Sequence record: NC_052657.1 | Length of the DNA stretch: 64,000 nt | Source: Escherichia phage muut | Direction: 5' to 3' (one strand) | Part shown: one piece after another, positions 1 to 64,000 of the stretch | Layout of the letters: the number at the start of each line of letters is the position of its first letter | Position numbering within the stretch: the stretch's first letter is position 1 | Notes under the pieces: generated by a model | Database searches by the model: none | What the model saw: the letters and a program-made list of their open reading frames with translations, nothing else | What the model was told of the DNA's origin: nothing | Program-made: the position numbers and the translations under genes

Positions 1-2
1 GC

Positions 3-884
3 TTCCTGTCTTCTATTGTAGCTGGTCGTGTTACACCAGAAGAATATGAAGATGTTGCATATTATACCGTTCTAACTATTGATAATGTTATTGAAACAAT
101 GCAGTATCCGTTTAAACATAACGAAATCACTGCTAAAGCACGTAGGTCTATCGGTGTAGGTATTACAAACCTGGCACATTATCTGGCAAGTAATTTTGTT
201 ACTTATTCAGATCCTTACGGCAAAAAACTAATTCACGAATTAGCAGAAAGACATTATTACTGGTTAGCAAGAGCTTCTCTTCGTTTGGCAAAAGAGAAAG
301 GTAATGCAGAATGGATGCATAAAACCAAATGGCCTGAAGGATGGTTGCCTATTGATACCTACGCTAAAGCTGTAGACGATATTGGCAATTTTAAACTTAA
401 AATGGATTGGGAAGGTTTACGACAAGATATCATTGCACAAGGTGGTATCCGAAATAGCGTATTAGCAGCTATTGCTCCAAATGAGTCCAGTAGTCTTGTA
501 AGTAATACGACTAACTCTGTGTATCCTGTACGTGATACTATAGTTTATAAACAAAGCCAAAAGGGTAATGTTCTGTTTATTGTGCCAGACTACGATAAAC
601 TAAAAGATATTTACCAATCGGCTTGGGATACACCAGATAAAGATATGGCTGAAGCATATGGACTGTTGACTAAATTCTTAGATCAAGGTGCATCATGTGA
701 TAAGTGGATTGACTATTCTAAGATGGAAGGTGGTCGTTTATCCATTAAATCAGAAATGCAATATATTCTTCAGTTTGCAAAACTTGGTGGTAAATCTTTG
801 TACTATCTAAATAGCAGAACAAAATCGGCAACCTCACTCGCTCAAGAGGATGAAGAATCCGGTTGTGAGGCTTGTAAGATGTAA
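3..884 (+). CDS. nrdA: Ribonucleotide reductase class Ia large subunit, C-terminal part (5' end outside window)
   Basis: Frame open from window start; C-terminal CxxC tail (ESGCEACKM) typical of NrdA; followed by nrdB. Confidence 0.8.
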   Translation, partial: FLSSIVAGRVTPEEYEDVAYYTVLTIDNVIETMQYPFKHNEITAKARRSIGVGITNLAHYLASNFVTYSDPYGKKLIHELAERHYYWLARASLRLAKEKGNAEWMHKTKWPEGWLPIDTYAKAVDDIGNFKLKMDWEGLRQDIIAQGGIRNSVLAAIAPNESSSLVSNTTNSVYPVRDTIVYKQSQKGNVLFIVPDYDKLKDIYQSAWDTPDKDMAEAYGLLTKFLDQGASCDKWIDYSKMEGGRLSIKSEMQYILQFAKLGGKSLYYLNSRTKSATSLAQEDEESGCEACKM

Positions 885-924
885 TGAAACTAGGGGGCTT
901 TGTCCCCCTTTCTTAAGGAGGAAT

Positions 925-1260
925 ATGCCTACATTAGTTGTATTACCTGGGGCAACACCACAAAGACGCTGGGGAAATTATACACTGGTAGATAGTAAAG
1001 ATTTTACATTCGATTGGTGTTGTCATTATATTGCAGGTTTTCAATTTTCCAGTGTTGAAATATGGGCTTCCAATGATCCCATAGCTACCTGGTATGCTTT
1101 AACCAGAGCAAGGTATGAGGGAGAGGTTACTATACTACTCACAAAGAGTGTATGGGACGCATTAGAGAAGGCTTACCTAGAGGATGGTATGGAGAGAGAA
1201 CACATTGATACAATAAAAGCAATGTGTGATATTGTGGAGGATTTAAATGGCAGCAATTAA
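925..1260 (+). CDS. hypothetical protein (111 aa)
   Basis: ATG at 925 preceded by AAGGAGG; ORF-track start 850 lies inside nrdA. Confidence 0.5.
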   Translation: MPTLVVLPGATPQRRWGNYTLVDSKDFTFDWCCHYIAGFQFSSVEIWASNDPIATWYALTRARYEGEVTILLTKSVWDALEKAYLEDGMEREHIDTIKAMCDIVEDLNGSN

Positions 1261-2332
1261 CTTATACAACGACACTTACAAAGAAGGTTTCTACCCTGTA
1301 TTTTTGGGAGAACAGTTAGGTATTTTTGATTCTATTAATGTAACATACCCAGAAATGCATCGTCTGTACAAACTACAAAAACAGCAAGATTGGGATGAAA
1401 ACGAAGTAAACTTAGATCAGACACGAAAAGATTTCGTAGCTTGTTCTAAAAGCAACTATGATGTTATGATCAAAAACCTATCCTTCCAATGGGAAAATGA
1501 TTCACTTGCTAAATCAATCATCACTTTGTTTGCACCATTTTTAAGCAACAACGAAGCATGTGCAATGATGATGAAGCAATCAGAAATGGAAGTTTTACAC
1601 GCTTTGACATATTCTGAAATTATTCGTCAGTGTATCCCTAATCCAAATGAAGTTATCGATCAGATTATGGAGAATGAAAGAATCTTCCAGAGGATGGGTA
1701 TAGTTGAAGAGATAATGAGTGATCTGGCAGAGGCAGGACATAAATATGCTCTAGGTCTGATTGAGAAGGATGATAACCTTCGTCTACTGATTCTGAAAGG
1801 AATGATTGCACTTATCGGTCTGGAAGGCATTCAATTCATATCATCTTTTGCTGCAACATTTGCCTTAGCAGAGCAGCAACTGTTTGTAGGTGCAGCTAAA
1901 CTCATTCAAAAAATTATGTTGGATGAACTATTGCACGTTAAAATGGATTATGCTATTATTGATGCACTGCTGAAAGATCCTGTCTGGAGAAAAGTATACG
2001 AAGATAATATCGACGTTCTGACAGAAATTCTTGACACAGTAGTTGGACAAGAGGAAGATTGGTGTGACTATCTGTTTAGTGAAGGAAGGATTATCGTTGG
2101 TGGTAACGCAGAGTTGTTCAAACTTTGGGTTTACTTCAATGCTGCGCCTATCTATCGCAGACTGAAAATGAAACACAAATTCCGTGCACCGAAGAAAAGT
2201 CCACTACCTTGGATGGATGTTTGGTTAAATCCAGATCAAATTCAAGCAGCAGCACAGGAGATCCAAATTACAGCTTACAAACTGAATTCAGCAAATAAAG
2301 ACGTAAGTGATGACGAGGAGTTAGACTTTTAA
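1247..2332 (+). CDS. nrdB: Ribonucleotide reductase class Ia small subunit
   Basis: 361 aa; di-iron/tyrosyl-radical region (EGIQFISSFA), position after nrdA. Confidence 0.9.
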   Translation: MAAINLYNDTYKEGFYPVFLGEQLGIFDSINVTYPEMHRLYKLQKQQDWDENEVNLDQTRKDFVACSKSNYDVMIKNLSFQWENDSLAKSIITLFAPFLSNNEACAMMMKQSEMEVLHALTYSEIIRQCIPNPNEVIDQIMENERIFQRMGIVEEIMSDLAEAGHKYALGLIEKDDNLRLLILKGMIALIGLEGIQFISSFAATFALAEQQLFVGAAKLIQKIMLDELLHVKMDYAIIDALLKDPVWRKVYEDNIDVLTEILDTVVGQEEDWCDYLFSEGRIIVGGNAELFKLWVYFNAAPIYRRLKMKHKFRAPKKSPLPWMDVWLNPDQIQAAAQEIQITAYKLNSANKDVSDDEELDF

Positions 2333-2550
2333 TGAAACTACTTTGTGTTGGATTAATTTCTGACTTCAAAGACGTTTTCGAAAAGGGAGCCTCTTATGAG
2401 GCTTCCGAATTACAGAATGGTTTCTGTGATGTTTACGGTAAACGTTTAAAAAAGAATGGTGATCATTGGCTAGGAGTTATGTCTTGCGGTCACATTATAG
2501 TTAATGGTGTAGCCAAGTTTGAAATTATCAAAGGAGAAAAAGATGATTGA
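2332..2550 (+). CDS. hypothetical protein (72 aa)
   Basis: ORF start overlaps nrdB stop; no motif recognised. Confidence 0.4.
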   Translation: MKLLCVGLISDFKDVFEKGASYEASELQNGFCDVYGKRLKKNGDHWLGVMSCGHIIVNGVAKFEIIKGEKDD

Positions 2551-2725
2551 TTTTGTTGATGTAGATATTAATTCTGACTTAACAGAAGATGAAGGTGGCG
2601 CTTTTGTGTGTTCAGATGGGGAAAAATGTTTTACTCTGATGGTAGAAACTTATGATGGTATCACAGAAATTCTGTTAACAGAGAATGAGTTAAAACAGAT
2701 GTTAGAAAAGATTGAGGAGCTTTAA
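2543..2725 (+). CDS. hypothetical acidic protein (60 aa)
   Basis: ATG with AAAGGAG RBS 24 nt inside ORF-track ORF 2519..2725. Confidence 0.45.
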   Translation: MIDFVDVDINSDLTEDEGGAFVCSDGEKCFTLMVETYDGITEILLTENELKQMLEKIEEL

Positions 2726-2727
2726 TA

Positions 2728-2874
2728 ATGGATGATGTAAGTATTTGTCCTATCTGCGGCGGCACTGGGAATTTTATTGTTAGTATGGAACAATTTATTC
2801 CTTGTTGGAATTGTAACGGCTTAGGTTTCGTTCATACAGAAGAAAAAGAAGAAGAGGAAGATAGTGGGAGTTGA
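2728..2874 (+). CDS. small zinc-ribbon protein (48 aa)
   Basis: CPICGG...CWNCNG two CxxC pairs; below the ORF-track size cut-off. Confidence 0.4.
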   Translation: MDDVSICPICGGTGNFIVSMEQFIPCWNCNGLGFVHTEEKEEEEDSGS

Positions 2875-3190
2875 TATTGCATGGCGTATGTTACAGGGTG
2901 CACCTTTTAATAAATGGGAAGAGGCTGTAGGAGAAGATCCTAGAATTGAAGAAGAATTTGATGGAGATTTTAATTGGTTCTTACAAGAAGGTCTTGATTT
3001 AAGCCGTATCTCACCTTTCTATGACGCTGATGCATCTTATTGCATATATGGGATTTATTTAGAAGGTGGCGAAGGAAGTATAGCTGTAGATCTTGAGCAA
3101 CTAAATAAGAATGCAAAAGAAGCCTACGCACAACTTCTTGAAAAATATAACATTGAAACGGAAACTATTATTTCTCAACACGTTTGGTAA
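2864..3190 (+). CDS. hypothetical protein (108 aa)
   Basis: GTG start with GAGGAA RBS; alternative ATG at 2888. Confidence 0.4.
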   Translation: MGVDIAWRMLQGAPFNKWEEAVGEDPRIEEEFDGDFNWFLQEGLDLSRISPFYDADASYCIYGIYLEGGEGSIAVDLEQLNKNAKEAYAQLLEKYNIETETIISQHVW

Positions 3191-3203
3191 GGAGGATAGT
3201 AGA

Positions 3204-3401
3204 ATGATGCTAGATCAACTGATCAATGCTCCTCGCGTAACAGTAAGTCCAAAAACATTTGCATCACTTTTAGAAGATGCTAGAGAGGTTTATAACTTTA
3301 CTGAAGAAGAGCTTCCTGTTCCTGTTAAAAAAGGTTCCAGATGGTTGTTTTATGAAGGTATTATTTTTACTGAAGGGAATAATTGGAAGGAGACTAAATG
3401 A
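3204..3401 (+). CDS. hypothetical protein (65 aa)
   Basis: ATG preceded by AAGGAGG; ORF-track 3111 start overlaps previous gene. Confidence 0.5.
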   Translation: MMLDQLINAPRVTVSPKTFASLLEDAREVYNFTEEELPVPVKKGSRWLFYEGIIFTEGNNWKETK

Positions 3402-4387
3402 AATACTTAGTAACAGGTGGTTTAGGCTTTATTGGAAGTGCGGTAGTTCGTTTCCTGGCTAAAAACACTAAGAATGATATTTACGTTATAGATAAATGGG
3501 GTTACGCTTCAGACCCTAGAAATTTATCAGAAACACCTAATGTAAAGTTTTGTCGTGTTGACTTGACAAATGCTCAGTTAACTGCTAAGATTGTGGCAGA
3601 TGTTAATCCAGATTATATAATGCATCTTGCAGCAGAAAGTCACGTAGATAATTCAATAGCATCACCGAGTGTTTTTATAAATTCAAATATTGTTGGAACA
3701 TTTAATCTTCTAGAAGCTGTTCGTTTAATGGGAGATAAATCAAATCTTAAAATGTTTCATCATATTTCAACAGATGAAGTGTATGGTGATCTGGAAGAAG
3801 GGGATTATCCGTTTACAGAACAGAATCCTTATAAGCCAAGTAGTCCATATGCTGCATCTAAGGCAGCAAGCGATCATTTGGTAAGAGCGTGGCATCGTAC
3901 TTATGGTATTCCGACAGTTATAACAAATTGTTCAAATAATTTTGGAGCGTATCATCATCCAGAAAAACTAATACCTAAAACGATAACAAATATTTTGATG
4001 CATAAACCAATCCCTGTTTATGGCAATGGTCTTCAAGTAAGAGATTGGTTATACGTTGACGATCACGCAGAAGCATTACACCTAGTAGTAACTAAAGGCA
4101 AATCTGGAGAAACATATAATATTGGGAGCAGAAACCCTAGAACTAATATTGATGTAATCTATATGATTTGTGATTATATGGATGCGGTGTATCCATCTGA
4201 AACAGATGCTTGTAGCCTCATTGAGATGGTTACAGATAGGCCTGGGCATGATTTAAGATATGAAGTGAATCCTTATAAGATTGAAAAGGAATTAGGGTGG
4301 AAAGCTAAAGGCACATTTGAAGAAAAACTTTATTCAACCATTGATTGGTATGTAGATAACAAAGAGTGGTGGGAAAATAAAGTTTAA
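3398..4387 (+). CDS. rmlB: dTDP-glucose 4,6-dehydratase
   Basis: 329 aa; N-terminal GGLGFIGS Rossmann motif, YAASK catalytic YxxxK. Confidence 0.9.
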
Positions 4388-4395
4388 GGAGGAGT

Positions 4396-5265
4396 ATGAA
4401 AGGTATTATCTTAGCAGGTGGTAGTGGAACAAGACTTTACCCAGTTACTAAAGGGGTTAGTAAACAACTATTACCAATTTACGATAAACCTATGATTTAT
4501 TATCCACTCTCTGTCCTAATGCTTTCTGGAATTAGGGAAATACTAATAATTACGACACCAGAAGATCAAATTAATTTTGTAAATCTTCTAGGTGATGGTT
4601 CTTCTTTTGGTATTTCCCTACAGTATGCAATACAGGACAACCCAAAAGGTTTAGCAGAAGCGTTTATTATTGGTGAGAGCTTTATTGGTGAAGATTCTGT
4701 AGCACTTGTTCTAGGTGATAATTTGTTCTTTGGTCAGAGTTTTGGTAGCATTTTAGATTCTGCTAAAGAACATATTGAAAAGAATGGTGGAGCTAATATT
4801 TTTGGGTATCACGTAAATGATCCTGAAAGATTTGGTGTTGTTGAGTTTGATTCTGAAGGTACAGTGGTAAGTATTGAAGAAAAACCAAAAGCACCAAAAA
4901 GCAATTATGCAATTACAGGCTTGTACTTTTACGATAATTCTGTTATACAGAAAGCTAAAAGCGTTAAACCTTCTGCTAGAGGGGAATTAGAGATCACAGA
5001 TATAAATGAGATGTACTGGAAAGAAAAGACTTTACGTGTCTGTAAACTAGGAAGAGGTTTCACTTGGCTGGATACAGGAACACATGAAAGTCTTATGGAA
5101 GCATCTCAATTTGTTCATGCAATAGAAAAGCAACAAGGTATGAAGGTTGCATGCCTGGAAGAGATTGCTTTTAAAAATGAATGGATTACTTTAGACTCTG
5201 TAAAAAGTTCTGGAGAGGTTTTAAGTAAAACAGACTACGGTAAGTATTTACTTAAATTAAAATAA
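4396..5265 (+). CDS. rmlA: glucose-1-phosphate thymidylyltransferase
   Basis: 289 aa; N-terminal [14 protein letters not shown] nucleotidyltransferase signature. Confidence 0.9.
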
Positions 5266-5277
5266 AGGGGGAATTAA

Positions 5278-5832
5278 ATGATTCAAGCAACAAAAATCGA
5301 AGATTTGTTGATCATTCAACCTGACGTTTACGGAGATGAACGTGGTTTTTTCTTAGAAAGTTTTAATCAGGCTTTATATGATCAATACATAGGTAAACAA
5401 AACTTTGTCCAAGATAACCATTCACGTTCTATTCGAGGAGTTCTACGTGGGCTTCATTTTCAAAAGAAAAACCCACAAGGGAAGTTAGTACGTTGTGTTC
5501 GTGGTGAAGTTTATGATGTTGCTGTAGATATTAGGGTTGATAGTCCAACATTTGGAGAATGGGTAGGTGTTCTCTTATCTGAAAAGAATAAAACACAATT
5601 TTGGATTCCTCCTGGTTTCGCTCATGGCTTTGTTGTGATTAGTGACATTGCTGATTTTGAATATAAATGTACAGAATATTACGATCCGACTTCAGAGTGT
5701 AGTCTTGCGTGGAATGATCCAGATATCAATATTGATTGGGGTTTTGATTTAATCTTTAATGATATTAATTTTAAACCTATCTTGTCACAAAAAGATCAGG
5801 AAGCCAAAACACTAAAGGAGATCATATTTTGA
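5278..5832 (+). CDS. rmlC: dTDP-4-dehydrorhamnose 3,5-epimerase
   Basis: 184 aa cupin-type; RGLHFQ and DERGFFLE segments typical of RmlC. Confidence 0.85.
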   Translation: MIQATKIEDLLIIQPDVYGDERGFFLESFNQALYDQYIGKQNFVQDNHSRSIRGVLRGLHFQKKNPQGKLVRCVRGEVYDVAVDIRVDSPTFGEWVGVLLSEKNKTQFWIPPGFAHGFVVISDIADFEYKCTEYYDPTSECSLAWNDPDINIDWGFDLIFNDINFKPILSQKDQEAKTLKEIIF

Positions 5833-6659
5833 CAAAATTTTTAATCTTTGGTTCAAAAGGTCAATTAGGACAATCTTTGGCAAAAGTTGCACCAGAAGAT
5901 GTTATTTTGATTGAAGCAAGTGATATAGACATTACCAACTTTAAAGATGTTATGAATAGTCTTGTACAGCACGTGCCTGATGTTGTTGTGAATTGTGCGG
6001 CTTACACGGCAGTAGATAAAGCTGAAGAAGATGTTAACACCTGTATAAATGTTAATGCATACGGTGCAACAAACATTGCCAAAGCATGTAATGATTTACT
6101 GATACAGTTTGTACATATTTCAACAGACTATGTTTTTGATGGGCATGTTGCTGGCACAGAAGATAGTAAAACAAACCCCTTGAACACCTACGGTTACAGT
6201 AAACAATTAGGTGAAACTTTAGTACAAACAGTTTGTCCTACAGCACTTATTATCAGAACAGCTTCTGTTTATAGTGAATTTGGACATAACTTTTTGAAAA
6301 CTATGTTGGAACGCTACAACGGTGGTCAAAAAGAATTTAATGTAGTATGTGATCATTTATCATGTCCTACTTATGCACCTGATCTTGCAGAAACAATTTT
6401 TAAACTTGTAAAAGATGGTGTAAATAGTAAAATTGTACACTATGCAGGTGCAGATTATATTTCTTGGTATGATTTTGCACGAAAGATATTTCTTGTTATA
6501 GATTTATCTGTTACAGTTAATCCTGTATCTGCTTCAACCTATAATTCCAAAGCAGTCAGACCAGCAACATCTTATTTAAAAACAGATCCTACTTTAAATC
6601 CGCGAAGTGTTGATAGCGGTATTGTAAGAACTTTAACTATACTTTTAAACAAGGAGTGA
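5829..6659 (+). CDS. rmlD: dTDP-4-dehydrorhamnose reductase
   Basis: 276 aa; N-terminal FGSKGQLGQ Rossmann motif; last gene of rml operon order. Confidence 0.8.
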   Translation: MTKFLIFGSKGQLGQSLAKVAPEDVILIEASDIDITNFKDVMNSLVQHVPDVVVNCAAYTAVDKAEEDVNTCINVNAYGATNIAKACNDLLIQFVHISTDYVFDGHVAGTEDSKTNPLNTYGYSKQLGETLVQTVCPTALIIRTASVYSEFGHNFLKTMLERYNGGQKEFNVVCDHLSCPTYAPDLAETIFKLVKDGVNSKIVHYAGADYISWYDFARKIFLVIDLSVTVNPVSASTYNSKAVRPATSYLKTDPTLNPRSVDSGIVRTLTILLNKE

Positions 6660-6922
6660 AAATGAATTTTATTATCTACGGTAAACCAAATTGTCCTTTC
6701 TGCACTAACGCTAAGATTCTACTAGAACAGCGTGAACAGGATTTTAAATACCTTACCTTAGATGAAGACTATTCTTTAGATCAGATTCAGACTCTGGTCT
6801 TAGAGAAAACAGGTGTTCTACCACGTACATTTCCTCAGATTTTTGTGGAAGATGGTGAACAGCTAACCCACGTAGGAGGTTTTTCTGAACTACGTGAATT
6901 CATGGCTCAGATTGCGGAGTAA
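6656..6922 (+). CDS. nrdC: glutaredoxin/thioredoxin-like redoxin (RNR hydrogen donor)
   Basis: 88 aa; CPFC active site; GGF near C-terminus. Confidence 0.8.
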   Translation: MKMNFIIYGKPNCPFCTNAKILLEQREQDFKYLTLDEDYSLDQIQTLVLEKTGVLPRTFPQIFVEDGEQLTHVGGFSELREFMAQIAE

Positions 6923-6926
6923 CAAT

Positions 6927-7070
6927 ATGAAAGGTAAACAGAAACGTAAGATCTTTTCTCGTGCTTTGGCAACAGAGCTTAAGTCCCAAACTAAAAAGAC
7001 GAAGCCTAAACGTGAAATGTCTCCTGAACACCTACTGTTTCAAGAGCTAGATCATGGGGAGGGCGACTAA
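6927..7070 (+). CDS. small basic protein (47 aa)
   Basis: ATG 4 nt after nrdC stop; lysine/arginine rich; below ORF-track cut-off. Confidence 0.3.
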   Translation: MKGKQKRKIFSRALATELKSQTKKTKPKREMSPEHLLFQELDHGEGD

Positions 7071-7082
7071 TATAAGGAAAAC

Positions 7083-7583
7083 ATGGCTAAAGTAGTTGAT
7101 GTGTTTGATATGTTACGTTTTGATGAAGGACTAAAGCTAACTGTATATCCTGATACCGAAGGGTATTGGACAGTTGGTATTGGACACCTTCTGACAAAAC
7201 TCAAAGATAAAGCAGAAGCTATACGTATTCTTGATAACTTAGTAGGTAGAAAAACCAATGGGGTTATTACTGAAGCGGAAGCTAGAAGAATCTTTGAGAG
7301 TGACGTAAAGAAAGCGATACAACAAATCCATTCAAGTGCCATATTATCTCCTATTTACGATAAAGTAAGTCCTAATCGTAAAATGGCTATTATTAATATG
7401 GTATTTCAAATGGGATTGAAAGGTGCAGAATCTTTCAAAAATAGCTTGACTTTAGTGAGTAATTCATATTATACTCAAGCCTCTATAAATTTACGTAAAA
7501 GTAAATGGTATCGCCAAACGCCTAATCGCGCAGAGCGTGTAATTCAGGTACTTAAAACTGGAACATTAGACGCTTATAACTAA
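7083..7583 (+). CDS. e: T4-type lysozyme (endolysin)
   Basis: 166 aa; FDMLRFDEGLKL...DTEGYWTVGIGHLLTK matches T4 gpe N-terminus with catalytic Glu/Asp/Thr. Confidence 0.9.
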   Translation: MAKVVDVFDMLRFDEGLKLTVYPDTEGYWTVGIGHLLTKLKDKAEAIRILDNLVGRKTNGVITEAEARRIFESDVKKAIQQIHSSAILSPIYDKVSPNRKMAIINMVFQMGLKGAESFKNSLTLVSNSYYTQASINLRKSKWYRQTPNRAERVIQVLKTGTLDAYN

Positions 7584-7585
7584 AC

Positions 7586-7607
7586 AAAGGGGCGAAAGCC
7601 CCTTTTA
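7586..7607 (+). terminator. rho-independent terminator
   Basis: GGGGC-GAAA-GCCCC hairpin followed by TTTT. Confidence 0.6.
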
Positions 7608-7621
7608 TAAGGAGTGCAAAC

Positions 7622-8374
7622 ATGGGAAATAAAACCGCAAAGGCTCGTCGTCAATCAGCAGCCAATGATGACAAACGTGCCAGTCGTTATGCGGCTAAAG
7701 CAGTAGGAAATGATGATTACCGTCTTGATGAATTTACCCCTGTTGGGAATCAAGAAGCTATTGTAAGAAGCATGGTTTGGAATGATTTAACCATTGTTAA
7801 TGCCCCAGCAGGAACAGGAAAAACGACAACAGCACTATGGAAAGCATTGCAAATGCTTAAAGCTGGTGATTTCAGAAAGTTGATTTTCCTTAAAAACCCG
7901 ACAGAAGTAGGTGATGATCAAATTGGTTTCTTATCTGGAGATAAGACTGATAAACTAGCAGCACATTACGAATCAACTAAAAGAATTTTCCAACAGTTTA
8001 TGACTGCAAATAAATTGGAAAACGATATTGCAAGTGGCAAAATTGAACTTAATATTCCAAACTATGCACTAGGTGCTACGTGGGATAACAGCATTATTCT
8101 TATTGATGAAGTTCAACTTATGTCACCAAATACAGTAAAACTTCTCCTTGAGCGAGCAGGTCTTAATACACGTATTGTCATTATGGGTGATGTTAATCAA
8201 ACATATGCAATTAAACGAAGAGCTAATGGGTTAGGTGATTTGTTAGATCGTGTTGTTCCTATTAACGAAGAAGGAGAAAGGGAAGCTATTGTAGATTTTA
8301 TTGGTTATGTTGAAATGACAACTGCTGATAACCAACGTTCCCGTTTGTCTCAGTTCATCACGGAAGTATATTAA
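7622..8374 (+). CDS. phoH: PhoH-like ATPase
   Basis: 250 aa; Walker A GTGKTTTA; size and context as in T4-like phages. Confidence 0.85.
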   Translation: MGNKTAKARRQSAANDDKRASRYAAKAVGNDDYRLDEFTPVGNQEAIVRSMVWNDLTIVNAPAGTGKTTTALWKALQMLKAGDFRKLIFLKNPTEVGDDQIGFLSGDKTDKLAAHYESTKRIFQQFMTANKLENDIASGKIELNIPNYALGATWDNSIILIDEVQLMSPNTVKLLLERAGLNTRIVIMGDVNQTYAIKRRANGLGDLLDRVVPINEEGEREAIVDFIGYVEMTTADNQRSRLSQFITEVY

Positions 8375-8410
8375 TAATTACAAGGCAAGGATGCCTGTTA
8401 TGGAGGTTAA

Positions 8411-8902
8411 ATGACGCTAATTGAGATTGATCGCAATGGTATTGATGAATGCTATCAAGCTGGCTTAGTTAAGCCGAATGAGTTTAGACAGATTTATATT
8501 GACAAGATTGAAAAAGAAATATCTCTTCGTTTAGAGAACATGGCAACTTTGCAAAAAGTTCAGATGTTTTTTAGTTGGTTGAAAGGAGAGGATTGGCTAA
8601 CTAAATATTACCAGGAATTATCTGATAGTCAAGAAGGCTTGTTTGAGTGTATAATAAATGTAGCTGGGTCTAATTCAGAGTTACTCCTGATTGATGAAGA
8701 AGATTCTAAACTTCTTTTTCTTAGCAGTATTTTTCACAAGAAATCTATGTTAGTAAGAAATTGCAGTGATTTACTAAATCATCCACTAACAAGAACTAAT
8801 AAAATTCTTGTGGATAAAGAAACACTAAGAGCTATTGATTACCTCCGTAAATATGTAAGCGGTGGTAAAGCAGTCCTTAAAACACTACAGGAGGAAGTAT
8901 AA
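8411..8902 (+). CDS. hypothetical protein (163 aa)
   Basis: GGAGG RBS; no motif recognised. Confidence 0.5.
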   Translation: MTLIEIDRNGIDECYQAGLVKPNEFRQIYIDKIEKEISLRLENMATLQKVQMFFSWLKGEDWLTKYYQELSDSQEGLFECIINVAGSNSELLLIDEEDSKLLFLSSIFHKKSMLVRNCSDLLNHPLTRTNKILVDKETLRAIDYLRKYVSGGKAVLKTLQEEV

Positions 8903-9555
8903 TGACAACAATTATTGCAACACGTAACAAAATTTTGTCTGACGGTAAGGTAACAGTAGGTAGTCGTGTAGACACTTTAAACTTCAAGAAAGTGCGTAAA
9001 ATTGGGGACTACCTTGTTGGTGGTGCAGGACGTCTGTCTTCTATCCTGACTTTCTTTTCTTGGTTTGAACAAAACTTACAATGCCAGGCAGCACAAGAGA
9101 CAATCCCAGGTTTGGTGATCCAGTCAGATCCCGATAAAGAAGATGAAGAGTTTGTGGCATTGGTTGTTCATCCAGACGGTAAAATTTATATGCACGAGGG
9201 TAATAATCCAACGCGAGCATATCCTTTAACTGAAGATTATTATGCTGTTGGTAGTGGGGCAGATTTTGCTTTAGCAGCTTTAGATGCAGGGGCAACTCCA
9301 GAAGAAGCGATGGAAGTTGCAAAACTGCGAGATGCTTTTTCCGGCGGTGAAACTTTTATCGAAGAGATCGAAGAACAACTGGAGTTAACAGCGGAAGATA
9401 TTCTGAACTTCAGCAAGGAGCAACTAATTAGTATGCTGTTGACTGGTGATCCTGATAGCGATGAAGCTGAAAGTATTTTAGCAGAAATGAAAGAATCACA
9501 AGAAAAAGTATTGACAGTCTCTGAAAAACTTGATAAAGTGTCCTCTGATAATTAA
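8902..9555 (+). CDS. HslV/proteasome-beta-like peptidase
   Basis: N-terminal MTTII (Thr nucleophile after Met), GG.G and AVGSGADFALAAL segments. Confidence 0.5.
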   Translation: MTTIIATRNKILSDGKVTVGSRVDTLNFKKVRKIGDYLVGGAGRLSSILTFFSWFEQNLQCQAAQETIPGLVIQSDPDKEDEEFVALVVHPDGKIYMHEGNNPTRAYPLTEDYYAVGSGADFALAALDAGATPEEAMEVAKLRDAFSGGETFIEEIEEQLELTAEDILNFSKEQLISMLLTGDPDSDEAESILAEMKESQEKVLTVSEKLDKVSSDN

Positions 9556-9565
9556 TCTAGTATAA

Positions 9566-9585
9566 ACCCCCTCAAGGGGGTTATT
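9566..9585 (+). terminator. terminator-like hairpin
   Basis: CCCCCT-CAA-GGGGG hairpin then TTATT; directly before next RBS. Confidence 0.35.
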
Positions 9586-9595
9586 AGGAGGAGAT

Positions 9596-10024
9596 ATGTT
9601 ACCAGTACCTGTAACCTTTGTAGAAAAAGCCTACTACTCTTTAGAACAAAACTGTAAAAGAGCTAAAAATTTTATTGAAAGTTTAGCAGAACAGCGTTAC
9701 ACTGTATCTAAAAAGGGATGGTTCAGAACTTCACAATATTCAGTCAACCCTTTCGGAGAAGTTCGTGTGTTGTACGGCAACACAGAAAATATCTTAGAAA
9801 GAATGTTAGAACTAGATAGGATCTCCTCCTGTGATTATCAACTGTTGAAATTTTACGATGTGTCAGAAAACATTAAAAACTTTCTTGACGATTTATGTAA
9901 ACGAAAAACAGAAGAAGATACAATACCAGTATCTATGGAAGAATTAACGTTCTTAAGAGATATTATGGTTTTTGAAGAAAACCCTGAAATCACAAAAGAG
10001 GAGATTTTAAGTAGTGGCAAATAA
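9596..10024 (+). CDS. hypothetical protein (142 aa)
   Basis: GGAGG RBS; no motif recognised. Confidence 0.5.
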   Translation: MLPVPVTFVEKAYYSLEQNCKRAKNFIESLAEQRYTVSKKGWFRTSQYSVNPFGEVRVLYGNTENILERMLELDRISSCDYQLLKFYDVSENIKNFLDDLCKRKTEEDTIPVSMEELTFLRDIMVFEENPEITKEEILSSGK

Positions 10025-10523
10025 GTATGATCGTCCACCAACTGATTACTATCCTACTCCACAAAAATGTATAAATGCATTATTTAGTGTAATAGATTTT
10101 AATAACCTTAAAGAAGAAGGTTTTATTTTTGCAGAACCGTGTAAAGGCGCTGCTGCTGCAATTTATCAACATTTTCCAGAAGGATCAGAATATTGTGAGT
10201 TAGAAGAAGGGAAGGATTATTTTAACCACGAATGGCATACTAAGCCGGATATTATAATCACAAATCCACCATTCAGACTTGCACTTGAGTTCTTGCAAAA
10301 GAGCTTAAAAGAAGCAGACGTTTGCATATACTTGTTGCGTCTTGGGTTCCTAGAGTCTATTAAACGAAGGGAATTCCATAAACAGAACCCACCAACAAAT
10401 TTGATTGTTCTTTCTGAACGACCATCTTTTGTTGCAGGTGGTACTGATAAGACAGCATATGCTTGGTACGTCTACGACCCAAAAAACAGGCTGGGTTTAA
10501 CTCAACCTTTCTATTTTGTTTAA
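10014..10523 (+). CDS. dam: DNA N6-adenine methyltransferase (small phage Dam type)
   Basis: 169 aa; IITNPPF motif IV; YYPTP N-terminal segment. Confidence 0.6.
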   Translation: MANKYDRPPTDYYPTPQKCINALFSVIDFNNLKEEGFIFAEPCKGAAAAIYQHFPEGSEYCELEEGKDYFNHEWHTKPDIIITNPPFRLALEFLQKSLKEADVCIYLLRLGFLESIKRREFHKQNPPTNLIVLSERPSFVAGGTDKTAYAWYVYDPKNRLGLTQPFYFV

Positions 10524-10536
10524 GAGGAGCATTTTT

Positions 10537-10767
10537 ATGACCGAGAAATTTATTGTTACTATGGAACTCACCTTTGATGAAGAAGATTTTGATCTTCACG
10601 TATCAACTAAAGCAGATAACATTCACACGACACAGAGTGTTGCAATCGCTATGTTCTTTAAGCAAGCAATTGCAAAACAAGCTGAAGTGTGTGCTGGTTT
10701 AGCTGTAGAGTACGCAGAAGTTGTCAAGGTTCTTGAAAGTGCTCGCAACAACGATTGGGATGAATAA
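10537..10767 (+). CDS. hypothetical protein (76 aa)
   Basis: ATG with AAGAGGAG RBS 21 nt inside ORF-track ORF. Confidence 0.45.
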   Translation: MTEKFIVTMELTFDEEDFDLHVSTKADNIHTTQSVAIAMFFKQAIAKQAEVCAGLAVEYAEVVKVLESARNNDWDE

Positions 10768-10970
10768 TGGCATACAATTACTATCTGGTATATTTTAACG
10801 AAACTAAGAAAAAAGACACAGGAACTAATGTTTATGCGGAATCGGAAGAACACGCAAAAGCTATTGGTTCAGTGCTTCTTTCTAGAATAGCAGGTGAAGA
10901 AATTCCTGTAGAGGCTATCTTTGCAGAAGTTGACCCTGGTATTCAAGAAGATGATATTACCACTACTTAA
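10767..10970 (+). CDS. hypothetical protein (67 aa)
   Basis: ATGA overlap with previous gene. Confidence 0.45.
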   Translation: MAYNYYLVYFNETKKKDTGTNVYAESEEHAKAIGSVLLSRIAGEEIPVEAIFAEVDPGIQEDDITTT

Positions 10971-10973
10971 CTG

Positions 10974-11020
10974 TTGACTTTAACATTGAGGTAGTGCATA
11001 CTTCCTGTAACAGAACAGGA
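10974..11020 (+). promoter_or_regulatory. sigma70-like promoter plus 5' stem-loop
   Basis: TTGACT-17-CATACT, then TCCTGT-AACAGAA-ACAGGA hairpin, then GGAGGG RBS. Confidence 0.45.
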
Positions 11021-11027
11021 GGGTATT

Positions 11028-11690
11028 ATGAAGTTTGTACTGTATCATCGACTTTCTAAGAAGAAACAACAAGGCAACCAGTATGGTATAGAATCACAGG
11101 AAGCAGATATCCAACGCTTCCTGGATTCACAAGAAAATTATACTATTGTAGGTAGCTTTGCAGAGTTTTATTCTGGTAAAGGCGATTGGAAGCAACGTAG
11201 AGAGCTTGTAAAAGCTGTTAATCTTTGCAAAGAAACAGGTGCTACACTTGTTGTTGCTAAGGTTGACCGTCTTGGACGTAACACAGCTTCTGTTGCAACC
11301 TTGTTAGAGATGATTAATGTACGGATAGCCACTATGCCCTCCGCTGAAAATATGATAATAAATATTTTAGCAGTTCTGGCAGAAGAAGAGGCTCGTGCAA
11401 TATCTGATCGTGTTAAGAAGAGCCTTAAGGTAGCAAAAGCGAAGGGAACGCTTCTTGGTGCAGCAAACCCTAAATACAAAAGAACAGATTATACGAAAAC
11501 GGAAGAAGCAAAACGCTCAAAAGAGTTTGCACTTTCTTTAAAAGATTCTTTAGTTGCATACAGAGCTTGTAAAACGCCATATATGACGATTGCAAAGCAT
11601 CTGAATGAATCAGGAAAGAGAACTATTCGTGGGAGTTTGTTCGATGCCAAAGCGGTACAACGTCTTTGTGCAAAATTGAATATTAAATAA
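11028..11690 (+). CDS. serine recombinase (resolvase/invertase family)
   Basis: 220 aa; YHRLSKKKQ (catalytic Ser), SGKG...R, VVAKVDRLGRN motifs. Confidence 0.7.
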   Translation: MKFVLYHRLSKKKQQGNQYGIESQEADIQRFLDSQENYTIVGSFAEFYSGKGDWKQRRELVKAVNLCKETGATLVVAKVDRLGRNTASVATLLEMINVRIATMPSAENMIINILAVLAEEEARAISDRVKKSLKVAKAKGTLLGAANPKYKRTDYTKTEEAKRSKEFALSLKDSLVAYRACKTPYMTIAKHLNESGKRTIRGSLFDAKAVQRLCAKLNIK

Positions 11691-11699
11691 GGAGGAAAC

Positions 11700-11903
11700 A
11701 TGGCAGTTCAATCTTTTGAGGAGACTGTTAAAAAACAATTCCTATCGAAGCGAGCGATGGTTGAATTTTTGCATTTTCTCGAAGTAGATAGGGTACTTAT
11801 TGAGACTACACCAGATGGTAACTGGCAAGTCTCGTATATTGCCACCAGGCATATCGTAGACAGTACGAAAGAAGAAAATTCGGAAGTTACGGTTGCTAGT
11901 TAA
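11700..11903 (+). CDS. hypothetical protein (67 aa)
   Basis: GGAGG RBS. Confidence 0.45.
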   Translation: MAVQSFEETVKKQFLSKRAMVEFLHFLEVDRVLIETTPDGNWQVSYIATRHIVDSTKEENSEVTVAS

Positions 11904-11914
11904 AGGAGTTAAAT

Positions 11915-12487
11915 ATGCGTTTAGCTTTTAACGGGAAGATAAGCACAGCAAACATATTGTCAGCAGTAGGATTATTAGGTAAAAAATTCACACCTTTCAG
12001 TTTACCAGTTTGTGTAGATTTTGATCATGTGTTTGATATTAATAATCCTTCACGTTGTATCGCCAGAAGTAATATTGATAACCCAAGTGAAAATCTGTTT
12101 TATATTACTAAACCATCCCAAGCAATTTTGAATCAATGGGAAGCAGGTCTGATTAAACCAGGTAAATATTTTGCATTACTACCTTGTAAATCATTGGCTA
12201 TAGAGGACAGTCTAAACTATGCAAACAATCTTGTTGTTACAGCATTCATTGTCTCAGAAAAAGAAGAAACTGCGGCACTTGCAAATACTGTTAAATCTTT
12301 GTATGATGCTTTGGGTGTTACTTACACTACCTTCGTTTGTGAAGATATTCCACATTGCGTTGAATTTGTGGTGAATGGTGTAACTGTATGTCGTGTAGAA
12401 ACAACTCAAGACGAAGACGTTTTTATTACTGTAGCCGATGTAATATCTGAACCTGTGTTTAGCTACGCAGTTTCATTAACACATTAA
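11915..12487 (+). CDS. hypothetical protein (190 aa)
   Basis: AAGGAG RBS. Confidence 0.5.
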   Translation: MRLAFNGKISTANILSAVGLLGKKFTPFSLPVCVDFDHVFDINNPSRCIARSNIDNPSENLFYITKPSQAILNQWEAGLIKPGKYFALLPCKSLAIEDSLNYANNLVVTAFIVSEKEETAALANTVKSLYDALGVTYTTFVCEDIPHCVEFVVNGVTVCRVETTQDEDVFITVADVISEPVFSYAVSLTH

Positions 12488-12497
12488 GGAGAAGGGG

Positions 12498-12824
12498 ATG
12501 AAAATAACGACAGAACAGGCTTTAATAGACAAAGGAAGGGAAATCTTAGAAAGTCATTTGGAGGATATTCAAAGGACTCCAGGGTATCTCGGCTGGCGTA
12601 TACAAGAAGCCGTCGATTTTCTACCCCGTAAAAATAAAGAGATTGAAGTAAGATCTCTATTCCTCCTTGTTAAAGTAGATGGTGACGCTATATACAAAGA
12701 TGTAGCGTCTCACATTGAACAAATAGAAGAAAAAGCCTACAAAGAATTTGCAGATCTTGTTGTAGAACATAATATAGAAGGTAAAGTTAATATCTTTATA
12801 CTTATGGATTTTGAGGAGAGTTGA
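12498..12824 (+). CDS. hypothetical protein (108 aa)
   Basis: AAGGAG RBS. Confidence 0.5.
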   Translation: MKITTEQALIDKGREILESHLEDIQRTPGYLGWRIQEAVDFLPRKNKEIEVRSLFLLVKVDGDAIYKDVASHIEQIEEKAYKEFADLVVEHNIEGKVNIFILMDFEES

Positions 12825-13567
12825 TGCTAGTATATCAAGAAATTAGTGTAAAAGATGATCAAGACCTGTTTATTATTGGTGATTTACATGGTTGCTTTGA
12901 TTTGTACCAGAAAGGTGTTAATACTTTAGGTATCCGAGATCAAGATGTTGTTGTATCTTTAGGAGATCTTACAGATCGCGGCAAGCAGAATTTTCGTTGT
13001 GTTGTTGAATTCACCAGAAAGCTAAATCGTTATGGTATTCGTGGAAACCATGAAGATATGATGATTAAAGGGTTGCTAGAAGGTGATAGACGATATTACG
13101 AATGTTGGTTTCAGAACGGAGGCCATACAGTTCTAGACGAGTGTGGAGAAGAGGGTGCAACTGCTCTTGCTTTGATGCTAGAAGATTTACCTGTTGTACT
13201 TGTTGTCAATTATCGTAATATGAAACTAGGCTTTATTCACGGTGGTTATCCTTCAGTTTTGGAACATTTACCAGTGACAGAAGTTTTGCCATTTTGTTTG
13301 AATATGAATAAAGAGCAAGTTTCTCGATTCACAGAATCTTTAATGTGGGATCGTGATATGATAGATTGCGCCCTTGAAGGGATTCTTCTTCCTAGAGTTT
13401 CAGGAGTAGATTATGTATTTCACGGGCATTCTTATGTTCCTAAACCTGTAATTAGCAGTAATAGGGTATATATGGATACAGGATCTTGCTTCAATGGTAA
13501 TTTAACCTTTGCATATTTTGATGATACAAATACGTTACAATTTTATTCTACTTTAGAGGAGGACTAA
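12821..13567 (+). CDS. Ser/Thr protein phosphatase (PPP-family metallophosphatase)
   Basis: GDLHGCFD, GDLTDRG, GNHE signature motifs. Confidence 0.8.
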   Translation: MMLVYQEISVKDDQDLFIIGDLHGCFDLYQKGVNTLGIRDQDVVVSLGDLTDRGKQNFRCVVEFTRKLNRYGIRGNHEDMMIKGLLEGDRRYYECWFQNGGHTVLDECGEEGATALALMLEDLPVVLVVNYRNMKLGFIHGGYPSVLEHLPVTEVLPFCLNMNKEQVSRFTESLMWDRDMIDCALEGILLPRVSGVDYVFHGHSYVPKPVISSNRVYMDTGSCFNGNLTFAYFDDTNTLQFYSTLEED

Positions 13568-13887
13568 TGTATAAAGTCACAATTAAAGAGACGGTAGGGA
13601 ATATTACGAAAGAAACTACTATTGAAACGGAAGACGTTGAGTTAGTCAAAGAGCTTTTATTTCCAAAATCAGAAATAAAAGATAATGACGAACAGTTGGA
13701 TGAAGATAACGATACAGCAAGGGATAAATGGAAGAAACAACTAGCGGAGATTTGGAAAAAGCCTCAAGTAACGCCTCCATTTGATCCTCGTACACCTTAT
13801 AGTCCTTGGGAAATTGGAAGCCCTTGGTTTACGTACCCTATTACTCCAATTGTTACTCCCAGTATTATTCCCAATATTACTTGTTAA
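13567..13887 (+). CDS. hypothetical protein (106 aa)
   Basis: ATGA overlap with phosphatase gene. Confidence 0.45.
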   Translation: MYKVTIKETVGNITKETTIETEDVELVKELLFPKSEIKDNDEQLDEDNDTARDKWKKQLAEIWKKPQVTPPFDPRTPYSPWEIGSPWFTYPITPIVTPSIIPNITC

Positions 13888-13897
13888 GGAGAAAACC

Positions 13898-14476
13898 ATG
13901 AGCGATTTATTCTACACAGGTGTTGGTAGTAGAGATATTACAGACGAAGAATGGGACACTATGGTAGCTGTTGCAAAATGGTTATCTACATGGTTCATTT
14001 TGCGATCTGGTAAAGCAGAAGGTGCAGATTCCGCATTTGAATGCGGGGTATATGATAGTGGAAACAATACAAAGAAAGAAATATACATTCCTTGGCCTTC
14101 GTTTAAAGGTAATGAGATAGATGGAGAGGTTATTGTTCTTGACAGACCAGATAGTGTAAACTATGCTCTAACCTTGCAATATGCAAAAGAATTGCATCCA
14201 GCTTGGGACAGATTATCTCAAGGTGCTAAAAAATTACATCAAAGAAATATCCACCAAGTTCTTGGAAGAGATCTTGAGAATCCAAAACCATCTTGTTTTC
14301 TTTTAGCTTGTGCAAATACAGATAAAAATGGAGATCCTTTAGGTGGTACAAGAACAGCTTGGATGTTGGCTAAAAAGTTTAATGTTCCTTGTTTTAATAT
14401 TCGAGGTAAAAGTAAAAAACAAATTTTCGAATTTATTAAGCCTATTTTAGAGGAGAATGGTCTTGTCCAGAAATAA
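13898..14476 (+). CDS. DprA/Smf-like (SLOG-fold) protein
   Basis: ATG with AAGGAGA RBS at 13898; GVGSRD...SGKAEGADSAFE and RNIHQVLG segments resemble DprA Rossmann domain. Confidence 0.45.
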   Translation: MSDLFYTGVGSRDITDEEWDTMVAVAKWLSTWFILRSGKAEGADSAFECGVYDSGNNTKKEIYIPWPSFKGNEIDGEVIVLDRPDSVNYALTLQYAKELHPAWDRLSQGAKKLHQRNIHQVLGRDLENPKPSCFLLACANTDKNGDPLGGTRTAWMLAKKFNVPCFNIRGKSKKQIFEFIKPILEENGLVQK

Positions 14477-14981
14477 TATAAGCATCATTAAAGATAGCTT
14501 TATTGATGTAACAAACGATATTGTACCTACAATACAATATATAGTTGAGGCACAAGGTTTAAACTTTATACGTGATAAAGTTAAGATTGTTTTTCATAAC
14601 ACTCCAGGTTTTGTAACAGTAGGTTCAACAAAAACGCCGTGCTCTACAGATCTGATTACTTTAGACAAAAACTTAACACAAGAAGAAGTAGAAATTCTTA
14701 ACCTCTATTGGCTAGGTTTTAAAAGATATGAGGATACAGCTTTATCCCGAATGTCAACTATTTTAGCTAACATTCTAGTTCGGAAAATTTCTAAACTATG
14801 GGATGAAGAAAACCCAGATGAAATAGTTTTACACTTTGCTAAACCGGAAGACGGGGCATATGATATAGACACATCTGAAATGGCTTATGGGTTTATTATT
14901 TCTGGTAATGTATTACAGATGGAATCTTTATTGTATGTTGAGACAGTAAAACACAATAACAACTACGAGGAGGTTGTATGA
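14457..14981 (+). CDS. hypothetical protein (174 aa)
   Basis: ORF overlapping previous stop. Confidence 0.5.
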   Translation: MVLSRNNISIIKDSFIDVTNDIVPTIQYIVEAQGLNFIRDKVKIVFHNTPGFVTVGSTKTPCSTDLITLDKNLTQEEVEILNLYWLGFKRYEDTALSRMSTILANILVRKISKLWDEENPDEIVLHFAKPEDGAYDIDTSEMAYGFIISGNVLQMESLLYVETVKHNNNYEEVV

Positions 14982-15235
14982 AAGGTTTAGAGTTTAACTT
15001 TGTAGATGCGTGGGAAGGATGGGATGAACTAGGAGTAGGGGATTTATGTTTTTATGATGTTACCTTGAAGGAAGAATACAAACATCTAGCCCCTAGTGAA
15101 GATTGCGATGTGATTCTATCTATTCTATTAAGTCAGTCTATAGTGCAATTTGATTTTCTAAAAGGTAGTGAGTGTATTGAAAGTAAAGCATTCCGTTTAG
15201 AAGTTTCTCTTGGTGAAGAAGTTCCTGTAGAATAA
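14978..15235 (+). CDS. hypothetical protein (85 aa)
   Basis: ATGA overlap. Confidence 0.5.
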   Translation: MKGLEFNFVDAWEGWDELGVGDLCFYDVTLKEEYKHLAPSEDCDVILSILLSQSIVQFDFLKGSECIESKAFRLEVSLGEEVPVE

Positions 15236-15238
15236 TAT

Positions 15239-15261
15239 AAACCCGCTTCAGCGGGTTTTTT
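15239..15261 (+). terminator. rho-independent terminator
   Basis: AAACCCGC-TTCA-GCGGGTTT followed by TTTT. Confidence 0.65.
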
Positions 15262-15262
15262 G

Positions 15263-15291
15263 TTGACAACACCAGTTTTTTCGAATAAACT
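15263..15291 (+). promoter_or_regulatory. sigma70-like promoter
   Basis: TTGACA-17-TAAACT immediately after terminator. Confidence 0.45.
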
Positions 15292-15320
15292 ACAGAAAAA
15301 CAGAAGAGGAGAAGATTAGC

Positions 15321-15731
15321 ATGTACTATAGTGACTATTTTGTAAACCCAACAAAAGAACAACTTCAATCAGCAGCGGATAAGATGCAGATTGTAGTTAA
15401 AGAATGTGAGAAAATAAGAAAACAACTACAAGAAGAGATTGTTGTTGTTAATAAATGGTTTGGTCTTAAGAAGAAAATTGTTAGTAAACACAATATCATC
15501 CTTGAAAAAGCAAAAACGACAGGAACTAGTTACGCCTTACAAGCCTTGTTACTAAATTACATTGATATAGAACAACATTCTCTTCTGCACTGTTGGCTTA
15601 ACAGCCCTAGTATTGAGAATCTCTTGTTCTGGTTATCGTGTGAATCTGTACTTTTAAATGAGAATGAGGCTTACCGTTTAAACTTCTGCCTCAAGGCAGA
15701 ATTACCAGCTAGTGTTAAGGAGAAGAAGTAA
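15321..15731 (+). CDS. hypothetical protein (136 aa)
   Basis: GAGGAG RBS. Confidence 0.5.
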   Translation: MYYSDYFVNPTKEQLQSAADKMQIVVKECEKIRKQLQEEIVVVNKWFGLKKKIVSKHNIILEKAKTTGTSYALQALLLNYIDIEQHSLLHCWLNSPSIENLLFWLSCESVLLNENEAYRLNFCLKAELPASVKEKK

Positions 15732-15733
15732 TA

Positions 15734-16723
15734 ATGAAAGTTTTAAGTCTTTTTGATGGTATGTCAGGAGGAATGCTTGCGCTAAAAAGTGCAGGTATTG
15801 AAGTAGATACATATTACGCTTCAGAATTAGACAAATTTGCCGTAGCTGAAAGCCAAGCAAATTTTCCAGATATTATTCAGTTAGGTGATGTTACAAAATG
15901 GAGAGAATGGGATATCCCGTGGGGAGAAATTGATCTTTTGTTAGGTGGTAGTCCGTGTCAAGGCTTCTCTTCTTCTGGTAAGGGTTTGAACTTTCAAGAT
16001 CCGCGATCTAAGTTATTCTTCGAATATGTTGAAATTCTTGAACATATTAAAAAGTTTAATCCTAATGTTAAGTTCATGCTTGAAAACGTTAAGATGAAAG
16101 TGGAGTGGGAAAACGTGATCACAAGTTACTTAGGTGTTGATCCCGTATTCATTAACTCCGCAGATTTCACGGCACAGAATAGACAACGTTTATACTGGTG
16201 CAACTGGGAAATAAAACCCTGGGAGATTACCAATGAAGTGTTGCAAGATATCATTGAAGATGATAGTATTGTAGACAGAGATAAGGCTTATTGCATAGAT
16301 GCAAATTATGCCAAAGGTGGTAATATAGAACAGTATTTTGAAAAGAGTCGCAGACAACTGGTTTTTTATCCGGCAGCAATATATGGGCGTAGAATTAATG
16401 AAAATGGCAAACGTAGTACATCTAAAACTGATCGTTTGGTACATTGTTTGGAAGTTCAGGACAGTGAAAAAACTCGTTGCCTCACGACTGTGCCTAAAGA
16501 CGTACTATTAGCCTACATTCCACCTGGAAGATATCTAGATGCTTTTGAAAAATTGAGTGAAGGCGTACATTATAGAAAGTTAACGGTTAAAGAGTGTTGC
16601 CGCTTGCAAGGTGTGCCAGATGATTACTTTAAAGTGAGTAGTAACACACAAGCATATAAGATGTTAGGTAACGGTTGGACTATACCTGTCATTGCACATA
16701 TTCTTAAATGTATGGAGGAATAG
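15734..16723 (+). CDS. dcm: DNA cytosine-5 methyltransferase
   Basis: LFDGMSGG (motif I), GSPCQGFS (motif IV PCQ), ENV (motif VI), GNGWTIPV (motif X). Confidence 0.85.
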   Translation: MKVLSLFDGMSGGMLALKSAGIEVDTYYASELDKFAVAESQANFPDIIQLGDVTKWREWDIPWGEIDLLLGGSPCQGFSSSGKGLNFQDPRSKLFFEYVEILEHIKKFNPNVKFMLENVKMKVEWENVITSYLGVDPVFINSADFTAQNRQRLYWCNWEIKPWEITNEVLQDIIEDDSIVDRDKAYCIDANYAKGGNIEQYFEKSRRQLVFYPAAIYGRRINENGKRSTSKTDRLVHCLEVQDSEKTRCLTTVPKDVLLAYIPPGRYLDAFEKLSEGVHYRKLTVKECCRLQGVPDDYFKVSSNTQAYKMLGNGWTIPVIAHILKCMEE

Positions 16724-16845
16724 TGGAAACATTGTGGAAAGGCTGGAAGACTGCTCTGATAGCCTTTATAATTCCATTAACTTTTCTTGGTTGGTGTTTT
16801 TGGGAATTTATCTTTTGGTTAATTTCCCATATACATTGGGGGTAA
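16723..16845 (+). CDS. small hydrophobic peptide (40 aa)
   Basis: GTG overlapping dcm stop with GGAGG RBS; single TM-like segment. Confidence 0.3.
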   Translation: METLWKGWKTALIAFIIPLTFLGWCFWEFIFWLISHIHWG

Positions 16846-16846
16846 T

Positions 16847-17458
16847 ATGACTCAAAAAGTTGCATATCAAGTAGATCGTGAAGACGGTGAAGGTAGTGTT
16901 GTAGTTTTTGATACACATGGTCTTGCAGCAAGACGCAAAGGTGCTTGTCTACTGGACATTGGTGGTGAAGATGAATACTGCACTGTACGTAGAGTAAAAG
17001 AATTTGATCAATATGCTGAAAAAGGTTTTGTACCTGCAAAAGCACTATTAGAAGCTGGATGGTGGATACCTAGTGCACATGATTATGATATTTTGGAATC
17101 AGATACAGACGATTTTAACAGTGAAGATTTTGTTTTTTCTCTGGATGAAAAATGCGTTTGGAAAGATTGGGATGAAATGGAACGCCATGCTTATTTTATA
17201 AACGAAGCATTAGATCGTAAAACTTGGTTTGAGAATACAGTTAAAGCAGCGTATCCTCAATTTACTTTTACAGAATTTTGGGGTGGCCCACACCATATTA
17301 CTCATGTGGCATACTTCGAGTTCCCAGGCTCACGCTATAAAGGTACTGTCTATTGGGATTGGGACGAGGACAAAGAACCTTCTGCTCAAGACTTCCGTTG
17401 CTATGTTTGTCAAGGTGATCAAGAAGCCCTTGACAAGTACCTTAAAAGTCTGGTATAA
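16847..17458 (+). CDS. hypothetical protein (203 aa)
   Basis: ORF only. Confidence 0.5.
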   Translation: MTQKVAYQVDREDGEGSVVVFDTHGLAARRKGACLLDIGGEDEYCTVRRVKEFDQYAEKGFVPAKALLEAGWWIPSAHDYDILESDTDDFNSEDFVFSLDEKCVWKDWDEMERHAYFINEALDRKTWFENTVKAAYPQFTFTEFWGGPHHITHVAYFEFPGSRYKGTVYWDWDEDKEPSAQDFRCYVCQGDQEALDKYLKSLV

Positions 17459-17475
17459 TCCGTAAAACTTAACCA

Positions 17476-17499
17476 AAGCCCCAAGCAGGGGCTTTATTT
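17476..17499 (+). terminator. rho-independent terminator
   Basis: AAGCCCC-AAGCA-GGGGCTT then TATTTG. Confidence 0.6.
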
Positions 17500-17512
17500 G
17501 TCTGGAGGATAT

Positions 17513-18046
17513 ATGGGTTTTGATGACATGTTATTATATGAGGAGGCTTGTGTGAAAGAAGCTATGGCTTTACCAGTTTTATCTATTGATATTACAACAG
17601 TAGACACTTTTTCAGATTGTGAAACGTGTGGATCGTATTCGTCTATTGTACATGAAGTTAGTGGGGATTTAGGCACTTACGAAGATGGAGATTATGCAAG
17701 TTGTTTAGGTGATAATCGAGATGGTGAAGTGGCGAATGTTGCAAACTGGATTGCTTCTAAGTTAAAAGAAAGAAATCGTCCGTTCCCTAATCTTCTTACA
17801 CCAGAAGCTATGCTTAAAGCTGAACAAGAGATGTATGATTATGGTTATAAAGTAGATTATGACTATAATGATCCTAAATATAAAAAATTGAGTGACAAGT
17901 ATTGGGAACTAGCTAATGCTTATGATAAATACTACTCTACAGAAAACATTGTTAAATTGTTTTTAGATTTTGGAGTAGAAATTAATTGGGATTTCGAAGA
18001 GGAAGAGCGTTACGACGCATCTTCTTGGGAGGACGAGGGTGAATGA
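17513..18046 (+). CDS. hypothetical acidic protein (177 aa)
   Basis: ATG with GGAGGA RBS 15 nt inside ORF-track ORF. Confidence 0.5.
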   Translation: MGFDDMLLYEEACVKEAMALPVLSIDITTVDTFSDCETCGSYSSIVHEVSGDLGTYEDGDYASCLGDNRDGEVANVANWIASKLKERNRPFPNLLTPEAMLKAEQEMYDYGYKVDYDYNDPKYKKLSDKYWELANAYDKYYSTENIVKLFLDFGVEINWDFEEEERYDASSWEDEGE

Positions 18047-18783
18047 TAGAACGAAAACCCTTACCAGATAGAGATTACTTGTTATCAAGGTTTAGTGTGG
18101 AGAATGGTCGTCTTGTTTGGAAACCTAAACCTTCTACAACAAAAGAGAACAAAAGGTGGAATAGCAGATACGCAGGGAAGATTGCAGGGACTATTGATAA
18201 AGCTGGTTACTCTCATGTCAAAATAGATGGTATTGTATACTTGGAGCACAGAGTTTGTTTTAAAATGTATCATAATTACTGTCCAGATGTTATAGACCAT
18301 GATGACGGCAATAAACTTAATAATGCGGAAAGTAATTTATTGGATAGTAACTATTTATTAAATAATAACAATAGACACGTGGATGGGTTAGAAGGTATTT
18401 ATGAAAAGGATGGTGTTTTTCTTTGGGTTATAAACTACAACCAAGAAACTTTCTCTGTTTCAGGTTTCAAAACTAAAGAGGAAGCTATTGTAGCTAGAGC
18501 TTTAGCAAAACAAGAAATTTTGAAAGGATCTTATATCAAAAAAGAAAAGAAGCGTATAGATAACACTTCAGGATTAAGCTGTGTGTTTGTGGCAACAAGA
18601 GAGAGAACATTCTTTTTCAAGTTTGTGTTTGACAAGATCACGTATTGCAAATATGGTTTCAACGATCCAGAGAGATGTGCTATAGCTCTGGAGAAACTAA
18701 GATTGAAGGTGATGAAAGAAAAATATAAACCTGCAAATAAAAGCATTTGCGAAAAATATAAGGAGGAGATTTATGCCGCGTAG
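18043..18783 (+). CDS. HNH homing endonuclease with AP2-type DNA-binding domains
   Basis: GY..V.IDG..YLEHRV...IDHDDGNKLNN HNH_3 pattern; two AP2-like repeats. Confidence 0.55.
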   Translation: MIERKPLPDRDYLLSRFSVENGRLVWKPKPSTTKENKRWNSRYAGKIAGTIDKAGYSHVKIDGIVYLEHRVCFKMYHNYCPDVIDHDDGNKLNNAESNLLDSNYLLNNNNRHVDGLEGIYEKDGVFLWVINYNQETFSVSGFKTKEEAIVARALAKQEILKGSYIKKEKKRIDNTSGLSCVFVATRERTFFFKFVFDKITYCKYGFNDPERCAIALEKLRLKVMKEKYKPANKSICEKYKEEIYAA

Positions 18784-19588
18784 AGTCATATTCATAACTG
18801 GTGCAGGACTATCTGTGGATAGCGGTATCCCAGCTTTTAGAACAGATACTTCTTCAGGGAAGGCGTTATGGTCTTCTTATGATCTTTTTGAGGTCTGTGA
18901 CATTTTCAACTTCCGTGACGGTTATCAGCAAGAACAAGGTGTTCTTGATGCTATGGGTGGTTTAGATGCAGAAGGATATAACCTCTACCGTAAAACTCAC
19001 GACTTTTACAATAAACGTCGCGTGGAATTAGAGAAAGTTGACCCGAATCCAGCACATCTTCAGATTGGAGAATGGTTCAAAAAATATGGCCCAGAACGAA
19101 TTATTAACATTACTACTAACGTGGATGACCTCCTTGAACGAGCAGGAGTAGATAGGGAAGAAGTGCTACATGTGCACGGTTTTCTTCCTGAAATTACTTT
19201 TCAAAGAAAAGCTGGACAACCTACAATTGTAAAAGATGTTGGTTATCAAGCCATAGATGTAGATGACTACCATTATGTAAAACCTAATGTAATTTTCTTT
19301 GGGGAAGCTGCTCCACTTTACACGGATATGTATCATATTTTTGATACTTTGACCATGCAAGATTTGGTTGTTGTAGTAGGATGTTCAAACCAAGTTATCA
19401 ATTTTAATTGGGAATTATTCCCTGCACTTAATATGGGTACAAAAATGATCGTTGTTAACCCAGGAATTAATTACGAAGAAACTCTTCTTTACGAAGACAG
19501 AGGAGTTTTTGTTTATCGAGAAAAGGCCGCAGATGCTTTTAGCAATCCTGCTTTCATAAAAATGATAGAAGATCATTTGACTAAGTAA
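18773..19588 (+). CDS. Sir2-family NAD-dependent deacylase/ADP-ribosyltransferase-like protein
   Basis: ITGAGLSVDSGIPAFR, ITTNVDDLLERAG, VVVGCS motifs. Confidence 0.75.
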   Translation: MPRRVIFITGAGLSVDSGIPAFRTDTSSGKALWSSYDLFEVCDIFNFRDGYQQEQGVLDAMGGLDAEGYNLYRKTHDFYNKRRVELEKVDPNPAHLQIGEWFKKYGPERIINITTNVDDLLERAGVDREEVLHVHGFLPEITFQRKAGQPTIVKDVGYQAIDVDDYHYVKPNVIFFGEAAPLYTDMYHIFDTLTMQDLVVVVGCSNQVINFNWELFPALNMGTKMIVVNPGINYEETLLYEDRGVFVYREKAADAFSNPAFIKMIEDHLTK

Positions 19589-19595
19589 CTTGACC

Positions 19596-19616
19596 AAGGG
19601 GCGAAAGCCCCTTTTC
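19596..19616 (+). terminator. rho-independent terminator
   Basis: GGGGC-GAAA-GCCCC then TTTT (same hairpin as after lysozyme). Confidence 0.6.
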
Positions 19617-19631
19617 TTATAGGAGAATATT

Positions 19632-19889
19632 ATGACCACAGAACAAATCGTTAAAGACCATTTTATGATGCACTACGTTTATTACTTCAATAATAATCAA
19701 CAGAAAGGTGAGGGATTTTGTTATCTATCCGCACAACAAGGTTTTGGTATCCGTCAAGCAGATATTAACGGAGCAGTGGCTGGAATTACAAAAGGCTTGG
19801 TTGCAAACCTTAAAGATAATGTTGTTGTTGTCCCAACGTGCATCTCTTATCTCTCAACCTGCCCTGAAGAAGATTTTATGCATTCCTAA
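19632..19889 (+). CDS. hypothetical protein (85 aa)
   Basis: GGAG RBS. Confidence 0.5.
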   Translation: MTTEQIVKDHFMMHYVYYFNNNQQKGEGFCYLSAQQGFGIRQADINGAVAGITKGLVANLKDNVVVVPTCISYLSTCPEEDFMHS

Positions 19890-19956
19890 AACCTCCTGTA
19901 ACGCATTCTAACGCACTTTTTATTTTAGTAATACGTTTCCCTATCTAATGCAAACA

Positions 19957-19991
19957 AAAGCCCCTAGAATCACTTCTAGGGGTTTTATTTT
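19957..19991. terminator. bidirectional terminator at convergence of rightward and leftward blocks
   Basis: CCCCTAGAA-TCAC-TTCTAGGGG hairpin flanked by A-run and T-run. Confidence 0.45.
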
Positions 19992-20064
19992 AGTCTTCTG
20001 TAAAATATCCTATGACAACAATGATAAAGATGATTAACACTACGATACTCTCTAGTAAAGTCAT

Positions 20065-20286
20065 CTATAGATCTCGTTCATATAATTCAATTATCAATTC
20101 ATCCTCTGCTGTTATCGTACCAATTTGCCAAGTATGAAGATAAACCTCTGTATAAGAGTGTATCTTACTATCTAACAAGCACAACCACGTATTGTTGCTT
20201 ACCTTTTCTTGAATATGAACCTTAACCACGAAAGGGTGAGGGTTATCTACTAAGAAACCAATACTACCTTCTACAACTACAGACAT
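20065..20286 (-). CDS. hypothetical protein (73 aa)
   Basis: AGGAGG RBS. Confidence 0.5.
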   Translation of the reverse strand: MSVVVEGSIGFLVDNPHPFVVKVHIQEKVSNNTWLCLLDSKIHSYTEVYLHTWQIGTITAEDELIIELYERDL

Positions 20287-20332
20287 AATACCTCCTATTG
20301 TTTATGCTAAGACAAATAAAAACACACATACA

Positions 20333-20358
20333 AGAAAACCCGCCGAAGCGGGTTTATG
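20333..20358 (-). terminator. rho-independent terminator
   Basis: AAACCCGC-TTCG-GCGGGTTT then TTCTTG on minus strand. Confidence 0.5.
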
Positions 20359-20360
20359 TG

Positions 20361-20684
20361 TTATACAATGTGTTTTGTTTTAACGTGCGAAGATTTAAAA
20401 ATCTTATTATGTAATGAAATACAACTATCACGGAACACATAGTAGTTAACAACATCTGGTTTATCAACACAGAGTGTAGCCACAACTTTCATAGGTATAG
20501 ATACATTCTCACGAAGAGTAACACTACCTTTCAAACGTTCAGATGAAATGTGAATCAAACCTTCTTTTTCATCAATGATAACTTCTTTAACATTTTTGAA
20601 ATTATAACAAGAGTTGTCAACATAAGATACCCTTGCTTTTGTTTGCTTCTGTTTAGGACGAGAACCAGTGTTTATTTTTTGCAT
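20361..20684 (-). CDS. hypothetical protein (107 aa)
   Basis: AAGGA RBS. Confidence 0.5.
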   Translation of the reverse strand: MQKINTGSRPKQKQTKARVSYVDNSCYNFKNVKEVIIDEKEGLIHISSERLKGSVTLRENVSIPMKVVATLCVDKPDVVNYYVFRDSCISLHNKIFKSSHVKTKHIV

Positions 20685-20692
20685 AGTTTTCC

Positions 20693-20980
20693 TTATTTGC
20701 TTTCACGAGCAAAATAATAATTTTCATATTCATTACGTGTAACGATTTCTGGATGATCAGGTTCACCGTAACTAAGTTTAATTTCAGGATACACTTTGGT
20801 GTTGAATAGACACGTAACACCTCTCATATAATATCCTGTAGGACTTAAAACAACATCATCTTCACTTACACTTGAGAATTTTATTTCACCATTAGTATCT
20901 TTGACGACAATAAGAGCATGTTCAGGCCAATCAAGATTCTCTTCTTTCAGTTTTTCATAAACTTCTTGCACTAGTTCCAT
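20693..20980 (-). CDS. hypothetical protein (95 aa)
   Basis: GAGGAGG RBS. Confidence 0.55.
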   Translation of the reverse strand: MELVQEVYEKLKEENLDWPEHALIVVKDTNGEIKFSSVSEDDVVLSPTGYYMRGVTCLFNTKVYPEIKLSYGEPDHPEIVTRNEYENYYFARESK

Positions 20981-20989
20981 ATTGCCTCC

Positions 20990-21163
20990 TCAGATTACAA
21001 ATTTTTCTTCTTCTGGTTTCTCGTAGTTGGGAGAATAAACGTGGGATGGATTAAAACCTTTAAAGCTACCTCGCCCTTTTCGTGGACAATTGAATGTTTT
21101 AGCTTTGTGATCACCAAAAGATTTACCACAATGTACACATTTATAATTGGTATCTTTGAACAT
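20990..21163 (-). CDS. small zinc-finger protein (57 aa)
   Basis: GGAG RBS; CVHCGK...CPRKG; replaces ORF-track 20995..21192 in another frame. Confidence 0.45.
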   Translation of the reverse strand: MFKDTNYKCVHCGKSFGDHKAKTFNCPRKGRGSFKGFNPSHVYSPNYEKPEEEKFVI

Positions 21164-21214
21164 TTTACTCTCCTTTGAAAGATAGGCTGCACAGCAGTAC
21201 AGCCTTTTAAAAAA

Positions 21215-21319
21215 TTAGTGTTTAAATTTTTCGATTACTTCGTCAACTTTAGCGATGATAACATCTTGGTACTTGTGACCAAAATAACCAACAACAACAC
21301 CAACAATAAACGTCATCAT
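21215..21319 (-). CDS. small hydrophobic peptide (34 aa)
   Basis: ATG directly after upstream stop, AAGGAGAAG RBS. Confidence 0.3.
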   Translation of the reverse strand: MMTFIVGVVVGYFGHKYQDVIIAKVDEVIEKFKH

Positions 21320-21919
21320 TTACTTCTCCTTTTTAACTATAATGGCTTCTTCATTCAGAGTAAACAGCAAGGAAGATGTATCACCAACACACCTTGCACC
21401 TGGAATGAGTTCTAAAATTTTAGAGGATATAGCAATAGTATCTTCATCCAGTACATATTCTCCAGGTAACAATCTTAATGTTATTGGAAAATCTACGGAT
21501 GCCAAACCAGAGAACATCCCATCATTAAGAAGAACAACTTCTAAACCGTTACCTTCTTGTTGAGCATTATGCACTTTTTCCGGTAAGAAGTCAATACATT
21601 GATTTAAAATTTCCACATTTAATTCTACACCAGTACGAGCTTTATAAACTCTAGCCAAATCTATGATCCGAGGATCAATACTGGCGTAAGGGGATTCTAG
21701 GTGTTTTGGATCAATAGGAGCAACGCGCAATTTACCATCGAGAGATATCCACGTTACAATCCACATTTCACCAATCCCAGGTTGATCTCGCGCAGTAAGG
21801 AATTCTACTAATGCTCCAGGATTAGGCATTATGTAATCTTGTGTGATCAACATGTTCTTTACTCGCAAAAGCATTCCTGGCTTTAGTAAGCCCTTCTCAC
21901 CACTCCAATATTCTTTCAT
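21320..21919 (-). CDS. hypothetical protein (199 aa)
   Basis: ATG with GCAGGAG RBS 45 nt inside ORF-track ORF. Confidence 0.5.
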   Translation of the reverse strand: MKEYWSGEKGLLKPGMLLRVKNMLITQDYIMPNPGALVEFLTARDQPGIGEMWIVTWISLDGKLRVAPIDPKHLESPYASIDPRIIDLARVYKARTGVELNVEILNQCIDFLPEKVHNAQQEGNGLEVVLLNDGMFSGLASVDFPITLRLLPGEYVLDEDTIAISSKILELIPGARCVGDTSSLLFTLNEEAIIVKKEK

Positions 21920-21932
21920 TTTTACTCCTGCT

Positions 21933-22205
21933 TTAATGTCGTAGTTCACTAAACTTACAAACAAAGTGAACGTTAAGAAAAGTTAGTTTTCGATCTGGTG
22001 TAAACTCTGTTACTGTTTTATACACCTGTGCAATACCGAACCTGTTGACAGCAGGTACTGACAATTGGCTTATACATTTCATAGCTGACAGTTTTGCCTC
22101 TTCTTCAGATGCAAAATAAGTAAACATACCTTCTTCGTCAACTATAATTTCTTGTGTAACACAATCTACAAAACAAAAGAAAACATTAGGTAATTTTTCC
22201 GACAT
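21933..22205 (-). CDS. hypothetical protein (90 aa)
   Basis: ORF, weak RBS. Confidence 0.45.
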   Translation of the reverse strand: MSEKLPNVFFCFVDCVTQEIIVDEEGMFTYFASEEEAKLSAMKCISQLSVPAVNRFGIAQVYKTVTEFTPDRKLTFLNVHFVCKFSELRH

Positions 22206-22206
22206 A

Positions 22207-22419
22207 TTAGTTGTTCCTGTACTTAGAGAACAAAGTATTGACTAACCAGTCAGCAAACAGTAATCCGAGTGTACCAATACCGTAACCGATAAGCATAATG
22301 TAAGGCACTGCCTTATTTTCATTACCTGTCATTACTTCAGGAAAAATCAAAAACACAATACCGTTACCAACGATAATCCAGAACATAAGAAACACAAACA
22401 TACGAAGCAACATTGTCAT
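22207..22419 (-). CDS. small membrane protein (70 aa)
   Basis: AAGGAGG RBS; two hydrophobic segments. Confidence 0.5.
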   Translation of the reverse strand: MTMLLRMFVFLMFWIIVGNGIVFLIFPEVMTGNENKAVPYIMLIGYGIGTLGLLFADWLVNTLFSKYRNN

Positions 22420-22420
22420 A

Positions 22421-22603
22421 TTATTCTTCCTCCTTCACTTCTTCAACTTTACGAAGCATACGTTTATCAAATGTAGCTTTCTGTAGTTGTTCATTAACAT
22501 CAAACCACACCACTTCGCAAGTATCGTAGGTAGATACCATTACAGTCATTAACATTTCTTCACTAGCAAGACGTACAATATCACCTGTTTTAATATTTAC
22601 CAT
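22421..22603 (-). CDS. hypothetical protein (60 aa)
   Basis: GGAGGAG RBS. Confidence 0.45.
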   Translation of the reverse strand: MVNIKTGDIVRLASEEMLMTVMVSTYDTCEVVWFDVNEQLQKATFDKRMLRKVEEVKEEE

Positions 22604-23007
22604 AACTCCTCCAGAAGTTTACCAAGTTTAGTTTTAAATTCATTATCCCACGCTATACGAACTATGTCAAGATCACCTTGTGCATTACGTTTTGTATCTA
22701 AGTAGTAACCACCATGCTCATAGCGGTGTTTTATATGCTCGATCAGACGTTCTTTACCACTCTTGGATAAATAGTCATCAAATTCCCCATTGAAAAGGTC
22801 TAAGATTGTTTGTCTATTATCTCCTAATTGAGTGATTCTAAAACTAATCAAAGATCCCTGTAAACCTATATCTGTTTGTTTAAGAGAAAACCCATGACCA
22901 AAGCCGCCTGTAACTATAACAAGCGGTTTTCCTGTGATAGAGCTTTTAATAACATCTTGCTTAGGTTCTGCCAAAGATGTTAGAAACTCTTTTAACCATT
23001 TGAACAT
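22597..23007 (-). CDS. hypothetical protein (136 aa)
   Basis: GGAGAG RBS. Confidence 0.5.
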   Translation of the reverse strand: MFKWLKEFLTSLAEPKQDVIKSSITGKPLVIVTGGFGHGFSLKQTDIGLQGSLISFRITQLGDNRQTILDLFNGEFDDYLSKSGKERLIEHIKHRYEHGGYYLDTKRNAQGDLDIVRIAWDNEFKTKLGKLLEELW

Positions 23008-23112
23008 AAACTCTCCTGTGTGGCGTGGCTTTGCCTAAGCGCCGAAGGCGCGGATCAAATATAAGCTGAATTTATTACGCCCAGGTAGCCAGGGCGCATA
23101 AATATCAGAAAT

Positions 23113-23361
23113 TTACCATCGAATAACTATTCGAGTAAAGTTTTCATCGTAATGAGATGTTTCTGTATCAATAAAAGTTGAAAAACCTTCAGCATCCAAG
23201 CTAACTTTTACGAAAGTTGGATAGAGCGTGTATATAGCAGCTTCTCTGTCTCCATCTTTAGCTGCTCTTTCAATATACGCGTAGACGTTTTGTAAACTCT
23301 CTTTTGCTTTGTTAAGTTCTGCGTTTTCTGCCAGTTCTCTCATTTTATCTGCTACAGTCAT
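23113..23361 (-). CDS. hypothetical protein (82 aa)
   Basis: ATGA overlap with upstream gene. Confidence 0.5.
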   Translation of the reverse strand: MTVADKMRELAENAELNKAKESLQNVYAYIERAAKDGDREAAIYTLYPTFVKVSLDAEGFSTFIDTETSHYDENFTRIVIRW

Positions 23362-23621
23362 TTGTCAGTATCCTTTTCAATAAATCCTGTGGTTTTACAA
23401 GGCACACATTCATACATTTGTCCAACATCTGCAACTACCCAACCCATTCCACTGCAATAAGGGCAGATTGTTTTGTTCTCTTTAGCATACACAGCCAGAA
23501 GTCTTTCTTCTAGCTTATTGTAATCAGCAAGAAGAACATAATCCCCTTCTGGATCTGGTACAATATCACATTGACCAGCAGCACCTTGGCTGTACACCTC
23601 TAAGTCATATCGTGTAACCAT
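23358..23621 (-). CDS. hypothetical protein with CxxC pairs (87 aa)
   Basis: ATG overlapping upstream stop (TAATG), GGAG RBS; paralog of 28765..28989. Confidence 0.45.
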   Translation of the reverse strand: MVTRYDLEVYSQGAAGQCDIVPDPEGDYVLLADYNKLEERLLAVYAKENKTICPYCSGMGWVVADVGQMYECVPCKTTGFIEKDTDK

Positions 23622-23839
23622 TATTCCCACTCCGCAATCAGTTTTGGATTTTCTGCACGAGAATAGAATGTTGTAATGTCACCGTAAGTGTACTCTTGTT
23701 CCGACAGTTTTACAAGAGAGATCATTTCACGATCTGGAGTACCGGAGATCCAATCGAACACAGCAACACCCCGAGGTGTTACATAGAAACCAGATGTATT
23801 ACCCGTAAACTTATCTTTTGCTTTATATAATTTGTACAC
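23621..23839 (-). CDS. hypothetical protein (72 aa)
   Basis: GTG start with GAGGAG RBS. Confidence 0.45.
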   Translation of the reverse strand: MYKLYKAKDKFTGNTSGFYVTPRGVAVFDWISGTPDREMISLVKLSEQEYTYGDITTFYSRAENPKLIAEWE

Positions 23840-23884
23840 TTTCTACTCCTCATAGATAAAATCTATTAAAAACCTGCTATCAAT

Positions 23885-23945
23885 CGGTACAAACAGTTTT
23901 ACTTTTCGTAAAAAACATGCTACCCTAATCTTATATACCGAGCGA
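23885..23945 (+). promoter_or_regulatory. conserved element copy A (18-mer AAAAACATGCTACCCTAA plus GAGCGAnAGCGAG)
   Basis: Near-identical to element at 52327-52433; plus orientation inside a minus-strand gene block. Confidence 0.3.
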
Positions 23946-24046
23946 TAGCGAGGTAGAGAATATTCCATGTTATACATGGAAAGAGTATATGTAATGTTAC
24001 TAACTCTATAACTAACTATATACTCTTTATACCTTACTTACTACTC

Positions 24047-24289
24047 TTATTGAAGTTCAAAGATATCCCCATCTCCATCATATCCATACTCTAACTCTCC
24101 TGTATCATATAATACAATAAAGTCTGTATCATCTTCAATAAAAGATTTAGCATAATCTACTAACTCTTCATTATCTTCATACCCTTCCAGGTACTCAATA
24201 CGACCATTGATACATTTAGCTGCAACAACTCCTGGGCCATTGCTTGGAGTCCACTCACTGTATACTCGCATACCTAATTCTTTAATCAT
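24047..24289 (-). CDS. hypothetical acidic protein (80 aa)
   Basis: ATG with GAGGAG RBS 21 nt inside ORF-track ORF. Confidence 0.45.
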   Translation of the reverse strand: MIKELGMRVYSEWTPSNGPGVVAAKCINGRIEYLEGYEDNEELVDYAKSFIEDDTDFIVLYDTGELEYGYDGDGDIFELQ

Positions 24290-24506
24290 TGTTTGTCTCC
24301 TCATAATCAATGTAGTTGTAACACTTATTCTTTAAGAAATCTTCTGCTTGTTTCTTGTGTTTTAGAATGATGCACTTCTCTTTATTCTGTTCTACATCAT
24401 TATGTAGATTGTATAAGTTAGATGCACCATACAGAATACCAATTAACAAAAGCAAAAAGATTGCTGTTGATAACAAAAATTGTTGCAACTTGTTTACAGA
24501 CTTCAT
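24282..24506 (-). CDS. small membrane-anchored protein (74 aa)
   Basis: AGGAGGG RBS; N-terminal TM; paralog of 29294..29503. Confidence 0.5.
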   Translation of the reverse strand: MKSVNKLQQFLLSTAIFLLLLIGILYGASNLYNLHNDVEQNKEKCIILKHKKQAEDFLKNKCYNYIDYEETNND

Positions 24507-24559
24507 AAACCCTCCTTATCGTTAGTACACATTGATACTAACAAGAAGTTAAGATCGTG

Positions 24560-24733
24560 TCAACATCTTTGTGTTAATTTTATCCACTGTTCACATTCTT
24601 CTTTTGTGTCGTACTCTACAGGCTTCCCTGTATCATTTCCACAACCATCTCCGAACGTAGCCCACCAGGAGAATAGAAAACAAGTTTCTCTTACTCTCCA
24701 CTTATTGGCATAGGGTACAACATAATAACTCAT
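24560..24733 (-). CDS. small protein (57 aa)
   Basis: ATGA overlap with upstream stop; below ORF-track cut-off. Confidence 0.35.
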   Translation of the reverse strand: MSYYVVPYANKWRVRETCFLFSWWATFGDGCGNDTGKPVEYDTKEECEQWIKLTQRC

Positions 24734-24981
24734 AAGATTGTGATCCTTAGCTCATTTTCTAAGGTATGTCTCACACACTCTTTGAAATTGTTATCAATAT
24801 ACACCACACGTACTCCATGAGGTGTGTCTTTACATTCAAACACATTATATACAGTATCAGATAAGACATGTTGTACGTTTACTTGTCCAATGCCATTTTT
24901 AACCACAACCATTACTTTCAGTAAACTTGTATGGTTTTTAACTTCATCTTCTACATATGCTACAACATCTTTGATATTCAT
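24730..24981 (-). CDS. hypothetical protein (83 aa)
   Basis: GGAG RBS. Confidence 0.5.
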   Translation of the reverse strand: MNIKDVVAYVEDEVKNHTSLLKVMVVVKNGIGQVNVQHVLSDTVYNVFECKDTPHGVRVVYIDNNFKECVRHTLENELRITIL

Positions 24982-25277
24982 GGTTTCTCCTGTTTAAGTA
25001 CGATATAAGATTGACGAGATTTCCATCGCCCTATCTTAACAAGGCAAATAATGCCTCTCTTTAACAGATATTTCATATCTTCGTCATAAGCTGTTTGCAA
25101 TTGCCACTTACTGTTAACAGGAAGAGAACCATGTACCCTTAAATGAGCTAACAGATACTTTCTTCGCTCCTTCCCATAAGGCAGATATTGCCATTCTTTC
25201 TTTGATACAGGTTCATGTACTTTACGATGCCAGTAAGTAAGGTGTCTTCTTTTATGTAAACCCCTATTCCTTACCAT
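24978..25277 (-). CDS. hypothetical basic protein (99 aa)
   Basis: GGAGG RBS. Confidence 0.5.
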   Translation of the reverse strand: MVRNRGLHKRRHLTYWHRKVHEPVSKKEWQYLPYGKERRKYLLAHLRVHGSLPVNSKWQLQTAYDEDMKYLLKRGIICLVKIGRWKSRQSYIVLKQEKP

Positions 25278-25516
25278 TATACCTCTACCTCCGTTACCCC
25301 AGGATCTCTAGTCCAGGTATAGTAGAGCATACCATCTTCTTTCAGTGCAATGCGATCACTTTCGTCTCGAAGATATAGGTCACATACTACGCGCAGTTGC
25401 GGATCTGATCCGAGTAGTTCTGAAACAATAAGGTCATCACCGCTCATACGAGCAACAATCACTGCATATTGACCAGTATCTGCATCAAAAATTGGTTGTC
25501 CGATGTTTAATTGCAT
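25277..25516 (-). CDS. hypothetical protein (79 aa)
   Basis: AAGGAG RBS. Confidence 0.5.
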   Translation of the reverse strand: MQLNIGQPIFDADTGQYAVIVARMSGDDLIVSELLGSDPQLRVVCDLYLRDESDRIALKEDGMLYYTWTRDPGVTEVEV

Positions 25517-25701
25517 TGTGTTGTCTCCTTATTCAGTACGTTGTTTTGTGCTGCGCACCAGCACTCATAAAAACCTTGGGTTAATGGCATAGTGTAGTTT
25601 CCAGAAGGATCTCTTTCGAGATCCCCATCTGCATAACAACCACTACCTAAGAACCATTTTTCAAAATCGGATAAATCATCCCAATCTACACTATTTTTCA
25701 T
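25507..25701 (-). CDS. hypothetical protein (64 aa)
   Basis: ATG 1 nt after upstream stop; the 5' part of the ORF-track ORF overlaps the upstream gene. Confidence 0.4.
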   Translation of the reverse strand: MKNSVDWDDLSDFEKWFLGSGCYADGDLERDPSGNYTMPLTQGFYECWCAAQNNVLNKETTQCN

Positions 25702-25702
25702 A

Positions 25703-26161
25703 TTATACTGTCTTATACCCGACAATAGCAACCTGATTCGTAGGCTTCCAACGACCAATAATCTCACCAGAAATCTCTGTGCTACCATTTATGTATTGGT
25801 AATGGGTATCATCATGATTAACCCACGCCATAACGTCAAGAGTAGGGGTTTTGACGTGTACCAGTAGTGTAGCCCATTCTGGGGCTTCTTTAATATCCAC
25901 AGAATCTTGCCAATCTTCTTCGATGTGCCAAGTAGGTTCACCATCAACATCTGTAACGAAGAAACGAGCTTTCATACGTTTAAAGAACATTGGTGTATAC
26001 CCATGATCGCACTCTGGGATAAAATCATCCATCGTCTCGTCATAGGTGAAATATTGTCCATCTTTGTAATGAAAAGATGCACAAAATAGTTCATTACGAG
26101 CAGGAACATGCCATACAGCTACAAAACTACGACCATGTGGATAATGTTTAACCTCTTTCAT
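25703..26161 (-). CDS. hypothetical protein (152 aa)
   Basis: ORF. Confidence 0.5.
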   Translation of the reverse strand: MKEVKHYPHGRSFVAVWHVPARNELFCASFHYKDGQYFTYDETMDDFIPECDHGYTPMFFKRMKARFFVTDVDGEPTWHIEEDWQDSVDIKEAPEWATLLVHVKTPTLDVMAWVNHDDTHYQYINGSTEISGEIIGRWKPTNQVAIVGYKTV

Positions 26162-26176
26162 AGTTTTCTCCTTATT

Positions 26177-26521
26177 TTATTCAAAAGAATCAATTCGATT
26201 TTGTTCTATGTCAATTGCAGCATCTAAGATAAGTTTTAATGCTTCGAATTGCAAGTCTTCCTCTAAAGAGAAGACATATAAAACAACAGATTCCAAGTAA
26301 GACAGCACCCCAAGACTAAGAGTTGCAATTTCTACTCCTGCATCGGAGAAGCCTGTTTGCAAAATTTCTTTGAAGAAACGTTGTTTATCAACAATAGCAG
26401 ATAAAATAAGCGTTTTACGCTCGTCTGCTGATCGTACTGTGCAGTATATGTTGCTAAAAGAATCTAACCACATTTTGATCATACCTTGTCGGTACATAAG
26501 GATTTCAATATCAGCCAACAT
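26177..26521 (-). CDS. hypothetical protein (114 aa)
   Basis: ATG with GGAGAA RBS 1 nt after upstream stop. Confidence 0.45.
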   Translation of the reverse strand: MLADIEILMYRQGMIKMWLDSFSNIYCTVRSADERKTLILSAIVDKQRFFKEILQTGFSDAGVEIATLSLGVLSYLESVVLYVFSLEEDLQFEALKLILDAAIDIEQNRIDSFE

Positions 26522-26522
26522 A

Positions 26523-26690
26523 TTATTTCTCCTCTGGAGAAAGGTTTGCATTAACTTGATAGTAAAAATCAAAATCCTTGTGTTGATCGCACCATTCTTG
26601 AGCTTCTTTAAATGACGCAAATTGCATAGTGAATGTTGCCATCCACGTGTTCATACTTTTATTGAACTTGTCGATAAAAAATGTTTGCAT
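26523..26690 (-). CDS. hypothetical protein (55 aa)
   Basis: ATG with GGGAGGA RBS overlapping upstream stop. Confidence 0.45.
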   Translation of the reverse strand: MQTFFIDKFNKSMNTWMATFTMQFASFKEAQEWCDQHKDFDFYYQVNANLSPEEK

Positions 26691-26908
26691 TATTCCTCCC
26701 ATTTTATCCAAAGGCAGTATTCTGGAACATAAACCTCCTTCCCTTTGTTATTTACAAAGGTGTACTCCACAAATTCTGCTTTATATGTTTTGTTATATTC
26801 CTGTGCTGCTGGCACAGGACATTTTGTAATGCGCGTTTCAGTCCAACGGCGGTGTATAACCGCCTTGTTCTTTGGATCAAACGGATGTATAAAGTGTGTT
26901 TTACTCAT
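26690..26908 (-). CDS. hypothetical protein (72 aa)
   Basis: ATG overlapping end of upstream gene. Confidence 0.4.
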   Translation of the reverse strand: MSKTHFIHPFDPKNKAVIHRRWTETRITKCPVPAAQEYNKTYKAEFVEYTFVNNKGKEVYVPEYCLWIKWEE

Positions 26909-27305
26909 GCGCCATTTCCACAAGATTTTTAATCATAGTTTCTCGACAGAGATTCCACATATCTGAAGCAACCATAGAAGCATATTCATCGGGGTTGGAT
27001 TCTGGTAAAACCTCTTTAACTGCTTCTGGCGTTGGGCTGCACATAGCAGGTAGTGCTTTAAGTGCATCTTCAATAGAGAGCTTCTTACCTTCACTGTAAA
27101 TAACTTCGTAAGCATAGTCATTTACATCTTCTGGAATATCTTGATCCAGGTAACGCACAGTCGAGTTATGCATTTTGTTCATAGCTTCACTAACACCAGC
27201 GCCACAAAGCTGTGCAACTTCTTTAGAGATACAGTCACAAATAACAACTTCGTAAGGCTTTCCACCATAATACTGCGCATTATATTTGATTTTAACAGAC
27301 CACAT
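26901..27305 (-). CDS. hypothetical protein (134 aa)
   Basis: AAGGAGAG RBS. Confidence 0.5.
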   Translation of the reverse strand: MWSVKIKYNAQYYGGKPYEVVICDCISKEVAQLCGAGVSEAMNKMHNSTVRYLDQDIPEDVNDYAYEVIYSEGKKLSIEDALKALPAMCSPTPEAVKEVLPESNPDEYASMVASDMWNLCRETMIKNLVEMAHE

Positions 27306-27315
27306 ATTACTCTCC

Positions 27316-28002
27316 TTATTTAACGTGTTTTAGCAATTCAATGTTAGCAGAATAATTTTCACCACAATTGGTAACGCTCAACAGTGACCATTTACAAGAG
27401 AATACACCTTTTAGATGATCTGGAACACACATTAGCGGAACATAAACTGTTTCTGAATCTTGTGTTTGCTCTGTTTTGTTAACATTGCAACAAAATGGCA
27501 ATACATCATCATGAATCATTTTACATTCACTCAAATTATCTAACATATGTGAAACTTGTTCTGAAGTTTCAAACATTTGTGCTTCACAAGCCAGCGCACC
27601 AACCACTTGATAAGCCTCTCCACACAAATCTTCTAGCTCTAAGATACGTTCAGACATAGCTTCAATGATGGCTGATCGTGCTTTCACCTTAGTTTCTGCT
27701 TCTTTAATTTTCTTCTCAAGTTCTGCAATGTACTTCAGTAGTGCACTAACAACATCTGGAGTATTTTCTTGATCATCTTGGGAAATTTTTACCAAAGAAG
27801 AAGCTGCTTTGCAGCGCACTTTAGGCTCTACGTAGCCAAAAGTCATATTTTCCGAAGAAGATTGTTGTGAAAACCAGTGTTTGTTCGAAGAAAACACAGG
27901 TTCATCTTCAAACCAGAACACATCTCCAGTGATATCACGAGCCATGAAATTTGCATTGTCTGGAACTTCGTAACGATGCCCTTCAAACATAATCTCTTTC
28001 AT
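27316..28002 (-). CDS. hypothetical protein (228 aa)
   Basis: GGAGGA RBS. Confidence 0.5.
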   Translation of the reverse strand: MKEIMFEGHRYEVPDNANFMARDITGDVFWFEDEPVFSSNKHWFSQQSSSENMTFGYVEPKVRCKAASSLVKISQDDQENTPDVVSALLKYIAELEKKIKEAETKVKARSAIIEAMSERILELEDLCGEAYQVVGALACEAQMFETSEQVSHMLDNLSECKMIHDDVLPFCCNVNKTEQTQDSETVYVPLMCVPDHLKGVFSCKWSLLSVTNCGENYSANIELLKHVK

Positions 28003-28586
28003 TACACATCCTCCATTTGGAACATCTCTTTGTGGTTAGAATAGATCTGTTTGAAAATCTTGTCAAGGCGTTCATATGATTCTTTATGCTCTTGTTTCCA
28101 TCCGTGATTTCGGATTTTATCTGCCAGATCATAAACCTCGCATAAAACTTTGGCAAAGTTGGTATTACCTATAGCACAAGCCTCAAAACCTTGAACTAAA
28201 CCCTCTACATCATACCACGTATAGTCAGAGTCACTAGGAGGATTCCCTGCATCGGCTAAACGTTGCCTCACCCATTCGATACGTTTTTCATTTAAATGGC
28301 ACTTACCTTCTCTACACTCTTGTTCTAATTCTTCTTTAGATTCGTTGAATGGGTGAAGGACAGGAAGTTCTGCTTTTTGCAATTGCTCCAGGTATTCACC
28401 TACAATGCGCATAGCTTCACTGTGTGTACACTTTCTGCCTGTGTGCCAATAACGGAAGATACTTTCTGTTAAACAGATGTTTTTACTAAACATCGCATTG
28501 TCTTTAACATTCGATCTATTAACCCAGTCTAAGTAATATACATAAAACTGCAATAATTCATAACTGCTTGGTATAATTTTACTCAT
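28002..28586 (-). CDS. hypothetical protein, paralog family A (194 aa)
   Basis: AAGGAGAGG RBS; shares LLQFY..W, LHPFN, ERV.WV.DRI with 29496..29864 and 31647..32021. Confidence 0.5.
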   Translation of the reverse strand: MSKIIPSSYELLQFYVYYLDWVNRSNVKDNAMFSKNICLTESIFRYWHTGRKCTHSEAMRIVGEYLEQLQKAELPVLHPFNESKEELEQECREGKCHLNEKRIEWVRQRLADAGNPPSDSDYTWYDVEGLVQGFEACAIGNTNFAKVLCEVYDLADKIRNHGWKQEHKESYERLDKIFKQIYSNHKEMFQMEDV

Positions 28587-28595
28587 AACCTCTCC

Positions 28596-28763
28596 TTAAT
28601 TGTGAAAAATGTTATCAATCAATATGACTAATAATACAAGGATAGAAGGGAGTAGGAACAGAAATCTTAACATTATGTGATGCGTGTGAGAAGCGGCTTT
28701 AGCGCCAGCCGCCAATAAGCCTACTAATCCTACAATAAAGAGCAGTTGTTCAGGGACACCCAT
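28596..28763 (-). CDS. small membrane protein (55 aa)
   Basis: ATG 1 nt after upstream stop; two hydrophobic stretches. Confidence 0.35.
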   Translation of the reverse strand: MGVPEQLLFIVGLVGLLAAGAKAASHTHHIMLRFLFLLPSILVLLVILIDNIFHN

Positions 28764-28764
28764 A

Positions 28765-28989
28765 TTATGGAACACTTGGATACTCCGTAAGTTCGGCTAA
28801 TAGTTGGATATGTGGACACGTGAATTGTTGTCCTGGATAGCGTGAGCTAATATCATCCAGTAAAGCAATCACAGCATTGTGCAATGCTTCGTAATCCTCA
28901 TAATACACCATCTCTCCATTAGGATCTTCAACAATATCACAGTGACAAGCGTGAGCAGTACACGCATCCCATTCCAGACGTTTTACCAT
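28765..28989 (-). CDS. hypothetical protein with CxxC pairs (74 aa)
   Basis: AGGAGGG RBS; paralog of 23358..23621. Confidence 0.5.
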   Translation of the reverse strand: MVKRLEWDACTAHACHCDIVEDPNGEMVYYEDYEALHNAVIALLDDISSRYPGQQFTCPHIQLLAELTEYPSVP

Positions 28990-29035
28990 AAACCCTCCTA
29001 TTTATATATCAAGAAACACAAAAGAATAACATCTA

Positions 29036-29284
29036 TCACCAAACCGTTACTACTCCGGTACGTAGCGTCTCTTCATGTCCCCAAATATCCGCTTCAATTG
29101 TAATTACAACCCACTCCGTGTTCCACTGAATACCAGTGATCTCTGTGAGATGTGCAGCTTCACGTTGTAGTGAGGCTGTGTCTGTAAGAGACGCACGTAA
29201 AGCATCCAATTCTTGTTCAATTTTGGTACGTTCTTCTTCGGTAATCGGTGTACCAACACGATCAAAGGTAAAAATATCTAACAT
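29036..29284 (-). CDS. hypothetical protein (82 aa)
   Basis: AGGAGGG RBS. Confidence 0.5.
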   Translation of the reverse strand: MLDIFTFDRVGTPITEEERTKIEQELDALRASLTDTASLQREAAHLTEITGIQWNTEWVVITIEADIWGHEETLRTGVVTVW

Positions 29285-29293
29285 ACTTCCCTC

Positions 29294-29503
29294 CTAATTA
29301 TAATTCACATAGCGCCCACAATCCTGTTCAAGAAATTTTTCAGCATCCCTTTGGTGCTTTAACACGATGCACTGTTCTTTTTTAGCTTCACTTTCACGAG
29401 CTTCTCTTGCCATATACTCACCTAAACGAATGATACTAGAGAATAACACGTATGCAAGAATAAGACAAACAGTGATTGCACAGAAAGTTTTAAACTTAAC
29501 CAT
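29294..29503 (-). CDS. small membrane-anchored protein (69 aa)
   Basis: ATG with GGAGGA RBS; paralog of 24282..24506. Confidence 0.45.
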   Translation of the reverse strand: MVKFKTFCAITVCLILAYVLFSSIIRLGEYMAREARESEAKKEQCIVLKHQRDAEKFLEQDCGRYVNYN

Positions 29504-29864
29504 TGTATTCCTCCATATCACGAATACGATCAATCACCCATTGTACACGTTCTTTATTAAGGTGTGCAATGCCTAGTTCTGTTTCCGTAAAGTAGTGCGA
29601 GAAATCCGTATTAAACGGATGTAAATGGTTCAAACCCGCTTTCTTAAATTGTTCCTTCATTTCCTCTCGTACAGAGGATTGGAGCTTTGATACATTCTCA
29701 ACATCTTTTATCCAAGCAATATTGTACAAGAAGTCTACAAGACACGTGCAAAGACCATAATGCTTTTTGCTAAAGTTTGTATCTTCTTGTTCTAACCACC
29801 ACTCATAAAATTGTAGCAAATAGGGGCTGCTTTTCATGCTACACACTTTACTATTCTCTTGCAT
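29496..29864 (-). CDS. hypothetical protein, paralog family A (122 aa)
   Basis: AAGGAGAAG RBS. Confidence 0.5.
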   Translation of the reverse strand: MQENSKVCSMKSSPYLLQFYEWWLEQEDTNFSKKHYGLCTCLVDFLYNIAWIKDVENVSKLQSSVREEMKEQFKKAGLNHLHPFNTDFSHYFTETELGIAHLNKERVQWVIDRIRDMEEYNG

Positions 29865-29873
29865 GACTTCTCC

Positions 29874-30173
29874 TTAATACCAGTCTACGATCACTGAATC
29901 TACAAAGCCCTCTTTGGTGTTTAAAGCATACACCTTACTAAGCCCATGCTCTCGTAGTGCTTCCATAGCAAGATCAATCAAATCAACTTGTCGTTTCTTT
30001 GCTTGTTCATTTTTTGGATAGTCATCCAAACCGAAAACAGATGGTTTAAATGCTTTGGAGTATTTGCCAGTCTTAGCCTGATCATAACAGTCCTGAATAA
30101 TTTCCTCAATAGGAAACCATAAACCTTCTCCACTTTGCTTTGCAATACAGCGCAGTTTTTCTGTAATAGTCAT
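29874..30173 (-). CDS. hypothetical protein (99 aa)
   Basis: AAAGGAGAGG RBS. Confidence 0.5.
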   Translation of the reverse strand: MTITEKLRCIAKQSGEGLWFPIEEIIQDCYDQAKTGKYSKAFKPSVFGLDDYPKNEQAKKRQVDLIDLAMEALREHGLSKVYALNTKEGFVDSVIVDWY

Positions 30174-30382
30174 TCTTCCTCTCCTTTCAATTTACACTCA
30201 AAGATACCATTCTTAATGTTATCTGTCAAATAAAGGCTATCTTCTATCTCTTCTTTTGTATACACATAAGCCTCCTTTTCCACGTCTGTCAGACCTTGCA
30301 TCGGAGCTAGTAGCCACCAACCCCGCCAGTCAAACATAGGAGACTTATCAGATACACGAAGAATGTATCTGTCATTACACAT
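30170..30382 (-). CDS. hypothetical protein (70 aa)
   Basis: ORF, weak RBS. Confidence 0.4.
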   Translation of the reverse strand: MCNDRYILRVSDKSPMFDWRGWWLLAPMQGLTDVEKEAYVYTKEEIEDSLYLTDNIKNGIFECKLKGEEE

Positions 30383-30385
30383 ATA

Positions 30386-30838
30386 TTATACGATGTTCAC
30401 ACTAATATCTGCAACACCAACAAGAGAATAGACTTCAACTACACTCTGTGTACGATCCAGCTTGTAACGTTTCGCCTCTTTTTCAACTTCCTCACGGGAG
30501 ATGGTTTCCATGATCGGAACTCCATCAACTACAAGCAGGTATTTTTCTTCGTGTTTACTTTTTGGTGCTTCCTCTAAGACTTCTACAAAATACTCAAACT
30601 CACTTTTTACGAGCAACGTGTAACACTGAAGAAAGTCTCCTTCATTTTGAGCGATAATTTCTTGTTCTCCTGCTAAGGATTGCAAAGCAGTGACACCATA
30701 CCAATCATCCACATCTAATACACGAAAATAGGAATCACCTAAAAAAGAAGCAATCCTGCTATTGCACTCAGACATATTAGCAAACTTACGGATATAAGAT
30801 GGGTTTTTAAAACGATACACTTTACCAATTTCAAACAT
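30386..30838 (-). CDS. hypothetical protein (150 aa)
   Basis: AAGGAG RBS. Confidence 0.5.
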   Translation of the reverse strand: MFEIGKVYRFKNPSYIRKFANMSECNSRIASFLGDSYFRVLDVDDWYGVTALQSLAGEQEIIAQNEGDFLQCYTLLVKSEFEYFVEVLEEAPKSKHEEKYLLVVDGVPIMETISREEVEKEAKRYKLDRTQSVVEVYSLVGVADISVNIV

Positions 30839-31041
30839 TACACAACTCCTTATTGTTCAAGAGTAAAAGGAATGATTTCACCATAGCTGTATTGCATGGC
30901 ATTCACTTCTGCTTCTGCACGTTGTGCTAGTTCTAATGTTGCACAGATTTTATAAGGTACAGTGCTGCATTGGCTCCAGCCTGGGGGTATTCTTTGTTAC
31001 TAAGTACACAGTAGTTTGTTTATCCATCTTCTTTTCCTCTT

Positions 31042-31257
31042 TTAAACAGTATATTCGTGTGGAAGGAAAACATAGTCTTCTCCTTCAACAACATCAACTA
31101 CTTCCCACTTCCAGCCAGGTACTTGGCTCATTGTCTTGAATGACACATAAGCAACTCCGCTGTAAGCGATATCGGCATCTAACATAAGAGGGAAAGCAAC
31201 GTGTGTCAACCCCAGATAACCACAATTATTTTCAATACACACCTGAATGCTTTTCAT
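31042..31257 (-). CDS. hypothetical protein (71 aa)
   Basis: ATG with GGAG RBS 1 nt after upstream stop. Confidence 0.45.
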   Translation of the reverse strand: MKSIQVCIENNCGYLGLTHVAFPLMLDADIAYSGVAYVSFKTMSQVPGWKWEVVDVVEGEDYVFLPHEYTV

Positions 31258-31258
31258 G

Positions 31259-31576
31259 TTATGCTCCATTAAAGACGGGGCGCGTAGCGTTACGTTCATC
31301 ATCAACTGTAATAAGGTTTTTCATAACCATAACACCCTGAATATAGCCTAGCCAACGATGGCGTTTGGTTTCAGACATACCATTACACCCATCCTGAATT
31401 TCATTCAACATCCACAGTAAGTGGGAAACACCTGTTTCACTAGTATCTGGATCTTCTACAGAACTAAGCATAGTTTCATAGCGTTCACAAATTTCTGGGT
31501 AGAATTCATAGTCCTGTTGTACATCTCGCATTTCTCGAATGGAGTGAGGATCAATATACAAAGCTAAGGTTCTCAT
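31259..31576 (-). CDS. hypothetical protein (105 aa)
   Basis: GAGAGG RBS. Confidence 0.5.
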   Translation of the reverse strand: MRTLALYIDPHSIREMRDVQQDYEFYPEICERYETMLSSVEDPDTSETGVSHLLWMLNEIQDGCNGMSETKRHRWLGYIQGVMVMKNLITVDDERNATRPVFNGA

Positions 31577-31646
31577 TTACACCTCTCATTAGTAGTTTGT
31601 TATGCGCGATATTGCATATCTTATGGAACACAGTGTACAGACATTT

Positions 31647-32021
31647 CTATTCAATGCAAGCATTATTTGCATCTTCGATTCTGTCTTTCACCCATTGAAG
31701 ACGTAACGTGTTGGTATGACACGCCAAGTCTATACACTCTGAAAGGTAATCCATGCAATCTACATTGAACGGAAGATTGTAGTCCAGTCCTGCACATGTA
31801 AATTGTTTCCTCATTTCGTATTTCAAACTATCCAACAAACGATCACGCCATCTTTTATCTTCTTCTCTAGTTGTCTCACCAACAAAATCATCTACATAAT
31901 CTACCAGACAACCACATAAGCCACTCGTTGTGCGATTCATTGCAGGATAGTTGGCAATCCATGCTTTATAGAAGCGAAGCAATGTTGCACTACTCAACGG
32001 AACATTTTTACTCTCTTGCAT
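31647..32021 (-). CDS. hypothetical protein, paralog family A (124 aa)
   Basis: GAGAGGAG RBS. Confidence 0.5.
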   Translation of the reverse strand: MQESKNVPLSSATLLRFYKAWIANYPAMNRTTSGLCGCLVDYVDDFVGETTREEDKRWRDRLLDSLKYEMRKQFTCAGLDYNLPFNVDCMDYLSECIDLACHTNTLRLQWVKDRIEDANNACIE

Positions 32022-32369
32022 GATAATCTCCTCTCATCGTTAGTCATCTTTCATGGCAATCATCAATCACCAACATCATACGATCAATCTTAGGGAATTA
32101 CAATCGAATTATCATAGGGGATTCCTATCAATTATTCTATATATACCTATTATTTTTAACACACCCCTTTGTACATAATATAGACAAATAAATATCTATG
32201 CCACAAAAATTTTCTGGTATACCCGATTTATTTCGACACACCCCCTTTTCATAAGCGTAAAGTCAATAATATCAATAACTTGCCGCAAAATACTGCTCGC
32301 TTGCGAGAGGTGCTTAACGCGATTTTCAGCGCCCCGCGATTTTTCCCGACCGTCCCCCTCAAATATCAA

Positions 32370-32400
32370 TGAGAATAATTATCATTTGCATTATCATTCA
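32370..32400. repeat. Fur-box-like palindrome
   Basis: GAGAATAATTATCATTTGC, 14/19 to GATAATGATAATCATTATC. Confidence 0.35.
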
Positions 32401-32554
32401 ATGACTTATAAGACTTTTGATTATTTTCTGAGCAAGAAAGGTACTACTCACAACAAAACAGATAAATTCTAAGTAAATCAATGGCTTGGCAAGTCTAAAC
32501 ATCTATATACACCTTGCCAAATGAAATGATCTGGCGTGAAATAGTGCTACCCGT

Positions 32555-32580
32555 GGAAGATAGCTGATAATGATTATCAT
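32555..32580. repeat. Fur-box-like palindrome
   Basis: GATAATGATTATCATTTGC, 16/19 to Fur consensus. Confidence 0.45.
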
Positions 32581-33107
32581 TTGCATATTTTCTATACTAT
32601 AAAACGCACTAAAAATCAAGATAATTCTGATTTATTGCGCTTTTAAGAAAGTAGGCTCAACAAATAGGCTATAACTATGCTCAACAAATAACAATAATAG
32701 TATGAAAAATCATTTATTCAGATATAAATAATTTTGCGCAATAGTAGTAATATTTTTCTTGACAAGAAAGATTTCTTTGTGTTCACATAGCGCCCCCTGG
32801 AAGGTGGCGCATTATGATCATCAATGTCATTATTCACCATGTTTATTATTGCATAGCTTATTATTTAGCTTATATTATAGCCAATGTTCTAAACACTAGC
32901 TAATAATAACGCACCGCAACAATGTAAGGGATACAATATACCATGTATATTGTTGCGCTTGCAATTGTTGCAAGCTACATAAGCACAAATAATAACTATC
33001 GGTGATGGTTATTATGTGGGGTGTGTAGTTGCGTTATTATTAGCCGCCTATGTGTCCGGCATAGGCTGCTAATGATACGCTTGCGAATTATATTTCTTGT
33101 TATAGTT

Positions 33108-33175
33108 ATTGTATGAAATGATTACCACATGAAATGGTTACTGTATGCAATGATTACTGTATGAAATGATTAGTT
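33108..33175. repeat. four tandem ~16-bp direct repeats (iteron-like)
   Basis: GTATGAAATGATTAC / CATGAAATGGTTAC / GTATGCAATGATTAC / GTATGAAATGATTAG. Confidence 0.55.
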
Positions 33176-33189
33176 AGGTAATAAATAGG

Positions 33190-33470
33190 AAGGTAAAGGT
33201 TAGATCATAAATAGATAGGATATGAATTATTTAGTAATGTTACTAACGATTTAATAGTTACTTTGTGCAATAATTCGATAGATTATAGTTATAGTTTTAA
33301 AGGTTAGATAGATTATATTTAGCTTAGTAATGATTTATATTAGTTATTGTTGTTTAATATAAGGTTATCAATGAGATAGTAACAGTAAGTTATAAATAAA
33401 GGTTAGATAATTAGTTTTAATTTAGTTAGATAACTTATTATTTTATAGGTTAGATGGTCATAAGTTAAGA
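33190..33470. repeat. dispersed AAAGGTTAGAT repeats (4-5 copies)
   Basis: Copies near 33196, 33297, 33408, 33434, 33446 in AT-rich context. Confidence 0.45.
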
Positions 33471-33545
33471 ATGATTATCATTATTGCATTATGCAGCTTA
33501 TTGCATAAATAATCAGCTATAAATAAGAATGATTATCATTTAAGA
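33465..33545. repeat. two Fur-box-like palindromes
   Basis: AGAATGATTATCATTATTG and AAATAAGAATGATTATCAT; second is near-identical to 43383-43405. Confidence 0.45.
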
Positions 33546-33733
33546 GGAAAGACAAGAAAAAGGCTGTTTTTGCCAGATAGTTGCATGAAGAAATTAAAAA
33601 TAAGCGGTCTAAAACACGTTGTAAGCGCCTTATGATCTTCATGGTATGGTTGTTCATCTGCTCCTTGATTAGCTCGATACCGCGATCTATTCACTTTTTT
33701 CGGTGAACGTTTTTGATAGGTAAAAGCTATCAT
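33536..33733 (-). CDS. hypothetical basic protein (65 aa), doubtful
   Basis: ORF at edge of non-coding region, poor RBS. Confidence 0.25.
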   Translation of the reverse strand: MIAFTYQKRSPKKVNRSRYRANQGADEQPYHEDHKALTTCFRPLIFNFFMQLSGKNSLFLVFPLK

Positions 33734-33744
33734 CTTTATTTAGG

Positions 33745-33771
33745 TAAAAAGAAAGGGCGCAATAAGCGCCC
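33745..33771 (-). terminator. rho-independent terminator
   Basis: GGGCGC-TTATT-GCGCCC then TTTCTTTTT on minus strand. Confidence 0.55.
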
Positions 33772-33787
33772 TTGTTTGAAATGTTAT

Positions 33788-34171
33788 TTACTGATAAGCA
33801 GGATCGTTTGTTATATCAATCCAATGAGCTAAATTAATTTTATTTTTTGCTTTCATTTTCTCGATCAAACGTTCGGCTAATGTCTCGGAACGAATATAAA
33901 CATAATCGCTAAAATCTTGCCCCGTTTCTTCGTCGATCATTTCCCTATATTCAACCTTGCCGATAAACGCATGATTCAGCGCATAAGTTTTACCCGTGTA
34001 CCAGTTGTGTAAATGAATCTCGCATTTATAATCGTCGCTATAACCTTCGGTTGTTCTAACTTCAACCAAGTCACCTTTAAACACTGATAAGCACCACATA
34101 GGATCATGATCTACAGCGCCGTTAAAATCTTTACCGTTTACAGTCGCTGCCAGGTTGATGATATTGCTCAT
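33788..34171 (-). CDS. hypothetical protein (127 aa)
   Basis: AGGAatcacc RBS. Confidence 0.5.
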   Translation of the reverse strand: MSNIINLAATVNGKDFNGAVDHDPMWCLSVFKGDLVEVRTTEGYSDDYKCEIHLHNWYTGKTYALNHAFIGKVEYREMIDEETGQDFSDYVYIRSETLAERLIEKMKAKNKINLAHWIDITNDPAYQ

Positions 34172-34246
34172 GGTGATTCCTCGTTTACCGTTTAAAATTG
34201 TTTGCCCTACACGATAACTATAAATTAACAGAGGCTATAAAGCAAG

Positions 34247-34477
34247 TTATTTTTCATAGAATTTTTCTACTGTGATATTCTTCCCAGTGGGATTAGCTAC
34301 TTTCAAAATTTTATCATGTACTGGACGCCCAAAAGAATAAGATCCGTATACAGTAAACCAATAATCGCCGTCAGGCTGTACTATTACCGCCGCATATGGT
34401 ACGCCTTTTTCGTTATTGCTGACAGAATAGATCACATTGCCGTTCAGAGCCACAGCGCGTTTAATTTGTTCGATCAT
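34247..34477 (-). CDS. hypothetical protein (76 aa)
   Basis: ATG with AGGA RBS downstream of hairpin; ORF-track N-terminus translates the hairpin (GGKWFPA). Confidence 0.5.
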   Translation of the reverse strand: MIEQIKRAVALNGNVIYSVSNNEKGVPYAAVIVQPDGDYWFTVYGSYSFGRPVHDKILKVANPTGKNITVEKFYEK

Positions 34478-34496
34478 GATATGATTCCTATATTGA

Positions 34497-34555
34497 GCGG
34501 GAAACCACTTCCCGCCTACGTGATACATCTTAGTATAAGGGCGATCCGGTGTCAA
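34497..34555 (-). promoter_or_regulatory. promoter plus stem-loop cassette
   Basis: TTGACA-17-TAAGAT then GCGGGAAACCACTTCCCGC hairpin. Confidence 0.55.
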
Positions 34556-34904
34556 TAGGTGAGATTGTAAAGATTTGATAGTTTATTTCTTTAATGTTTT
34601 GTTGTTTGATAGGTGGAAGCTATCAATATATAATAAGATCGTCCGGTGATTATCTTCCCCTGCTCCCAGGTGCCGCCCGTTCCATAATAATAATCAAAAG
34701 CAGGATAAAAGGCAAGATAAAAAGCAAATTATTTCCTATGTGCTTTAAACGCTCTAAATAGTTTTATAACAGCTTTTTCATCCTGGCAAGGTGATTAGTC
34801 ATTGTTACCTTGTTTAAGCGGTTATAATCGGTTTTAGGCTGTTTTACGCCACCTTTTACGTTTATTCTTTACGTGTTACTTCCATCGTGAAAAAAGAATA
34901 CAAA

Positions 34905-34934
34905 AAAGGGCGCTTAGTGCGCCCCTTTCTTTTA
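34905..34934. terminator. rho-independent terminator (bidirectional)
   Basis: GGGCGC-TTAGT-GCGCCC flanked by A-run and T-run. Confidence 0.5.
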
Positions 34935-34941
34935 CCGTGTA

Positions 34942-35331
34942 TTAATATTCGTTATAATACATTGCTAACTTTTCATCAAAAGCCGATTGACGATCTGCAT
35001 ACTCCCAAAACATTTCCTGATCCTGTTGTTCGTCATCGTCCATCATATTAAATTGCGCAACCTCCTGGTAAGTGATCGCCATATTATAACGATAGGTGAT
35101 CTCTTCTGCGATGTTTTCCGGTAAAGATGATTCTACACTGTCTAACAGCATATTTAACATCATTTCAGCCGCTTTTTCATCATTATCAAAGCAGTAAGCA
35201 GACCATGCCGCATGATGTTTATTTTTCATCTTTGCAATCAAGCCGTTGACTAAAAAAGGCGCTACGTTGTTAACGATACCCTGTAAAGATTGAAATTTTT
35301 CAACGTTAGAAACAGAAACCAGGTTGCGCAT
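34942..35331 (-). CDS. hypothetical acidic protein (129 aa)
   Basis: ATG downstream of hairpin; ORF-track start lies in hairpin loop. Confidence 0.5.
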   Translation of the reverse strand: MRNLVSVSNVEKFQSLQGIVNNVAPFLVNGLIAKMKNKHHAAWSAYCFDNDEKAAEMMLNMLLDSVESSLPENIAEEITYRYNMAITYQEVAQFNMMDDDEQQDQEMFWEYADRQSAFDEKLAMYYNEY

Positions 35332-35354
35332 AGTATTTACCTTTTTGATTACCT

Positions 35355-35413
35355 GGCGGGAAACCATTTCCCGCCTACGTGGTAAATAGTACCATATTGG
35401 GGATCGGTGTCAA
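35355..35413 (-). promoter_or_regulatory. promoter plus stem-loop cassette
   Basis: TTGACA-16-TACTAT then GGCGGGAAATGGTTTCCCGCC. Confidence 0.55.
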
Positions 35414-35419
35414 TACTTT

Positions 35420-35806
35420 TTATTCAATATAAATCAAATTATCTTCACCAATGTAAGCATGCACCGATGGCATTAATTTAGCTGCATTTGTTAGGCGGTT
35501 GGCGGTGTTAGTAGTGTATATTTCAGGGCGATCCCAAAAGCCTACGCCGTGACCGTTACGGGTGAAATGTAAGTCATTCCCGATCTGGTTTGCTGTTGCG
35601 CCGTCGCTCATTGCCTCAGAGATAGCAGCATCATTGGCATCACAATAAGCCGCTACGTCATGAATGATCCGCTGATGGGCTTGATCTGAAAAATCATAAT
35701 CGTCTAAGTTATCAATAAAATTACCTTCATGATCCCTAGCTGATTCAGCAAAAATAAAGGCTTCTTTATAACCGTTGATGATTTCAATAATGATTTCTGT
35801 TTTCAT
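35420..35806 (-). CDS. hypothetical protein (128 aa)
   Basis: ATGA overlap with upstream gene. Confidence 0.5.
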   Translation of the reverse strand: MKTEIIIEIINGYKEAFIFAESARDHEGNFIDNLDDYDFSDQAHQRIIHDVAAYCDANDAAISEAMSDGATANQIGNDLHFTRNGHGVGFWDRPEIYTTNTANRLTNAAKLMPSVHAYIGEDNLIYIE

Positions 35807-36018
35807 GCTGTACGCTCGACAATAATAATGGTTTGCGGTATCTCGTTTTCTACTACTAACAAGGCTTTTTTCTGTGTGATAGATATTTTAACACGTTGTA
35901 AAGTAGCGGTAAAATCTTTCATTTCATTATGCGCGGATTTAGTGCAATGCCAGATCTCAGGCTTACCTATTTGCAAGCCGCGTAAAAATTCTGTTTTACC
36001 TGTCTTATTCGTGATCAT
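35803..36018 (-). CDS. hypothetical protein (71 aa)
   Basis: ATG with AAGGTG RBS. Confidence 0.45.
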   Translation of the reverse strand: MITNKTGKTEFLRGLQIGKPEIWHCTKSAHNEMKDFTATLQRVKISITQKKALLVVENEIPQTIIIVERTA

Positions 36019-36028
36019 TTGATTCACC

Positions 36029-36133
36029 TTATCCAATACCGTGGGAAGATAGGATCATGTTAGCCATAGTTGCAACCAATCCAACCGACAACGCCAGGCC
36101 AACTATTACAACCGTGAAAATTTTCTCTAACAT
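36029..36133 (-). CDS. small hydrophobic peptide (34 aa)
   Basis: GAGGG RBS; own promoter/hairpin upstream; single TM-like segment. Confidence 0.4.
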   Translation of the reverse strand: MLEKIFTVVIVGLALSVGLVATMANMILSSHGIG

Positions 36134-36151
36134 GATTCTACCCTCATTAAT

Positions 36152-36213
36152 GGGCGTTGCCTTATTGCCCCGCCCTATGTCGTACACTTTACCAGATAAC
36201 CGCGTATTGTCAA
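36152..36213 (-). promoter_or_regulatory. promoter plus stem-loop cassette
   Basis: TTGACA-16-TAAAGT then GGGCG...CGCCC hairpin. Confidence 0.5.
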
Positions 36214-36214
36214 A

Positions 36215-36409
36215 CTATTTTTTATAAGGGATCAGTAAACTTCTTGCTACCGCTTCACGTAAACCTTCCCTTTTTATCAGGTCTATTGTTGCAGGGTGGC
36301 AAGTAAAAGCCTTTGACCATTTTTGATCACCTGGTTTACGGGCGAAAATGTAAACTTCTCCGTCGATTTCATCCCAACGAGTATTGCTTGTTAGTTTTTT
36401 AAGCGCCAT
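36215..36409 (-). CDS. hypothetical protein (64 aa)
   Basis: ATG downstream of hairpin. Confidence 0.5.
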   Translation of the reverse strand: MALKKLTSNTRWDEIDGEVYIFARKPGDQKWSKAFTCHPATIDLIKREGLREAVARSLLIPYKK

Positions 36410-36432
36410 GCTGATTTCTCTTTTAGTTGTGA

Positions 36433-36488
36433 GCGGCACTATTGCCGCCCTACGAAATACATTCTACCCGATTTATAATTGTTGTCAA
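36433..36488 (-). promoter_or_regulatory. promoter plus stem-loop cassette
   Basis: TTGACA-16-TAGAAT then GCGGCA-ATAG-TGCCGC hairpin. Confidence 0.55.
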
Positions 36489-36489
36489 A

Positions 36490-36759
36490 CTATTTTTTCA
36501 AGCTCGACCAGTCAAAACACGGGGCGATCTCGTTAAAACTTGTACCCTGTAAAGCACATAATTTTTTAGCAATAGCCGCCGTAACCTGGCGTTGTACGCG
36601 CGGATCTGCTACTGATTGGAGAAAATAGGCGGTTTTATATGTGATCATGCTTTCGCCTGTTTCCTTGTTAACGTGGTGCACGGTTTTAGCCTTATCATCT
36701 TTTACCAGGGTGTAACCGGATTCGATGGCCTTGATTGCAACGTCCAAAGATATTTTCAT
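36490..36759 (-). CDS. hypothetical protein (89 aa)
   Basis: AAGAGG RBS. Confidence 0.5.
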   Translation of the reverse strand: MKISLDVAIKAIESGYTLVKDDKAKTVHHVNKETGESMITYKTAYFLQSVADPRVQRQVTAAIAKKLCALQGTSFNEIAPCFDWSSLKK

Positions 36760-36778
36760 GATTTACCTCTTTATTGAC

Positions 36779-36799
36779 GGCGGGGAATACTCCCCCGCC
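36779..36799 (-). promoter_or_regulatory. intercistronic stem-loop (no promoter)
   Basis: GGCGGGGGAGTATTCCCCGCC between upstream stop and RBS. Confidence 0.45.
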
Positions 36800-36806
36800 T
36801 TATTAA

Positions 36807-36977
36807 TTACTCTTCATCGTCGCCGTTATAGTATTCAATGCCGTTTTCATCGGTTACGGTGATGTTAACGCCACCAATAGCAACACGATCACGGGCAAAC
36901 GTCATGGCTTCATTTAAATCTTCAGACCAAAAAATATTGTGACCTTTGCGCGATACATAAAACATAGTTGGGATCAT
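36807..36977 (-). CDS. hypothetical protein (56 aa)
   Basis: ATG downstream of hairpin. Confidence 0.45.
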   Translation of the reverse strand: MIPTMFYVSRKGHNIFWSEDLNEAMTFARDRVAIGGVNITVTDENGIEYYNGDDEE

Positions 36978-37000
36978 GATTTGTTTCTCTTCTGTTATGA

Positions 37001-37057
37001 GCGGCACTATTGCCGCCCTATGTGATAAACTTTACTACGTTGTTTGCCTAGTGTCAA
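37001..37057 (-). promoter_or_regulatory. promoter plus stem-loop cassette
   Basis: TTGACA-17-TAAAGT then GCGGCA-ATAG-TGCCGC. Confidence 0.55.
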
Positions 37058-37058
37058 A

Positions 37059-37343
37059 TTATTTTTTAATGTTTTGCCCTACAAAATTAATCACTTCCTT
37101 AAGCTGTTTCTCAGTCATGATCGTGCCTGGCAATTCTTCTTTGATTTCTTCCGGTAGATAGATATTACCGCGCCAGGTTAATAAACAACCGTTTTGATCT
37201 TCGCAGATAGAATAAGAGAAGATCCACTCATTATCATTCTCAAGCTCCCAAAAGCACAAAAAATCTTCTTTCCCCAGGTTTTCAACGGTTAAACATAAGC
37301 CGCGACGTGCTGCATAGTTGGAAAGTGCTTTTGTGATCTTCAT
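37059..37343 (-). CDS. hypothetical protein (94 aa)
   Basis: AAGAGA RBS. Confidence 0.5.
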   Translation of the reverse strand: MKITKALSNYAARRGLCLTVENLGKEDFLCFWELENDNEWIFSYSICEDQNGCLLTWRGNIYLPEEIKEELPGTIMTEKQLKEVINFVGQNIKK

Positions 37344-37363
37344 AGCTTATCTCTTCTTTTAAG

Positions 37364-37425
37364 GCGGGGAAACCATTTCCCCGCTCTATGAGATACAATA
37401 TACTACCCGTTCGGTGTGCTGTCAA
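37364..37425 (-). promoter_or_regulatory. promoter plus stem-loop cassette
   Basis: TTGACA-17-TATATT then GCGGGGAAATGGTTTCCCCGC. Confidence 0.55.
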
Positions 37426-37749
37426 TCAATAATCTTCAATATTTTCTACATTGACAAAAGCATGTTTATTTTCTAAGTTTTCGCCGTACCATTGCCCCAT
37501 GTTGATTTCTGCGGTGCGCAACCAGGACATGCCGCGCTCTATCTTTTTACTTGCAATCTCGATCCGGCTTTTGCATAGTGCTTTCGCTTGCAATGTAAAA
37601 ACACTATTGCCCTGTAATGCTTCCAGGTCATCATGTGCAAGGCGATACTCTTTAAAGCCTGATTCTATCATTTCAATCGCATCAAGGAAACGAGCGCGAT
37701 GATAGAAAAAATCAGAGTTATCCAAATAAACACCGATCACAGATTTCAT
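37426..37749 (-). CDS. hypothetical protein (107 aa)
   Basis: ATG with AAGGG RBS 60 nt inside ORF-track ORF. Confidence 0.5.
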   Translation of the reverse strand: MKSVIGVYLDNSDFFYHRARFLDAIEMIESGFKEYRLAHDDLEALQGNSVFTLQAKALCKSRIEIASKKIERGMSWLRTAEINMGQWYGENLENKHAFVNVENIEDY

Positions 37750-37759
37750 AATTTTACCC

Positions 37760-37820
37760 TTTTGTTTGCGGCCTTTGCCGTTTTCAAGATATAGTTTAAA
37801 GCATAACAAAAAATTGTCAA
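37760..37820 (-). promoter_or_regulatory. promoter with short stem-loop
   Basis: TTGACA-16-TAAACT; CGGC-AAAG-GCCG hairpin. Confidence 0.4.
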
Positions 37821-37849
37821 GCCTTTAAAGCGTACAACTATAAAACCTA

Positions 37850-37969
37850 TTAAAACACAATGCATAACAACATGGCTATAGTAGCAATACAACATAAAGC
37901 CATGCTTGTTTTCCTTCCTTCCTCGTATGCTGGATTTATTACGCTATATTGTACGGGAATAATTTTCAT
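37850..37969 (-). CDS. small hydrophobic peptide (39 aa)
   Basis: AAGGA RBS; Cys-rich hydrophobic C-terminus. Confidence 0.3.
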   Translation of the reverse strand: MKIIPVQYSVINPAYEEGRKTSMALCCIATIAMLLCIVF

Positions 37970-38078
37970 GCTGTTTCCTTAATGTCTTAAAACGTGGTTT
38001 ACAATAGAAACAAGTATACAGAAGAAAAAAGATCCTGACAATAAGATCCCGAAAAATAAATGTAAATAGGGCATGGTT

Positions 38079-38381
38079 TTACTCCTTAAAAAAATCATTG
38101 ACAATTAAACTGATAACGCCCAGCACCAGATCACCAGGTAGCGCCGCGCTTTCGTTGTTGCTTGTTTGCACTTCCTCACTAGTACCAGCATGATAGATTG
38201 CATGGTAAGCAATAGTACAATAACCTTTCGTTATTTCTTTAAGATTAATGATTAGCACGTTATTTGTTTCATCTTGAAACAATTTAGCGGTGATAGTATT
38301 GTTTTCTTTTACACTATCGACTTTTATTGATGGATCATTTACACCAGAAAAAAGAAAAAACGTTTTAGCTATGCCGTTCAT
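38079..38381 (-). CDS. hypothetical protein (100 aa)
   Basis: GGAG RBS. Confidence 0.5.
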   Translation of the reverse strand: MNGIAKTFFLFSGVNDPSIKVDSVKENNTITAKLFQDETNNVLIINLKEITKGYCTIAYHAIYHAGTSEEVQTSNNESAALPGDLVLGVISLIVNDFFKE

Positions 38382-38428
38382 GTAGTTCTCCTTTGTTGTG
38401 TGTATCTTATAACGTGCTTTCTATGTTG

Positions 38429-38830
38429 TCAATCTTTTATCTCGGTGCATTTTGCTAGGGTATACGTTGCAAGTGCTGACACTAGTTTTTCATTGCTACG
38501 ATCTGCGGCTGTACTGTGTACTTTTTGAATACTTTTTAACCACGGCGTAAAATTTTGAGTAGTCAGCACACTGGTAATAATTTCACATGGCACATCTTCA
38601 TTTAAGCCGTTAACAATAGACTTATCTATTTTTGCCGTTAGTTGTGTAACAGCACCATAAGCGATCATGTGTGAATCCTCCATGATTTCATCGGGGATCG
38701 CATTATTAATAAGCATGACGTTTTCCATTGCATCAACGGCGCTTAATTCTGCTACTGTGGAGGATATCGCCGCGCTAGATGTTCCAACCATGCCAAAATA
38801 GATTAAACCAGCGATCAATAAGTTTTTCAT
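38429..38830 (-). CDS. secreted/periplasmic protein with signal peptide (133 aa)
   Basis: ATG with GAGG RBS; N-terminal MKNLLIAGLIYFGMVGTSSA signal-like segment. Confidence 0.5.
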   Translation of the reverse strand: MKNLLIAGLIYFGMVGTSSAAISSTVAELSAVDAMENVMLINNAIPDEIMEDSHMIAYGAVTQLTAKIDKSIVNGLNEDVPCEIITSVLTTQNFTPWLKSIQKVHSTAADRSNEKLVSALATYTLAKCTEIKD

Positions 38831-38838
38831 TTCTTGCC

Positions 38839-39021
38839 TCATATATGTTTTATTGAGATTATATTGTCACTATATACAACGTTTTTCAACGTGTCAATAA
38901 AAATCTTATTGCCTTCAATCCCCAGGATCACGCCGCTAGTTATGAAGCCATATTGATCACGATATCGGGCGCATAACCTTTGCCCCTGGGCTAGTGCCTT
39001 GCTTATTTCGTCTAATTTCAT
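38839..39021 (-). CDS. hypothetical protein (60 aa)
   Basis: GGAG RBS. Confidence 0.45.
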   Translation of the reverse strand: MKLDEISKALAQGQRLCARYRDQYGFITSGVILGIEGNKIFIDTLKNVVYSDNIISIKHI

Positions 39022-39115
39022 TTTTAAAGCTCCTGTAAAGCTGTCTAACGTGGTTTATAGGCTTATCCTGGCGTTACCATTGCCTATGGGTAACAAGCCT
39101 CTATATAAGCTAAAA

Positions 39116-39139
39116 GGGCGCTTATTGCGCCCTTTTTTG
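39116..39139. terminator. rho-independent terminator (bidirectional)
   Basis: GGGCG-CTTATTG-CGCCC with T-run. Confidence 0.5.
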
Positions 39140-39277
39140 TTATTCGTTCCAGTATCTTTTTGTGCTGCGATCTCTTTTTGTTTTGTTCCGCTTATCGCCT
39201 TTTTTGGTGATCTCTTCGTTCCAATTTTTACGCGCCTTGCTGCGGTTGAATTTTTCGATCTGCTGTGATGCGTTCAT
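39140..39277 (-). CDS. small basic protein (45 aa)
   Basis: AAGGA RBS; Lys/Arg rich; plus-strand ORFs here look spurious. Confidence 0.4.
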   Translation of the reverse strand: MNASQQIEKFNRSKARKNWNEEITKKGDKRNKTKRDRSTKRYWNE

Positions 39278-39292
39278 GTTTTTTCCTTTTAA

Positions 39293-39652
39293 TCACGCCA
39301 CGTTATGCTGTTTTGCCAGGGTTACGATCATGCTTGCAATATATAACCAATAATTTTCCCGCTCACGGGTAACGGTTGTTTCTCTGCTTGTTTCTTTTAT
39401 GTACTTCCATTCAATTAACAAGTGATCGATCTCGTTATAATCAAAAGCAATATTGATTTCTGACGGTAAACCTTGTAACCAGGAGGCTATCGCCTTGATC
39501 ATGTTATGATTGTAACGTTTTTGATTATCGGGATACCAGTATTCAGAATTAAAACGGCGCATCAGTTCGGTGATTTTTTCTTTTTCGGTTGTAGTACCAT
39601 CAAAAGAAATAGCCGACAAAATGTAAGTTTTAATTGCTTTTGCTGATTTCAT
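39293..39652 (-). CDS. hypothetical protein (119 aa)
   Basis: AAAGAG RBS after hairpin. Confidence 0.5.
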   Translation of the reverse strand: MKSAKAIKTYILSAISFDGTTTEKEKITELMRRFNSEYWYPDNQKRYNHNMIKAIASWLQGLPSEINIAFDYNEIDHLLIEWKYIKETSRETTVTRERENYWLYIASMIVTLAKQHNVA

Positions 39653-39673
39653 AATCTTATCTCTTTATTGATG

Positions 39674-39732
39674 GCGGGAAACCATTTCCCGCCGTTGTTG
39701 TTACTTTACTTATAAATGATGCTACTGTCAAG
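39674..39732 (-). promoter_or_regulatory. promoter plus stem-loop cassette
   Basis: TTGACA-18-TAAAGT then GGCGGGAAATGGTTTCCCGCC. Confidence 0.55.
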
Positions 39733-39738
39733 CGAATA

Positions 39739-39909
39739 TTATTTATTTTTTAACGTTAATGTTCCCAGCTTATCAGCGTGACGCAGACCAGGAAAGATCC
39801 ATTTTCCTGATTCATCTTTCACCGGGGCTTTAAGCGTAGCGCCCAGGTTGGCGGCGTTAACTTTACGTGCAACGTTGCGAGCGGCTTCACGGGTGGCGAA
39901 AGTGATCAT
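39739..39909 (-). CDS. small protein (56 aa)
   Basis: GAGGA RBS after hairpin; below ORF-track cut-off. Confidence 0.45.
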   Translation of the reverse strand: MITFATREAARNVARKVNAANLGATLKAPVKDESGKWIFPGLRHADKLGTLTLKNK

Positions 39910-39932
39910 GATGTTTCCTCTTCTCTTTGTTA

Positions 39933-39993
39933 GGCGGTGGGCTATTCCACCGCCTTAATGAATATAGTTTACTGATTTTAGTTATCTTGTCAA
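39933..39993 (-). promoter_or_regulatory. promoter plus stem-loop cassette
   Basis: TTGACA-16-TAAACT then GGCGGTGG-AATAGC-CCACCGCC. Confidence 0.55.
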
Positions 39994-40001
39994 GATTATT
40001 T

Positions 40002-40229
40002 TTAGTTTAATCCATCCAGGCACAACAAGCGATCAACGTTTAGATCGGTTAGGCTAATCGTTGGCACCTGGTAGGATTCGATGTACTCAACGCTCGACCA
40101 TTGCCCAAAGTTAGCGACCGCCCAGCTATTCAAGGAGGAGTGAAGATCATCCCCTTTCTTCTCTGTGATAACTGCTACTACCTGAGAGATTCCAACCGTA
40201 CCGGATACGCGAACAATAACGATAGCCAT
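40002..40229 (-). CDS. hypothetical protein (75 aa)
   Basis: AAAGG RBS after hairpin. Confidence 0.5.
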   Translation of the reverse strand: MAIVIVRVSGTVGISQVVAVITEKKGDDLHSSLNSWAVANFGQWSSVEYIESYQVPTISLTDLNVDRLLCLDGLN

Positions 40230-40251
40230 AATGATAACCTTTCTTTGATTT

Positions 40252-40312
40252 GGCGGGAAACCATTTCCCCGCCTTATGTGATAAACTATACCAGATTAAA
40301 AAACGTTGTCAA
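40252..40312 (-). promoter_or_regulatory. promoter plus stem-loop cassette
   Basis: TTGACA-16-TATAGT then GGCGGGGAAATGGTTTCCCGCC. Confidence 0.55.
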
Positions 40313-40321
40313 CTGCTTTTA

Positions 40322-40561
40322 TTACATTCCTACCATAGCGGCGCGGATACTGGTTTTACTGAATTTATAGCCATCTGGCGTAGTATTTTCGCCCATTTCG
40401 TTAAGTAGTGACATCATTTCACGCGCGGCGTTATCTTTATTGTTGTTCACGGCTATAAATTCTTTTGCCATATTATAAAAACCTGGATCGTTATTAATCC
40501 AAAGGCTTACATTCCAATGAGTTTTATTTTTGTGACCGTTGTACATTTTAGATTTAGCCAT
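40322..40561 (-). CDS. hypothetical protein (79 aa)
   Basis: AAGAG RBS after hairpin. Confidence 0.5.
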   Translation of the reverse strand: MAKSKMYNGHKNKTHWNVSLWINNDPGFYNMAKEFIAVNNNKDNAAREMMSLLNEMGENTTPDGYKFSKTSIRAAMVGM

Positions 40562-40585
40562 GATGTTAATCTCTTTTTCAGTGAG

Positions 40586-40644
40586 GCGGGAACTATTCCC
40601 GCTCTCGATGTAAACTATTATACAGTACTAAGATACTTTGTCAA
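40586..40644 (-). promoter_or_regulatory. promoter plus stem-loop cassette
   Basis: TTGACA-16-TATAAT then GCGGGAATAGTTCCCGC. Confidence 0.6.
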
Positions 40645-40647
40645 TAC

Positions 40648-40923
40648 TTAAGTATTGTAAATGTCGTGAATAGTGATAAAGTTTTTACGACCGTAAACAT
40701 GTAAATCAGTATCAATGTAGTGCTTATCAAGTACATCCTCGACGCTTAACGCGGTGTCGTGAATATCTTCGTAGAATTGAGGATCTACAATCTTACTTAA
40801 ATCATCCGGCGTTAACTTATCATTAAGCCATTGAACCGCCTGGATATCTGCTTCACGTTTCCAGTCTTCCAGGTTAGTAGTCAGTACTTGTTCGATTTCG
40901 TTAGCTGTCAGTAGAATCCGCAT
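40648..40923 (-). CDS. hypothetical protein (91 aa)
   Basis: GGAA RBS. Confidence 0.5.
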   Translation of the reverse strand: MRILLTANEIEQVLTTNLEDWKREADIQAVQWLNDKLTPDDLSKIVDPQFYEDIHDTALSVEDVLDKHYIDTDLHVYGRKNFITIHDIYNT

Positions 40924-40956
40924 TTTAATGTTTCCTTATCAGTGGTTGATGTAAGT

Positions 40957-40984
40957 ATTATACTCGTTTACTTTCTATTGTCAA
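40957..40984 (-). promoter_or_regulatory. sigma70-like promoter
   Basis: TTGACA-16-TATAAT. Confidence 0.55.
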
Positions 40985-40994
40985 ACTATTTTAT

Positions 40995-41100
40995 CAGGGG
41001 GAGTTTTTCGTGTGCCTTACTCCTGGGCTACTTAACGGGGTGTTACTTCGTTCCCCCGTCCTGATATGAAACATTTTACGCTTTTTATTCGTGCTGTCAA
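40995..41100 (-). promoter_or_regulatory. second promoter followed by double stem-loop
   Basis: TTGACA-16-TAAAAT, then ACGGGG...CCCCGT and GGAGT...ACTCC hairpins. Confidence 0.45.
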
Positions 41101-41106
41101 TGCTTT

Positions 41107-41472
41107 TTATAAATCTTTTTTACGTTTAACATCGCTTGCATGGCTGTATACAGCGATCCCATTGTCACGGCAAAAACGGGAAAGATACGCGCCGCGTGAA
41201 AACTCTTTACCTTCCAGGTTGATAACCTTGCTAAACTCTTCTAGGGCAACGGTATCAAAATGATCCCCGTATCCATATTGGAACGGCACGTTTACCACTT
41301 CGATCAGTTTACCGCCGATCTCAACGTCAACCATCAAAGAGAAATAAGTATTACCATAAGACTTTTGAAACCAGCGACGGGCGCTAATATGCACCGCTTC
41401 AATGCTGGATAGTTCAATTTTAGCCGTGTTAGCCAGGGTAGCATAAGCGGAAACATTAATATTTTTAGCCAT
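41107..41472 (-). CDS. hypothetical protein (121 aa)
   Basis: AGGA RBS. Confidence 0.5.
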   Translation of the reverse strand: MAKNINVSAYATLANTAKIELSSIEAVHISARRWFQKSYGNTYFSLMVDVEIGGKLIEVVNVPFQYGYGDHFDTVALEEFSKVINLEGKEFSRGAYLSRFCRDNGIAVYSHASDVKRKKDL

Positions 41473-41509
41473 GATTTTATTCCTTAGTAACGCTTCAATT
41501 TATATAAGC

Positions 41510-41537
41510 ATTATAGCTTACTGATTTCAGTTGTCAA
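41510..41537 (-). promoter_or_regulatory. sigma70-like promoter
   Basis: TTGACA-16-TATAAT. Confidence 0.55.
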
Positions 41538-41558
41538 GTGATTTTTTATTTCACCTTT

Positions 41559-41615
41559 GAGGGGGTTGCCCCGCTCTATGTGGTACATATTACGGGGCTT
41601 GTTTGCATATGTCAA
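41559..41615 (-). promoter_or_regulatory. promoter plus stem-loop cassette (tandem with 41510-41537)
   Basis: TTGACA-17-TAATAT then GAGCGGGGCAACCCCCTC. Confidence 0.45.
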
Positions 41616-41618
41616 GCC

Positions 41619-42173
41619 TTACACAATGCAATTTTCATAATTTTTTAAGGCTTGTATTTTTTCCTCTTCTGTCGGCCTATATGGCTGGATCTCTTCCTCT
41701 TCCAGGGTGGGCATGATTTCTTCCTCTTCCTCCTGGTCGTCCTGGTCTTCCTCTTGCGCTATGGTAACAAGTTTATTGATCTTCTCCTGGGCTTTAATCA
41801 ATTTTGCATCTAGCACCATTTTAGCGGTGTTGTATACAGTCCATGCCATGCGCTTTTCTTCGTATGCCTTATCTAGTGCGGCTAATTTAGCGGGATACTC
41901 TTCTAACACCTTAAAAGCCGGATCAATGCTATATAAGGGATTATTTTTAGCATCATCGCTTGGATCTGCGGCGCTTGCAATGTCAGCGTTACCATTTGCC
42001 AGCCAACCAGGGCGAACGGATCGCGCCTTTGTGTTGCCGTTGCTCTTTGCCGCTCGATTTCCTATCTGCTCCCCGCTATACCCTACCATGTGATCGATCA
42101 TTTCATCTGGTATTATGCGCGGATCATTAGCGTCATGCTTTACCCATGACTGGATCACATATTCACGCCCCAT
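41619..42173 (-). CDS. hypothetical protein with acidic C-terminus (184 aa)
   Basis: ORF overlapping upstream gene end. Confidence 0.5.
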   Translation of the reverse strand: MGREYVIQSWVKHDANDPRIIPDEMIDHMVGYSGEQIGNRAAKSNGNTKARSVRPGWLANGNADIASAADPSDDAKNNPLYSIDPAFKVLEEYPAKLAALDKAYEEKRMAWTVYNTAKMVLDAKLIKAQEKINKLVTIAQEEDQDDQEEEEEIMPTLEEEEIQPYRPTEEEKIQALKNYENCIV

Positions 42174-42435
42174 GTTCGTTCGCCTCTTCTGTTAGTAGTT
42201 TACATACCTTAAACATGCTTGCCGCATCTTTTGACGGTAGCCAGCCTATCCGATACACTCCAGGATCTGGATTAGTTATATCAGTTAGTTGCGCGTTGCG
42301 ATGATTAAAAATAGTGTAACCGCCGCCAGCACGGGGATAAACATTATCTTTAAACCTGATAGCGTATCTCGCCAGGTCGAACGTTGTAGCATGTTCAAAA
42401 GCGATCACATTATCAAAAACTTTTAGAAAAAACAA
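42163..42435 (-). CDS. hypothetical protein (90 aa)
   Basis: TTG start with GGGGAGG RBS. Confidence 0.45.
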   Translation of the reverse strand: MFFLKVFDNVIAFEHATTFDLARYAIRFKDNVYPRAGGGYTIFNHRNAQLTDITNPDPGVYRIGWLPSKDAASMFKVCKLLTEEANEHGA

Positions 42436-42437
42436 GA

Positions 42438-42584
42438 TTATCCTCCCCAGCGTTTAAAGCCCGTTGCACGGTTGTTTTTTAGCTCTCGTTTTAGTCTCTT
42501 GCAACGGTTTACAAGTGCAAACCGTGCCGGAGTCGTAACAGTAGCGCCGTTTTTGGTGTGAATACTCATTACATATTGTTTCAT
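42438..42584 (-). CDS. small basic protein (48 aa)
   Basis: ATG after hairpin; stop overlaps RBS of next gene. Confidence 0.4.
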   Translation of the reverse strand: MKQYVMSIHTKNGATVTTPARFALVNRCKRLKRELKNNRATGFKRWGG

Positions 42585-42604
42585 AAAGTTTTATCCTATG
42601 TAAG

Positions 42605-42656
42605 CGGGAACTATTCCCGCTTTAAGATAGCTTATCAGGTTTTAGTGCAACGTCAA
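42605..42656 (-). promoter_or_regulatory. promoter plus stem-loop cassette
   Basis: TTGACG-16-TAAGCT then GCGGGAATAGTTCCCGC. Confidence 0.5.
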
Positions 42657-42690
42657 CCGTTTTTTTAATCTTTTTTCATTTCTTTTTTGC

Positions 42691-42744
42691 TTGCTATCTA
42701 TAAAGGAAACGGCTATTATCTTTCTACCGCGCCAACCAGGGCGC
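42691..42744 (+). promoter_or_regulatory. divergent promoter plus stem-loop (plus strand)
   Basis: TTGCTA-17-TATTAT then GCGCC-AACCAG-GGCGC hairpin. Confidence 0.45.
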
Positions 42745-42766
42745 ACATCAAAGAAAGGGCGATACC

Positions 42767-43033
42767 ATGACAAATACCCCTTTACATCTCATGCACTCAT
42801 TGGGCTGGCAAGGCGGCACGGTGCACCAGGTAGCAAGCGCAACGGGCTTAAAGGTTGAAACCGTTCTCAACCTGGGCGATCATAAGGTGGAAGAAATAGA
42901 TCATTTTGATACGTTCGCAAATGGTTATCTATGGGCTTGCAGTGGCGGCGGGGAAAGCAAGATCCCGCCAGGGGCGCGGGGCGACATGTATTTTTGGTTA
43001 GGTGTCCTATCCTGGCAAGAAAACAAAAAATAA
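42767..43033 (+). CDS. hypothetical protein (88 aa)
   Basis: AAGGG RBS; lone plus-strand gene between minus blocks. Confidence 0.5.
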   Translation: MTNTPLHLMHSLGWQGGTVHQVASATGLKVETVLNLGDHKVEEIDHFDTFANGYLWACSGGGESKIPPGARGDMYFWLGVLSWQENKK

Positions 43034-43035
43034 TC

Positions 43036-43064
43036 TTGACAAGCCCAGGGATCGGGCTTATACT
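43036..43064 (+). promoter_or_regulatory. sigma70-like promoter
   Basis: TTGACA-17-TATACT. Confidence 0.5.
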
Positions 43065-43070
43065 GTTTTA

Positions 43071-43170
43071 CATACAGAAGAGGAAGCGCCACCCCCACGG
43101 CGTAAAGGCGGGGCTAACATACCAGGGCACTACTGGTTGGAAGGTTGATCGCCGGTAGCTCGTCTAAAAT
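43071..43170 (+). ncRNA. candidate small structured RNA
   Basis: GC-rich hairpin-rich ~100 nt after the promoter, with no ORF and no RBS. Confidence 0.25.
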
Positions 43171-43314
43171 AAATTTGTAAAGAAATGTAAAGATAAAAAT
43201 AATCGCTTGCTTTTGTTGTTGGTTATGCTATTCTTATTGTATGGCGAGGGGATACGGGAGCGCGAGACAAACACCACCCCTGCGCGTTATTCTCTAAATG
43301 AGAAAATTCTTATT

Positions 43315-43405
43315 TGGTAATGATTCTCATTCTCTTACTGAGAATGATTATCACTTACATAATTAAATGATAATGATTCTCATTTACAAATGAGAATGAT
43401 TATCA
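43315..43405. repeat. cluster of four Fur-box-like palindromes
   Basis: TAATGATTCTCATT, GAGAATGATTATCAC, GATAATGATTCTCAT, GAGAATGATTATCAT. Confidence 0.45.
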
Positions 43406-43430
43406 TCCGCACACCCATAAAAACACGAAA

Positions 43431-43631
43431 TTGAACTTTTCATTTTTGATTTTTCTACGGAAAAAGGCAAAAAAACTTTAAATAAACTGGGGAATTTTTA
43501 AAAAATTGAAGTTTTCATTTTCAAAATCTGGACAGAAATACATACAAAAACTTTAAATAATTTTGACCAAACTTGAACTTTTCATTTTCAAAATTTGTAG
43601 CCAAAAATCTGTAAAAACTTTAAATAATTTT
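43431..43631. repeat. three tandem ~62-67 bp direct repeats
   Basis: Each unit: TTGAA(C/G)TTTTCATTTT(C/T)(A/G)A(A/T)(A/T)T ... AAAAACTTTAAATAA. Confidence 0.55.
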
Positions 43632-43845
43632 ATCCTTTTTATAAAAATGATTTTACTGTTCTGTTATAAATAGTAGTTAAGAGATAATGTGTCTTTTAAA
43701 AGCCAGATAGCATAGTCCAACAAACAAATTAAATAATTTATTAACAGAGTACAGAATAATATTTACTCTGGATATATTATTCAGAGGGTGGATTTCCGTA
43801 CATGAAACCCACACCCCTTTTATAAAAATAAAAATTTTCAAAATA

Positions 43846-44397
43846 TCAGGAAATATCAGATTGTGTTTTTAGATAAACAGCAAGGTCTGTATGCCATTTT
43901 CCTAAAAGATTTTGTCCTTTCCAACAATCCTTGTTTTCAACATTACGATCCCACATCCCCATTTTGATACCATAAATAGAATCATAAGGGCTTGCCTCTA
44001 CGAACTCCTTATCTGCGTAAGCAATAAGTTTATTTTTGAGATCTTCATTTTGTGTGTATTTAAGATACAAACCACGTTCGACAATCTTCTCCCGTAAAGA
44101 AGTCCAGGTATCTTCATCATAATCCTTAACTAATCTACCTAGTCGCTTATAATATGCTTGTTCTTTTTCTCCTGTATATCTTAGATCTCCGGTTAAAATA
44201 GAAGATGCAATATTGTAATCATAAAACAAACATGCTTTTCTCCACATCATATATTGTTCCACACAAGTAAATTCAACATAACTTGTAATAGAATTATTAT
44301 ACTTGGGAGCTAAAGGTTCAATAAAAGATGATAGATACCAGTTGCTAAATTCATCTTTTGCCGAAAAGAAGAACACATACTTATCAGTAATCCGCAT
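43846..44397 (-). CDS. NADAR (YbiA-like) domain protein
   Basis: FSNW, EQYMMWRKACLF, KYTQNEDLKNKL...EASPYDSIYGIKMG, GQNLLGK segments align with the YbiA/NADAR fold. Confidence 0.7.
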   Translation of the reverse strand: MRITDKYVFFFSAKDEFSNWYLSSFIEPLAPKYNNSITSYVEFTCVEQYMMWRKACLFYDYNIASSILTGDLRYTGEKEQAYYKRLGRLVKDYDEDTWTSLREKIVERGLYLKYTQNEDLKNKLIAYADKEFVEASPYDSIYGIKMGMWDRNVENKDCWKGQNLLGKWHTDLAVYLKTQSDIS

Positions 44398-45588
44398 TTA
44401 CACCTCCTTACTGTATACTAATTTGCCACCATATTGTGTAATAATTTTTTGAAGATTTTCCAAATCAGAAACACTTACTGTTTCTGTATAACCATCTTTC
44501 AACTCTCTTTTCGTTAAAATACCAGTTTTTAATTTTTTCTTTATAGCTCTTTCAGCAGCCTTACATTGTTTCACTGTGCTAAAATCATATAAACAAATAC
44601 GCTCCATAAAAAACAGATTACGGCTATTTTGAATGTTTAATCGCCTATCACTATCTTTAGCTATACCAAACTTAAGAGCAACTATAATATTATCATCCTT
44701 AACAATATTAATATATAACTGCTGCTGACTATGACCAGCACACATAGGACAACCTCGACAGCGGCTTAATAAATTATGAGCACTCCCTATCTGCTCACCA
44801 TGCACAAGACAAAGATATTTAAACTTACCTATAGAAGAGGGTTTGGTAATCCAATCTACCCAGACATACCCTTTCCCTTCTACTTCCTTTTTTACCCTAT
44901 AGGTGATCTGGTCTTCTGTATACTGATAGTTCCCACAACGACACGGAATGTACCCTCGTTTAAGGTTATTTCCTTCAGAGTAAAATTTACCATCACAAAC
45001 ACCTGCTTGAACATATTCATCATGAGAGCAAACAGGACATTCAACCATCCAGATACTATGCCTGCGTCCTTTACTCCGTGTTCCTGTGTTAGTGAAGATA
45101 GTGCCTTCCTTAAATTTCCCTGTAGAAAAGAAATCTGCAATATGTTGATCGTCGGGCATTGTTAGTGCCTTCCTTGTATTCTCCCCCCTACATTGTGGAC
45201 AACCTCGACCGCCTTTAAATTGATGAATTGCTGTACTTTGCCATCTATTCCCACAATGGCACAACAAATCAAGTTTTGTTTTATTCCCTTTCCATTCTCC
45301 AACGTACCCTAACACCTGATACCCCTTCTTCTGTGCTATCTCTTCCAAGATCGGCAATTCTGTTTCCCATGTTAACGGCTTCTTACCAGAACAGATAGGA
45401 CAACTGTTGCCGCGCTTGAAATTACTAATACTACAAGTCTTCCATTCATGTTCCTGCCTACAGCGTAGAATCATTTTCGTATCACAACCTATAAACGGTT
45501 CAACATATCCTAGGATCTCAATCCCTTTATTATTCGCAATAGGTTGACACTCTTCTTTATATTGTTCCCATGATTTTGGTGCTGCCAT
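44398..45588 (-). CDS. zinc-ribbon repeat protein with C-terminal T5orf172/GIY-YIG-like domain
   Basis: Repeated C..C...CP.C modules; C-terminal KFGIAKDSDRR...DGYTE segment similar to 49258..50256. Confidence 0.4.
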   Translation of the reverse strand: MAAPKSWEQYKEECQPIANNKGIEILGYVEPFIGCDTKMILRCRQEHEWKTCSISNFKRGNSCPICSGKKPLTWETELPILEEIAQKKGYQVLGYVGEWKGNKTKLDLLCHCGNRWQSTAIHQFKGGRGCPQCRGENTRKALTMPDDQHIADFFSTGKFKEGTIFTNTGTRSKGRRHSIWMVECPVCSHDEYVQAGVCDGKFYSEGNNLKRGYIPCRCGNYQYTEDQITYRVKKEVEGKGYVWVDWITKPSSIGKFKYLCLVHGEQIGSAHNLLSRCRGCPMCAGHSQQQLYINIVKDDNIIVALKFGIAKDSDRRLNIQNSRNLFFMERICLYDFSTVKQCKAAERAIKKKLKTGILTKRELKDGYTETVSVSDLENLQKIITQYGGKLVYSKEV

Positions 45589-45626
45589 CTACTACTCCTC
45601 TTATTAAATCTGGCATTAATGCAAGA

Positions 45627-45652
45627 AAACCCGCCGAAGCGGGTTTTTATTT
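45627..45652. terminator. rho-independent terminator (bidirectional)
   Basis: AAACCCGC-CGAA-GCGGGTTT flanked by T-runs. Confidence 0.55.
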
Positions 45653-45662
45653 GCTGGCTTAC

Positions 45663-46790
45663 TTAAAACACACTTGCCAAAGTTGCACCATTGGTGATAG
45701 TTGGTTCCAGAACAATACGGAAAGAATCTTCTGGATCATCACTAAACACAACGATTTTACCGCCTGTAATAAGATCTGCTTTCATTTTTGTCGCATTCAA
45801 TGGAATTCGAGCATCGCCTTCATCATCAAAAACCACGTAAGAGCTATTAGCAAGGGCTTCTTTAGAATCTGCATCACTTGGAGATGACAAGTACACGTCC
45901 AGTGTGCACGAACCACCTAAAAAGATTGCAGGTGTGAAGTTATGCCAACTAGATACCCAGCTAACTTTCTGAAGTTTCCCATTAATAACAACACTGCTGA
46001 TATCCCATTTATTACCACCACCTAAAGAAACACCCATCATAGAGATGCATTCTTTAAAGGATAAATCAGGGTAGAAATTAAGTTCTTCTACTATACCTTG
46101 GATCACATCAAAGGACAACTCTAAACTTACATCCCAAAGTCTTTGGAAATTATCAAAGTGTGCTTTGTTATCCAGGTTTTTATCTAAATAGTCCATCATA
46201 GTTTCTAGTGAGATTTTATCATAATTAAAATTATAAAACACACGACTAGGACGATTTAAAAAGAATTCAGAGATAAAGCCACTGTTTTTAGTCAGAATAA
46301 ACAGTTTATTACCACTGCCAGTACCATCTAACAAAGTGAGAAGTGCTTCTTGATCTTGTTTCTTCTCATATACTTTATCAAATTCATCAAAAATAATCAC
46401 TGCTTTGTCTGTGATCTTGCTAATAAGTTCAATGAAATTAGCATCACTGTAGGCTTGAGTAACCATAATAGTTGGAATACCTTCTTCTACAAGGTCACGA
46501 CTAATGAGTTTGGCTAACATAGTTTTACCACTGCCCTTAGTGCCTGTCAGGAGCAAACCTGTATTTTTACCTTGTGCACTCCGGCGATGGAATGTACGAA
46601 TAACGTGATTTGCTCGTTTTTCTGTTTCACCATACAGAACATCCGGTACACCTGTTAGATTACCACGGCTTAAAAAGTAATTGCCAAGGGGATCACGACT
46701 AACAGTATAGAATCCAGGTGGAAGATAGTTAGATTCCACGCCCATATCTTTATTTACACTTACAATATCACCATAAATCGTGTATTTCAT
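45663..46790 (-). CDS. P-loop ATPase, paralog 1
   Basis: Walker A GTKGSGKT, Walker B IIFDEFDK; ~50% identical to 62498..63658. Confidence 0.6.
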   Translation of the reverse strand: MKYTIYGDIVSVNKDMGVESNYLPPGFYTVSRDPLGNYFLSRGNLTGVPDVLYGETEKRANHVIRTFHRRSAQGKNTGLLLTGTKGSGKTMLAKLISRDLVEEGIPTIMVTQAYSDANFIELISKITDKAVIIFDEFDKVYEKKQDQEALLTLLDGTGSGNKLFILTKNSGFISEFFLNRPSRVFYNFNYDKISLETMMDYLDKNLDNKAHFDNFQRLWDVSLELSFDVIQGIVEELNFYPDLSFKECISMMGVSLGGGNKWDISSVVINGKLQKVSWVSSWHNFTPAIFLGGSCTLDVYLSSPSDADSKEALANSSYVVFDDEGDARIPLNATKMKADLITGGKIVVFSDDPEDSFRIVLEPTITNGATLASVF

Positions 46791-46801
46791 TTTAACCCCT
46801 T

Positions 46802-47239
46802 TTATTTTTGTTGAGATGAACGAATTAAATCAGCAGCAAATTCAATCAGATACACTTTTGGTGCAATAATGATTTTTAGCCAATCAAAATTCGAAAAGAA
46901 AATAACAAATCCTAAAAAGAAAAAGAAAGCACAGACAACAAGACCAACAATAGGTAAAGCAGATACTTCACCATAGCGATCTCGTGACCACAGGCATTCT
47001 TTATCTTTAATTGCTTTTACGAGGTTCCGTACAGCAATAAAAGTAATAAACATAAAGCAAATACTAAAAAGTTGCCATAAACCTGCGGATACTGCTTTCC
47101 ACACTAATAATTGATGAATTACTTCTGGAATTTGTTGTTTTCCAAACTCTACAACATCACTCATTGTTTGAATAGTGACGTTAACCATGTTCAGAAGTAC
47201 ATCAGTTGCTTTATCTGCGATTGCGTTTGTTTTACTCAT
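46802..47239 (-). CDS. membrane protein (145 aa)
   Basis: GAGGA RBS; several hydrophobic segments. Confidence 0.5.
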   Translation of the reverse strand: MSKTNAIADKATDVLLNMVNVTIQTMSDVVEFGKQQIPEVIHQLLVWKAVSAGLWQLFSICFMFITFIAVRNLVKAIKDKECLWSRDRYGEVSALPIVGLVVCAFFFFLGFVIFFSNFDWLKIIIAPKVYLIEFAADLIRSSQQK

Positions 47240-47253
47240 TCTTTATTCCTCAC

Positions 47254-47427
47254 TTACCTTTTAAGGAAACCAATCATAATGAAGAACCACATCCAGGCAG
47301 GAGAGATAATAAAGCCAAAGAAACCGCAAATAACCGCTTTCTTAATCTCTTCCAGACAACCCACCAGGAAAAGAACGAGTGAGACTACAATCCAGATAGC
47401 CATAAATACTGTAACAAAGAAACTCAT
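47254..47427 (-). CDS. small membrane protein (57 aa)
   Basis: GGAGAAAGG RBS; two hydrophobic segments; plus-strand ORF here looks spurious. Confidence 0.45.
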   Translation of the reverse strand: MSFFVTVFMAIWIVVSLVLFLVGCLEEIKKAVICGFFGFIISPAWMWFFIMIGFLKR

Positions 47428-47447
47428 ACCTTTCTCCCATCTGTATT

Positions 47448-47699
47448 TTAAAATTCAACCACTACTTTATCGAGATGCTCTGCTTCAACTTGATCTAAGG
47501 TTAACACCTCAACTAAACCTTTGTCAATACCTAATTTAATAACATCAACATATTGTCCAAACAGATCCTGAATAGATATCTTGTGTTCGACAACAACCAC
47601 CACTTCATTTCCTTTTGTGAATTCTCTCCATACACGTCCACATTTGAAAATAAAGTCTGCTTCGTCTTCTGTTATCATTTTAGGTTTGATACTTAACAT
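47448..47699 (-). CDS. hypothetical protein (83 aa)
   Basis: ORF. Confidence 0.45.
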   Translation of the reverse strand: MLSIKPKMITEDEADFIFKCGRVWREFTKGNEVVVVVEHKISIQDLFGQYVDVIKLGIDKGLVEVLTLDQVEAEHLDKVVVEF

Positions 47700-48250
47700 T
47701 ATAAAACTCCGTACTCCGGCTCAAAATCATATTTTTCACAAATCATATCCCAGCGTTCGTTGCCGAAGCTGCGACCACAAATTGCATCGTAAGCGTAATG
47801 CTCTGCTAACCATTTTACAACAGTGTCTACATCGTTATCAAGTGGTAATCTGAATTCTTTGCCATATCGCATACGAAGAACAAATTCATCCCCTTCTTCA
47901 AACAAGTGCATATGGCTTTTTGCATAAGAAGCCAGGTTGAAAAAAGATACCTCTTCCCAGCATTCTTTTTCCACTGCAATCCCGTGATCAACAACTAAAG
48001 CACCGATAACGCGATACATAATAGGGCTAAACAGTGCGCTTGGGCTAGGCTGCTCTTCAACTATAGACCAACCTGTTCCCTGCCAAATTTCATTTTTGAA
48101 CCATTGTTGCATGTCATTCCCTTTTTCATCTACAATGGATCGGTTACGCATTTCAAACCATTCTCCTTCGCAAAAGTATTTATGTTTAACGCGCTTGCCT
48201 TTTAACATTGCTTCTTTGGCTTCTATCCAAGTCAGATCGGTGTTTTGCAT
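47699..48250 (-). CDS. hypothetical protein (183 aa)
   Basis: ATG with GAGAGGAG RBS 60 nt inside ORF-track ORF. Confidence 0.5.
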   Translation of the reverse strand: MQNTDLTWIEAKEAMLKGKRVKHKYFCEGEWFEMRNRSIVDEKGNDMQQWFKNEIWQGTGWSIVEEQPSPSALFSPIMYRVIGALVVDHGIAVEKECWEEVSFFNLASYAKSHMHLFEEGDEFVLRMRYGKEFRLPLDNDVDTVVKWLAEHYAYDAICGRSFGNERWDMICEKYDFEPEYGVL

Positions 48251-48369
48251 TCGTTTATCTCCTCTCATTTGTGTATGCATTAAGATTAGCACAATAAAAC
48301 AGTATGTCAATACTTGATCTGAAATTAATTTCTGGTACTCTGTGTGTATCGTAACAAAAGAGGTTAGAT

Positions 48370-48660
48370 ATGAACATCACACTAGCAACTAAGAATATTA
48401 CAGAAACTTTTGATGGTTTTGGCATTATTATTGCTGTTCATGGGCATAACGAAAAATGGTTAGCCTCTTTTGAAGAGGACAAAGAACGCAATGTACGTTT
48501 GAATGCACCAATCAAAGTTTTACACCAGGTAGGTGAGAATAAGAAACAATGGAGATCATACAAAGAGTGGAACATTACGAACGAGTTAATACACAAACTT
48601 GACAAAGTGATAAACATGTTCGACAATGCACCAAGCAGTGCAAAACGTGTTTTACTATAA
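48370..48660 (+). CDS. hypothetical protein (96 aa)
   Basis: AAGAGG RBS. Confidence 0.5.
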   Translation: MNITLATKNITETFDGFGIIIAVHGHNEKWLASFEEDKERNVRLNAPIKVLHQVGENKKQWRSYKEWNITNELIHKLDKVINMFDNAPSSAKRVLL

Positions 48661-48671
48661 AGGAGAGTGAT

Positions 48672-49025
48672 ATGAAAATTGTACACGATGAAATTCAATT
48701 TGAAGAGAGTGATCTTCTTGATCTAGATGTGACACTAAGTAAACTGATCTACAATGCACTTTCTGCATATCGTGCAAAAGTGATAGCCACAAACAATGTT
48801 AAAATTCCTAGTGGGTTACTTCGTCGGATGTACCCACACACTAAAGGTGACTATCTACCTTATATGGAAGAACGAGCAGCAGAACACTGGTTAGAAATTC
48901 TTGAAAAAATGGAGTCTTCTTTTAAGGACTCAACTCCACCAGAAGAAGTTAATGAAAAACAGCGGCAAGATCGTTTAGAAGGTCGTATTTTGTTTGCTAA
49001 GTATTTCCATAATCTGTGGATGTAA
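48672..49025 (+). CDS. hypothetical protein (117 aa)
   Basis: AAGGAGAG RBS. Confidence 0.5.
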   Translation: MKIVHDEIQFEESDLLDLDVTLSKLIYNALSAYRAKVIATNNVKIPSGLLRRMYPHTKGDYLPYMEERAAEHWLEILEKMESSFKDSTPPEEVNEKQRQDRLEGRILFAKYFHNLWM

Positions 49026-49038
49026 TAAGGAGAAAACT

Positions 49039-49206
49039 ATGAGCGAAACCAAGAAACCAATTCCGCGCACTTACCTACACGTTGACCCTGAAATCTTCAA
49101 GGTTTTATTTGCTGAAGCCAAGAAAAGGCAAATTATGGTCAGTGATTTGATGTTAGAAATCATTACTGAAGCAGCAGAGAACATCAAACAAAAAAAGGGT
49201 AAGTGA
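49039..49206 (+). CDS. ribbon-helix-helix-like small DNA-binding protein (55 aa)
   Basis: ATG with AAGGAG RBS; beta-strand then two helices pattern (TYLHVDPEIFKVLFAEAKKRQIMVSDLMLEIITEA). Confidence 0.4.
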   Translation: MSETKKPIPRTYLHVDPEIFKVLFAEAKKRQIMVSDLMLEIITEAAENIKQKKGK

Positions 49207-49257
49207 TCCTCATTCACTTTAGTAGCGCATTAAGCGTGATTTATAAGGAGATTTTTA

Positions 49258-50256
49258 ATGATTAAACATACAAAACCTTTTTTAGGAATAGATTATGACT
49301 TACTAGCAATCACTTCCCTGGTGATTAACGGCAAAACAAAAGAAGTAAAACTACACCATAAGATCATTTATTCTTATTTGTTAAGTTTATCTGGCACATA
49401 CCAAAAGGTAACACCATCTTTGAAAGGTATTGGTGAGCGGTTAGGAGTAGGTACAGATCAGACGGTACGCCGTCATATCAAAGATCTTGTTTCTTTTGGA
49501 TGGTTGAAGATTGAGGAAAGGGCAGGTAGCACAAATGCTTATATTGTCCTTCCTTATGAACAAGAAGCCCAGACACAACAAGAAGCTACTGTTAAAGCTG
49601 TTCCTGATCAGCTTCCCCCTACAGAATGGAAAATGTTTAAAAAATGGTATTCACCATCTGGTAATGAATACACCGCTACACTGCCAGCCGTTGAAATCTA
49701 TAGCTATATAGCTGGATTCAATGAACAAGGGCAAGAATGTTACGCTACTCAAAAAACATTAGCTAATATTGGAATGGTTAGTGATCGTCAGGTACGCAAT
49801 ATTATAAATATGTTTGTTGATATGGGAGTTCTTTCTGTAGAGACACGCCACGGTCAAACATCACTCTATAAAGCATTACCCTTTACAGAGATGAATGTTA
49901 AAAAGCAAAAAAGAGTAAAAGAAATTCCGTACACCGAAAACCAACAATCAAATTGGTGTTTTTATATACAAAAATTGGTTTCTCCGTTTTATACCTGCTT
50001 GAAAGCAGGGATTACGGTAGATATTGATCGTAGAATCAAAGAGCAAAGTAAAAACAGCATGTTTAAGCATTATCTACTTGACAGTTTCAGTGGAGATTAT
50101 GCTACTATTTTCGCTTTGGAGAAAGAAGTTAAAAAATGTTTTAACCGCTCTTTATGCTTAAAAGAGTGGCTACCGGATGGATATACAGAAACATATAATC
50201 TAGAAGATTATGAAAATATAAAAAATTTTGTTAGTGAAAAATTGATTAAGGAGTAA
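49258..50256 (+). CDS. winged-HTH protein with C-terminal T5orf172/GIY-YIG-like domain
   Basis: Two wHTH-like segments; C-terminal LKAGITVDIDRR...DGYTE. Confidence 0.4.
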   Translation: MIKHTKPFLGIDYDLLAITSLVINGKTKEVKLHHKIIYSYLLSLSGTYQKVTPSLKGIGERLGVGTDQTVRRHIKDLVSFGWLKIEERAGSTNAYIVLPYEQEAQTQQEATVKAVPDQLPPTEWKMFKKWYSPSGNEYTATLPAVEIYSYIAGFNEQGQECYATQKTLANIGMVSDRQVRNIINMFVDMGVLSVETRHGQTSLYKALPFTEMNVKKQKRVKEIPYTENQQSNWCFYIQKLVSPFYTCLKAGITVDIDRRIKEQSKNSMFKHYLLDSFSGDYATIFALEKEVKKCFNRSLCLKEWLPDGYTETYNLEDYENIKNFVSEKLIKE

Positions 50257-50258
50257 AC

Positions 50259-50408
50259 ATGGTTATCTACAAAAATAAGTTCACTGGCTGTCTGCGTAAA
50301 TTTATTGACAAAAAAGGGTATGTTTCTGTTGACAATGGTGTTACGTGGGTACAAAATGGCACTTCAGAACAACTGATCAAGGCTTTACCTTACTATGAGG
50401 AGGTTTAA
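50259..50408 (+). CDS. small protein (49 aa)
   Basis: ATG 2 nt after upstream stop; fills gap to next gene exactly. Confidence 0.4.
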   Translation: MVIYKNKFTGCLRKFIDKKGYVSVDNGVTWVQNGTSEQLIKALPYYEEV

Positions 50409-50732
50409 ATGTCCAACAATCTGTTTAGCGTGTCAATTGCACCGCGTGTTAATATTCGCTGTCAGTTTGTTAACTTACCAGGTGTGACACATATCACTTT
50501 AGAGTATGATCCTCGTTCACAAGAGAACCCAATTACAGGCAAGATTGATTCAGCCTACGGCGACTTTCTGATGGATCACCAAGCAATCTTATGTTGTGTG
50601 CAACGCTTACAAGCAGGGTCTTTATACATCTTCAAGAAATCTGTGTTCCAGGAGATTGCTCAAGCGGTTGAGAGTGGTATGGAAACACTTAACAACATGA
50701 TCGAAGCCGCTAACAAAAAGGAGGTTTTATGA
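50409..50732 (+). CDS. hypothetical protein (107 aa)
   Basis: GAGGAGG RBS. Confidence 0.5.
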   Translation: MSNNLFSVSIAPRVNIRCQFVNLPGVTHITLEYDPRSQENPITGKIDSAYGDFLMDHQAILCCVQRLQAGSLYIFKKSVFQEIAQAVESGMETLNNMIEAANKKEVL

Positions 50733-50986
50733 CACTTTATCATGTAACTACCGAAGGTGATTGCGAAGGTCGTACCACAAAAGATTTAGGGTATGTCGAA
50801 GCAGATTCGCCTGAACATGCAATTAAGTATCTGCACTCTATTGGTAAGTATGCTTATTATGAATATTATATCCATGAAATTGAGGAAAATCCTATACAAG
50901 TAGCAACACCTATGGTAGAGTTGGAACATCTTAAAGCAAAAGTTAAAACTGGCAGCACATCTGGATTTAAGGGGGTAGTACAATGA
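50729..50986 (+). CDS. hypothetical protein (85 aa)
   Basis: AAGGAGG RBS. Confidence 0.5.
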   Translation: MTLYHVTTEGDCEGRTTKDLGYVEADSPEHAIKYLHSIGKYAYYEYYIHEIEENPIQVATPMVELEHLKAKVKTGSTSGFKGVVQ

Positions 50987-51252
50987 AAATTCGTGATAAT
51001 ATTGCAGACTACATTGTAACTTGTGAAGATGGTACAGACGTTTTGCTTCCGCAACCAATTGTTTGGGAGGATGGTGAAATGTACCGTATAGCTACGGAAC
51101 ATTATAAAGGTATTGACATTAAAGCTCTTTGTGCTATGCTTGTCGAAGATCAAGAATCTGATCTCTCAGTTGTAACATATCAAGATGTGTATGAAATCTG
51201 TGAAACTTTACTACAAATGCATGAAGATGGACAAGAGGTGTTTCCAAAATGA
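50983..51252 (+). CDS. hypothetical protein (89 aa)
   Basis: ATGA overlap. Confidence 0.5.
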   Translation: MKIRDNIADYIVTCEDGTDVLLPQPIVWEDGEMYRIATEHYKGIDIKALCAMLVEDQESDLSVVTYQDVYEICETLLQMHEDGQEVFPK

Positions 51253-51449
51253 CAGAATGGGTAAAAGTAGAAGACCCATACGATATCCCACTAGGTGAGT
51301 ATGTGGTGGTAATGGAAGATGGTGGAAAAGGGTATTGTGAAGTGCATAAAAGTATGTCTGGTAAGATTATTGTGGTGAACCATCATTTTCACTTTGATTA
51401 CCCTCCTATTGTGGCATATATGCCTTTACCTAAATATGAAGGGGATTAA
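51249..51449 (+). CDS. hypothetical protein (66 aa)
   Basis: ATGA overlap. Confidence 0.5.
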   Translation: MTEWVKVEDPYDIPLGEYVVVMEDGGKGYCEVHKSMSGKIIVVNHHFHFDYPPIVAYMPLPKYEGD

Positions 51450-51596
51450 ATGTTATTCTTTAGACTTAATATTGCTTTTTGTTTGTTTGCAAACATTGCA
51501 TTCTGGGTATTGGGTAGTGTAAAATTAGGCTACTTCTTTATTGTACTACAAGCTATTTGTTTAGCTGGTCAAATAATCACTAAGGGGCGAGTATGA
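51450..51596 (+). CDS. small membrane protein (48 aa)
   Basis: ATG directly after upstream stop; hydrophobic; stop overlaps next ATG. Confidence 0.4.
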   Translation: MLFFRLNIAFCLFANIAFWVLGSVKLGYFFIVLQAICLAGQIITKGRV

Positions 51597-52021
51597 CACA
51601 ACAAATCCAAGATAAATTTAATGAACTCTATCCAGCAAGCGAAAGCGGCACTCATAACGTGCGTAAATCGCTCTATAACGTCTTTAAAGCAGGATGGGAG
51701 GCTTGCCTTCAGGCTCAAGAAAAACCAGTGTCAGGGACGCGTAACGGCTTTTATATCCCGATTGTTGAAAGTGAGGAAGGATGGGGTAGCAAACATGATG
51801 GTTATATGGTAGGATTCACCATAGAAGATCTTGAAGAACGCCGTAAAGTCTTTGAGGCAGCTAATACAGAAAAGTATGGCTACTATTATGAACGACCTGT
51901 TCGTTACATTCCTGTTGTGCTTAGTCCTAAAGCTGTTGAAACAATGTCTGCAACAGAAAAAGAAAGGACTCGCCATTGTGTATGGTTTGATGATATTGAC
52001 GATTTTCGATTTGGAGAATAA
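51593..52021 (+). CDS. hypothetical protein (142 aa)
   Basis: AAGGGG RBS. Confidence 0.5.
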   Translation: MTQQIQDKFNELYPASESGTHNVRKSLYNVFKAGWEACLQAQEKPVSGTRNGFYIPIVESEEGWGSKHDGYMVGFTIEDLEERRKVFEAANTEKYGYYYERPVRYIPVVLSPKAVETMSATEKERTRHCVWFDDIDDFRFGE

Positions 52022-52024
52022 TTT

Positions 52025-52297
52025 ATGAAAAATAAACACCCTTACTATCAACTATTGCATGTACTGCGCCGATTGCGCAATAAGCAGATTGAAGATTTCC
52101 GTCACTTCAAGCGTGATCGTGTGAATCGTCAATGGATGGATCATCGTTTCTTCTCTTTAACTGTACGTAAGTTCCGTGAAGAGATTAAGAAGACAGACCA
52201 GGTAATTGCAGGTGCTAAACGTGCAATCTCTATGTCAAAAATCACAGGTGTAAATCATATGTACGACTTCAAAACAGATTCTGTTGTACCTATGTAA
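52025..52297 (+). CDS. hypothetical basic protein (90 aa)
   Basis: GGAG RBS. Confidence 0.5.
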   Translation: MKNKHPYYQLLHVLRRLRNKQIEDFRHFKRDRVNRQWMDHRFFSLTVRKFREEIKKTDQVIAGAKRAISMSKITGVNHMYDFKTDSVVPM

Positions 52298-52326
52298 AAG
52301 TATTTTGTAAAGTTTTGTGGAGAGTA

Positions 52327-52433
52327 TTGACTTTTTCAGAAAAACATGCTACCCTAAACCTGAAAGGTGACGAGCGAAGCGAGTTAGTATTCTCTATAGA
52401 TATTGTTCCTGTCACTCATGGAGGGGCAGGAAC
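52327..52433 (+). promoter_or_regulatory. conserved element copy B: promoter-like box plus stem-loop
   Basis: TTGACT-17-TACCCT inside the shared 18-mer AAAAACATGCTACCCTAA, GAGCGAAGCGAG box, GTTCCTG...CAGGAAC hairpin. Confidence 0.4.
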
Positions 52434-52461
52434 AGAGTATATTACTGTATAGGAGAATACT

Positions 52462-52728
52462 ATGGATGTTACTACACTAAGGTTTATACTTCTCTTCTTA
52501 CTTATAGTTATAGGTTTAATTGTTATACCATATCTATATGTCTACATGTTATCTCGTAAGTATGGTTATGATCGTATACCATTTTACTATTTAATACCTG
52601 TCTTAGTTATCTATCTATTTCTCTTTTGTAGATATTGTCCTGAACTAGTTCCTGAACACTGGAAGTTAGAACCTGTTGAAGTTTACCATTGTGAATGGAA
52701 GACAGAATACAGATCTAACAGTAATTAG
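52462..52728 (+). CDS. membrane protein (88 aa)
   Basis: GGAG RBS; two TM-like segments. Confidence 0.5.
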   Translation: MDVTTLRFILLFLLIVIGLIVIPYLYVYMLSRKYGYDRIPFYYLIPVLVIYLFLFCRYCPELVPEHWKLEPVEVYHCEWKTEYRSNSN

Positions 52729-52731
52729 TTA

Positions 52732-52760
52732 TTGACTCTATCTACTAAATAATCTAGACT
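52732..52760 (+). promoter_or_regulatory. sigma70-like promoter
   Basis: TTGACT-17-TAGACT. Confidence 0.45.
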
Positions 52761-52788
52761 CTATGTAAAATTTACTAAGGAGACTACT

Positions 52789-52953
52789 ATGCAAAACATT
52801 TCTATCACTAAAACAAAAAGATCTGTACCTAAACTTACTCACTCTACATATCCTGTTATCATCCGTAAAGGAAAAGAATGGATTAAAGATGATCATGGTG
52901 GTTATGTAGAAGTGTCAAAGCTGAAAGAAGCAGAAGTTAACTTTGTACGCTAA
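52789..52953 (+). CDS. small protein (54 aa)
   Basis: AAGGAG RBS; below ORF-track cut-off. Confidence 0.45.
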   Translation: MQNISITKTKRSVPKLTHSTYPVIIRKGKEWIKDDHGGYVEVSKLKEAEVNFVR

Positions 52954-52963
52954 GGAGTAGATT

Positions 52964-53245
52964 ATGACCGAAGAATTTAAGCAATGGTTTGATAAAACCT
53001 TCCCACCACATATGTGGCCTAACGAAGAAGAACGTCAAGAAGTGATGATCTACACTTGGCTTGCTTGGCGGGATGGTATCCGTAGCAAAGAAGCCCAGGA
53101 AGAGGAACCTATTGCTTACATCTTTAAACATCCAGCAGGTAAGTTGTTTTGGGCTTTAACAGATGAAAGTAATAAAGATCACAATGATGTTATTCCTGTG
53201 TATGCCAAGAACAATGTAAAGGATCAATCAGATGATAATGTATAG
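52964..53245 (+). CDS. hypothetical protein (93 aa)
   Basis: AAGGAG RBS. Confidence 0.5.
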   Translation: MTEEFKQWFDKTFPPHMWPNEEERQEVMIYTWLAWRDGIRSKEAQEEEPIAYIFKHPAGKLFWALTDESNKDHNDVIPVYAKNNVKDQSDDNV

Positions 53246-53564
53246 CATATGGGGTAGAATGGGCGAAGACCATGATTACTATTGTTTGAAAAGTAATGTT
53301 GAACAGACAGATGTTGATAAAATCATAAAGCACTACCTGAAAACATGGCGTGAAGTGGAGTTTAGAGAGTTTGCTATCCTCCATAGTCAAGAAGGAGAAA
53401 AGGAGATAGACATGAGTACACTAACTAAAGCAGTACAAACGCATAAAGAATATGAGGAAGCAGTTAAAGATGAAGTAAACCACGAGGATCAACTATACAA
53501 AGATATAAAGAGTGGTTGTGGGAACAAATTCGTTGTGGTAAAATCACTCTTGAGGGTTTGTTAG
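53232..53564 (+). CDS. hypothetical protein (110 aa)
   Basis: AAGGA RBS. Confidence 0.5.
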   Translation: MIMYSIWGRMGEDHDYYCLKSNVEQTDVDKIIKHYLKTWREVEFREFAILHSQEGEKEIDMSTLTKAVQTHKEYEEAVKDEVNHEDQLYKDIKSGCGNKFVVVKSLLRVC

Positions 53565-53734
53565 AATTAGAAGGGAAAGACTTAGTTTGCTTCTGCGCAC
53601 CTCAACCTTGTCATGGTGATGTGTTGGTAGCAGCGGTTGCTTGGGCTAGAACAGAGTGGGATAAAAGGCATCCTACTTACACAGATGATTATTGGATTTG
53701 GGAGGATATTTATGAAGACTACACAAGAAATTAA
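53516..53734 (+). CDS. hypothetical protein (72 aa), doubtful
   Basis: Overlaps both neighbours; non-ATG start. Confidence 0.3.
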   Translation: MWEQIRCGKITLEGLLELEGKDLVCFCAPQPCHGDVLVAAVAWARTEWDKRHPTYTDDYWIWEDIYEDYTRN

Positions 53735-54077
53735 CGTATTTGATCTGTCAGGTTTAGATATGGAAAAAGCAACCCTGTATCATCACGATAAAGATAACAT
53801 TACGTACATCTACATCGGAGCAGATAAATATAACATTCCTGAAAACTCCTTGGCAGTAGCGAAGAAAGGGAATATGCCTTTGCAAGAGAAGATGATTGGT
53901 TTTTCCTTTCGTCAAGATGTTAAGCTGGATGGCGTTATTGCTATCTTCCAGGTGGACGAGTTTTATATGGTTACTTTTGTCACACCAAATTTCACCAATA
54001 TCAATGGGGAAGAGGCAGCAAACGATGTTATTGTTCTAAATTTGGGTAATGCCTTAAAAGATTTAGAAAACGTTTAA
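53712..54077 (+). CDS. hypothetical protein (121 aa)
   Basis: ATG with GGGAGGA RBS 75 nt inside ORF-track ORF. Confidence 0.5.
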   Translation: MKTTQEINVFDLSGLDMEKATLYHHDKDNITYIYIGADKYNIPENSLAVAKKGNMPLQEKMIGFSFRQDVKLDGVIAIFQVDEFYMVTFVTPNFTNINGEEAANDVIVLNLGNALKDLENV

Positions 54078-54098
54078 TAAACCAATAAGGAAAATATA

Positions 54099-54614
54099 AT
54101 GTTTTTTGATGCTCAATCTCCACTTGTTGACTCTGTAAGCAGAGCGGTAATATACCCAGACTTTGATGAAAGAGAAATATGGCTTAAGGAACACCACTAT
54201 GATCCAGAAAATGTCAACTGGTGTAATCTGGATGTTGGTAAGTATCCGCGAGATAAGGGCATCTTGAAATATTATGCTTGCTACACGGTGGATAACATCT
54301 ATGAATACTACGTGTTTCGTAGTTTGATTATCCATCTAAATAAATTGGGTGCTCTAACAGGGGATTCTCAATTCACTCTAGGCCACTATAAACCATTTAA
54401 AAAAGGTGGAGAGCACTTTCCAAGCAATTGGATTATACAAACATTAAAAGATAATTCTCGTGCTAGTGATGTTATACCGGACAAAAAAGAAAAGTGGACA
54501 TGGCATGAGCAAATGGAGTATATTATACAACATATGCCACAACGTGTATTGTACGAGGAAAAGTTGGTCAACCGTTGTGCCGAGTTAATACAAATTGTTA
54601 AGGGGTTTTACTAG
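54099..54614 (+). CDS. hypothetical protein (171 aa)
   Basis: AAGGAA RBS. Confidence 0.5.
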   Translation: MFFDAQSPLVDSVSRAVIYPDFDEREIWLKEHHYDPENVNWCNLDVGKYPRDKGILKYYACYTVDNIYEYYVFRSLIIHLNKLGALTGDSQFTLGHYKPFKKGGEHFPSNWIIQTLKDNSRASDVIPDKKEKWTWHEQMEYIIQHMPQRVLYEEKLVNRCAELIQIVKGFY

Positions 54615-54622
54615 GGGGAAAT

Positions 54623-55099
54623 ATGTCTAAACGTTTTGGTCGTAATCAAAAAAGAAAGTTAAGTGCTCAACTAGCAGCTTTGCAAAAAGAGGTTAACACT
54701 TTACAAAAAAGTGTTTGTGAACTTAAGGAACAAAACCAACTTGAAAAAGAGTGTATCCAGCTTACACAGGAAGTTATTGGTGAGTATTTTCCTTCACTAG
54801 TTCCTAAGAAGGTGGCTCTTAGGGAAAATCTACCTTTTACCTTGTCCTTGATGCAAGCAAATAATAGATTCCAAACTGAAACTGATGATTTGATGTTTGC
54901 AATGCATCAATTACATGGTTTAGAATATACAGCACAAGTGGATAAACTTCGTAACATGTTATATGTGCGGGTAGAAACACCTAAAGGTGAGACAGTAGCT
55001 TTTAATTATAATTTCCAACAGCTACCTGATCATATTATTGAACAAATTTTAAAACGAGATTTTGTTCCTATGCTTGTTAAACAAATTAAGAGAGGTTGA
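54623..55099 (+). CDS. hypothetical protein with coiled-coil N-terminus (158 aa)
   Basis: GGGGGA RBS. Confidence 0.5.
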   Translation: MSKRFGRNQKRKLSAQLAALQKEVNTLQKSVCELKEQNQLEKECIQLTQEVIGEYFPSLVPKKVALRENLPFTLSLMQANNRFQTETDDLMFAMHQLHGLEYTAQVDKLRNMLYVRVETPKGETVAFNYNFQQLPDHIIEQILKRDFVPMLVKQIKRG

Positions 55100-55100
55100 A

Positions 55101-57875
55101 ATGGCTAAGAAAGAGTTGAGCTTCACTCCAACAGAAGAGCAAACAGCTATTAAGGAGGCTTTTCCAGACCATCGCTTTTTAACTATCCAAGCTAAATCTG
55201 GATCAGGCAAAACGTCAACACTTTATTTGCTGGCTAACAGTACAGAAGATCGCATTCTTTACTTAGCTTTCAATAAAAGCATGGCAGAAGAAGCACGACG
55301 TAAGATGCCACCAAATGTAGAATGCCGTACATTGCATTCTATTTGCTATCAATTCCTGGATCATCGTTTACGTGCAAAACTGTCACGACCAGAAGGACAG
55401 TATGTTAACGTTGCAGGTACAGGTAGTGAGATAGCAAAGAAATTTAAGATTAATAATCTTATTGATAAACGAGGGAAAACACTTTTAACTCGTGCCATGA
55501 TTGGTTTAATGATCAAGCAAACAGTAGGTAAGTTTGAATTTTCGGATGATCCTTTTATCAGCCGTAAACATTTTCCTAGTGTACATCTTGCAGATATTAA
55601 AAGAAAAGGTATTAACGAACACAAACTAATTACAGAAGTAGTTAAGTATGCAAAACAATTGTGGCGAGAGCGCATTGATCCTAATACAGATACTTTGATG
55701 ACGCATGACACCTATGTAAAATTGTTTGAATTGTCTGGTGCTGATCTTGGTTATGATATTATTTTTGGTGATGAATTCCAGGATGTTAACCCTGCATTCT
55801 TGTCTATTTTGCGAAATGCTAAATCTGCAAAACAAATTGTGGTAGTTGGCGATGAATTCCAATGTGTGTCAGAAAACACGGTACTTAATACCGAGAATGG
55901 TCAGGTTACAATGAAAGACCTGCAAATCGGTGATAAGGTAGAGTCTTATTCTAATGGTAAAGTTACATTTAGAAAAGTAACAAATAAAACTTTATCTACA
56001 CGTACAAAAGGTAGGAATATTATTACTACTAAAGGTAAAACTTTAGATATGACACATAATCATCGTATTTGGGCTTCACCTTATGTTCTGAAAGATGATC
56101 AAATGGTGGTATATCTAATGTGGAGGAAAGATTTAGGTTTCCGAGTAGGAATTACTAACAAATTCGATGATAAAGAAGGTTTTTCTAAACTGGGGCAACG
56201 TACACGTTCTGAAAAAGCACAGAAATTATGGGTGTTGGATATTGTTGAAAATCGCGAAGCTGCTATGGAAAAAGAAATGGCATACAGTTTACAATATGGC
56301 ATTCCTACTTGTGTATTTGAAGCAAGTTCACGCGGCATTAATCAAGAAAGGATCAATAACATCTTTGAACAATTCGGACAAAATGGTTTTAAACTTTTAG
56401 AGGATAAAGATTATCATTTTGCTTATCCACACTGGCACAGCATCAATTGTGCAGTAGATGAAAGAAAAATGCTAACAGTGACTTTGCGAGCACAAGGTTG
56501 TAAAGGAACACAAGTTAGTTTTGAGTGGACAGAAAGTGAAATGCCGATCTATTCTTCACTGATTAAAGCAGGTGTAAGCGTAAGTGCTGCTAAATTGGAA
56601 GGTCGTTACCGTGTACGTAAATATTTCAATTCTTATCGTGAAGCATTGAGTTTTGCACAAAAGATCCTTGAAATAGTTCCGTTTGCATCTTTAAAAGAAT
56701 GCATGTCCTCTGTGAACAGTGCCAAATATAACTTAATTCCGGCAGCGGGTTTGTTTAAAGGCATGTCTGTGTTGGTAAAAGATGGTGATACTGTAACGGC
56801 AGAAGAGATTGTGGACATTGTAGATAGTGAGGGTATCTATTATGATATTGAAGTAGAGGATACTGCTAACTTCTTTGGCAATGAAATTCTTAGCCACAAC
56901 TGCATTTATCAATTTAGAGGTAGCTCTAATATGATGATTGAAACAGCTAAGTATGGGGCAGAACTTCCATTAACTGCTTGCTTCCGTTTTGGCCCCAAAG
57001 TGGCAAACATTGCCAATATGATTTTAAGCGATAAAGAACCTTTGCGTCATCCTTTGGTTGGTAAAGGCTTTGATACTGTAGTAGGTAGCTACAAATCAGA
57101 TGTTGTAGACTATACAAAACCTTACACTATCATCTTTCGCAAGAATTTAACCTTGCTTATGGAGGCAATGGATCGTATTGCAGATGGGGAAGAAATTATT
57201 ATTAACGTAGATACCAGGGATTTTATCTCTATGGTAGATAGTGTTAATGCTCTTCGGAGAGGAGATATTGAGAAAGTAAAACATGAAACTGTATTACCTT
57301 ACGCAGACTGGGATGAATTTGTTGAGTGTGCAGAGGCTGATCCAGATGCTAAACGCTTGTTAAACATCGTAGTTTCTGGTAAGGCGAACACTATAGCACA
57401 TACACTTAGAACGCATAGAAATTCTCCTACAGCAAAAGTCACACTTACTACAGCACACAAGTCTAAAGGTTTGGAGTGGGATCAGGTTATTGTTGCTAAT
57501 GATTTTCCTTCCAACTATGATAAAAAGACTGGTGAATGGGTAGGACTGGAAGAGGCAGAGCGAAACCTACTGTATGTAGCGCATACCCGTTGTGTTAAAT
57601 GCTTACAATGGAACACAACCGTACAGGAGATTATAGATATCAATCGTGTTGCAACAGAGAAAGTACCAACAAGCACCACTTTACCGATCAATGGTATTAA
57701 ACTTGGTGTATTTGGCGCTGGCACATCTCGAAAAACTGTAGAAAAATTTGTTGCAGATTCTTTTGATGGTAACTATAATCATGCACAAGCATATGAGAGT
57801 TGGCTAGAGGAAGGTGAAGGTGATTTCTTAGGTGAAATAAATCTTTTACCAGACATAAATAAACTGGTAAACTAA
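55101..57875 (+). CDS. UvrD/Rep-like SF1 DNA helicase interrupted by an intein (precursor 924 aa)
   Basis: Walker A SGSGKT; motif II FGDEFQD; motif III VVVGDEFQ / CIYQFRG split by the intein; motif V/VI TTAHKSKGLEWD, YVAHTRC. Confidence 0.75.
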   Translation: MAKKELSFTPTEEQTAIKEAFPDHRFLTIQAKSGSGKTSTLYLLANSTEDRILYLAFNKSMAEEARRKMPPNVECRTLHSICYQFLDHRLRAKLSRPEGQYVNVAGTGSEIAKKFKINNLIDKRGKTLLTRAMIGLMIKQTVGKFEFSDDPFISRKHFPSVHLADIKRKGINEHKLITEVVKYAKQLWRERIDPNTDTLMTHDTYVKLFELSGADLGYDIIFGDEFQDVNPAFLSILRNAKSAKQIVVVGDEFQCVSENTVLNTENGQVTMKDLQIGDKVESYSNGKVTFRKVTNKTLSTRTKGRNIITTKGKTLDMTHNHRIWASPYVLKDDQMVVYLMWRKDLGFRVGITNKFDDKEGFSKLGQRTRSEKAQKLWVLDIVENREAAMEKEMAYSLQYGIPTCVFEASSRGINQERINNIFEQFGQNGFKLLEDKDYHFAYPHWHSINCAVDERKMLTVTLRAQGCKGTQVSFEWTESEMPIYSSLIKAGVSVSAAKLEGRYRVRKYFNSYREALSFAQKILEIVPFASLKECMSSVNSAKYNLIPAAGLFKGMSVLVKDGDTVTAEEIVDIVDSEGIYYDIEVEDTANFFGNEILSHNCIYQFRGSSNMMIETAKYGAELPLTACFRFGPKVANIANMILSDKEPLRHPLVGKGFDTVVGSYKSDVVDYTKPYTIIFRKNLTLLMEAMDRIADGEEIIINVDTRDFISMVDSVNALRRGDIEKVKHETVLPYADWDEFVECAEADPDAKRLLNIVVSGKANTIAHTLRTHRNSPTAKVTLTTAHKSKGLEWDQVIVANDFPSNYDKKTGEWVGLEEAERNLLYVAHTRCVKCLQWNTTVQEIIDINRVATEKVPTSTTLPINGIKLGVFGAGTSRKTVEKFVADSFDGNYNHAQAYESWLEEGEGDFLGEINLLPDINKLVN
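55863..56900 (+). mobile_element. intein (346 aa) with central endonuclease-size insert
   Basis: Begins Cys (CVSENTVL), block B TLDMTHNH, ends ...FFGNEILSHN followed by Cys+1; in frame. Confidence 0.7.
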
Positions 57876-57885
57876 GGGGGTTAAA

Positions 57886-58137
57886 GTGGCAGGGTATCAT
57901 CTGAAGGAGATTAGCAAAGAGGAATATGGTTCTGTTGCTAAGATTCAAGAAGAGCTTTATGAACTTCAGGATGCTATTGATCAAGATTGCAAGCTGATGC
58001 AACTTATTGAGTTATCAGATATTGTAGGCGCTGTTGAAGGTGTTCTTGAACAGCATTTTCCTGATATGACGCTTCAAGATTTGATCACTATGTCGAACAT
58101 TACTAAACGTGCATTCCGCAATGGAGGTCGCTCATGA
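57886..58137 (+). CDS. MazG-like all-alpha NTP pyrophosphohydrolase (83 aa)
   Basis: GTG start with AAGGGGG RBS; EE..S...IQEELYELQDAI...LSDIVGAVEGVLEQ pattern. Confidence 0.4.
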   Translation: MAGYHLKEISKEEYGSVAKIQEELYELQDAIDQDCKLMQLIELSDIVGAVEGVLEQHFPDMTLQDLITMSNITKRAFRNGGRS

Positions 58138-58706
58138 ATGTTGAAGTAATAGCTCAAGCTATTGATTACTATGGTCGGTTTGCACAAATGTTGGAAGTTC
58201 CATATCTCGTGGATGCTGATATACTGGCGTACACACTACCAGAAAATAAAGAGGATCGCCCATTAGGGCATCCTAACGGTAAATATTATGTAGCCAGTGC
58301 AGAACAATCTTTCCTGCAAATGGAGAAGGATGGTTTTGAATTTGCAGCAGGTAATCCTTATATGGCACTAACACCATGTTACCGTACAGAAGAAAATTTA
58401 GATGATACTCATTTTAATATTTTCTTGAAATTGGAGTTGATTGAGTTCTATCCTGATGCTACAATTGAAGAGTATGCTAACTCTATGCGCTGTTTCTTCT
58501 CTACTTACTATGGAGTTAAAACATATTTAGTACCCACTAATATTGGGGTTGACGTAGAAGATGAATATGGTTTAGAATTAGGTTCATTCGGTATAAGGGA
58601 GTCTCCAAAAGGTCATCCTTATATCTATGCAACAGGTATTGCGGAGCCTAGGGCTTCACTGGCAATAAACCGTGTTGTAAATAAGATTCAAAGCATTAGC
58701 AAATAA
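58134..58706 (+). CDS. hypothetical protein with weak class II ligase-like motifs (190 aa)
   Basis: GGAGG RBS; CYRTEE and GIAEPR segments only. Confidence 0.4.
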   Translation: MNVEVIAQAIDYYGRFAQMLEVPYLVDADILAYTLPENKEDRPLGHPNGKYYVASAEQSFLQMEKDGFEFAAGNPYMALTPCYRTEENLDDTHFNIFLKLELIEFYPDATIEEYANSMRCFFSTYYGVKTYLVPTNIGVDVEDEYGLELGSFGIRESPKGHPYIYATGIAEPRASLAINRVVNKIQSISK

Positions 58707-58718
58707 GAGGAGAATAGA

Positions 58719-59153
58719 ATGTCTATTGTGACACAAATGAAAGCAGATCGTATCTTAGCACGTACAACCGATAAGGGTGCTTTTGCTTTGTTAACTAATA
58801 TTATTGGTGAGTTTGACCTTGCTCGTACTCAAAAGGCAAATCTAAATAAATCAGAAGATGATATTATGATTAACATTGTTAAGATTGGTATTGCACACGC
58901 TAAAGAGGAACTAGACTCGCTTAAGAAAGTTAATGCCTCCATTAGCAAATGTGAGCGAGCTATGCGTGATATCACCATTCTGGAAAAATATTTGCCAGAA
59001 ATGCTATCTGAAGATGATCTTCGAGCTATTGCTGAAGAATTTGCCTTGACAGGCAAGAAAATGCCAGATATGATGAAACACCTTAAAGCAGAGTATCCGA
59101 ATCAATATGATGGAAAACTTGCTTCTACCATTGCAAAAGAAATTTTAAACTAA
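58719..59153 (+). CDS. GatB/YqeY-domain protein
   Basis: LEKYLPEMLSEDDLRAIAEE and DGKLASTIAKEIL match the YqeY family pattern. Confidence 0.65.
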   Translation: MSIVTQMKADRILARTTDKGAFALLTNIIGEFDLARTQKANLNKSEDDIMINIVKIGIAHAKEELDSLKKVNASISKCERAMRDITILEKYLPEMLSEDDLRAIAEEFALTGKKMPDMMKHLKAEYPNQYDGKLASTIAKEILN

Positions 59154-59170
59154 TTTAGAAGGAGAACATA

Positions 59171-60121
59171 ATGATTGCATTTTACGCTAATAAACTGGAA
59201 GTTAAAAAAGCAGCAGAAGAGATGGGTATCCTGCATATTCTTAACGAAGCAATTCACAAGAGTTTTGGTTACACAACTGAAGCAGAAATCAATGATCTGA
59301 TTCACAGTGTTAATGATTTGTTCTTCTACCCTAACTTTCTACAGCAGTTAGATGGTTGTGGATTTGAATATATGGAGCTTCATCCTGAATATACATTTAT
59401 GGAAGTAACACCTGAAGGTTTTCTGGAGATTATTCGTACTGAATATCTTGCTAAAGAGGATAAAGAAAAAGATATGGCTGAAAAAGTACAACTGACTGTG
59501 CATAATACGTGTTTCCTGGATACTGAGGCCACGGAAGAAAATATTAATTATCTGCTTTCCGTTTGTAATCCTCGTTGTCCACAACCACATTGGAAAAATG
59601 CAGATCATTATCTAATGTATTCAACTGAAGAAAACATTACTTTCTTCGATGAAAACAGTGGTATTAATGGTGCACATAAGAATTCTCCATATAGGAAAGA
59701 TCGGTTTGTAGTTGATGTAAAAACATTTACTAAACTGTTTGAGGAGTATTATTCAAAAAATGAAAGTAAGACTGAATCTTCACCAAAACCACGTTTTCGC
59801 CGACCGCGTAAACCTGTGCCTACTCGTTCTGTAAGTTATGTTCGTATCATTTACACTACGCAGCAGGTATATACTCTTAAGAACGTAAGCACTCTTACTG
59901 TACAAGAAGATGTAATTAATATTGTGCGTAATAATGTTATTACAGAGGGTATTGAGGAAAAGATTATGTCTGTTATCGATCCTAAACTTGTTATGGCAAT
60001 CATTATTAATGAACCAAAAGGTGTAACAACATTGTTCCGAAATATTCATGGTACTTGGGAAACTCAAGTTGACGGTTTGACTTCTGACGGTTGTACACGT
60101 ATTACCAAAAACCTTGACTAA
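59171..60121 (+). CDS. hypothetical protein (316 aa)
   Basis: AAGGAG RBS. Confidence 0.5.
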   Translation: MIAFYANKLEVKKAAEEMGILHILNEAIHKSFGYTTEAEINDLIHSVNDLFFYPNFLQQLDGCGFEYMELHPEYTFMEVTPEGFLEIIRTEYLAKEDKEKDMAEKVQLTVHNTCFLDTEATEENINYLLSVCNPRCPQPHWKNADHYLMYSTEENITFFDENSGINGAHKNSPYRKDRFVVDVKTFTKLFEEYYSKNESKTESSPKPRFRRPRKPVPTRSVSYVRIIYTTQQVYTLKNVSTLTVQEDVINIVRNNVITEGIEEKIMSVIDPKLVMAIIINEPKGVTTLFRNIHGTWETQVDGLTSDGCTRITKNLD

Positions 60122-60169
60122 GATCAAGGACAATCTTACGAAAAAGATTTAAAATAAAGATCCACCCTA

Positions 60170-60198
60170 AAGCCAGCTTAATGCTGGCTTTTATTTTC
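60170..60198 (+). terminator. rho-independent terminator
   Basis: AAGCCAGC-TTAAT-GCTGGCTT then TTATTTTC. Confidence 0.55.
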
Positions 60199-60210
60199 CA
60201 CGGAGGATTA

Positions 60211-62010
60211 ATGACCCAAAAACTATATGAGGATGTAATCGGATTCCTCGAACAAACATCCGAAGAATTTACTCGTGAAAATGCAAACAAACCTGCAATG
60301 ATTGTTAATACTCACCGAGACTTACTAGCAGGTATCCTAAGCAAGCACATGGCAATGACCCATATTTTACCGGAAGATCTAGCAGAATGGCATAAAAGTG
60401 GGTATGGTCACATTCACGATTTAGATTATTTACTCTCACCTCTAACTAATTGTTGCCTGGTAAATTACCAAGATATGCTTGAGAACGGTTTCCGTATTGG
60501 TAATGCACATATTGAAAAACCAAAATCTATTGGCGTAGCAACTACTGTCCTAACTCAAATTATTCAAGCAGTAGCTTCTAGCCAATATGGTGGACAAACT
60601 TGTGCACATATTGATACTGGGCTTAGTCAATACGTTAAAGCAAGTTTTAACAAAATATATGCCGATGTTGGCGATTATGATATTGCTATGCGTATGGTAG
60701 ATAAACAGGTTTACGATGCAATGCAAACTTTAATCTACCAGGTGAACACCCTAATGAGTGTAAATGGTCAGTCACCTTTTATAACAATTAGTTTAGGTTT
60801 GGATACCTCTGCTTTTGGTAGAATGATCACTAAAAACTACCTAATGGTGCACAAACAAGGATTAGGAAAAGATAGGGTAACTCCTGTGTTTCCTAAAGTT
60901 ATCTTCTTCTTGGAAGATGGTGTTAACATGAAAGCTGGCGATCCAAACTATGATTTGAAGCAACTGGCAATGGAGTGTTGTGCTGAACGCATTTATCCTG
61001 ATTTTATCTCTGTACCTTTAAACAAAGAAGTTACAGGATCTTCAGATGGTCGCGTCACAAGCATGGGTTGCCGTAGTTTCTTGTCATACTATGCAACAGA
61101 GCAAGGTGAAAAATATGATGGTCGTTTCAATTTAGGCGTAGTTTCTTTAAACTTACCTATCATTGCAGCAGAGTCCCGTGAAAAGGGCATCTTATTTACT
61201 GAACTGTTGGAACAACATATGGAGATGGCGTATAAGGCACATATGCTACGTGTTAACCGTATTAGACATACCAAAGCATCTCAAAACCCTACATTGTTTA
61301 TGGAAGGGGCTTTAGCTCGACTAGAAGCTAATGAAGAGATTGGTAAACTATTCGAAGGTGGTTATGCCTCTATTAGTATCGGTTATGTAGGTTTAGCAGA
61401 AGCTATGGAGATTTTATACCCAGGTAACACCAATCCAAAAGCAATGGGTAAAAACATCCTTCAATATATGAAGGATATCTGTGGCACATTTAAAGAACGT
61501 TCTGGTTTAGCTTTTAGTTTGTATGGAACACCAGCAGAATCCTTGTGCTATAAATTTGCCAAAGCATTAAATGATCGCTATCCTGGTTCTATTGATCGTG
61601 ACTACTTGACAAACTCTTTCCATCAACCTGTGTGGATGCACACTACCCCGTTCCAAAAGTGGGATTATGAGGAAGGTTTTGCACAAATCAGTAATGGTGG
61701 GAACATAGGTTATGTAGAAACACCAAACCTTAAAAATAACTTGCAAGCACTGGAAACTCTTGTAGATTATGCCTACAACAAAATTCCTTATTTTGGCGTG
61801 AACCAACCTGTAGATCAGTGTTTCAAATGTGGTTTTCATGGTGAATTTAAGGCAACAGCTAAAGGCTTCGAGTGTCCAAGTTGTGGCAATCATGAGGAAG
61901 AATCTATATCTGTAATCAGAAGAGTGTCAGGATATCTTTCTGCCCCTAACTCTCGCCCTTATAATAAAGGTAAAATGCAAGAGGTATTAGAAAGGGAGAA
62001 ACATTTTTGA
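60211..62010 (+). CDS. nrdD: anaerobic ribonucleoside-triphosphate reductase (class III)
   Basis: ATG with GGAGG RBS; C-terminal glycyl-radical motif RVSGYL and CxxC...CxxC zinc site. Confidence 0.9.
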   Translation: MTQKLYEDVIGFLEQTSEEFTRENANKPAMIVNTHRDLLAGILSKHMAMTHILPEDLAEWHKSGYGHIHDLDYLLSPLTNCCLVNYQDMLENGFRIGNAHIEKPKSIGVATTVLTQIIQAVASSQYGGQTCAHIDTGLSQYVKASFNKIYADVGDYDIAMRMVDKQVYDAMQTLIYQVNTLMSVNGQSPFITISLGLDTSAFGRMITKNYLMVHKQGLGKDRVTPVFPKVIFFLEDGVNMKAGDPNYDLKQLAMECCAERIYPDFISVPLNKEVTGSSDGRVTSMGCRSFLSYYATEQGEKYDGRFNLGVVSLNLPIIAAESREKGILFTELLEQHMEMAYKAHMLRVNRIRHTKASQNPTLFMEGALARLEANEEIGKLFEGGYASISIGYVGLAEAMEILYPGNTNPKAMGKNILQYMKDICGTFKERSGLAFSLYGTPAESLCYKFAKALNDRYPGSIDRDYLTNSFHQPVWMHTTPFQKWDYEEGFAQISNGGNIGYVETPNLKNNLQALETLVDYAYNKIPYFGVNQPVDQCFKCGFHGEFKATAKGFECPSCGNHEEESISVIRRVSGYLSAPNSRPYNKGKMQEVLEREKHF

Positions 62011-62477
62011 ATTACGCCGGATATGAACCTGTTGACATGCTCAACGGTGACGGTGTAAGATGCTCTTTGTGGGTGAGCGGTTGTAGCCACGGTTGCCGTG
62101 GCTGCTTTAACCAGAAAGCCTGGTCGTATAACTACGGACAAGAGTTCACTACTGAAACATTAGATCTTATCTTGAAAGATTTATCTCGACCTTTCATTAA
62201 AGGATTAACAGTTTTAGGTGGTGAACCTCTTGACAAAGAGAACATTGACACTGTAGCGTATGTTCTTGAGAAGGTAAGAGATTGTTTTGGAAACAAAAAA
62301 GATATTGTCTTATACACAGGATATCTTTTTGAAGAAATTCCAGAGAAAATTAAAAAACTGGTTGACATAGTGATAGATGGTAAGTATGATATGAATCAAC
62401 CAACAACGAAACGTTATAGAGGCTCAGATAATCAACGAATGTGGGTTAAGAAAGACAACATTTGGGAATCTGACTAA
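62007..62477 (+). CDS. nrdG: anaerobic RNR activating enzyme (radical SAM)
   Basis: TTG start overlapping nrdD stop; MNYAGYEPVD N-terminus; cysteine cluster CSHGCRGC. Confidence 0.85.
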   Translation: MNYAGYEPVDMLNGDGVRCSLWVSGCSHGCRGCFNQKAWSYNYGQEFTTETLDLILKDLSRPFIKGLTVLGGEPLDKENIDTVAYVLEKVRDCFGNKKDIVLYTGYLFEEIPEKIKKLVDIVIDGKYDMNQPTTKRYRGSDNQRMWVKKDNIWESD

Positions 62478-62497
62478 ATTAAATAGAGGAGAAAACT

Positions 62498-63658
62498 ATG
62501 TTTACAGTATTCGGCAATCAAATCTTCCTGCGTCAGAAATCTGGTACAGATATTGAAGAAATTCCAGCAGGAACTTTTGGTGTAGGTGTTACTCAAAGTG
62601 GTGAGTTCTTCCTGTATCCTAAAAACGATATGGAAGTGCCTTCAGTAACATACGGTGATACTGATGATAAATCAGAACGTATTATCAAAACGTTCCTTAG
62701 CCGCAAAGGTAAAAACACAGGTGTTCTCCTTGAGGGTACGAAAGGTAGCGGTAAAACTTTGCAAGCTAAAATGCTGTCTTCTGCTCTTCGTGAAATGGGT
62801 ATTCCTACTATTTCTATCGGCAGTGCTTTTAATGGCGAAGGTTTTATCAATTTTATGTCTAAAATCACACAACCTGTGATGATTATGATCGATGAATTTG
62901 ATAAACTGTATGCTGAAAAAGATGCACAAGATGGTTTGCTTACCCTGTTGGATGGTGTTGGTGGCTACGACAAACTGTTTGTATTGACTAAAAATGATGG
63001 TTATGTATCAGAATTTTTGCGTAATCGTCCTAGCCGTATTTTCTACAGTTTTAGCTATAAGAAACTACCTAAAGCTACTATGGATGATTATCTGGCTAAA
63101 AATCTGGAGAACAAAGCCTTCTTACCAGATTTTGAAACGCTTTATAATCTCTCCGTGGATTTGAACTTTGATATTGTTCAGTCATTAGTAGAAGAACTTA
63201 ACCGTTACCCTAATGACAAATTCTCTGATGCACTTGCATTGATGGGTATCAGTATTACTGAACACCGCTATGCTGCAAAAGAGGTTAAACTTCTGAAAGT
63301 TAACGGTGTAGATCGTACAGGAGATGTTTCGTCAGATACCGATATTGACGGTATGACAGCACAAGGTTTGTTTAGCGGTAATCGTTATGTTGTAGCTGTA
63401 GACCATAAACTAGGTGAAGAGCATCTTCCTGAAATGGAAGGGATTGTTACCGTAGAAGATAAAGATGAAGAAGGTGACTACTACTGGGGTGTAGACCGTA
63501 TCTTGCTAACGTATGATGAAAAACACATTCGTACAATGGGTGGTGACGGTTATCACTTTATGTTCACCGATGATAAAGGTAACAACATTGAAGTTGTTAT
63601 TAAAAACAAAGAACGTAAAAACTACACAGAGTATGTGTTTGGTGGTCGTTCTTACTAA
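62498..63658 (+). CDS. P-loop ATPase, paralog 2
   Basis: Walker A GTKGSGKT, Walker B IMIDEFDK; paralog of 45663..46790. Confidence 0.6.
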   Translation: MFTVFGNQIFLRQKSGTDIEEIPAGTFGVGVTQSGEFFLYPKNDMEVPSVTYGDTDDKSERIIKTFLSRKGKNTGVLLEGTKGSGKTLQAKMLSSALREMGIPTISIGSAFNGEGFINFMSKITQPVMIMIDEFDKLYAEKDAQDGLLTLLDGVGGYDKLFVLTKNDGYVSEFLRNRPSRIFYSFSYKKLPKATMDDYLAKNLENKAFLPDFETLYNLSVDLNFDIVQSLVEELNRYPNDKFSDALALMGISITEHRYAAKEVKLLKVNGVDRTGDVSSDTDIDGMTAQGLFSGNRYVVAVDHKLGEEHLPEMEGIVTVEDKDEEGDYYWGVDRILLTYDEKHIRTMGGDGYHFMFTDDKGNNIEVVIKNKERKNYTEYVFGGRSY

Positions 63659-63663
63659 GTGAT

Positions 63664-63692
63664 AAAAGGAGGCGAAAGCCTCCTTTATTTAT
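63664..63692 (+). terminator. rho-independent terminator
   Basis: AGGAGGC-GAAA-GCCTCCT then TTATTTAT. Confidence 0.55.
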
Positions 63693-63704
63693 ATGGAGGG
63701 TATT

Positions 63705-63896
63705 ATGGATCATTATTTTGTTTTTAAAGATAAAGTTGATACCGCAGGTGGTCACGTTGCTAAAAATGATCGTGACATTAAAGAAGTATTAGGAGATCTG
63801 ATTAACATTTTAGAACAAAAAGAGTTGCTTTTAGATAAGGATATTGCTAGACTTCTGGGTGTGGGGATAAGTGACATACAAAGATTACCATTCTAA
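63705..63896 (+). CDS. hypothetical protein (63 aa)
   Basis: ATG with GGAGGG RBS. Confidence 0.45.
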   Translation: MDHYFVFKDKVDTAGGHVAKNDRDIKEVLGDLINILEQKELLLDKDIARLLGVGISDIQRLPF

Positions 63897-63907
63897 AGGG
63901 GAAGAAA

Positions 63908-64000
63908 ATGCTTACAGATGATGAATATAAAGCTATCCAGGAAAAACTAACGGAGCTTGAAATTCTTGCTGTCAATATTAAAGATCAATCACATGCTGGA
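63908..64000 (+). CDS. hypothetical protein, 5' part (3' end outside window)
   Basis: ATG with AAGGGGAAG RBS; open to window end. Confidence 0.4.
   Translation, partial: MLTDDEYKAIQEKLTELEILAVNIKDQSHAG

Follow-up and report, generated by a model that had tools for sequence, protein, structure and literature searches.

A predicted lambda-type phosphatase and a stand-alone SLOG-fold protein are neighbouring genes in phi92-like coliphages

The window, a stretch of 64,000 nucleotides from Escherichia phage muut (NC_052657.1), belongs to a phi92-like coliphage (Justusliebigvirus). It holds the orthologs of phi92 gp049, a predicted phosphatase, and gp047, a SLOG-fold protein (Table 1). This region is 98-99% identical to more than 50 GenBank phages, and for positions 11900-15300 that identity is seen with 54 phage records, where both product names are already present. 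The window shares with phi92 the gene order gp050-gp049-gp048-gp047-gp046 and the RefSeq product names. At the protein level its two genes are 98-100% identical to phi92 gp049 and gp047 and to the orthologous proteins of over 50 sequenced phages, with no relevant difference from phi92 in either. Further downstream, an HNH endonuclease gene (18043-18783) is extra in the window and absent from phi92 and phage Paula.

Both genes are part of a run of 16 co-directional genes at approximately 7606-15258, which are separated by no more than 57 nt and have terminators at both edges. At 12822-12826 and 13565-13569 the stop codon of one gene overlaps the start codon of the next. Around the block, strong terminators are limited to these two edges, and none lies between the phosphatase and the SLOG gene. 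For the upstream hairpin the scan lists the minus strand only, and the Paula annotation has it on both strands at the same place. In total, 18 terminator-like sites were observed, against 7.5+/-3.0 in shuffled sequences. The promoter scan gave 63 sites versus 54.6+/-7.1 expected by chance, which is no excess, and it was left unused. The initial annotation had placed the two genes in one operon. Shared orientation, tight packing and the terminator-bounded block make this plausible, and the genes are probably co-transcribed. The block also carries methyltransferases, a resolvase, PhoH and HslV, and looks like a mixed accessory block. A Sir2 gene is located in the next transcription unit of the window.

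Table 1. Position of the genes, conserved motifs and terminators in the window.
Feature	Position	Strand	Evidence
Lambda-phosphatase (NinI)-type PPP Ser/Thr(/Tyr) phosphatase (predicted), 247 aa, phi92 gp049 ortholog	12824..13567	+	Pfam, PHROG, PDB, NCBIfam, GenBank annotation
Phosphatase motif I, GDLHG (G19-D20-L21-H22-G23; metal ligands D20, H22)	12878..12892	+	Sequence; aligned to lambda phosphatase GDLHG
Phosphatase motif II, GDLTDRG (G47-D48-L49-T50-D51-R52-G53; D48, R52)	12962..12982	+	Aligned to 1G5B GDLVDRG
Phosphatase motif III, GNHE (G74-N75-H76-E77; N75, H76)	13043..13054	+	Aligned to 1G5B GNHE
Phosphatase downstream catalytic residues H139 (IHGG), R177 (WDRD), H202 (GHS)	13238..13429	+	1G5B alignment
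gp048 ortholog, 106 aa	13567..13887	+	PHROG 15301, E=3.5e-54
Single-domain SLOG-fold protein, 192 aa, phi92 gp047 ortholog, PHROG 768 'DprA-like'	13898..14476	+	PHROG, annotation and model
gp047 G10-S11-R12 loop after strand 1, invariant in 36 homologs	13925..13933	+	Aligns to DprA GSR (HpDprA R52)
gp047 R36-S37-G38-K-A40-E-G42-A-D44 loop, invariant	14003..14029	+	Aligns to DprA SGxAxGxD
gp047 H114-Q-R116-N117 on helix 108-122, invariant; putative equivalent of DprA F-x-x-R-N-R (HpDprA R143)	14237..14248	+	Manual reading
gp047 G149-G150-T151 glycine-rich loop, invariant	14342..14350	+	Aligned to DprA SGS
Hairpin terminator, upstream edge of the putative transcription unit	7586..7605	.	Terminator scan
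Strong bidirectional terminator, AAACCCGCTTCAGCGGGTTT then T run, downstream edge of the unit, after gp045	15239..15258	.	Scan and Paula annotation

The phosphatase ORF can begin at TTG 12821 or ATG 12824 and ends at 13567. The likely start is the ATG, which is the annotated one, overlaps the upstream stop (TGATG) and has a GAGGAG ribosome-binding site 5 nt before it; residue numbers count from this codon. The GDxHG, GDxxDRG and GNHE motifs, from which a PPP-family phosphatase had first been proposed, are all present, and the searches agree with that assignment, with scores well above anything that chance would give. Pfam Metallophos is matched above its curated threshold (E=2.9e-13; 51.1 bits, cutoff 21.5), PHROG 246 'NinI-like serine-threonine phosphatase' at E=1.5e-75, and the lambda phosphatase structure 1G5B at E=2.2e-29 over residues 4-231. 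The downstream H139, R177 and H202 align to H139, R162 and H186 of lambda phosphatase, of which we take the two histidines to be metal ligands and the arginine to bind phosphate. The NCBIfam PrpA and PrpB models are matched at 5e-27 and 1e-23 (95 and 84 bits). These scores do not reach the equivalog cutoffs of 326 and 332 bits, and the protein is therefore no equivalog of PrpA/PrpB.

Judged by its sequence, the gp049 ortholog is a binuclear-metal PPP phosphatase of the lambda-phosphatase/PrpA/PrpB type, with all catalytic residues intact. Because every catalytic residue is conserved, activity on phospho-Ser/Thr/Tyr proteins is very probable, and the targets may belong to the host or to the phage. 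Homology to lambda NinI (lambda-PP) and to E. coli PrpA/PrpB is full-length. The three motifs, two downstream histidines and one arginine are common to lambda-PP and the gp049 ortholog, but identity is about 30% and the H139-R177 segment is about 25 residues longer in the latter. The setting also differs, being the accessory block of a virulent myophage, whereas lambda NinI belongs to the lambdoid nin region. The ninI gene of lambda and the ppp gene of P1 are both accessory and can be dispensed with (PMC10695390). A literature search for phage phosphatases as anti-defence proteins gave nothing usable.

The sole gene between the phosphatase and the SLOG gene is gp048, whose start overlaps the phosphatase stop (TAATG). 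Its N-terminal part is acidic, its C-terminal part is rich in Pro and Trp, and it has no match in Pfam or NCBIfam.

For gp047, the start at ATG 13898 is preceded by an AAGGAG site 6 nt upstream, and the same start is annotated in phi92 and Paula. Both genes lie on the + strand, and the interval first given for the pair, 12821-14476, is essentially right. The TTG at 13781 in the ORF list (13781-14476) is an artefact, with its first 39 codons overlapping gp048. The protein matches PHROG 768 'DprA-like DNA recombination-mediator protein' (E=2e-60). Its AlphaFold2 model (pLDDT 96.7) consists of one alpha/beta domain with the features of the SLOG superfamily, namely a Rossmannoid fold, glycine-rich loops after strands 1, 2 and 4, and a nucleotide/phosphate pocket. 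The Rossmann-like fold of the DprA domain is likewise present, as expected from the earlier description of a DprA/SLOG-like protein two genes after the phosphatase. No match was found in Pfam (E<=0.1), NCBIfam or PADLOC, and the direct PDB sequence search gave nothing but a chance match to NSA2. The invariant pocket (GSR, RSGxAxGxD, PW..F, HPAW, LHxRN and GGT) presumably corresponds to the phosphate/ribose-binding site of the superfamily. No LOG-type catalytic Glu follows the GGT loop.

In terms of similarity to DprA, gp047 has no significant match to the models PF02481 and TIGR00732. Among its relatives, 30 of 36 match PF02481 weakly (E<=1; best 3.6e-6), and the few bit scores available for members of the family fall below the cutoff of 29.6 bits. 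The hhalign comparison of the gp047 family with DprA gives a probability of 75.6%, with 46 N-terminal columns alone being aligned. R12 aligns to HpDprA R52. R116 is paired with HpDprA R143 by manual motif reading only, as hhalign did not align it, and the position of HpDprA R170 would correspond to the non-conserved M156 (manual mapping and GGT-to-SGS alignment). Mapping the RNR motif by aligning the C-terminal half with DprA at the profile level was rejected, with global and local hhalign being of low confidence and in conflict with the secondary structure. Compared with the DprA/Smf SLOG domain (PF02481; 3MAJ, 3UQZ, 4LJK) and the ShosA antitoxin (8ZVA), gp047 has neither an N-terminal SAM nor a C-terminal winged-helix domain within its 192 aa, profile methods do not align its C-terminal half, and of the three ssDNA arginines one seems to have no conserved equivalent. 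These comparisons place gp047 as a stand-alone SLOG domain, with the DprA Rossmann-like domain as its nearest sequence family. It does not appear to be a bona fide DprA, since the other DprA domains are missing and its scores stay below the DprA model thresholds.

Similar to gp047, ORF83 of PhiDruSM1 is a small stand-alone phage SLOG protein first labelled 'Smf/DprA', and its deletion makes the phage sensitive to Avs type III. We located it via the deletion-primer sequence at PP596835.1 56640-57032. The two proteins have their motifs in the same order (G-x-R, xGxAxGxD, PW, RN, GG(x)T), and relatives of both carry DUF4326 fusions. On the contrary, ORF83 has 130 aa against 192 aa, matches Pfam YAcAr at 1.6e-18 and belongs to PHROG 289, whereas gp047 belongs to PHROG 768. 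The hhalign probability between ORF83 and the gp047 family is 10% (E=0.003), and PF10686 (YAcAr) matches none of the 36 family members. A transfer of the anti-Avs3 phenotype from ORF83 to gp047 was rejected, ORF83 being from another family. In phage 9g, another member of the Queuovirinae, a search of the first 50 kb of the 56.7-kb genome gave no homolog of gp047. As for other SLOG clades (LOG, Moco carrier protein, ThsA SLOG domain), 2 of the 36 gp047 relatives touch LDcluster4. LOG phosphoribohydrolases have PGGxGTxxE with a catalytic Glu, whereas gp047 reads LGGTRTAWMLA, with no Glu, and the LOG Pfam model matches 0 of 36 members.

A different picture is seen with fusions and neighbours. Close gp047 relatives are fused to NADAR (P0129 and P0218), and others to DUF4326 (P0074, P0177, P0195 and P0207). 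Two polyproteins (P0121 and P0122) combine gp047 relatives with YAcAr and LDcluster4 SLOG domains and NADAR. Stand-alone NADAR, DUF4326 and Macro genes, and Adps/Namat-like (Prs+NAMPT) pairs, are found within a few kb of gp047 homologs, and in Slopekvirus a NAMPT gene lies 1.4 kb downstream. At least one NAD/ADP-ribose-linked gene is present within 10 kb in 15 of the 36 gp047-homolog lineages. Neighbourhood statistics are inflated by the clustering of accessory genes in large phages, and several of the NARP1-linked lineages are mutually related. NADAR and Macro are the enzymes that free guanine and thymine in ssDNA of ADP-ribose (PMC11543638), and operons annotated as Prs and Nampt encode the NAD+ reconstitution pathway NARP1 (10.1101/2024.02.11.579819). 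In the phi92-like phages, genes for NADAR, Macro or NARP1 are absent next to gp047, and only a Sir2 gene is present, 3-6 kb away. A DUF4326 fragment is present in the window, 40 kb from the gp047 ortholog.

Both families had been described as unusual in phage, which does not hold. By tblastn, phosphatase homologs occur in 1,326 and SLOG protein homologs in 1,469 of 50,697 phage records. The two proteins belong to separate PHROG families (246 and 768), and the archetype of the phosphatase is lambda NinI. Carriers of the phosphatase include T5-like and lambdoid phages, and those of the SLOG protein include Pakpunavirus, rV5-like and T4-like phages. About 3% of sequenced phages have a member of PHROG 768, a very large family that is carried mainly by mobile elements and has 5,997 clusters at 50% identity. 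Both genes are already known, being named in GenBank and in PHROGs, in phi92 and dozens of its relatives. The accessory-gene preprint of Silas et al. does not mention these two genes.

Considering the alternatives, it is quite improbable that the substrates of the phosphatase are Ap4A or other nucleotides and not phosphoproteins, as with an ApaH/PrpE-type diadenosine tetraphosphatase or a polynucleotide phosphatase. Weak matches exist to PrpE (2e-9), ApaH (8.7e-9), the Pnkp phosphatase domain (3.4e-6) and the Trypanosoma Ap4A hydrolase 2QJC (4.9e-7), but the ApaH-type matches are confined to the N-terminal 60-120 residues, whereas those to lambda phosphatase and PrpA/PrpB are far stronger and extend over the full length, with the C-terminal half covered. 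Even harder to credit is a counter-defence module in which the phosphatase would reverse a kinase signal and the SLOG protein would bind a nucleotide signal or ssDNA. The two genes are on the same strand with one gene between them, stop codons overlap start codons, no terminator intervenes, and the phosphatase-gp048-SLOG arrangement is kept across Stephanstirmvirinae-like contigs, with SLOG identity down to 62%. A phosphatase within 10 kb of a gp047 homolog is seen in 18 of 80 loci (13 phi92-like and 5 others), from 6 of 36 lineages, but is absent from the remaining 62 loci and 30 lineages. In Vibrio phage Achelous both genes are present 50 kb apart, each family is widespread without the other, no phosphatase-SLOG fusions were found, and the content of the block itself is mixed. 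Outside the phi92-like phages, only a few others have the two genes adjacent. A functional link between the two proteins is not supported, and this distribution indicates that they are neighbours by lineage rather than partners.

The main competing reading for gp047 is a minimal true DprA-type mediator, which would use the GSR/RN arginines to bring ssDNA to the host RecA or a phage recombinase, or to protect intermediates. We regard it as rather unlikely, with evidence on both sides. DprA is the closest sequence family, R12 aligns with a ssDNA-contacting arginine, and R116-N117 plausibly match the RNR motif. Of 57 bacterial loci of the gp047 homolog, 53 have an SSB gene in the same orientation, usually as the next gene, with neighbours in these high-GC loci being called by targeted phmmer searches and Pfam checks; 55 of the 57 fall in one cluster at 50% identity, which amounts to approximately one independent observation. 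A Toprim protein and a Strawberry-notch helicase accompany SSB in these loci, which are integrative elements. In Achelous (Thalassavirus) the homolog lies between two NAD-dependent ligase genes of the replication module. These SSB, Toprim and replication-gene contexts keep a possible ssDNA role alive. The two kinds of ligand first suggested for the SLOG protein, ssDNA and nucleotide signals, are both still candidates. Against a mediator stand the lack of model matches, the alignment limited to the N-terminal columns, the missing SAM/winged-helix domain and the third ssDNA arginine, apparently without a conserved counterpart. Furthermore, the family occurs in T4-like phages, which already have UvsY as a mediator, and its members are found fused to NADAR, DUF4326 and other SLOG domains, with no fusions to SAM, winged-helix or recombinase domains seen. 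DprA and ShosA bind ssDNA and RecA, with HpDprA R52 as a ssDNA contact (PMC12961424), and a jumbo-phage survey proposed a recombination-mediator role for the gp047-family protein (PMC7824862).

Overall, we lean towards two independent, already annotated accessory genes of a phi92-like coliphage, probably co-transcribed, which form no functional pair. On the balance of fusions and neighbours, the ligand of gp047 is most likely related to ADP-ribose or NAD. It could be a free NAD-derived nucleotide or ADP-ribosylated ssDNA, and the role of the protein would be in counter-defence or in the NAD+ economy of the phage, not in classical RecA loading. More tentatively, PHROG 768 as a whole might be an ADP-ribose-centred SLOG module that recognises or processes such ligands and is no RecA loader. 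Together with NADAR, Macro, DUF4326 and enzymes of NAD+ reconstitution, it would provide a widespread and so far overlooked means of countering immunity that is of the DarTG type or depletes NAD+.

As found, the locus is of little consequence, with both genes annotated in many near-identical phages and both families common. The sole new angle is the function of gp047. Approximately 1,470 phage records match its family, and the named products usually read 'DprA-like recombination mediator' or similar. This label is based on weak similarity in the N-terminal half only. The fusions and neighbours of the family (NADAR, DUF4326, Macro and Adps/Namat-like) instead point to ADP-ribose/NAD biology, at present a main battleground between phages and bacterial immunity. 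If true, the ADP-ribose reading would rename a large phage protein family, and would add a candidate counter-defence component that is directly testable in the BASEL-collection phages of Justusliebigvirus.

The region 11900-15300 of the window is matched over its full length by 54 GenBank phage records at 98.1-99.3% identity, among them phi92, Paula, Eryne and the BASEL phages PaulScherrer and EmilieFrey. The matching phages belong, without exception, to the genus Justusliebigvirus, subfamily Stephanstirmvirinae. Four unannotated records labelled as Campylobacter phages, MG065639 (A150), MG065645 (A145), MG065656 (C3) and MG065689 (A110a), share 98.5% identity with this phi92-like E. coli region and encode a 100% identical gp047 protein; their assignment to Campylobacter jejuni looks doubtful. 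Coordinates in loci L001 and L002 become window coordinates by adding 5899.

Features of the window discussed in the text
Feature	Coordinates	Strand	Details
Terminator	7586-7605		strong hairpin flanking the gene block; annotated in phage Paula
gp051 ortholog	11915-12487	+	190 aa; PHROG 4806 (3.7e-60)
Phosphatase ORF (gp049 ortholog)	12821 (TTG) / 12824 (ATG)-13567	+	from ORF list; annotated start ATG 12824
SLOG gene (gp047 ortholog)	13898-14476	+	192 aa; ATG preceded by AAGGAG site
Terminator	15239-15258		strong hairpin flanking the gene block; annotated in phage Paula
HNH endonuclease gene	18043-18783	+	PHROG 99 (3e-34); between gp039 ortholog and Sir2 gene
Sir2 gene	18773-19588	+	Pfam SIR2 (3e-20); PHROG 2162 (1.2e-98); transcription unit after that of the SLOG gene
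Bidirectional terminators	19957-19986; 20336-20355		two of several near 20 kb
ORF with DUF4326 match	53516-53731	+	72 aa; last 30 positions of Pfam DUF4326 only (7.7e-9)

The initial annotation reported a PPP-family phosphatase and a DprA/SLOG-like protein here, and both are present, the second with a corrected start. The phosphatase ATG shares bases with the stop codon of the gene before it (TGATG), downstream of a GAGGAG site. Numbered from this ATG, the PPP motifs are GDLHG (19-23), GDLTDRG (47-53) and GNHE (74-77). The protein matches Pfam Metallophos above threshold (E=2.9e-13), PHROG 246 “NinI-like serine-threonine phosphatase” (1.5e-75) and, over nearly its full length, the lambda phosphatase structure 1G5B (2.2e-29), with H139, R177 and H202 opposite lambda H139, R162 and H186. 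The closest NCBIfam models are E. coli PrpA and PrpB, scoring far below the equivalog cutoffs. Judged by its sequence, the enzyme is an ordinary one of the lambda phosphatase type. Phages lambda and P1 can dispense with ninI and ppp, respectively, both of which behave as accessory genes (PMC10695390).

As for the SLOG protein, the start of the ORF listed at 13781-14476 was rejected, its first 39 codons overlapping gp048. The protein matches PHROG 768 “DprA-like DNA recombination-mediator protein” (2e-60), with no match in Pfam, NCBIfam, PADLOC or a direct sequence search of the PDB. An alignment of 36 homologs reveals invariant G10-S11-R12, R36-S37-G38-x-A40-x-G42-x-D44, W66, F69, H100, H114, R116-N117, Q120, S132 and G149-G150-T151. 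A single alpha/beta domain is seen in the AlphaFold2 model, which has very high confidence (pLDDT 96.7, pTM 0.92).

By sequence comparison, DprA is the closest family. Weak PF02481 matches are found in 30 of 36 gp047 relatives (best 3.6e-6), and profile alignment against five DprA domains gives a probability of 75.6% (E=2.4e-5), limited to the 46 columns from GSR to SGxAxGxD; the C-terminal half has no reliable profile alignment with DprA. Among the ssDNA contacts of HpDprA listed in the ShosA paper (R52, R143 and R170; PMC12961424), R52 has its counterpart in gp047 R12, R143 probably corresponds to R116 by manual reading, and R170 is without a conserved counterpart. Unlike DprA, gp047 has neither a SAM nor a winged-helix domain, and unlike LOG it lacks the catalytic Glu. 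The best description of gp047 is a DprA-clade SLOG domain that stands alone, rather than a tested DprA family member, and the common label “DprA-like recombination mediator” of PHROG 768 is weakly founded. In Pseudomonas phage JG005 (L087, PP712940.1), homology spans 6001-6576, but the “DprA-like” CDS is annotated only from locus position 6178 onwards; this gene model appears truncated at the N-terminus, with loss of the GSR motif. The adjoining Macro-domain gene is annotated as “phosphatase”.

Both families are common in phages, against the earlier view that they are unusual. By tblastn, the phosphatase is present in 1,326 of 50,697 phage records, including lambdoid, T5-like, Vibrio and jumbo phages, and the SLOG protein in 1,469 of the same records, including Pakpunavirus, rV5/PVP-SE1-like, several T4-like genera, T5-like Vibrio and jumbo phages. 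A profile search of 1.84 billion representative proteins gave 5,997 SLOG-family clusters at 50% identity. RefSeq phi92 and many relatives already name both genes by such products; the finding is real, ordinary and annotated before.

The two genes lie within 16 co-directional genes, from PhoH (7622) to gp045 (15235), with gaps of at most 57 nt and several start/stop codon overlaps. Since these genes are tightly packed and strong terminators occur only at the block edges, co-transcription is plausible. Compared with shuffles, terminator-like sites are enriched (18 against 7.5+/-3.0) and promoter-like sites are not. The contents are mixed, with an HslV-like peptidase, a methyltransferase, a resolvase and several unknowns besides PhoH and our two genes. 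Its PHROG match gives the gp051 ortholog, only 190 aa long, the name “histidyl tRNA synthetase”; neither Pfam nor NCBIfam supports this name, which probably arose as an annotation artefact. At ~19900-20400, gene orientation and GC skew change from + to -, and two transcription blocks converge on bidirectional terminators.

The suggested functional pairing is not supported. We searched 80 viral contigs with gp047 homologs, with 10-kb flanks, using the proteins of the window. Eighteen loci have a phosphatase gene no more than 10 kb away, 13 of them phi92-like with identical synteny; by lineage (SLOG proteins grouped at 60% identity), this is 6 of 36. In rV5/PVP-SE1-like contigs PhoH is followed by the SLOG gene, and in the T5-like Vibrio phage Achelous both genes are present, 50 kb apart. 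The two were never seen fused. Their adjacency is lineage synteny, with no conserved module.

In terms of function, several gp047 relatives are fused to ADP-ribose-linked domains: NADAR in P0129 and P0218, both close relatives, and DUF4326 in P0074, P0177, P0195 and P0207. P0121 (1475 aa) and P0122 (1488 aa) combine gp047-like, YAcAr and LDcluster4 SLOG domains with a C-terminal NADAR; they may be polyvalent proteins that process nucleotides or ADP-ribose. Otherwise the fusion partners are PHROG 2072 and PHROG 9995, both domains of unknown function. The former, recurrently fused at the C-terminus (P0194, P0199, P0255), carries the motif VFVFGSNxxGxHGxGAA...YAIPT and has no Pfam match. The short DUF4326-matching ORF of the window may represent a copy, cut short or frameshifted, of the domain fused elsewhere to gp047 relatives.

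Gene neighbourhoods point the same way, with at least one NAD/ADP-ribose-linked gene within 10 kb of the SLOG gene in 15 of 36 lineages. Pakpunavirus-type contigs have the order Prs-like, NAMPT-like, x, Macro, x, SLOG; L021, L036 and L051 have Prs/NAMPT-like pairs in other arrangements, and in Slopekvirus NAMPT lies 1.4 kb downstream. A stand-alone NADAR gene adjoins the SLOG gene in L056 and L073, and a DUF4326 gene in L057. Operons annotated Prs plus Nampt constitute NARP1, a pathway of NAD+ reconstitution; NARP1 and NARP2 combined are found in 5.4% of phages (10.1101/2024.02.11.579819). In DarTG systems, NADAR and Macro hydrolases strip ADP-ribose from ssDNA guanine and thymine (PMC11543638). 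A Sir2-family gene lies 3-6 kb from the SLOG gene in 12 of 12 phi92-like contigs, on either strand. In phi92, in Paula and in the closest IMG/VR contigs, gp039 adjoins Sir2 and the HNH gene found between them here is absent; this gene appears to have been inserted (~730 nt) and probably encodes a homing endonuclease.

Deletion of ORF83 of phage DruSM1, annotated “Smf/DprA”, is reported to make this phage sensitive to Avs type III (10.1101/2024.04.14.589459), and ORF83 is predicted to bind AMP (10.1101/2025.06.06.658234). Located through its deletion primers, ORF83 is a 130-aa YAcAr-family SLOG protein (Pfam 1.6e-18, PHROG 289). Its motif order resembles that of gp047, but profile similarity is marginal only, so its phenotype is not transferable.

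A DprA-like ssDNA mediator, the other reading of gp047, would agree with the bacterial homologs, where SSB almost always follows the SLOG gene and a DUF7146-Toprim protein, a Strawberry-notch-type helicase and often an integrase are also encoded. In Achelous, too, the SLOG gene sits in the replication module, flanked by the two NAD-dependent DNA ligase genes. Bacterial loci number only 57, nearly all in multi-copy elements of Alphaproteobacteria and Ca. Binatia MAGs, and since 55 fall into one cluster at 50% identity they amount to about one independent observation. This integrative element (L090-L146, e.g. L112 2577-10668 and L097 5141-9821) has up to ~14 fetched loci per MAG assembly and two gene orders, some copies adding a YAcAr protein, an integrase and a group II intron-type reverse transcriptase. 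Because fusions carry more weight as evidence, and no recombination domain is among the partners of gp047 relatives, we lean, tentatively and at somewhat under even chances, to an ADP-ribose/NAD-linked role, and consider the ssDNA mediator rather unlikely. Recognition of ADP-ribosylated ssDNA by gp047 would, speculatively, reconcile both sets of clues. The wider interest lies only here: the PHROG 768 family may belong instead to phage ADP-ribose/NAD biology.

Follow-up and report, generated by a model that had tools for sequence, protein, structure and literature searches.

By its sequence, the DNA examined here (a stretch of 64,000 nt, hereafter the window) comes from a phi92-like E. coli myophage of the genus Justusliebigvirus; nucleotide identity to published genomes of that genus is 97-98%. 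A preliminary description had listed seven short ORFs in early regions, all of which were found in place and are designated c1 to c7 below. They do lie within early or accessory gene blocks, on both sides of the genome terminus, with the phi92 terminal repeat mapping between the blocks at 32315 to 32657. c1 and c7 are on the plus strand, c2 to c6 on the minus strand. Each fills a gap between adjacent genes and is oriented as its neighbours are. Five (c1, c2, c3, c6 and c7) show tight operon spacing, with start/stop overlaps of 1-4 nt or Shine-Dalgarno (SD)-bearing spacers of at most 20 nt; c4 and c5 are each preceded by a sigma-70-type promoter sequence of their own. The good ribosome binding sites attributed to the set are borne out at the starts originally assigned to c1, c2 and c4 to c7, and fail for c3 only.

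c1 (16723 to 16845, plus strand) encodes a Trp-rich peptide of 40 residues, a predicted single-pass membrane microprotein orthologous to Phi92_gp042. Its start codon, a GTG at 16723 that is ATG in most relatives, follows a GGAGG SD sequence at 4 nt and overlaps the stop of a Dcm-like methyltransferase gene by 1 nt; the c1 stop lies 1 nt ahead of the gp041 start. An upstream ATG (16708) is not conserved. The gene is annotated in phi92, VEcB, EC_OE_11 and others. Diverged c1-like sORFs of 39-42 aa occur in L007, L008 and L033, some 50-560 nt upstream of gp041 homologs, and linkage of c1 to gp041 is seen in about four of the nine lineages carrying gp041. A Glu embedded in the transmembrane (TM) segment and a C-terminal H-[IL]-[HR]-W motif are common to the family.

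c2 (21215 to 21319, minus strand; 34 aa), the ortholog of Phi92_gp032, starts directly after the gp031 stop, with AGGAG 6 nt ahead of its ATG and the zinc-finger gene gp033 downstream. The peptide is only marginally TM-like because its hydrophobic N-terminus measures 14 residues, short for a bilayer span, and is followed by a charged amphipathic helix. It matches phrog_11666 (E=8e-13), and occurs in 132 phage records. Orthologs with 61-64% identity occupy the equivalent position in the Phapecoctavirus ukendt (ukendt_131) and in L006; in the ortholog comparison, variable sites are distributed 8/5/21 over the three codon positions.

c3 (28596 to 28775, minus strand) specifies a predicted hairpin of two TM segments, 55 or 59 aa long, whose loop is basic and rich in His (KAASHTHHIMLR), and is the ortholog of Phi92_gp009. 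The ATG originally taken as its start (28763) has no SD in range, while an in-frame GTG 12 nt upstream (28775) has GGAG at 7 nt and yields the 59-aa form. It is this 180-nt form that phi92 annotates, with a weak SignalP 3.0 call. c3 is confined to Justusliebigvirus (about 54 records) and had no Pfam match. The gene upstream of it bears a weak resemblance to Lar-like restriction-alleviation proteins.

c4 (36029 to 36133, minus strand; 34 aa), a predicted single-TM microprotein with GAGGG at 7 nt from its start, heads a small early transcription unit. Its sigma-70-type promoter (36186 to 36213, minus strand) reads TTGACA, 16 nt, TAAAGT, with a TG upstream of the latter hexamer. At the corresponding site ukendt keeps promoter-like hexamers (TTGACA, and TAGAAT for TAAAGT) around a 16-nt spacer that is wholly different. 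The 5' leader of the transcript contains a hairpin (36152 to 36175, minus strand; fold energy -16.8 kcal/mol, z = -4.0), a GC-rich element also present behind most of the TTGACA promoters located from 34.5 to 41.7 kb. This hairpin accounts for the nucleotide conservation of what looks like an N-terminal extension of c4. A 52-aa form including the extension was rejected: it spans the promoter, its GTG start (36187) falling within the -10 element, it has no coding signature, and a 1-nt indel in PaulScherrer throws the 18 additional codons out of frame. The 34-position profile of phrog_14631 covers residues 19-52 of the long ORF (E=4e-22). Matches to c4 extend to 229 records across Stephanstirmvirinae and Vequintavirinae.

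c5 (37850 to 37969, minus strand; 39 aa; AAGGA at 6 nt) encodes a predicted tail-anchored microprotein with a C-terminal TM segment and a soluble N-terminal part that conserves the motif V-[EQ]-Y-[ST]-V-x-N-P-x-x-x-E-[GS]. It matches phrog_10979 with E=2e-9. The ortholog ukendt_73 is of equal length, lies downstream of the gp240 homolog and has its own promoter and a leader hairpin in the equivalent spacer. Rosemountvirus-like phages carry members of 39-41 aa at a distance of 1-2 kb from their left genome end, and in fHy-Eco03 a gene of this family falls inside the terminal repeat (3.7 kb), probably the part of the genome that enters first. The probable promoter of c5 (38013 to 38041, minus strand) consists of TTGTCA, 17 nt and TATACT. 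Around c5 some relatives carry annotations of two promoter-spanning ORFs instead. One of these (37979 to 38074, minus strand; 31 aa), annotated in several relatives, contains the c5 promoter, shows one synonymous against three non-synonymous variants and has no homolog in Phapecoctavirus; it is probably a promoter-containing spacer between gp240 and c5 and not a gene. The other (37746 to 37895, minus strand; 49 aa), annotated in place of c5 in Nernie, PaulScherrer and 92CQ, overlaps the 3' end of c5 by 46 nt. It is likewise doubtful as a gene: it holds the TTGACA promoter of the next gene (37820 to 37793) and is frameshifted in L010. Its variants number two synonymous and seven non-synonymous.

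c6 (47254 to 47427, minus strand; 57 aa; GGGAG at 6 nt), the ortholog of Phi92_gp219, is a predicted two-TM protein encoded between gp218 and the membrane protein gene gp220; the AAA ATPase gene gp221 is the second gene downstream. It matches phrog_22950 (E=7e-40). It is the sole gene of the region with 100% nucleotide identity in all four full relatives, and the identical protein is encoded in 50 of the 54 records of the genus and on 504 contigs. Distant relatives occur in ukendt (ukendt_46, 26% identity) and in Citrobacter phage Tr1 (39%); L012 has none. An AlphaFold2 model is all-helical (pLDDT 88) and consists of one continuous helix, with no hairpin resolved. The AAA ATPase has one or two membrane or secreted proteins immediately ahead of it in all three lineages compared (the window, ukendt and L012), although which proteins these are varies. 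This arrangement and the resemblance noted for the c3 neighbour both fit a setting of host takeover or accessory functions. Finally, c7 (51450 to 51596, plus strand; 48 aa; AAGGGG at 5 nt), the ortholog of Phi92_gp211 and another predicted two-TM protein, begins directly behind the stop of gp212 and has an ATGA overlap with the start of gp210. It matches phrog_27111 (E=1e-35), and L012 carries a syntenic ortholog of 44 aa (33% identity, AAGGAGG SD) between its gp212 and gp210 homologs.

Most of these genes are already on record. The phi92 genome (FR775895.2) annotates five of the seven, with gp042, gp032, gp009, gp219 and gp211 being direct orthologs of c1, c2, c3, c6 and c7 at 95-100% amino acid identity; neighbours and lengths are alike and nothing substantive differs. 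Its record flags gp042 and gp009 with "bad prodigal statistics" and leaves c4 and c5 unannotated, yet carries both sequences. Accessions named "hypothetical protein" exist at NCBI for six of the seven candidates. The description of the set as unannotated applies to c5 in most genus records and to c4 in many of those sampled. For c5, the 90% cluster has no NCBI-named member, and the locus bears no annotation in phi92, alia, PATM, PD114 or KKP_3264. The finding is in this sense an ordinary one, made up mostly of "hypothetical proteins" of related phages. The PHROGs matches of c2, c4, c5, c6 and c7 are full-length (E from 2e-9 to 7e-40); four of these families carry the label "unknown function" and phrog_10979, filed under moron/host-takeover, just that of "membrane protein". 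No PHROG was matched by c1 or c3. A search of the available literature found no transcriptome or ribosome-profiling paper on the subfamily of the phage.

Hydrophobicity was scored as the best 19-residue Kyte-Doolittle window, for which the usual threshold is 1.6. The values are 1.94 (c1), 1.17 (c2), 2.78 (c3), 2.46 (c4), 2.44 (c5), 2.91 (c6) and 1.92 (c7), so the TM-like segments previously ascribed to all seven stand for six of them and are marginal in c2. Membrane insertion is thus predicted from hydropathy, with c1 and c4 as putative single-pass proteins, c2 as an N-terminal anchor with an amphipathic helix, c5 as tail-anchored, and c3, c6 and c7 as two-helix hairpins. The products, 34-59 residues long and predicted to reside in the inner membrane, are mutually unrelated.

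When the window was searched in six frames for sORFs of 25-65 aa with an SD of at least 4 nt and a 17-residue Kyte-Doolittle window of at least 2.0, 13 were obtained, against 2.2 +/- 1.6 in 20 composition-preserving shuffles. Of the 13, eight fall into coding-strand gaps that separate long genes; such gaps make up about 15% of the sequence. The earlier list is incomplete by this measure: minus-strand ORFs at 37979 to 38074, 32398 to 32502 and 34650 to 34727 also qualify.

Conservation in related phages, proposed beforehand as a check, was found throughout: c1 to c7 are kept in all four full relatives, though many adjacent genes vary, and their ORFs are unbroken in every relative examined (17 of 17 for c7). 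Pooled variants comprise 38 synonymous and 15 non-synonymous changes (dN/dS 0.11, P=2e-14); with c3 and c6 left out, the figures are 17 and 14 (dN/dS 0.23, P=5e-5). In six of the seven ORFs the assigned frame has the lowest dN/dS of the three. c3 has 17 synonymous changes and one non-synonymous (dN/dS 0.02, P=5e-10), against ratios of 0.77 and infinity in the other two frames. Values are 0.21 for c4 in the assigned frame, 0.26 for c5, whose non-synonymous changes all fall in the TM segment, and 0.29 for c7, where the three frames are not discriminated. c6 has four variable sites, all synonymous, counted partly among loci chosen for an identical protein. Non-synonymous replacements are mainly conservative (A/V, L/V, I/V, R/K), the exceptions being C-to-Y in c5 and A-to-D in c2. 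Every candidate except c3 has diverged relatives in other lineages of phages; those of c1, c2, c5 and c7 are syntenic.

These data establish c1 to c7 as genuine protein-coding genes, under purifying selection in the assigned frames and among the genes that the genus conserves. That some or all are untranslated chance ORFs in T-rich spacers or promoter regions is exceedingly improbable. Such an account does hold for ORFs nearby (the 52-aa form of c4 and the two around c5 span promoters and show no coding signature), and the variant counts of c1, c2 and c7 are each too few for significance alone. However, the pooled selection is frame-specific, all seven ORFs are intact, the diverged relatives keep motifs and lengths, and hydrophobic SD-bearing sORFs exceed the shuffle expectation. 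As to function, at least one peptide might act in the inner membrane early in infection to exclude superinfecting phages or block DNA entry, an option that is possible, if unlikely. Small membrane proteins are the usual exclusion agents, as exemplified by Imm and Sp of the virulent coliphage T4, which are early inner-membrane proteins; the early location of the set, the promoters of c4 and c5 and the terminal placement of the c5 family in Rosemountvirus-like phages and fHy-Eco03 are in line with this. But Imm and Sp, at 83-97 aa, are two to three times the size of the candidates and have no detected sequence similarity to them, no exclusion family was matched in Pfam or PHROGs, and sequence cannot separate exclusion from other membrane roles. 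To a similar degree unlikely, the peptides could be small subunits or anchors of phage complexes and not host modulators, c1 acting with gp041 and c6 with gp220 and gp221. In four lineages, three of them without the methyltransferase, a gp041 homolog has a c1-like sORF beside it or close by, and the membrane or secreted proteins ahead of the ATPase recur. Against this, nothing c1-like lies beside the gp041 homologs of L029, L030, L031, L040 and L042, c6 is missing from L012, and gp041, gp220 and gp218 have no functional assignment, the ATPase itself being weakly p97-type AAA-like.

Membrane-depolarising toxins of the type I or viroporin kind, serving host shut-off, are improbable. The candidates are as short and hydrophobic as TisB, Hok, Ibs and Ldr, and c1, the best channel candidate, belongs to a family that keeps polar residues in and beside the TM segment (the intramembrane Glu and the C-terminal His/Trp motif). 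Its H-x-H-W spacing is nonetheless unlike the H-x-x-x-W of influenza M2; no candidate matches a toxin family, type I included, in NCBIfam or Pfam; unlike type I toxins, the candidates have strong SD sites and sit within operons or behind ordinary promoters; and early depolarisation would damage an energy-dependent lytic cycle. More doubtful still is a role of c3, c6 and c7 as holin-, pinholin- or antiholin-like lysis timers. In size and predicted two-TM layout they recall class II holins and pinholins such as S21 68, yet they are shorter (48-59 aa), are not beside an endolysin gene and belong to early or accessory and not late blocks. They also lack a charged C-terminal tail: where holins typically have a charged cytoplasmic tail, c6 and c7 end in only 3-5 polar residues. 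The LVGC of c6, which resembles a lipobox, is not kept in ukendt_46. In searches of Pfam, PHROGs, NCBIfam and PADLOC, none of c1 to c7 matched a model for holins, antiholins, spanins, Imm/Sp or defence proteins, and the annotation of phage Nernie, over the 49 kb that cover the region, includes no endolysin, holin or spanin. Of the two roles named in the earlier suggestion, superinfection exclusion and lysis timing, the latter is therefore the weaker.

Microproteins of this size known from bacteria and phages work through binding to larger membrane proteins: AcrZ, MgrB, KdpF, CydX and MgtS, of at most 50 residues and with a single TM helix, each bind one. c1, c4 and c5 resemble them in size and layout, but show no homology to them and are encoded by a phage. 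By this analogy, the most likely role of c1 to c7 is that of early-made inner-membrane modulators. c4 and c5 would be transcribed from their promoters by host RNA polymerase, and all seven peptides would be made early and inserted into the E. coli cytoplasmic membrane, where they would bind larger membrane proteins encoded by either host or phage; gene linkage points to gp041 as a possible phage partner of c1, and to gp220 and the AAA ATPase gp221 as those of c6. In conclusion, we consider it probable that these phi92-like phages carry seven unrelated, genuine genes for early-made, partner-binding inner-membrane microproteins, which may modulate or block transporters, receptors or DNA-entry routes, or serve as small subunits of phage complexes.

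Seven short hydrophobic open reading frames lie in the window: c1 (16723..16845, plus strand), c2 (21215..21319, minus), c3 (28596..28763, minus), c4 (36029..36133, minus), c5 (37850..37969, minus), c6 (47254..47427, minus) and c7 (51450..51596, plus). All seven exist as the preliminary description had them. Each is on the same strand as its neighbors and occupies the space that they leave; in many cases start and stop codons overlap or are 0-2 nt apart. The start of c1 has one base in common with the stop codon of a methyltransferase gene, and its end is 1 nt before the start of gp041 (gp numbers are those of phage phi92 genes); c2, c3 (ATG form) and c7 start directly after the stop codon of the upstream gene, and c7 overlaps the next start as ATGA. 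Shine-Dalgarno (SD) sites, claimed for the whole set, are good in six of the seven. The exception is c3, whose ATG at 28763 has none; GGAG does stand 7 nt before an in-frame GTG, at 28775, and both forms occur in GenBank, as 55 aa in BASEL phages and as 59 aa in phi92. Likewise, hydropathy backs the proposed membrane segment in six, c2 having only a 14-residue hydrophobic N-terminus. In c6, c7 and c3 the predicted transmembrane (TM) segments are followed by a C-terminal tail of only 3-6 residues (LKR, TKGRV and DNIFHN, respectively).

Hydrophobic SD-bearing small ORFs (sORFs) are commoner than chance allows: the six frames of the window hold 13, compared to 2.2 +/- 1.6 in shuffles, and eight of the 13 are concentrated in coding-strand gaps. 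Two further hydrophobic SD-bearing sORFs, 32398..32502 (minus strand, 34 aa) in the terminus region and 34650..34727 (minus strand, 25 aa) beside a bidirectional terminator, may be chance ORFs. Non-hydrophobic sORFs of 45-57 aa with SD sites were also found in gene gaps, at 2728..2874, 6927..7070, 50259..50408 and 52789..52953 on the plus strand and at 24560..24733, 39140..39277, 39739..39909 and 42438..42584 on the minus strand. These eight, one of them CxxC-rich and one very basic, are probably real small genes falling under the same ORF-track cut-off.

Megablast searches with 20-25-kb stretches as queries matched more than 230 phage records to the window, the best matches being the E. coli myophages ZYD, Nernie, Paula and Eryne (97-98% nucleotide identity, 99-100% query coverage). 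PaulScherrer, a curated relative, is classified in the Stephanstirmvirinae, genus Justusliebigvirus, and the window thus belongs to a phi92-like phage. The counterpart of phi92's direct terminal repeat (343 bp) is found at 32315..32657 with 97.7% identity, within an ORF-poor zone of GC 0.32 (32000..33500). The physical genome ends therefore lie inside the window, in an assembly permuted relative to phi92: the minus-strand genes between about 32 and 20 kb correspond to phi92 gp001-gp036 (left end) and those between 48.3 and 33.5 kb to gp217-gp248 (right end). The window contains no tRNAs, and an Rfam search of its whole length at the gathering threshold returned no RNA family. Over 20 kb, nineteen GenBank records of the MG0656xx series (e.g. 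MG065639, MG065645 and MG065689) titled "Campylobacter phage" match the present group of E. coli phages with 96-97% identity; their host labels or samples are probably wrong.

All seven ORFs are present in Nernie, PaulScherrer, 92CQ and phi92, while a dozen neighboring genes are absent from at least one of these four. Selection was assessed by counting single-site variants among unique relatives. Scans of IMG/VR with the Sir2 and ATPase neighbors gave nine loci, too few for per-gene dN/dS, and ten Logan/ENA loci were added via the exact c6 protein, a choice that biases the counts of c6 itself. In six of the seven ORFs, the ORF's own frame had the lowest non-synonymous/synonymous ratio. Constraint is strongest in c3, with 17 synonymous changes and one non-synonymous (dN/dS 0.02, P 5e-10); c6 has four and none (dN/dS 0, P 0.002), partly from loci chosen for the identical protein. 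Values for c4 (five and three; 0.21, P 0.03) and c5 (five and five; 0.26, P 0.04) are followed by those for c2 (two and one; 0.13, P 0.11), c1 (two and two; 0.24, P 0.17) and c7 (three and three; 0.29, P 0.13, with the frames not separated). Pooled dN/dS is 0.11 (P=2e-14), and 0.23 (P=5e-5) when c3 and c6 are left out. Amino-acid changes are mostly conservative (A/V, L/V, I/V, R/K), a C-to-Y change in c5 and an A-to-D change in c2 being the exceptions. Altogether, retention in four of four full relatives and purifying selection indicate that the seven ORFs are real genes.

Two plus-strand gene blocks, 18043..19588 and 48994..50732, are absent at >=80% coverage from Nernie, PaulScherrer, 92CQ and phi92. 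The former holds a 246-aa ORF and a Sir2-like gene only 73% identical to its IMG/VR relatives; the latter includes a 332-aa ORF equal in length to a weakly HTH_36-matching gene of the relative locus L024. Mosaic segments of about 90% nucleotide identity link 34251..36496 to rV5-like Vequintavirinae and 40487..41119 to the 350-kb jumbo phages 121Q, PBECO4 and relatives. The 937-aa UvrD/Rep-type helicase ORF at 55062..57875 (plus strand) contains an intein; PaulScherrer annotates an intein-containing precursor, and an intein-free form of 578 aa occurs in some relatives. A DUF723/CapR endonuclease-like gene at 44398..45588 (minus strand), beside a conserved NADAR/YbiA-like gene, varies from 329 to 467 aa among relatives with a best identity of only 87%, and may be a mobile or fast-changing nuclease.

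Diverged relatives lend independent support to the gene status of the ORFs, which are unrelated to one another when compared among themselves. Relatives of c1, 39-42 aa long, lie about 50-560 nt upstream of gp041 homologs in three relative loci (L007, L008 and L033); they have in common a Trp near the N-terminus, a Glu inside the TM segment and a C-terminal H-[IL]-[HR]-W, and a profile of the family run against 5.8 billion proteins retrieved only three clusters, all phage-like and without names. Orthologs of c2 with 61-64% identity precede the same zinc-finger gene in the Phapecoctavirus phage ukendt and in L006, with variable sites distributed 8/5/21 by codon position, and c2 is found in 132 records. 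The c3 gene is confined to the genus Justusliebigvirus. The c4 gene spans 229 records from Stephanstirmvirinae and Vequintavirinae, in two forms (90-100% and 59-62%). Of 54 genus records 50 have an identical c6 protein, as do 504 contigs, and distant relatives of it occur in ukendt (26%) and Citrobacter phage Tr1 (39%). L012 has a 44-aa ortholog of c7, with an AAGGAGG SD, in precisely the interval that separates its gp212 and gp210 homologs. For c5, a same-length ortholog (ukendt_73) lies downstream of a gp240 homolog, and Rosemountvirus-like phages (52-57 kb) encode family members of 39-41 aa at 1-2 kb from their left end, with the N-terminal motif V-[EQ]-Y-[ST]-V-x-N-P-x-x-x-E-[GS] kept. The member in Salmonella phage Sz (L050) is at 1480..1605; that of fHy-Eco03 (L051), at 1501..1620, is inside a 3.7-kb terminal repeat, and is therefore present in two copies per genome. 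A match to c5 in Klebsiella phage KLB29 (E=3, among tail genes) was taken as chance.

The peptides had been described as unannotated, and this holds for only part of the set. Five are named genes in phi92, where c1, c2, c3, c6 and c7 correspond to gp042, gp032, gp009, gp219 and gp211 with 95-100% amino-acid identity over the full length; the exact c2 and c6 sequences carry phi92 accessions. Feature tables show the same gene order, with c1 between the methyltransferase gene and gp041, c2 between gp031 and gp033, c3 between gp008 and gp010, c6 between gp218 and gp220, and c7 between gp212 and gp210. An exact-sequence look-up found all seven in the protein collection, six of them named "hypothetical protein" by NCBI; the c5 cluster has only unnamed Logan/ENA calls. 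Full-length PHROG HMM matches were obtained for c2 (11666, 8e-13), c4 (14631, 4e-22), c5 (10979, 2e-9), c6 (22950, 7e-40) and c7 (27111, 1e-35), all of unknown function except that of c5, labelled "membrane protein"; the same search gave no family for c1 and a best E of 0.07 for c3. "Unannotated" does apply to c5 in most genus records and to c4 in many of the sampled ones: by tblastn, nothing is annotated under c5 in phi92, alia, PATM, PD114 and KKP_3264. Most of the seven genes are thus already recorded, and the finding is an ordinary one; the observation as a whole is confirmed with small corrections, and its interpretation is supported in part.

Three loci called for a choice between alternative starts or ORFs. 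The GTG start of c1 at 16723, an ATG in most relatives, is right; a 45-aa form starting at ATG 16708 was rejected, that codon not being conserved. For c4, a 52-aa form from GTG 36187 was likewise rejected, since the start falls in the -10 hexamer of a promoter (TTGACA at 36213, 16-nt spacing, TAAAGT at 36186) and the extension is frameshifted in PaulScherrer by a 1-nt indel. Two elements account for the nucleotide conservation of this extension: the promoter, and a 5' leader hairpin at 36152..36175 (-16.8 kcal/mol, z = -4.0). The PHROG profile matching c4 has 34 positions, and the 34-aa form with the ATG at 36133 is the right one. At the c5 locus, Nernie, PaulScherrer and 92CQ are annotated instead with a 150-nt ORF (37746..37895) and a 96-nt ORF (37979..38074), both on the minus strand. 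Each has a promoter inside it (at 37820 and 38041, respectively); the first is frameshifted in L010 and shows 2 synonymous against 7 non-synonymous changes, the second 1 against 3. Neither has coding constraint in these variant counts or a Phapecoctavirus homolog. The conserved gene at this locus is c5, whose family is overlooked in many genome annotations, and the two other ORFs look spurious, probably displacing the real gene in those records.

On the minus strand between 34.5 and 41.7 kb, which holds c4 and c5, nearly every small gene stands behind its own perfect-TTGACA promoter, as fits early transcription by the host polymerase; this context suggests early expression of the candidates. 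Sigma-70-type promoters with an exact TTGACA as the -35 number at least 17 in the segment (34500..41700), or about one for each small gene. In most cases a 5' leader hairpin, GC-rich and of the type GGCGGGAAATGGTTTCCCGCC, follows some 8 nt downstream of the -10 (-15 to -19 kcal/mol, z -3 to -5.5); these hairpins match no Rfam family.

Anything beyond "a conserved gene for a hydrophobic peptide" is what we infer. In our literature search, neither these genes nor this subfamily turned up in any functional, transcriptomic or ribosome-profiling study, and no candidate matched Pfam, NCBIfam or PADLOC at a meaningful level. Sub-threshold matches to NDUF_C2, the RSV SH protein and PncF immunity protein were dismissed as hydrophobic noise; the last, to c2, was the sole NCBIfam match (17 bits against a cut-off of 45). 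Neighbors all belong to PHROGs of unknown function, except the AAA ATPase gp221 and a weakly Lar-like gp008 upstream of c3. The reading favored here as fitting the evidence is a generic one: the peptides would be inner-membrane microproteins, made early, that bind larger membrane proteins, either the host's or the phage's, and act through them. Among the rival explanations, superinfection exclusion, one of the two roles put forward initially, ranks as the likeliest. No sequence match to the T4 Imm/Sp type came up in Pfam or PHROGs; the PADLOC anti-phage defence models did not match any of eight peptides tested. Membership in a phage complex, as a subunit, comes next. Linkage of c1 with gp041 in about four of nine lineages is suggestive, not strict, and so is the arrangement around gp221, where all three lineages compared have one or two genes for membrane or secreted proteins immediately upstream, different ones in each: c6 and gp220 in the window (45663..47427, minus strand), a 54-aa two-TM protein and a signal-peptide protein in ukendt (L002, 31202..32873), and two gp220 copies in L012 (9089..11125). 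The idea of a split FtsH made of c6, gp220 and gp221 was dropped, a PDB search with gp221 having given weak p97/Cdc48 AAA matches only (E about 1e-4).

Toxin-like action is less likely again, none of the type I toxin families (Hok, Ldr, Ibs, TisB and similar) being matched in NCBIfam or Pfam. Lysis control, the other role initially suggested for small membrane peptides, is the least likely. No holin-type family model matched any candidate (Pfam, E up to 1; PHROGs, E up to 0.1), and the 144 annotated features in the 49 kb of Nernie covering the region include no endolysin, holin or spanin, which argues against a lysis-cassette role. An LVGC motif raised the possibility that c6 is a lipoprotein or u-spanin. 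This was rejected: the N-terminus (MSFF...) has no basic residue, the position of the Cys is taken by Ser/Leu in the distant homolog ukendt_46, and the second TM segment follows the Cys after only about 8 residues. An AlphaFold2 model of c6 made with no alignment is one long helix (pLDDT 88) and does not decide its topology. The c5 family invites a more specific proposal that we consider improbable: that these conserved 39-41-residue tail-anchored microproteins (N-terminal motif, then C-terminal TM segment), encoded near the genome end in virulent enterobacterial phages that are not related to one another (Justusliebigvirus, Phapecoctavirus and a Rosemountvirus-like group of 52-57 kb), could form a dedicated immediate-early factor on the cytoplasmic side of the inner membrane, e.g. 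to neutralize a host defence bound to the membrane or to seal the route of DNA entry.

In conclusion, the practical value of these results is in annotation, where c5 as the gene of its locus, the 34-aa rather than 52-aa form of c4 and the c1 start at 16723 correct or clarify published records. They open no new question and leave the picture of phi92-like phages unchanged. The many phage membrane microproteins whose function is unknown gain seven well-supported members, of which c1 and c5 represent small families whose conserved polar motifs make them sensible first experimental targets.

Follow-up and report, generated by a model that had tools for sequence, protein, structure and literature searches.

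Gene organization at the locus

The window, i.e., the whole stretch of 64,000 nucleotides analysed here, belongs to a phi92-like Justusliebigvirus. Between a gene similar to phi92 gp039 and a Sir2-family gene, it contains an open reading frame (ORF) of 246 aa, referred to here as the homing endonuclease gene (HEG) (Table 1). The ATG start of this ORF was confirmed, and it overlaps the stop codon of the upstream gene as ATGA (18043-18046, 4 nt), as the initial annotation had described. At its 3' end, the ORF runs 11 nt into the start of Sir2. The two neighbors are assigned to phrog_9509 and PF02146, in line with the earlier view that they are unrelated. In all annotated GenBank records examined, HEG was labelled "hypothetical protein".

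Table 1. Features at the HEG locus (positions in the window)
Feature	Position	Strand	Description
Sigma-70-like promoter	17430..17459	+	TTGACA-18-TATAAT with TG, 12/12 matches; consensus scan only
Upstream gene, phi92 gp039-like	17513..18046	+	phrog_9509, function unknown
Left edge of mobile patch	18028..18042	+	GGAGGACGAGGGTGA; comparison of six HEG-plus loci
HEG	18043..18783	+	ATG start, 246 aa, 741 nt
HEG protein, N-terminal domains			N-terminal beta, aa 1-67; HNN/HNH_3 His-Me finger, aa 68-112
HNH(N) catalytic motif coding region	18244..18378	+	H69-R70, D85-H86, N94, N98, N107, N110
AP2-like repeat 1	18385..18525	+	aa 115-161; three strands, aa 119-142, and helix, aa 145-161
AP2-like repeat 2	18559..18723	+	aa 173-227
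Sir2-family gene	18773..19588	+	271 aa; PF02146, 3e-20
Sir2 tract linked to HEG	18800..18893	+	codons ~10-40, encodes GAGLSVDSGIPAFRTD...ALWSSY; candidate target, inferred
Extended co-conversion tract	18894..19345	+	Phapecoctavirus-type sequence; specific to Justusliebigvirus copies
Terminator-like hairpin 3' of Sir2	19596..19613	+	consensus scan only

The predicted promoter upstream of the gp039-like gene is likely to serve a transcription unit comprising the gp039-like gene, the endonuclease gene, and Sir2, and the hairpin downstream of Sir2 probably ends this unit. The gp039-like gene was called with 177 aa in contigs carrying the same HEG protein at the same junction. The longest ORF for this gene begins with TTG at 17498.

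The last five codons of the gp039-like gene (EDEGE-stop) come from the mobile cassette and take the place of the native ...DDDYEEDIECEE-stop seen in HEG-minus Justusliebigvirus. The 15 nt at the left edge of the cassette did not differ among the six HEG-plus phage loci examined, which represent both genera, and they contain the GGAGGA Shine-Dalgarno sequence for the endonuclease. At this edge, GGAGGACGA is sequence native to Phapecoctavirus, and the phi92 homology stops at 18030 on the left side. An AGGAGG ribosome-binding site for Sir2 is located in the 3' end of HEG. As judged from this layout, the cassette does no harm by design: ATGA and a GGAGGA of its own couple its translation to that of the upstream gene, and Sir2 receives a new AGGAGG and start from it.

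HEG has its own ORF, start, and stop, and no intron or other RNA family was found around it in Rfam (E<=1). The earlier description of the gene as free-standing was right because no intron or intein surrounds it. A family HMM search of the 64-kb window found no HEG-family paralogues.

Nuclease family, motif and fold of the HEG protein

Among phage endonucleases, the HEG protein belongs to the HNH_3 ("HNN") family, which is large. PHROG 99 "HNH endonuclease" was matched with 3e-34 over aa 3-161. The Pfam HNH_3 profile (PF13392) matched aa 68-99 with 22.2 bits (E 1.1e-4), a marginal result slightly below the gathering score of 24.8. The precomputed PF13392 matches of P0002 and P0003 (~70% identity to the HEG protein) were likewise marked weak, and all 60 of the aligned homologues matched HNH_3 at E<=0.01. 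A word-indexed protein search retrieved only four homologues, and exhaustive HMMER was needed to obtain the family (16,017 cluster representatives at E<=0.001). NCBIfam gave nothing at E<=10, and the PDB sequence search returned only noise.

The HR, D-H (general base), structural Asn, and metal-binding Asn boxes were all found in the protein. In the 60-sequence alignment, the invariant columns H69, D85, H86, N94, and N98 were all kept, as were the near-invariant N107 and N110, so that the HNH_3 pattern reported in the initial annotation was borne out. The usual NLR box reads NLL (L100). Because Cys dyads are absent, the protein is of the zinc-less "HNN" type. The AlphaFold model was confident (pLDDT 86); it is similar to the homing endonuclease I-HmuI, with two AP2/ERF-like beta3-alpha units after the I-HmuI-like part, and it has the beta-beta-alpha-metal fold of solved HNH homing enzymes. 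Its structural neighbors in BFVD were phage HNH homing endonucleases.

The AP2 assignment of both repeats, which had been proposed earlier from the sequence, is supported by structure and profile evidence without a direct Pfam AP2 match. The protein model contains the three-stranded antiparallel sheet packed on a C-terminal helix that characterizes AP2, and repeat 2 matched the family AP2 profile. Repeat 2 begins with NTSG, a motif typical of AP2 domains in the HNH_3-AP2 family, and forms an extension at the C-terminus that is confined to the closest homologues (P0001-P0003 and P0005). Pfam AP2 (PF00847) did not match the whole protein at E<=0.1 or three fragments at E<=10, and the sole match reported in its place was Arm-DNA-bind_4, which was weak (E 0.019). 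Of the 60 aligned homologues, 26 matched PF00847 (best 3.9e-8), and they did so in the alignment columns of repeat 1. When the two repeats were modelled alone by single-sequence AlphaFold, the pLDDT of 60 was too low for a structure search. The catalytic residues and both DNA-binding repeats were conserved down to 54% identity.

Distribution and transfer between genera

HEG was found in 7 of 118 related phage records bearing the locus, corresponding to six phages, three each in Justusliebigvirus and Phapecoctavirus. In all seven records, it lies between the gp039-like gene and Sir2; in the HEG-minus relatives, the locus is otherwise collinear and 721 nt shorter. Homologues with 93%, 70%, and 69% identity occupy the same position directly upstream of Sir2 in other lineages, and one insertion site is thereby kept at 69-100% protein identity. 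Across the compared genomes, HEG is sporadic at one fixed locus. The comparison of related phages proposed in the initial annotation uncovered this presence/absence polymorphism, and the gene is neither conserved everywhere (7 of 118 records) nor devoid of a nuclease motif, which is intact. The copy in ECML-183-2, a record of possibly poor quality, is frameshifted in repeat 2, and therefore not all HEG copies need be active. Further close copies were absent from IMG/VR (queried with the window protein) and from the JGI metagenomes (queried with P0005, ~55% identical, and with the subfamily alignment). The literature search retrieved no description of HEG or its locus in Stephanstirmvirinae, though the HNH-AP2 class is described.

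The window was compared with nepoznato (Phapecoctavirus) and phi92 (HEG-minus Justusliebigvirus). Its identity to nepoznato was 50.9% at 17600-18027, rose to 100% at 18028-18042, and was 98.4% over HEG, 95.5-96.2% at 18784-19340, and 69.4% beyond. Against phi92, the left side was 97.9% identical, the 18784-19340 interval 55-61%, and the right side 98.4%. The HEG patch was the longest and most similar stretch between the 64-kb window and 78 kb of nepoznato (background 65-80%). The transferred patch in the window is ~1.3 kb long and consists of 15 nt of the upstream gene end, the 741-nt ORF, and ~570 nt of Sir2, with the right crossover at 19340-19347. Within Sir2, the extended co-conversion tract matched nepoznato at 96% identity and phi92 at 61%. 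Over its first ~560 nt, the window Sir2 is foreign to the phi92-type backbone, and the earlier suggestion that HEG marks a recently mobile neighbor holds for this gene.

Judged from these alignments, the 95-100% identity of HEG and the first ~560 nt of Sir2 is a footprint of homing and co-conversion, and the comparison establishes that HEG moved between Phapecoctavirus and Justusliebigvirus. Transfer most likely proceeded from Phapecoctavirus to Justusliebigvirus because the GAGGAGGACGA left junction and the MPRR Sir2 start are native to Phapecoctavirus.

Near-isogenic pairs were also available: nepoznato and DIJ07P2 differed from nieznany, a HEG-minus Phapecoctavirus, and KKP 3954 by a ~733-nt insertion and ~36 mismatches within the adjoining ~100 nt of Sir2. 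Past these ~100 nt, DIJ07P2 differed from nieznany/KKP 3954 by no more than ~1 mismatch per 100 nt. A second diverged patch was present deeper in Sir2 of nepoznato (19123-19340 against nieznany). The right ends of the tracts were located at ~18880 (about Sir2 nt 108; L029 and L011), ~18893-18937 (DIJ07P2), 19340-19347 (window), and at least 19357 (KKP_3264, BME3, KKE7M, and UAB_1). The boundary at ~19340, seen against both phi92 and nepoznato, had been considered as a hotspot or cleavage site; this idea was dropped because a single crossover gives the coincidence trivially and other HEG-plus genomes end elsewhere.

A shorter Sir2 tract accompanied HEG in every HEG-plus lineage and was unlike all ordinary HEG-minus alleles. 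Four of four HEG lineages carried the signature TCT-GTN...GCN-TTY-AGR...TGG-(T/A)NT-TCT, and eight HEG-minus lineages carried AGY-GCN...ACN-TTY-CGN...TGG-GAN-GAR at the same place. The diagnostic variant spans Sir2 nt ~28-108, which encode the NAD-binding GAGLS...SGI..FR motif. The linked tract starts at ~18800 in UAB_1, and two lineages narrow the region to ~18800-18880. UAB_1, PD114, and cardinal are HEG-minus yet carry the "resistant" tract. From this pattern, we infer that Sir2 nt ~28-108 are the cleavage and immunity region. Linkage of the tract could also mean common descent of one cassette, not selection for immunity. Simple gene loss by recombination likewise fits the three HEG-minus phages with the "resistant" tract.

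Interpretation and comparison with known systems

HEG is very probably a free-standing homing endonuclease of the zinc-less HNH_3/"HNN"-AP2 class, specialized for the gp039-like/Sir2 junction, with nuclease activity predicted. During co-infection, the enzyme would recognize a long site via its N-terminal domain and two AP2-like domains and would cut or nick the HEG-minus Sir2 allele within roughly Sir2 nt 28-108. The proposed target DNA, which encodes the conserved NAD-binding GAGLSADSGI(R/Q)TFRT motif, lies 30-110 bp downstream of the HEG insertion point. By analogy with I-HmuI, the metal may be bound by D85 and N107 or N110, and H86 may act as the general base. Recombinational repair off the HEG-plus genome would copy the resistant Sir2 variant and, usually, HEG; repair stopping short of HEG would account for resistant alleles that lack HEG, as in UAB_1, PD114, and cardinal.

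Instead, ordinary homologous recombination during co-infection by different Stephanstirmvirinae might have moved the patch, with HEG as a passive passenger whose protein no longer drives, or never drove, its own spread. Co-infection recombination could in principle yield such a 1.3-kb patch without a nuclease, and other short patches of ~90% identity were found between the window and nepoznato (2846-3194, 31573-32198, 39743-40232, and 41071-41475). Sir2 is also mosaic independently of HEG, as the second patch of nepoznato shows, and the frameshifted copy in ECML-183-2 also counts in favor of this reading. However, the HEG patch exceeds all others in length and identity and starts within 15 nt of the ORF, four diverged HEG lineages keep the exact insertion point together with the same diagnostic Sir2 tract, and the catalytic residues and both repeats are conserved as described above. 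We consider a passive origin improbable.

Two readings that assign the protein another task were rejected on the points counted against each. It is very unlikely to be a domesticated DNA-binding protein, such as a transcriptional regulator or interference factor with an inactive or repurposed nuclease domain that, for example, regulates the Sir2 operon or silences a gene of the host or of a competitor. The DNA-binding domains of homing endonucleases are described as the source of plant AP2 transcription factors and of DNA-binding proteins in phage-satellite conflicts, such as CapR (PMC10448857), and both the extra AP2-like repeat, unusual for the family, and the change from NLR to NLL would suit such a role; however, every invariant catalytic and structural nuclease residue is kept, and a footprint of co-conversion like the one seen here is the product of an active nuclease. 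HEG is also missing from ~94% of the close relatives and therefore performs no function they need. Still less credible, to the point of being negligible, is an HNH endonuclease of the HK97 gp74 type that assists the terminase in packaging. HNH proteins are common in phage packaging machines (Kala et al. 2014, as cited in PMC12210895), and an HNH endonuclease encoded by BME3 is given such a role in the paper on that phage. HEG, however, is part of an early-type operon, flanked by Sir2 and a gene of unknown function with no terminase adjoining, and it shares fold and family with the I-HmuI-like HNH_3-AP2 homing enzymes. As most relatives lack HEG and are isolated, propagated phages, it is not needed for packaging.

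As a homing endonuclease gene, HEG explains a local anomaly, namely two Justusliebigvirus Sir2 alleles that are 55-61% identical over the first ~560 nt with flanks at 98%, and a gene labelled "hypothetical protein" receives a correct annotation. On the sequence comparisons, HEG exemplifies a known kind of mobile gene; the case is clear and unusually well documented but otherwise ordinary. The near-isogenic plus/minus pairs in two genera, the four diverged HEG lineages at one site, and the resistant HEG-less recombinants form a natural dataset from which the target site of an HNH-AP2 enzyme can be predicted in a directly testable form. To our knowledge, a mapped site is known for few enzymes of the HNH_3-AP2 class, although the class is very abundant. 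For phage-therapy genomics of phi92-like and phAPEC8-like phages, the locus is flagged as one of stimulated recombination between co-infecting phages.

A more far-reaching and tentative possibility is that a long-lived HEG lineage is devoted to the phage sirtuin gene and reads the DNA of the NAD motif through its tandem AP2-like domains, and that its spread imposes the "resistant" Sir2 allele, i.e., a selfish gene driving functional diversification across genera. The "resistant" allele carries changes at otherwise conserved residues (A14V, R/Q19 to P/A/C, T20A, and D/E-E to S/N-S). If this were true, the four or more different tract end points would already place the cleavage site within ~80 bp.

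Among known enzymes, I-HmuI is a strand-specific nickase. It is encoded in an intron of Bacillus phage SPO1 (PDB 1u3e), whereas HEG is free-standing, and its C-terminus consists of NUMOD-type helices and a helix-turn-helix, where HEG has AP2-like domains. Compared with AP2/ERF domains (AtERF1 GCC-box domain 2gcc, TEM1 7et4, WRI1 7wq5, and the Plasmodium SIP2 tandem AP2 6sy0), the HEG repeats have a sequence likeness too low for a direct Pfam AP2 match. AP2/ERF domains serve transcription factors, whereas the AP2-like domains of HEG, as modelled, would serve a nuclease.

Free-standing HNN/HNH_3-AP2 genes are known from the Xanthomonas phages Xp10/OP1/Xop411, with copies in T5, T1, Rtp, and RB16/RB43 (Magnani et al. 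2004; PMC2248197), and the IPA-HNH genes of vibriophage ICP1 are related to them (PMC10448857). Like HEG, these genes encode an N-terminal zinc-less HNH(N) with HR...DH...N...N boxes followed by AP2, and they are free-standing, sporadic, and prone to decay (PMC2248197; PMC10448857). Typical members have ~170-185 aa and one AP2, whereas HEG adds a second AP2-like repeat as a ~85-aa C-terminal extension. The Xoo-phage genes were judged to insert with no preferred site, whereas the HEG lineage keeps one insertion site.

The T4-type intronless homing systems (SegG at gene 32, MobE at nrdB, and other Seg/Mob) also involve free-standing genes between conserved genes. They share with the HEG case cleavage in a neighboring gene at some distance from the insertion point, which for HEG is deduced, co-conversion of flanking markers with variable tract lengths, and some products that acquire the resistant site but not the endonuclease gene (Liu et al. 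2003; PMC2790892). SegG is a GIY-YIG enzyme and MobE an HNH enzyme without AP2, whereas HEG represents another nuclease subfamily in other host phages. The putative target of HEG, as indicated by sequence comparison, is the accessory gene Sir2 and not an essential replication gene.

Gene organization and predicted protein architecture

The endonuclease ORF shares its ATG with the TGA of the upstream gp039-like ORF (ATGA at 18043-18046), and at its 3' end it shares 11 nt with the downstream ORF (18773..19588), including that ORF's ATG. The sole match of the upstream protein was PHROG 9509 (function unknown), and the downstream protein belongs to the Sir2 family (Pfam PF02146, 3e-20; PHROG 2162, 1e-98). 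The gene order at the locus is methylase, gp041, gp039-like, endonuclease, and Sir2. These ORF positions and family matches confirmed the position and length of the gene, its overlap with the upstream stop, and the unrelatedness of its two neighbours, as described in the initial annotation. A GC-rich hairpin with a terminator-like score on both strands (17475-17495) directly follows a predicted sigma-70 promoter, between gp041 and the gp039-like gene.

Features of the locus and identity of its segments to nepoznato (Phapecoctavirus) and phi92 (Justusliebigvirus, lacking the gene)
Feature	Position	Strand	Description	Identity to nepoznato	Identity to phi92
Sigma-70 promoter	17430-17459		Perfect consensus TTGACA-18-TATAAT with extended -10 TG; consensus match only		
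Segment	17600-18027			50.9%	97.9%
Segment	18028-18042			100%	Not comparable
Endonuclease ORF	18043..18783	+	ATG start, 246 aa	98.4%	Absent
Segment	18784-18893			95.5%	55.5%
Segment	18894-19340			96.2%	61.5%
Segment	19341-19588			69.4%	98.4%
Terminator-like hairpin	19596-19613		3' of Sir2; consensus match only		

Pfam HNH_3 matched aa 68-99 of the protein with 22.2 bits, slightly under the gathering score of 24.8, and PHROG 99 ('HNH endonuclease') matched aa 3-161 (3e-34). An exhaustive HMMER search retrieved 16,017 cluster representatives as homologues (E ≤ 0.001), mostly 165-190 aa long and aligned to query aa ~5-160. In an alignment of 60 sequences, the window protein has all the invariant (H69, D85, H86, N94, N98, and A148) and near-invariant (R70, L99, N107, and N110) residues; its sole motif departure is NLL instead of the usual NLR. 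The absence of Cys dyads places it in the zinc-less 'HNN' type known from HNN-AP2 endonucleases of phages (PMC2248197).

Pfam HNH_3 matched all 60 aligned sequences, and Pfam AP2 matched 26 of them, C-terminal to the motif; a Pfam AP2 search of the window protein, whole and in fragments, gave no direct match. The AlphaFold2 model built on the alignment was confident (mean pLDDT of 86) and comprised an N-terminal beta domain and a His-Me finger, followed by two beta-beta-beta-alpha units (aa 119-161 and 180-227). Of these units, the second forms a ~85-aa C-terminal extension shared only by the closest homologues P0001, P0002, P0003, and P0005 (93%, 70%, 68%, and 54% identical over the alignment, respectively). 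This repeat starts with NTSG, the motif opening the AP2 domain in the HNH_3-AP2 family, matched the family AP2 profile in hhalign (probability of 93%, P of 2.7e-7), was reported by hmmsearch as a second domain at the same HMM positions, and is strongly conserved across the five full-length homologues. Thus, the family profiles, alignment, model, and second-repeat profile matches bear out the proposed HNH_3 domain with two AP2-like repeats, the AP2 part being predicted from structural and profile–profile evidence.

Distribution of the gene and the linked Sir2 allele

The locus is 96-98% identical to that of phi92-like Justusliebigvirus phages (Stephanstirmvirinae) and spans 2,021 nt in most of the 118 matching phage records, compared with 2,742 nt with the gene. 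The presence/absence comparison called for in the initial annotation showed the gene to be sporadic: among these records, tblastn found the protein at ≥95% identity in seven, corresponding to six phages of Justusliebigvirus (KKP_3264, BME3, and KKE7M) and Phapecoctavirus (nepoznato with two records, DIJ07P2, and ECML-183-2). The next-best matches were HNH genes ≤37% identical, located elsewhere in unrelated phages. In Justusliebigvirus phages lacking the homing endonuclease gene (HEG-minus; phi92 and UAB_1), gp039 and Sir2 directly overlap by 13 nt. The ECML-183-2 copy (2501-3236 of its locus) is frameshifted by a 2-nt deletion near aa 187, inside repeat 2, and no CDS is annotated in the record from locus position 1349 to 4088; either the copy is decaying, in line with the gain-and-decay cycle typical of these genes, or the sequence is of poor quality there.

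Ten contigs encode a protein identical to that of the window; in the six listed, it sits at the gp039/Sir2 junction. P0001 (93% variant) occupies the same junction in Phapecoctavirus-like contigs, and in two contigs from more distant phages P0002 (70%) and P0003 (69%) directly precede Sir2. The Sir2 start in all four endonuclease lineages is ...GAGLSVDSG(I/V)(P/A/C)AFRTD...ALW(S/N)SYD (codons TCT-GTN...GCN-TTY-AGR). In eight HEG-minus lineages (including phi92, L017/L018, nieznany/KKP 3954, 536P1, L021, L016, which is a relative of the 70% homologue's lineage L011, and L019/L020), it is ...GAGLSADSG(I/V)(R/Q)TFRT(D/E)...LW(D/E)E(Y/W)D (codons AGY-GCN...ACN-TTY-CGN).

The linked tract ends on the right at about Sir2 nt 108 in L029 (a contig with the 93% variant) and L011, at 18893-18937 in DIJ07P2, at 19340-19347 in the window, and at 19357 at least in KKP_3264, BME3, and KKE7M. 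The only HEG-minus phages carrying the tract are UAB_1, PD114, and cardinal; at the nucleotide level, UAB_1 is phi92-type to 18798 and endonuclease-type from ~18800 on, and the other two have the same 18810-19340 allele. As the tract ends and the UAB_1 start bracket it, 18800-18880/18893 is the stretch invariably found with the gene. This linkage suggests that the recognition/cleavage site lies in the corresponding HEG-minus DNA and that the linked Sir2 variant may confer immunity to the enzyme; UAB_1-type alleles would then be gene-less repair products with a resistant site or secondary losses. Across Justusliebigvirus, Sir2 occurs as two alleles whose first ~560 nt (18784-19340) are only 55-61% identical, flanked on both sides by sequence of 98% identity, and the window-type allele (≥95% identity, 18810-19340) is present in only nine phage-collection records, namely six HEG-plus records and the HEG-minus UAB_1, PD114, and cardinal.

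Near-isogenic Phapecoctavirus phages were compared (HEG-plus nepoznato and DIJ07P2 versus HEG-minus nieznany and KKP 3954). Near-complete identity extends as far as the insertion point, followed by a ~733-nt gap, and ~36 mismatches are concentrated in the ~100 nt of Sir2 that come next (window-equivalent 18793-18889); beyond this stretch, mismatches in DIJ07P2 fall to 0-1 per 100 nt over >800 nt. From this pattern, the minimal unit is the ORF plus approximately the first 120 nt of diverged Sir2. DIJ07P2 also has a 300-nt, strongly diverged patch in its gp039-like gene (locus 2101-2400; 14, 42, and 30-32 mismatches per 100 nt against nepoznato/nieznany), separated from the endonuclease gene by ~100 nt of near-identity, which may be an independent mosaic or the trace of a different donor.

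Other endonuclease genes were seen at related loci. The Phapecoctavirus-like Logan contigs with the 93% variant (L029-L031) carry a second HNH_3 gene (188 aa, locus 174-740) ~2.3 kb upstream, inserted beside a DUF7275/DUF7277 gene, and in L029 the Sir2 operon is closely followed by a 330-aa CapR/DUF723 gene (4904-5896), a relative of T5orf172-type homing endonucleases, making this neighbourhood an endonuclease-gene hotspot. In L011, an 89-aa HNH protein (PF01844/HNH_5; 2906-3175) is encoded ~1 kb upstream of the 70% homologue, and the gp039-like gene is shrunk to a 44-aa ORF.

Inter-genus transfer footprint

When the whole 64-kb window was aligned to 78 kb of nepoznato, no other stretch was as long or as similar as the endonuclease patch (18028-19636); the background identity is 65-80% in other aligned segments, with few exceptions of ~89-92% (≤630 nt). 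The segment identities to nepoznato and phi92 indicate a phi92-type backbone with a ~1.3-kb Phapecoctavirus-type patch, whose left edge lies 15 nt before the ORF and whose right crossover (19340-19347) lies inside Sir2. The transfer was probably from Phapecoctavirus to Justusliebigvirus, because the left-junction GAGGAGGACGA is the native gp039 end in HEG-minus Phapecoctavirus (nieznany and KKP 3954), the Sir2 start MPRR is Phapecoctavirus-like, phi92 homology ends at 18030, overlapping the incoming sequence by 3 nt (GGA), and the native gp039 C-terminus DDDYEEDIECEE was swapped for EDEGE.

A second inter-genus patch was observed in ECML-183-2, ~600 nt upstream of the endonuclease gene, where the gp041 homologue is 92-98% identical to the window at 16843-17443 (nepoznato, 62-83%). 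Elsewhere in the window, a ~2.1-kb stretch with RmlB-like (dTDP-glucose 4,6-dehydratase, 329 aa) and RmlA-like (glucose-1-phosphate thymidylyltransferase, 289 aa) genes (3398-5265; assigned by eye from translations) is without an equivalent in nepoznato, where only an epimerase and a reductase are encoded. A 136-aa ORF (850-1260) separates the genes for the large and small subunits of ribonucleotide reductase; nothing in nepoznato corresponds to 920-1230, and the segments on either side are directly adjacent there. The nrdD (anaerobic ribonucleotide reductase) region, contiguous at 60271-62444, is interrupted in nepoznato (L014 17020-19981) by an insert of ~777 nt with a 169-aa ORF (nepoznato_193), probably another intron or endonuclease insertion absent from the window.

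Proposed homing and comparison with known systems

By analogy with the T4 Seg and Mob genes, the gene may spread by intronless homing, a process established for those genes (Liu et al. 2003, as cited; PMC2790892). During co-infection, the enzyme would be expressed from the early operon, bind a long site using the tandem AP2-like domains together with the N-terminal domain, and cut or nick the Sir2 5' region of an HEG-minus genome; recombinational repair would then copy the resistant tract and the gene. Sporadic presence, the transfer footprint, and the family motifs all support the original interpretation as a free-standing homing endonuclease.

Our literature search found no paper describing the endonuclease gene or the gp039/Sir2 locus. 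The gene is a hypothetical protein in the annotated GenBank records examined, and the nepoznato orthologue is already an 'HNH endonuclease' in UniProt. Free-standing HNN/HNH_3-AP2 endonuclease genes are a long-recognised and very abundant phage class (PMC2248197; PMC10448857; Magnani et al. 2004, cited therein). On sequence grounds, we consider the finding real and the gene a member of this class with a minor architectural variation. Its value is a ready-made, testable target-site prediction and an explanation of the Sir2 allele dimorphism, with no new principle. Compared with the known class, the features specific to the window endonuclease are the second AP2-like repeat, the strict Sir2-junction fidelity in four diverged lineages, and an unusually explicit co-conversion record across two genera.
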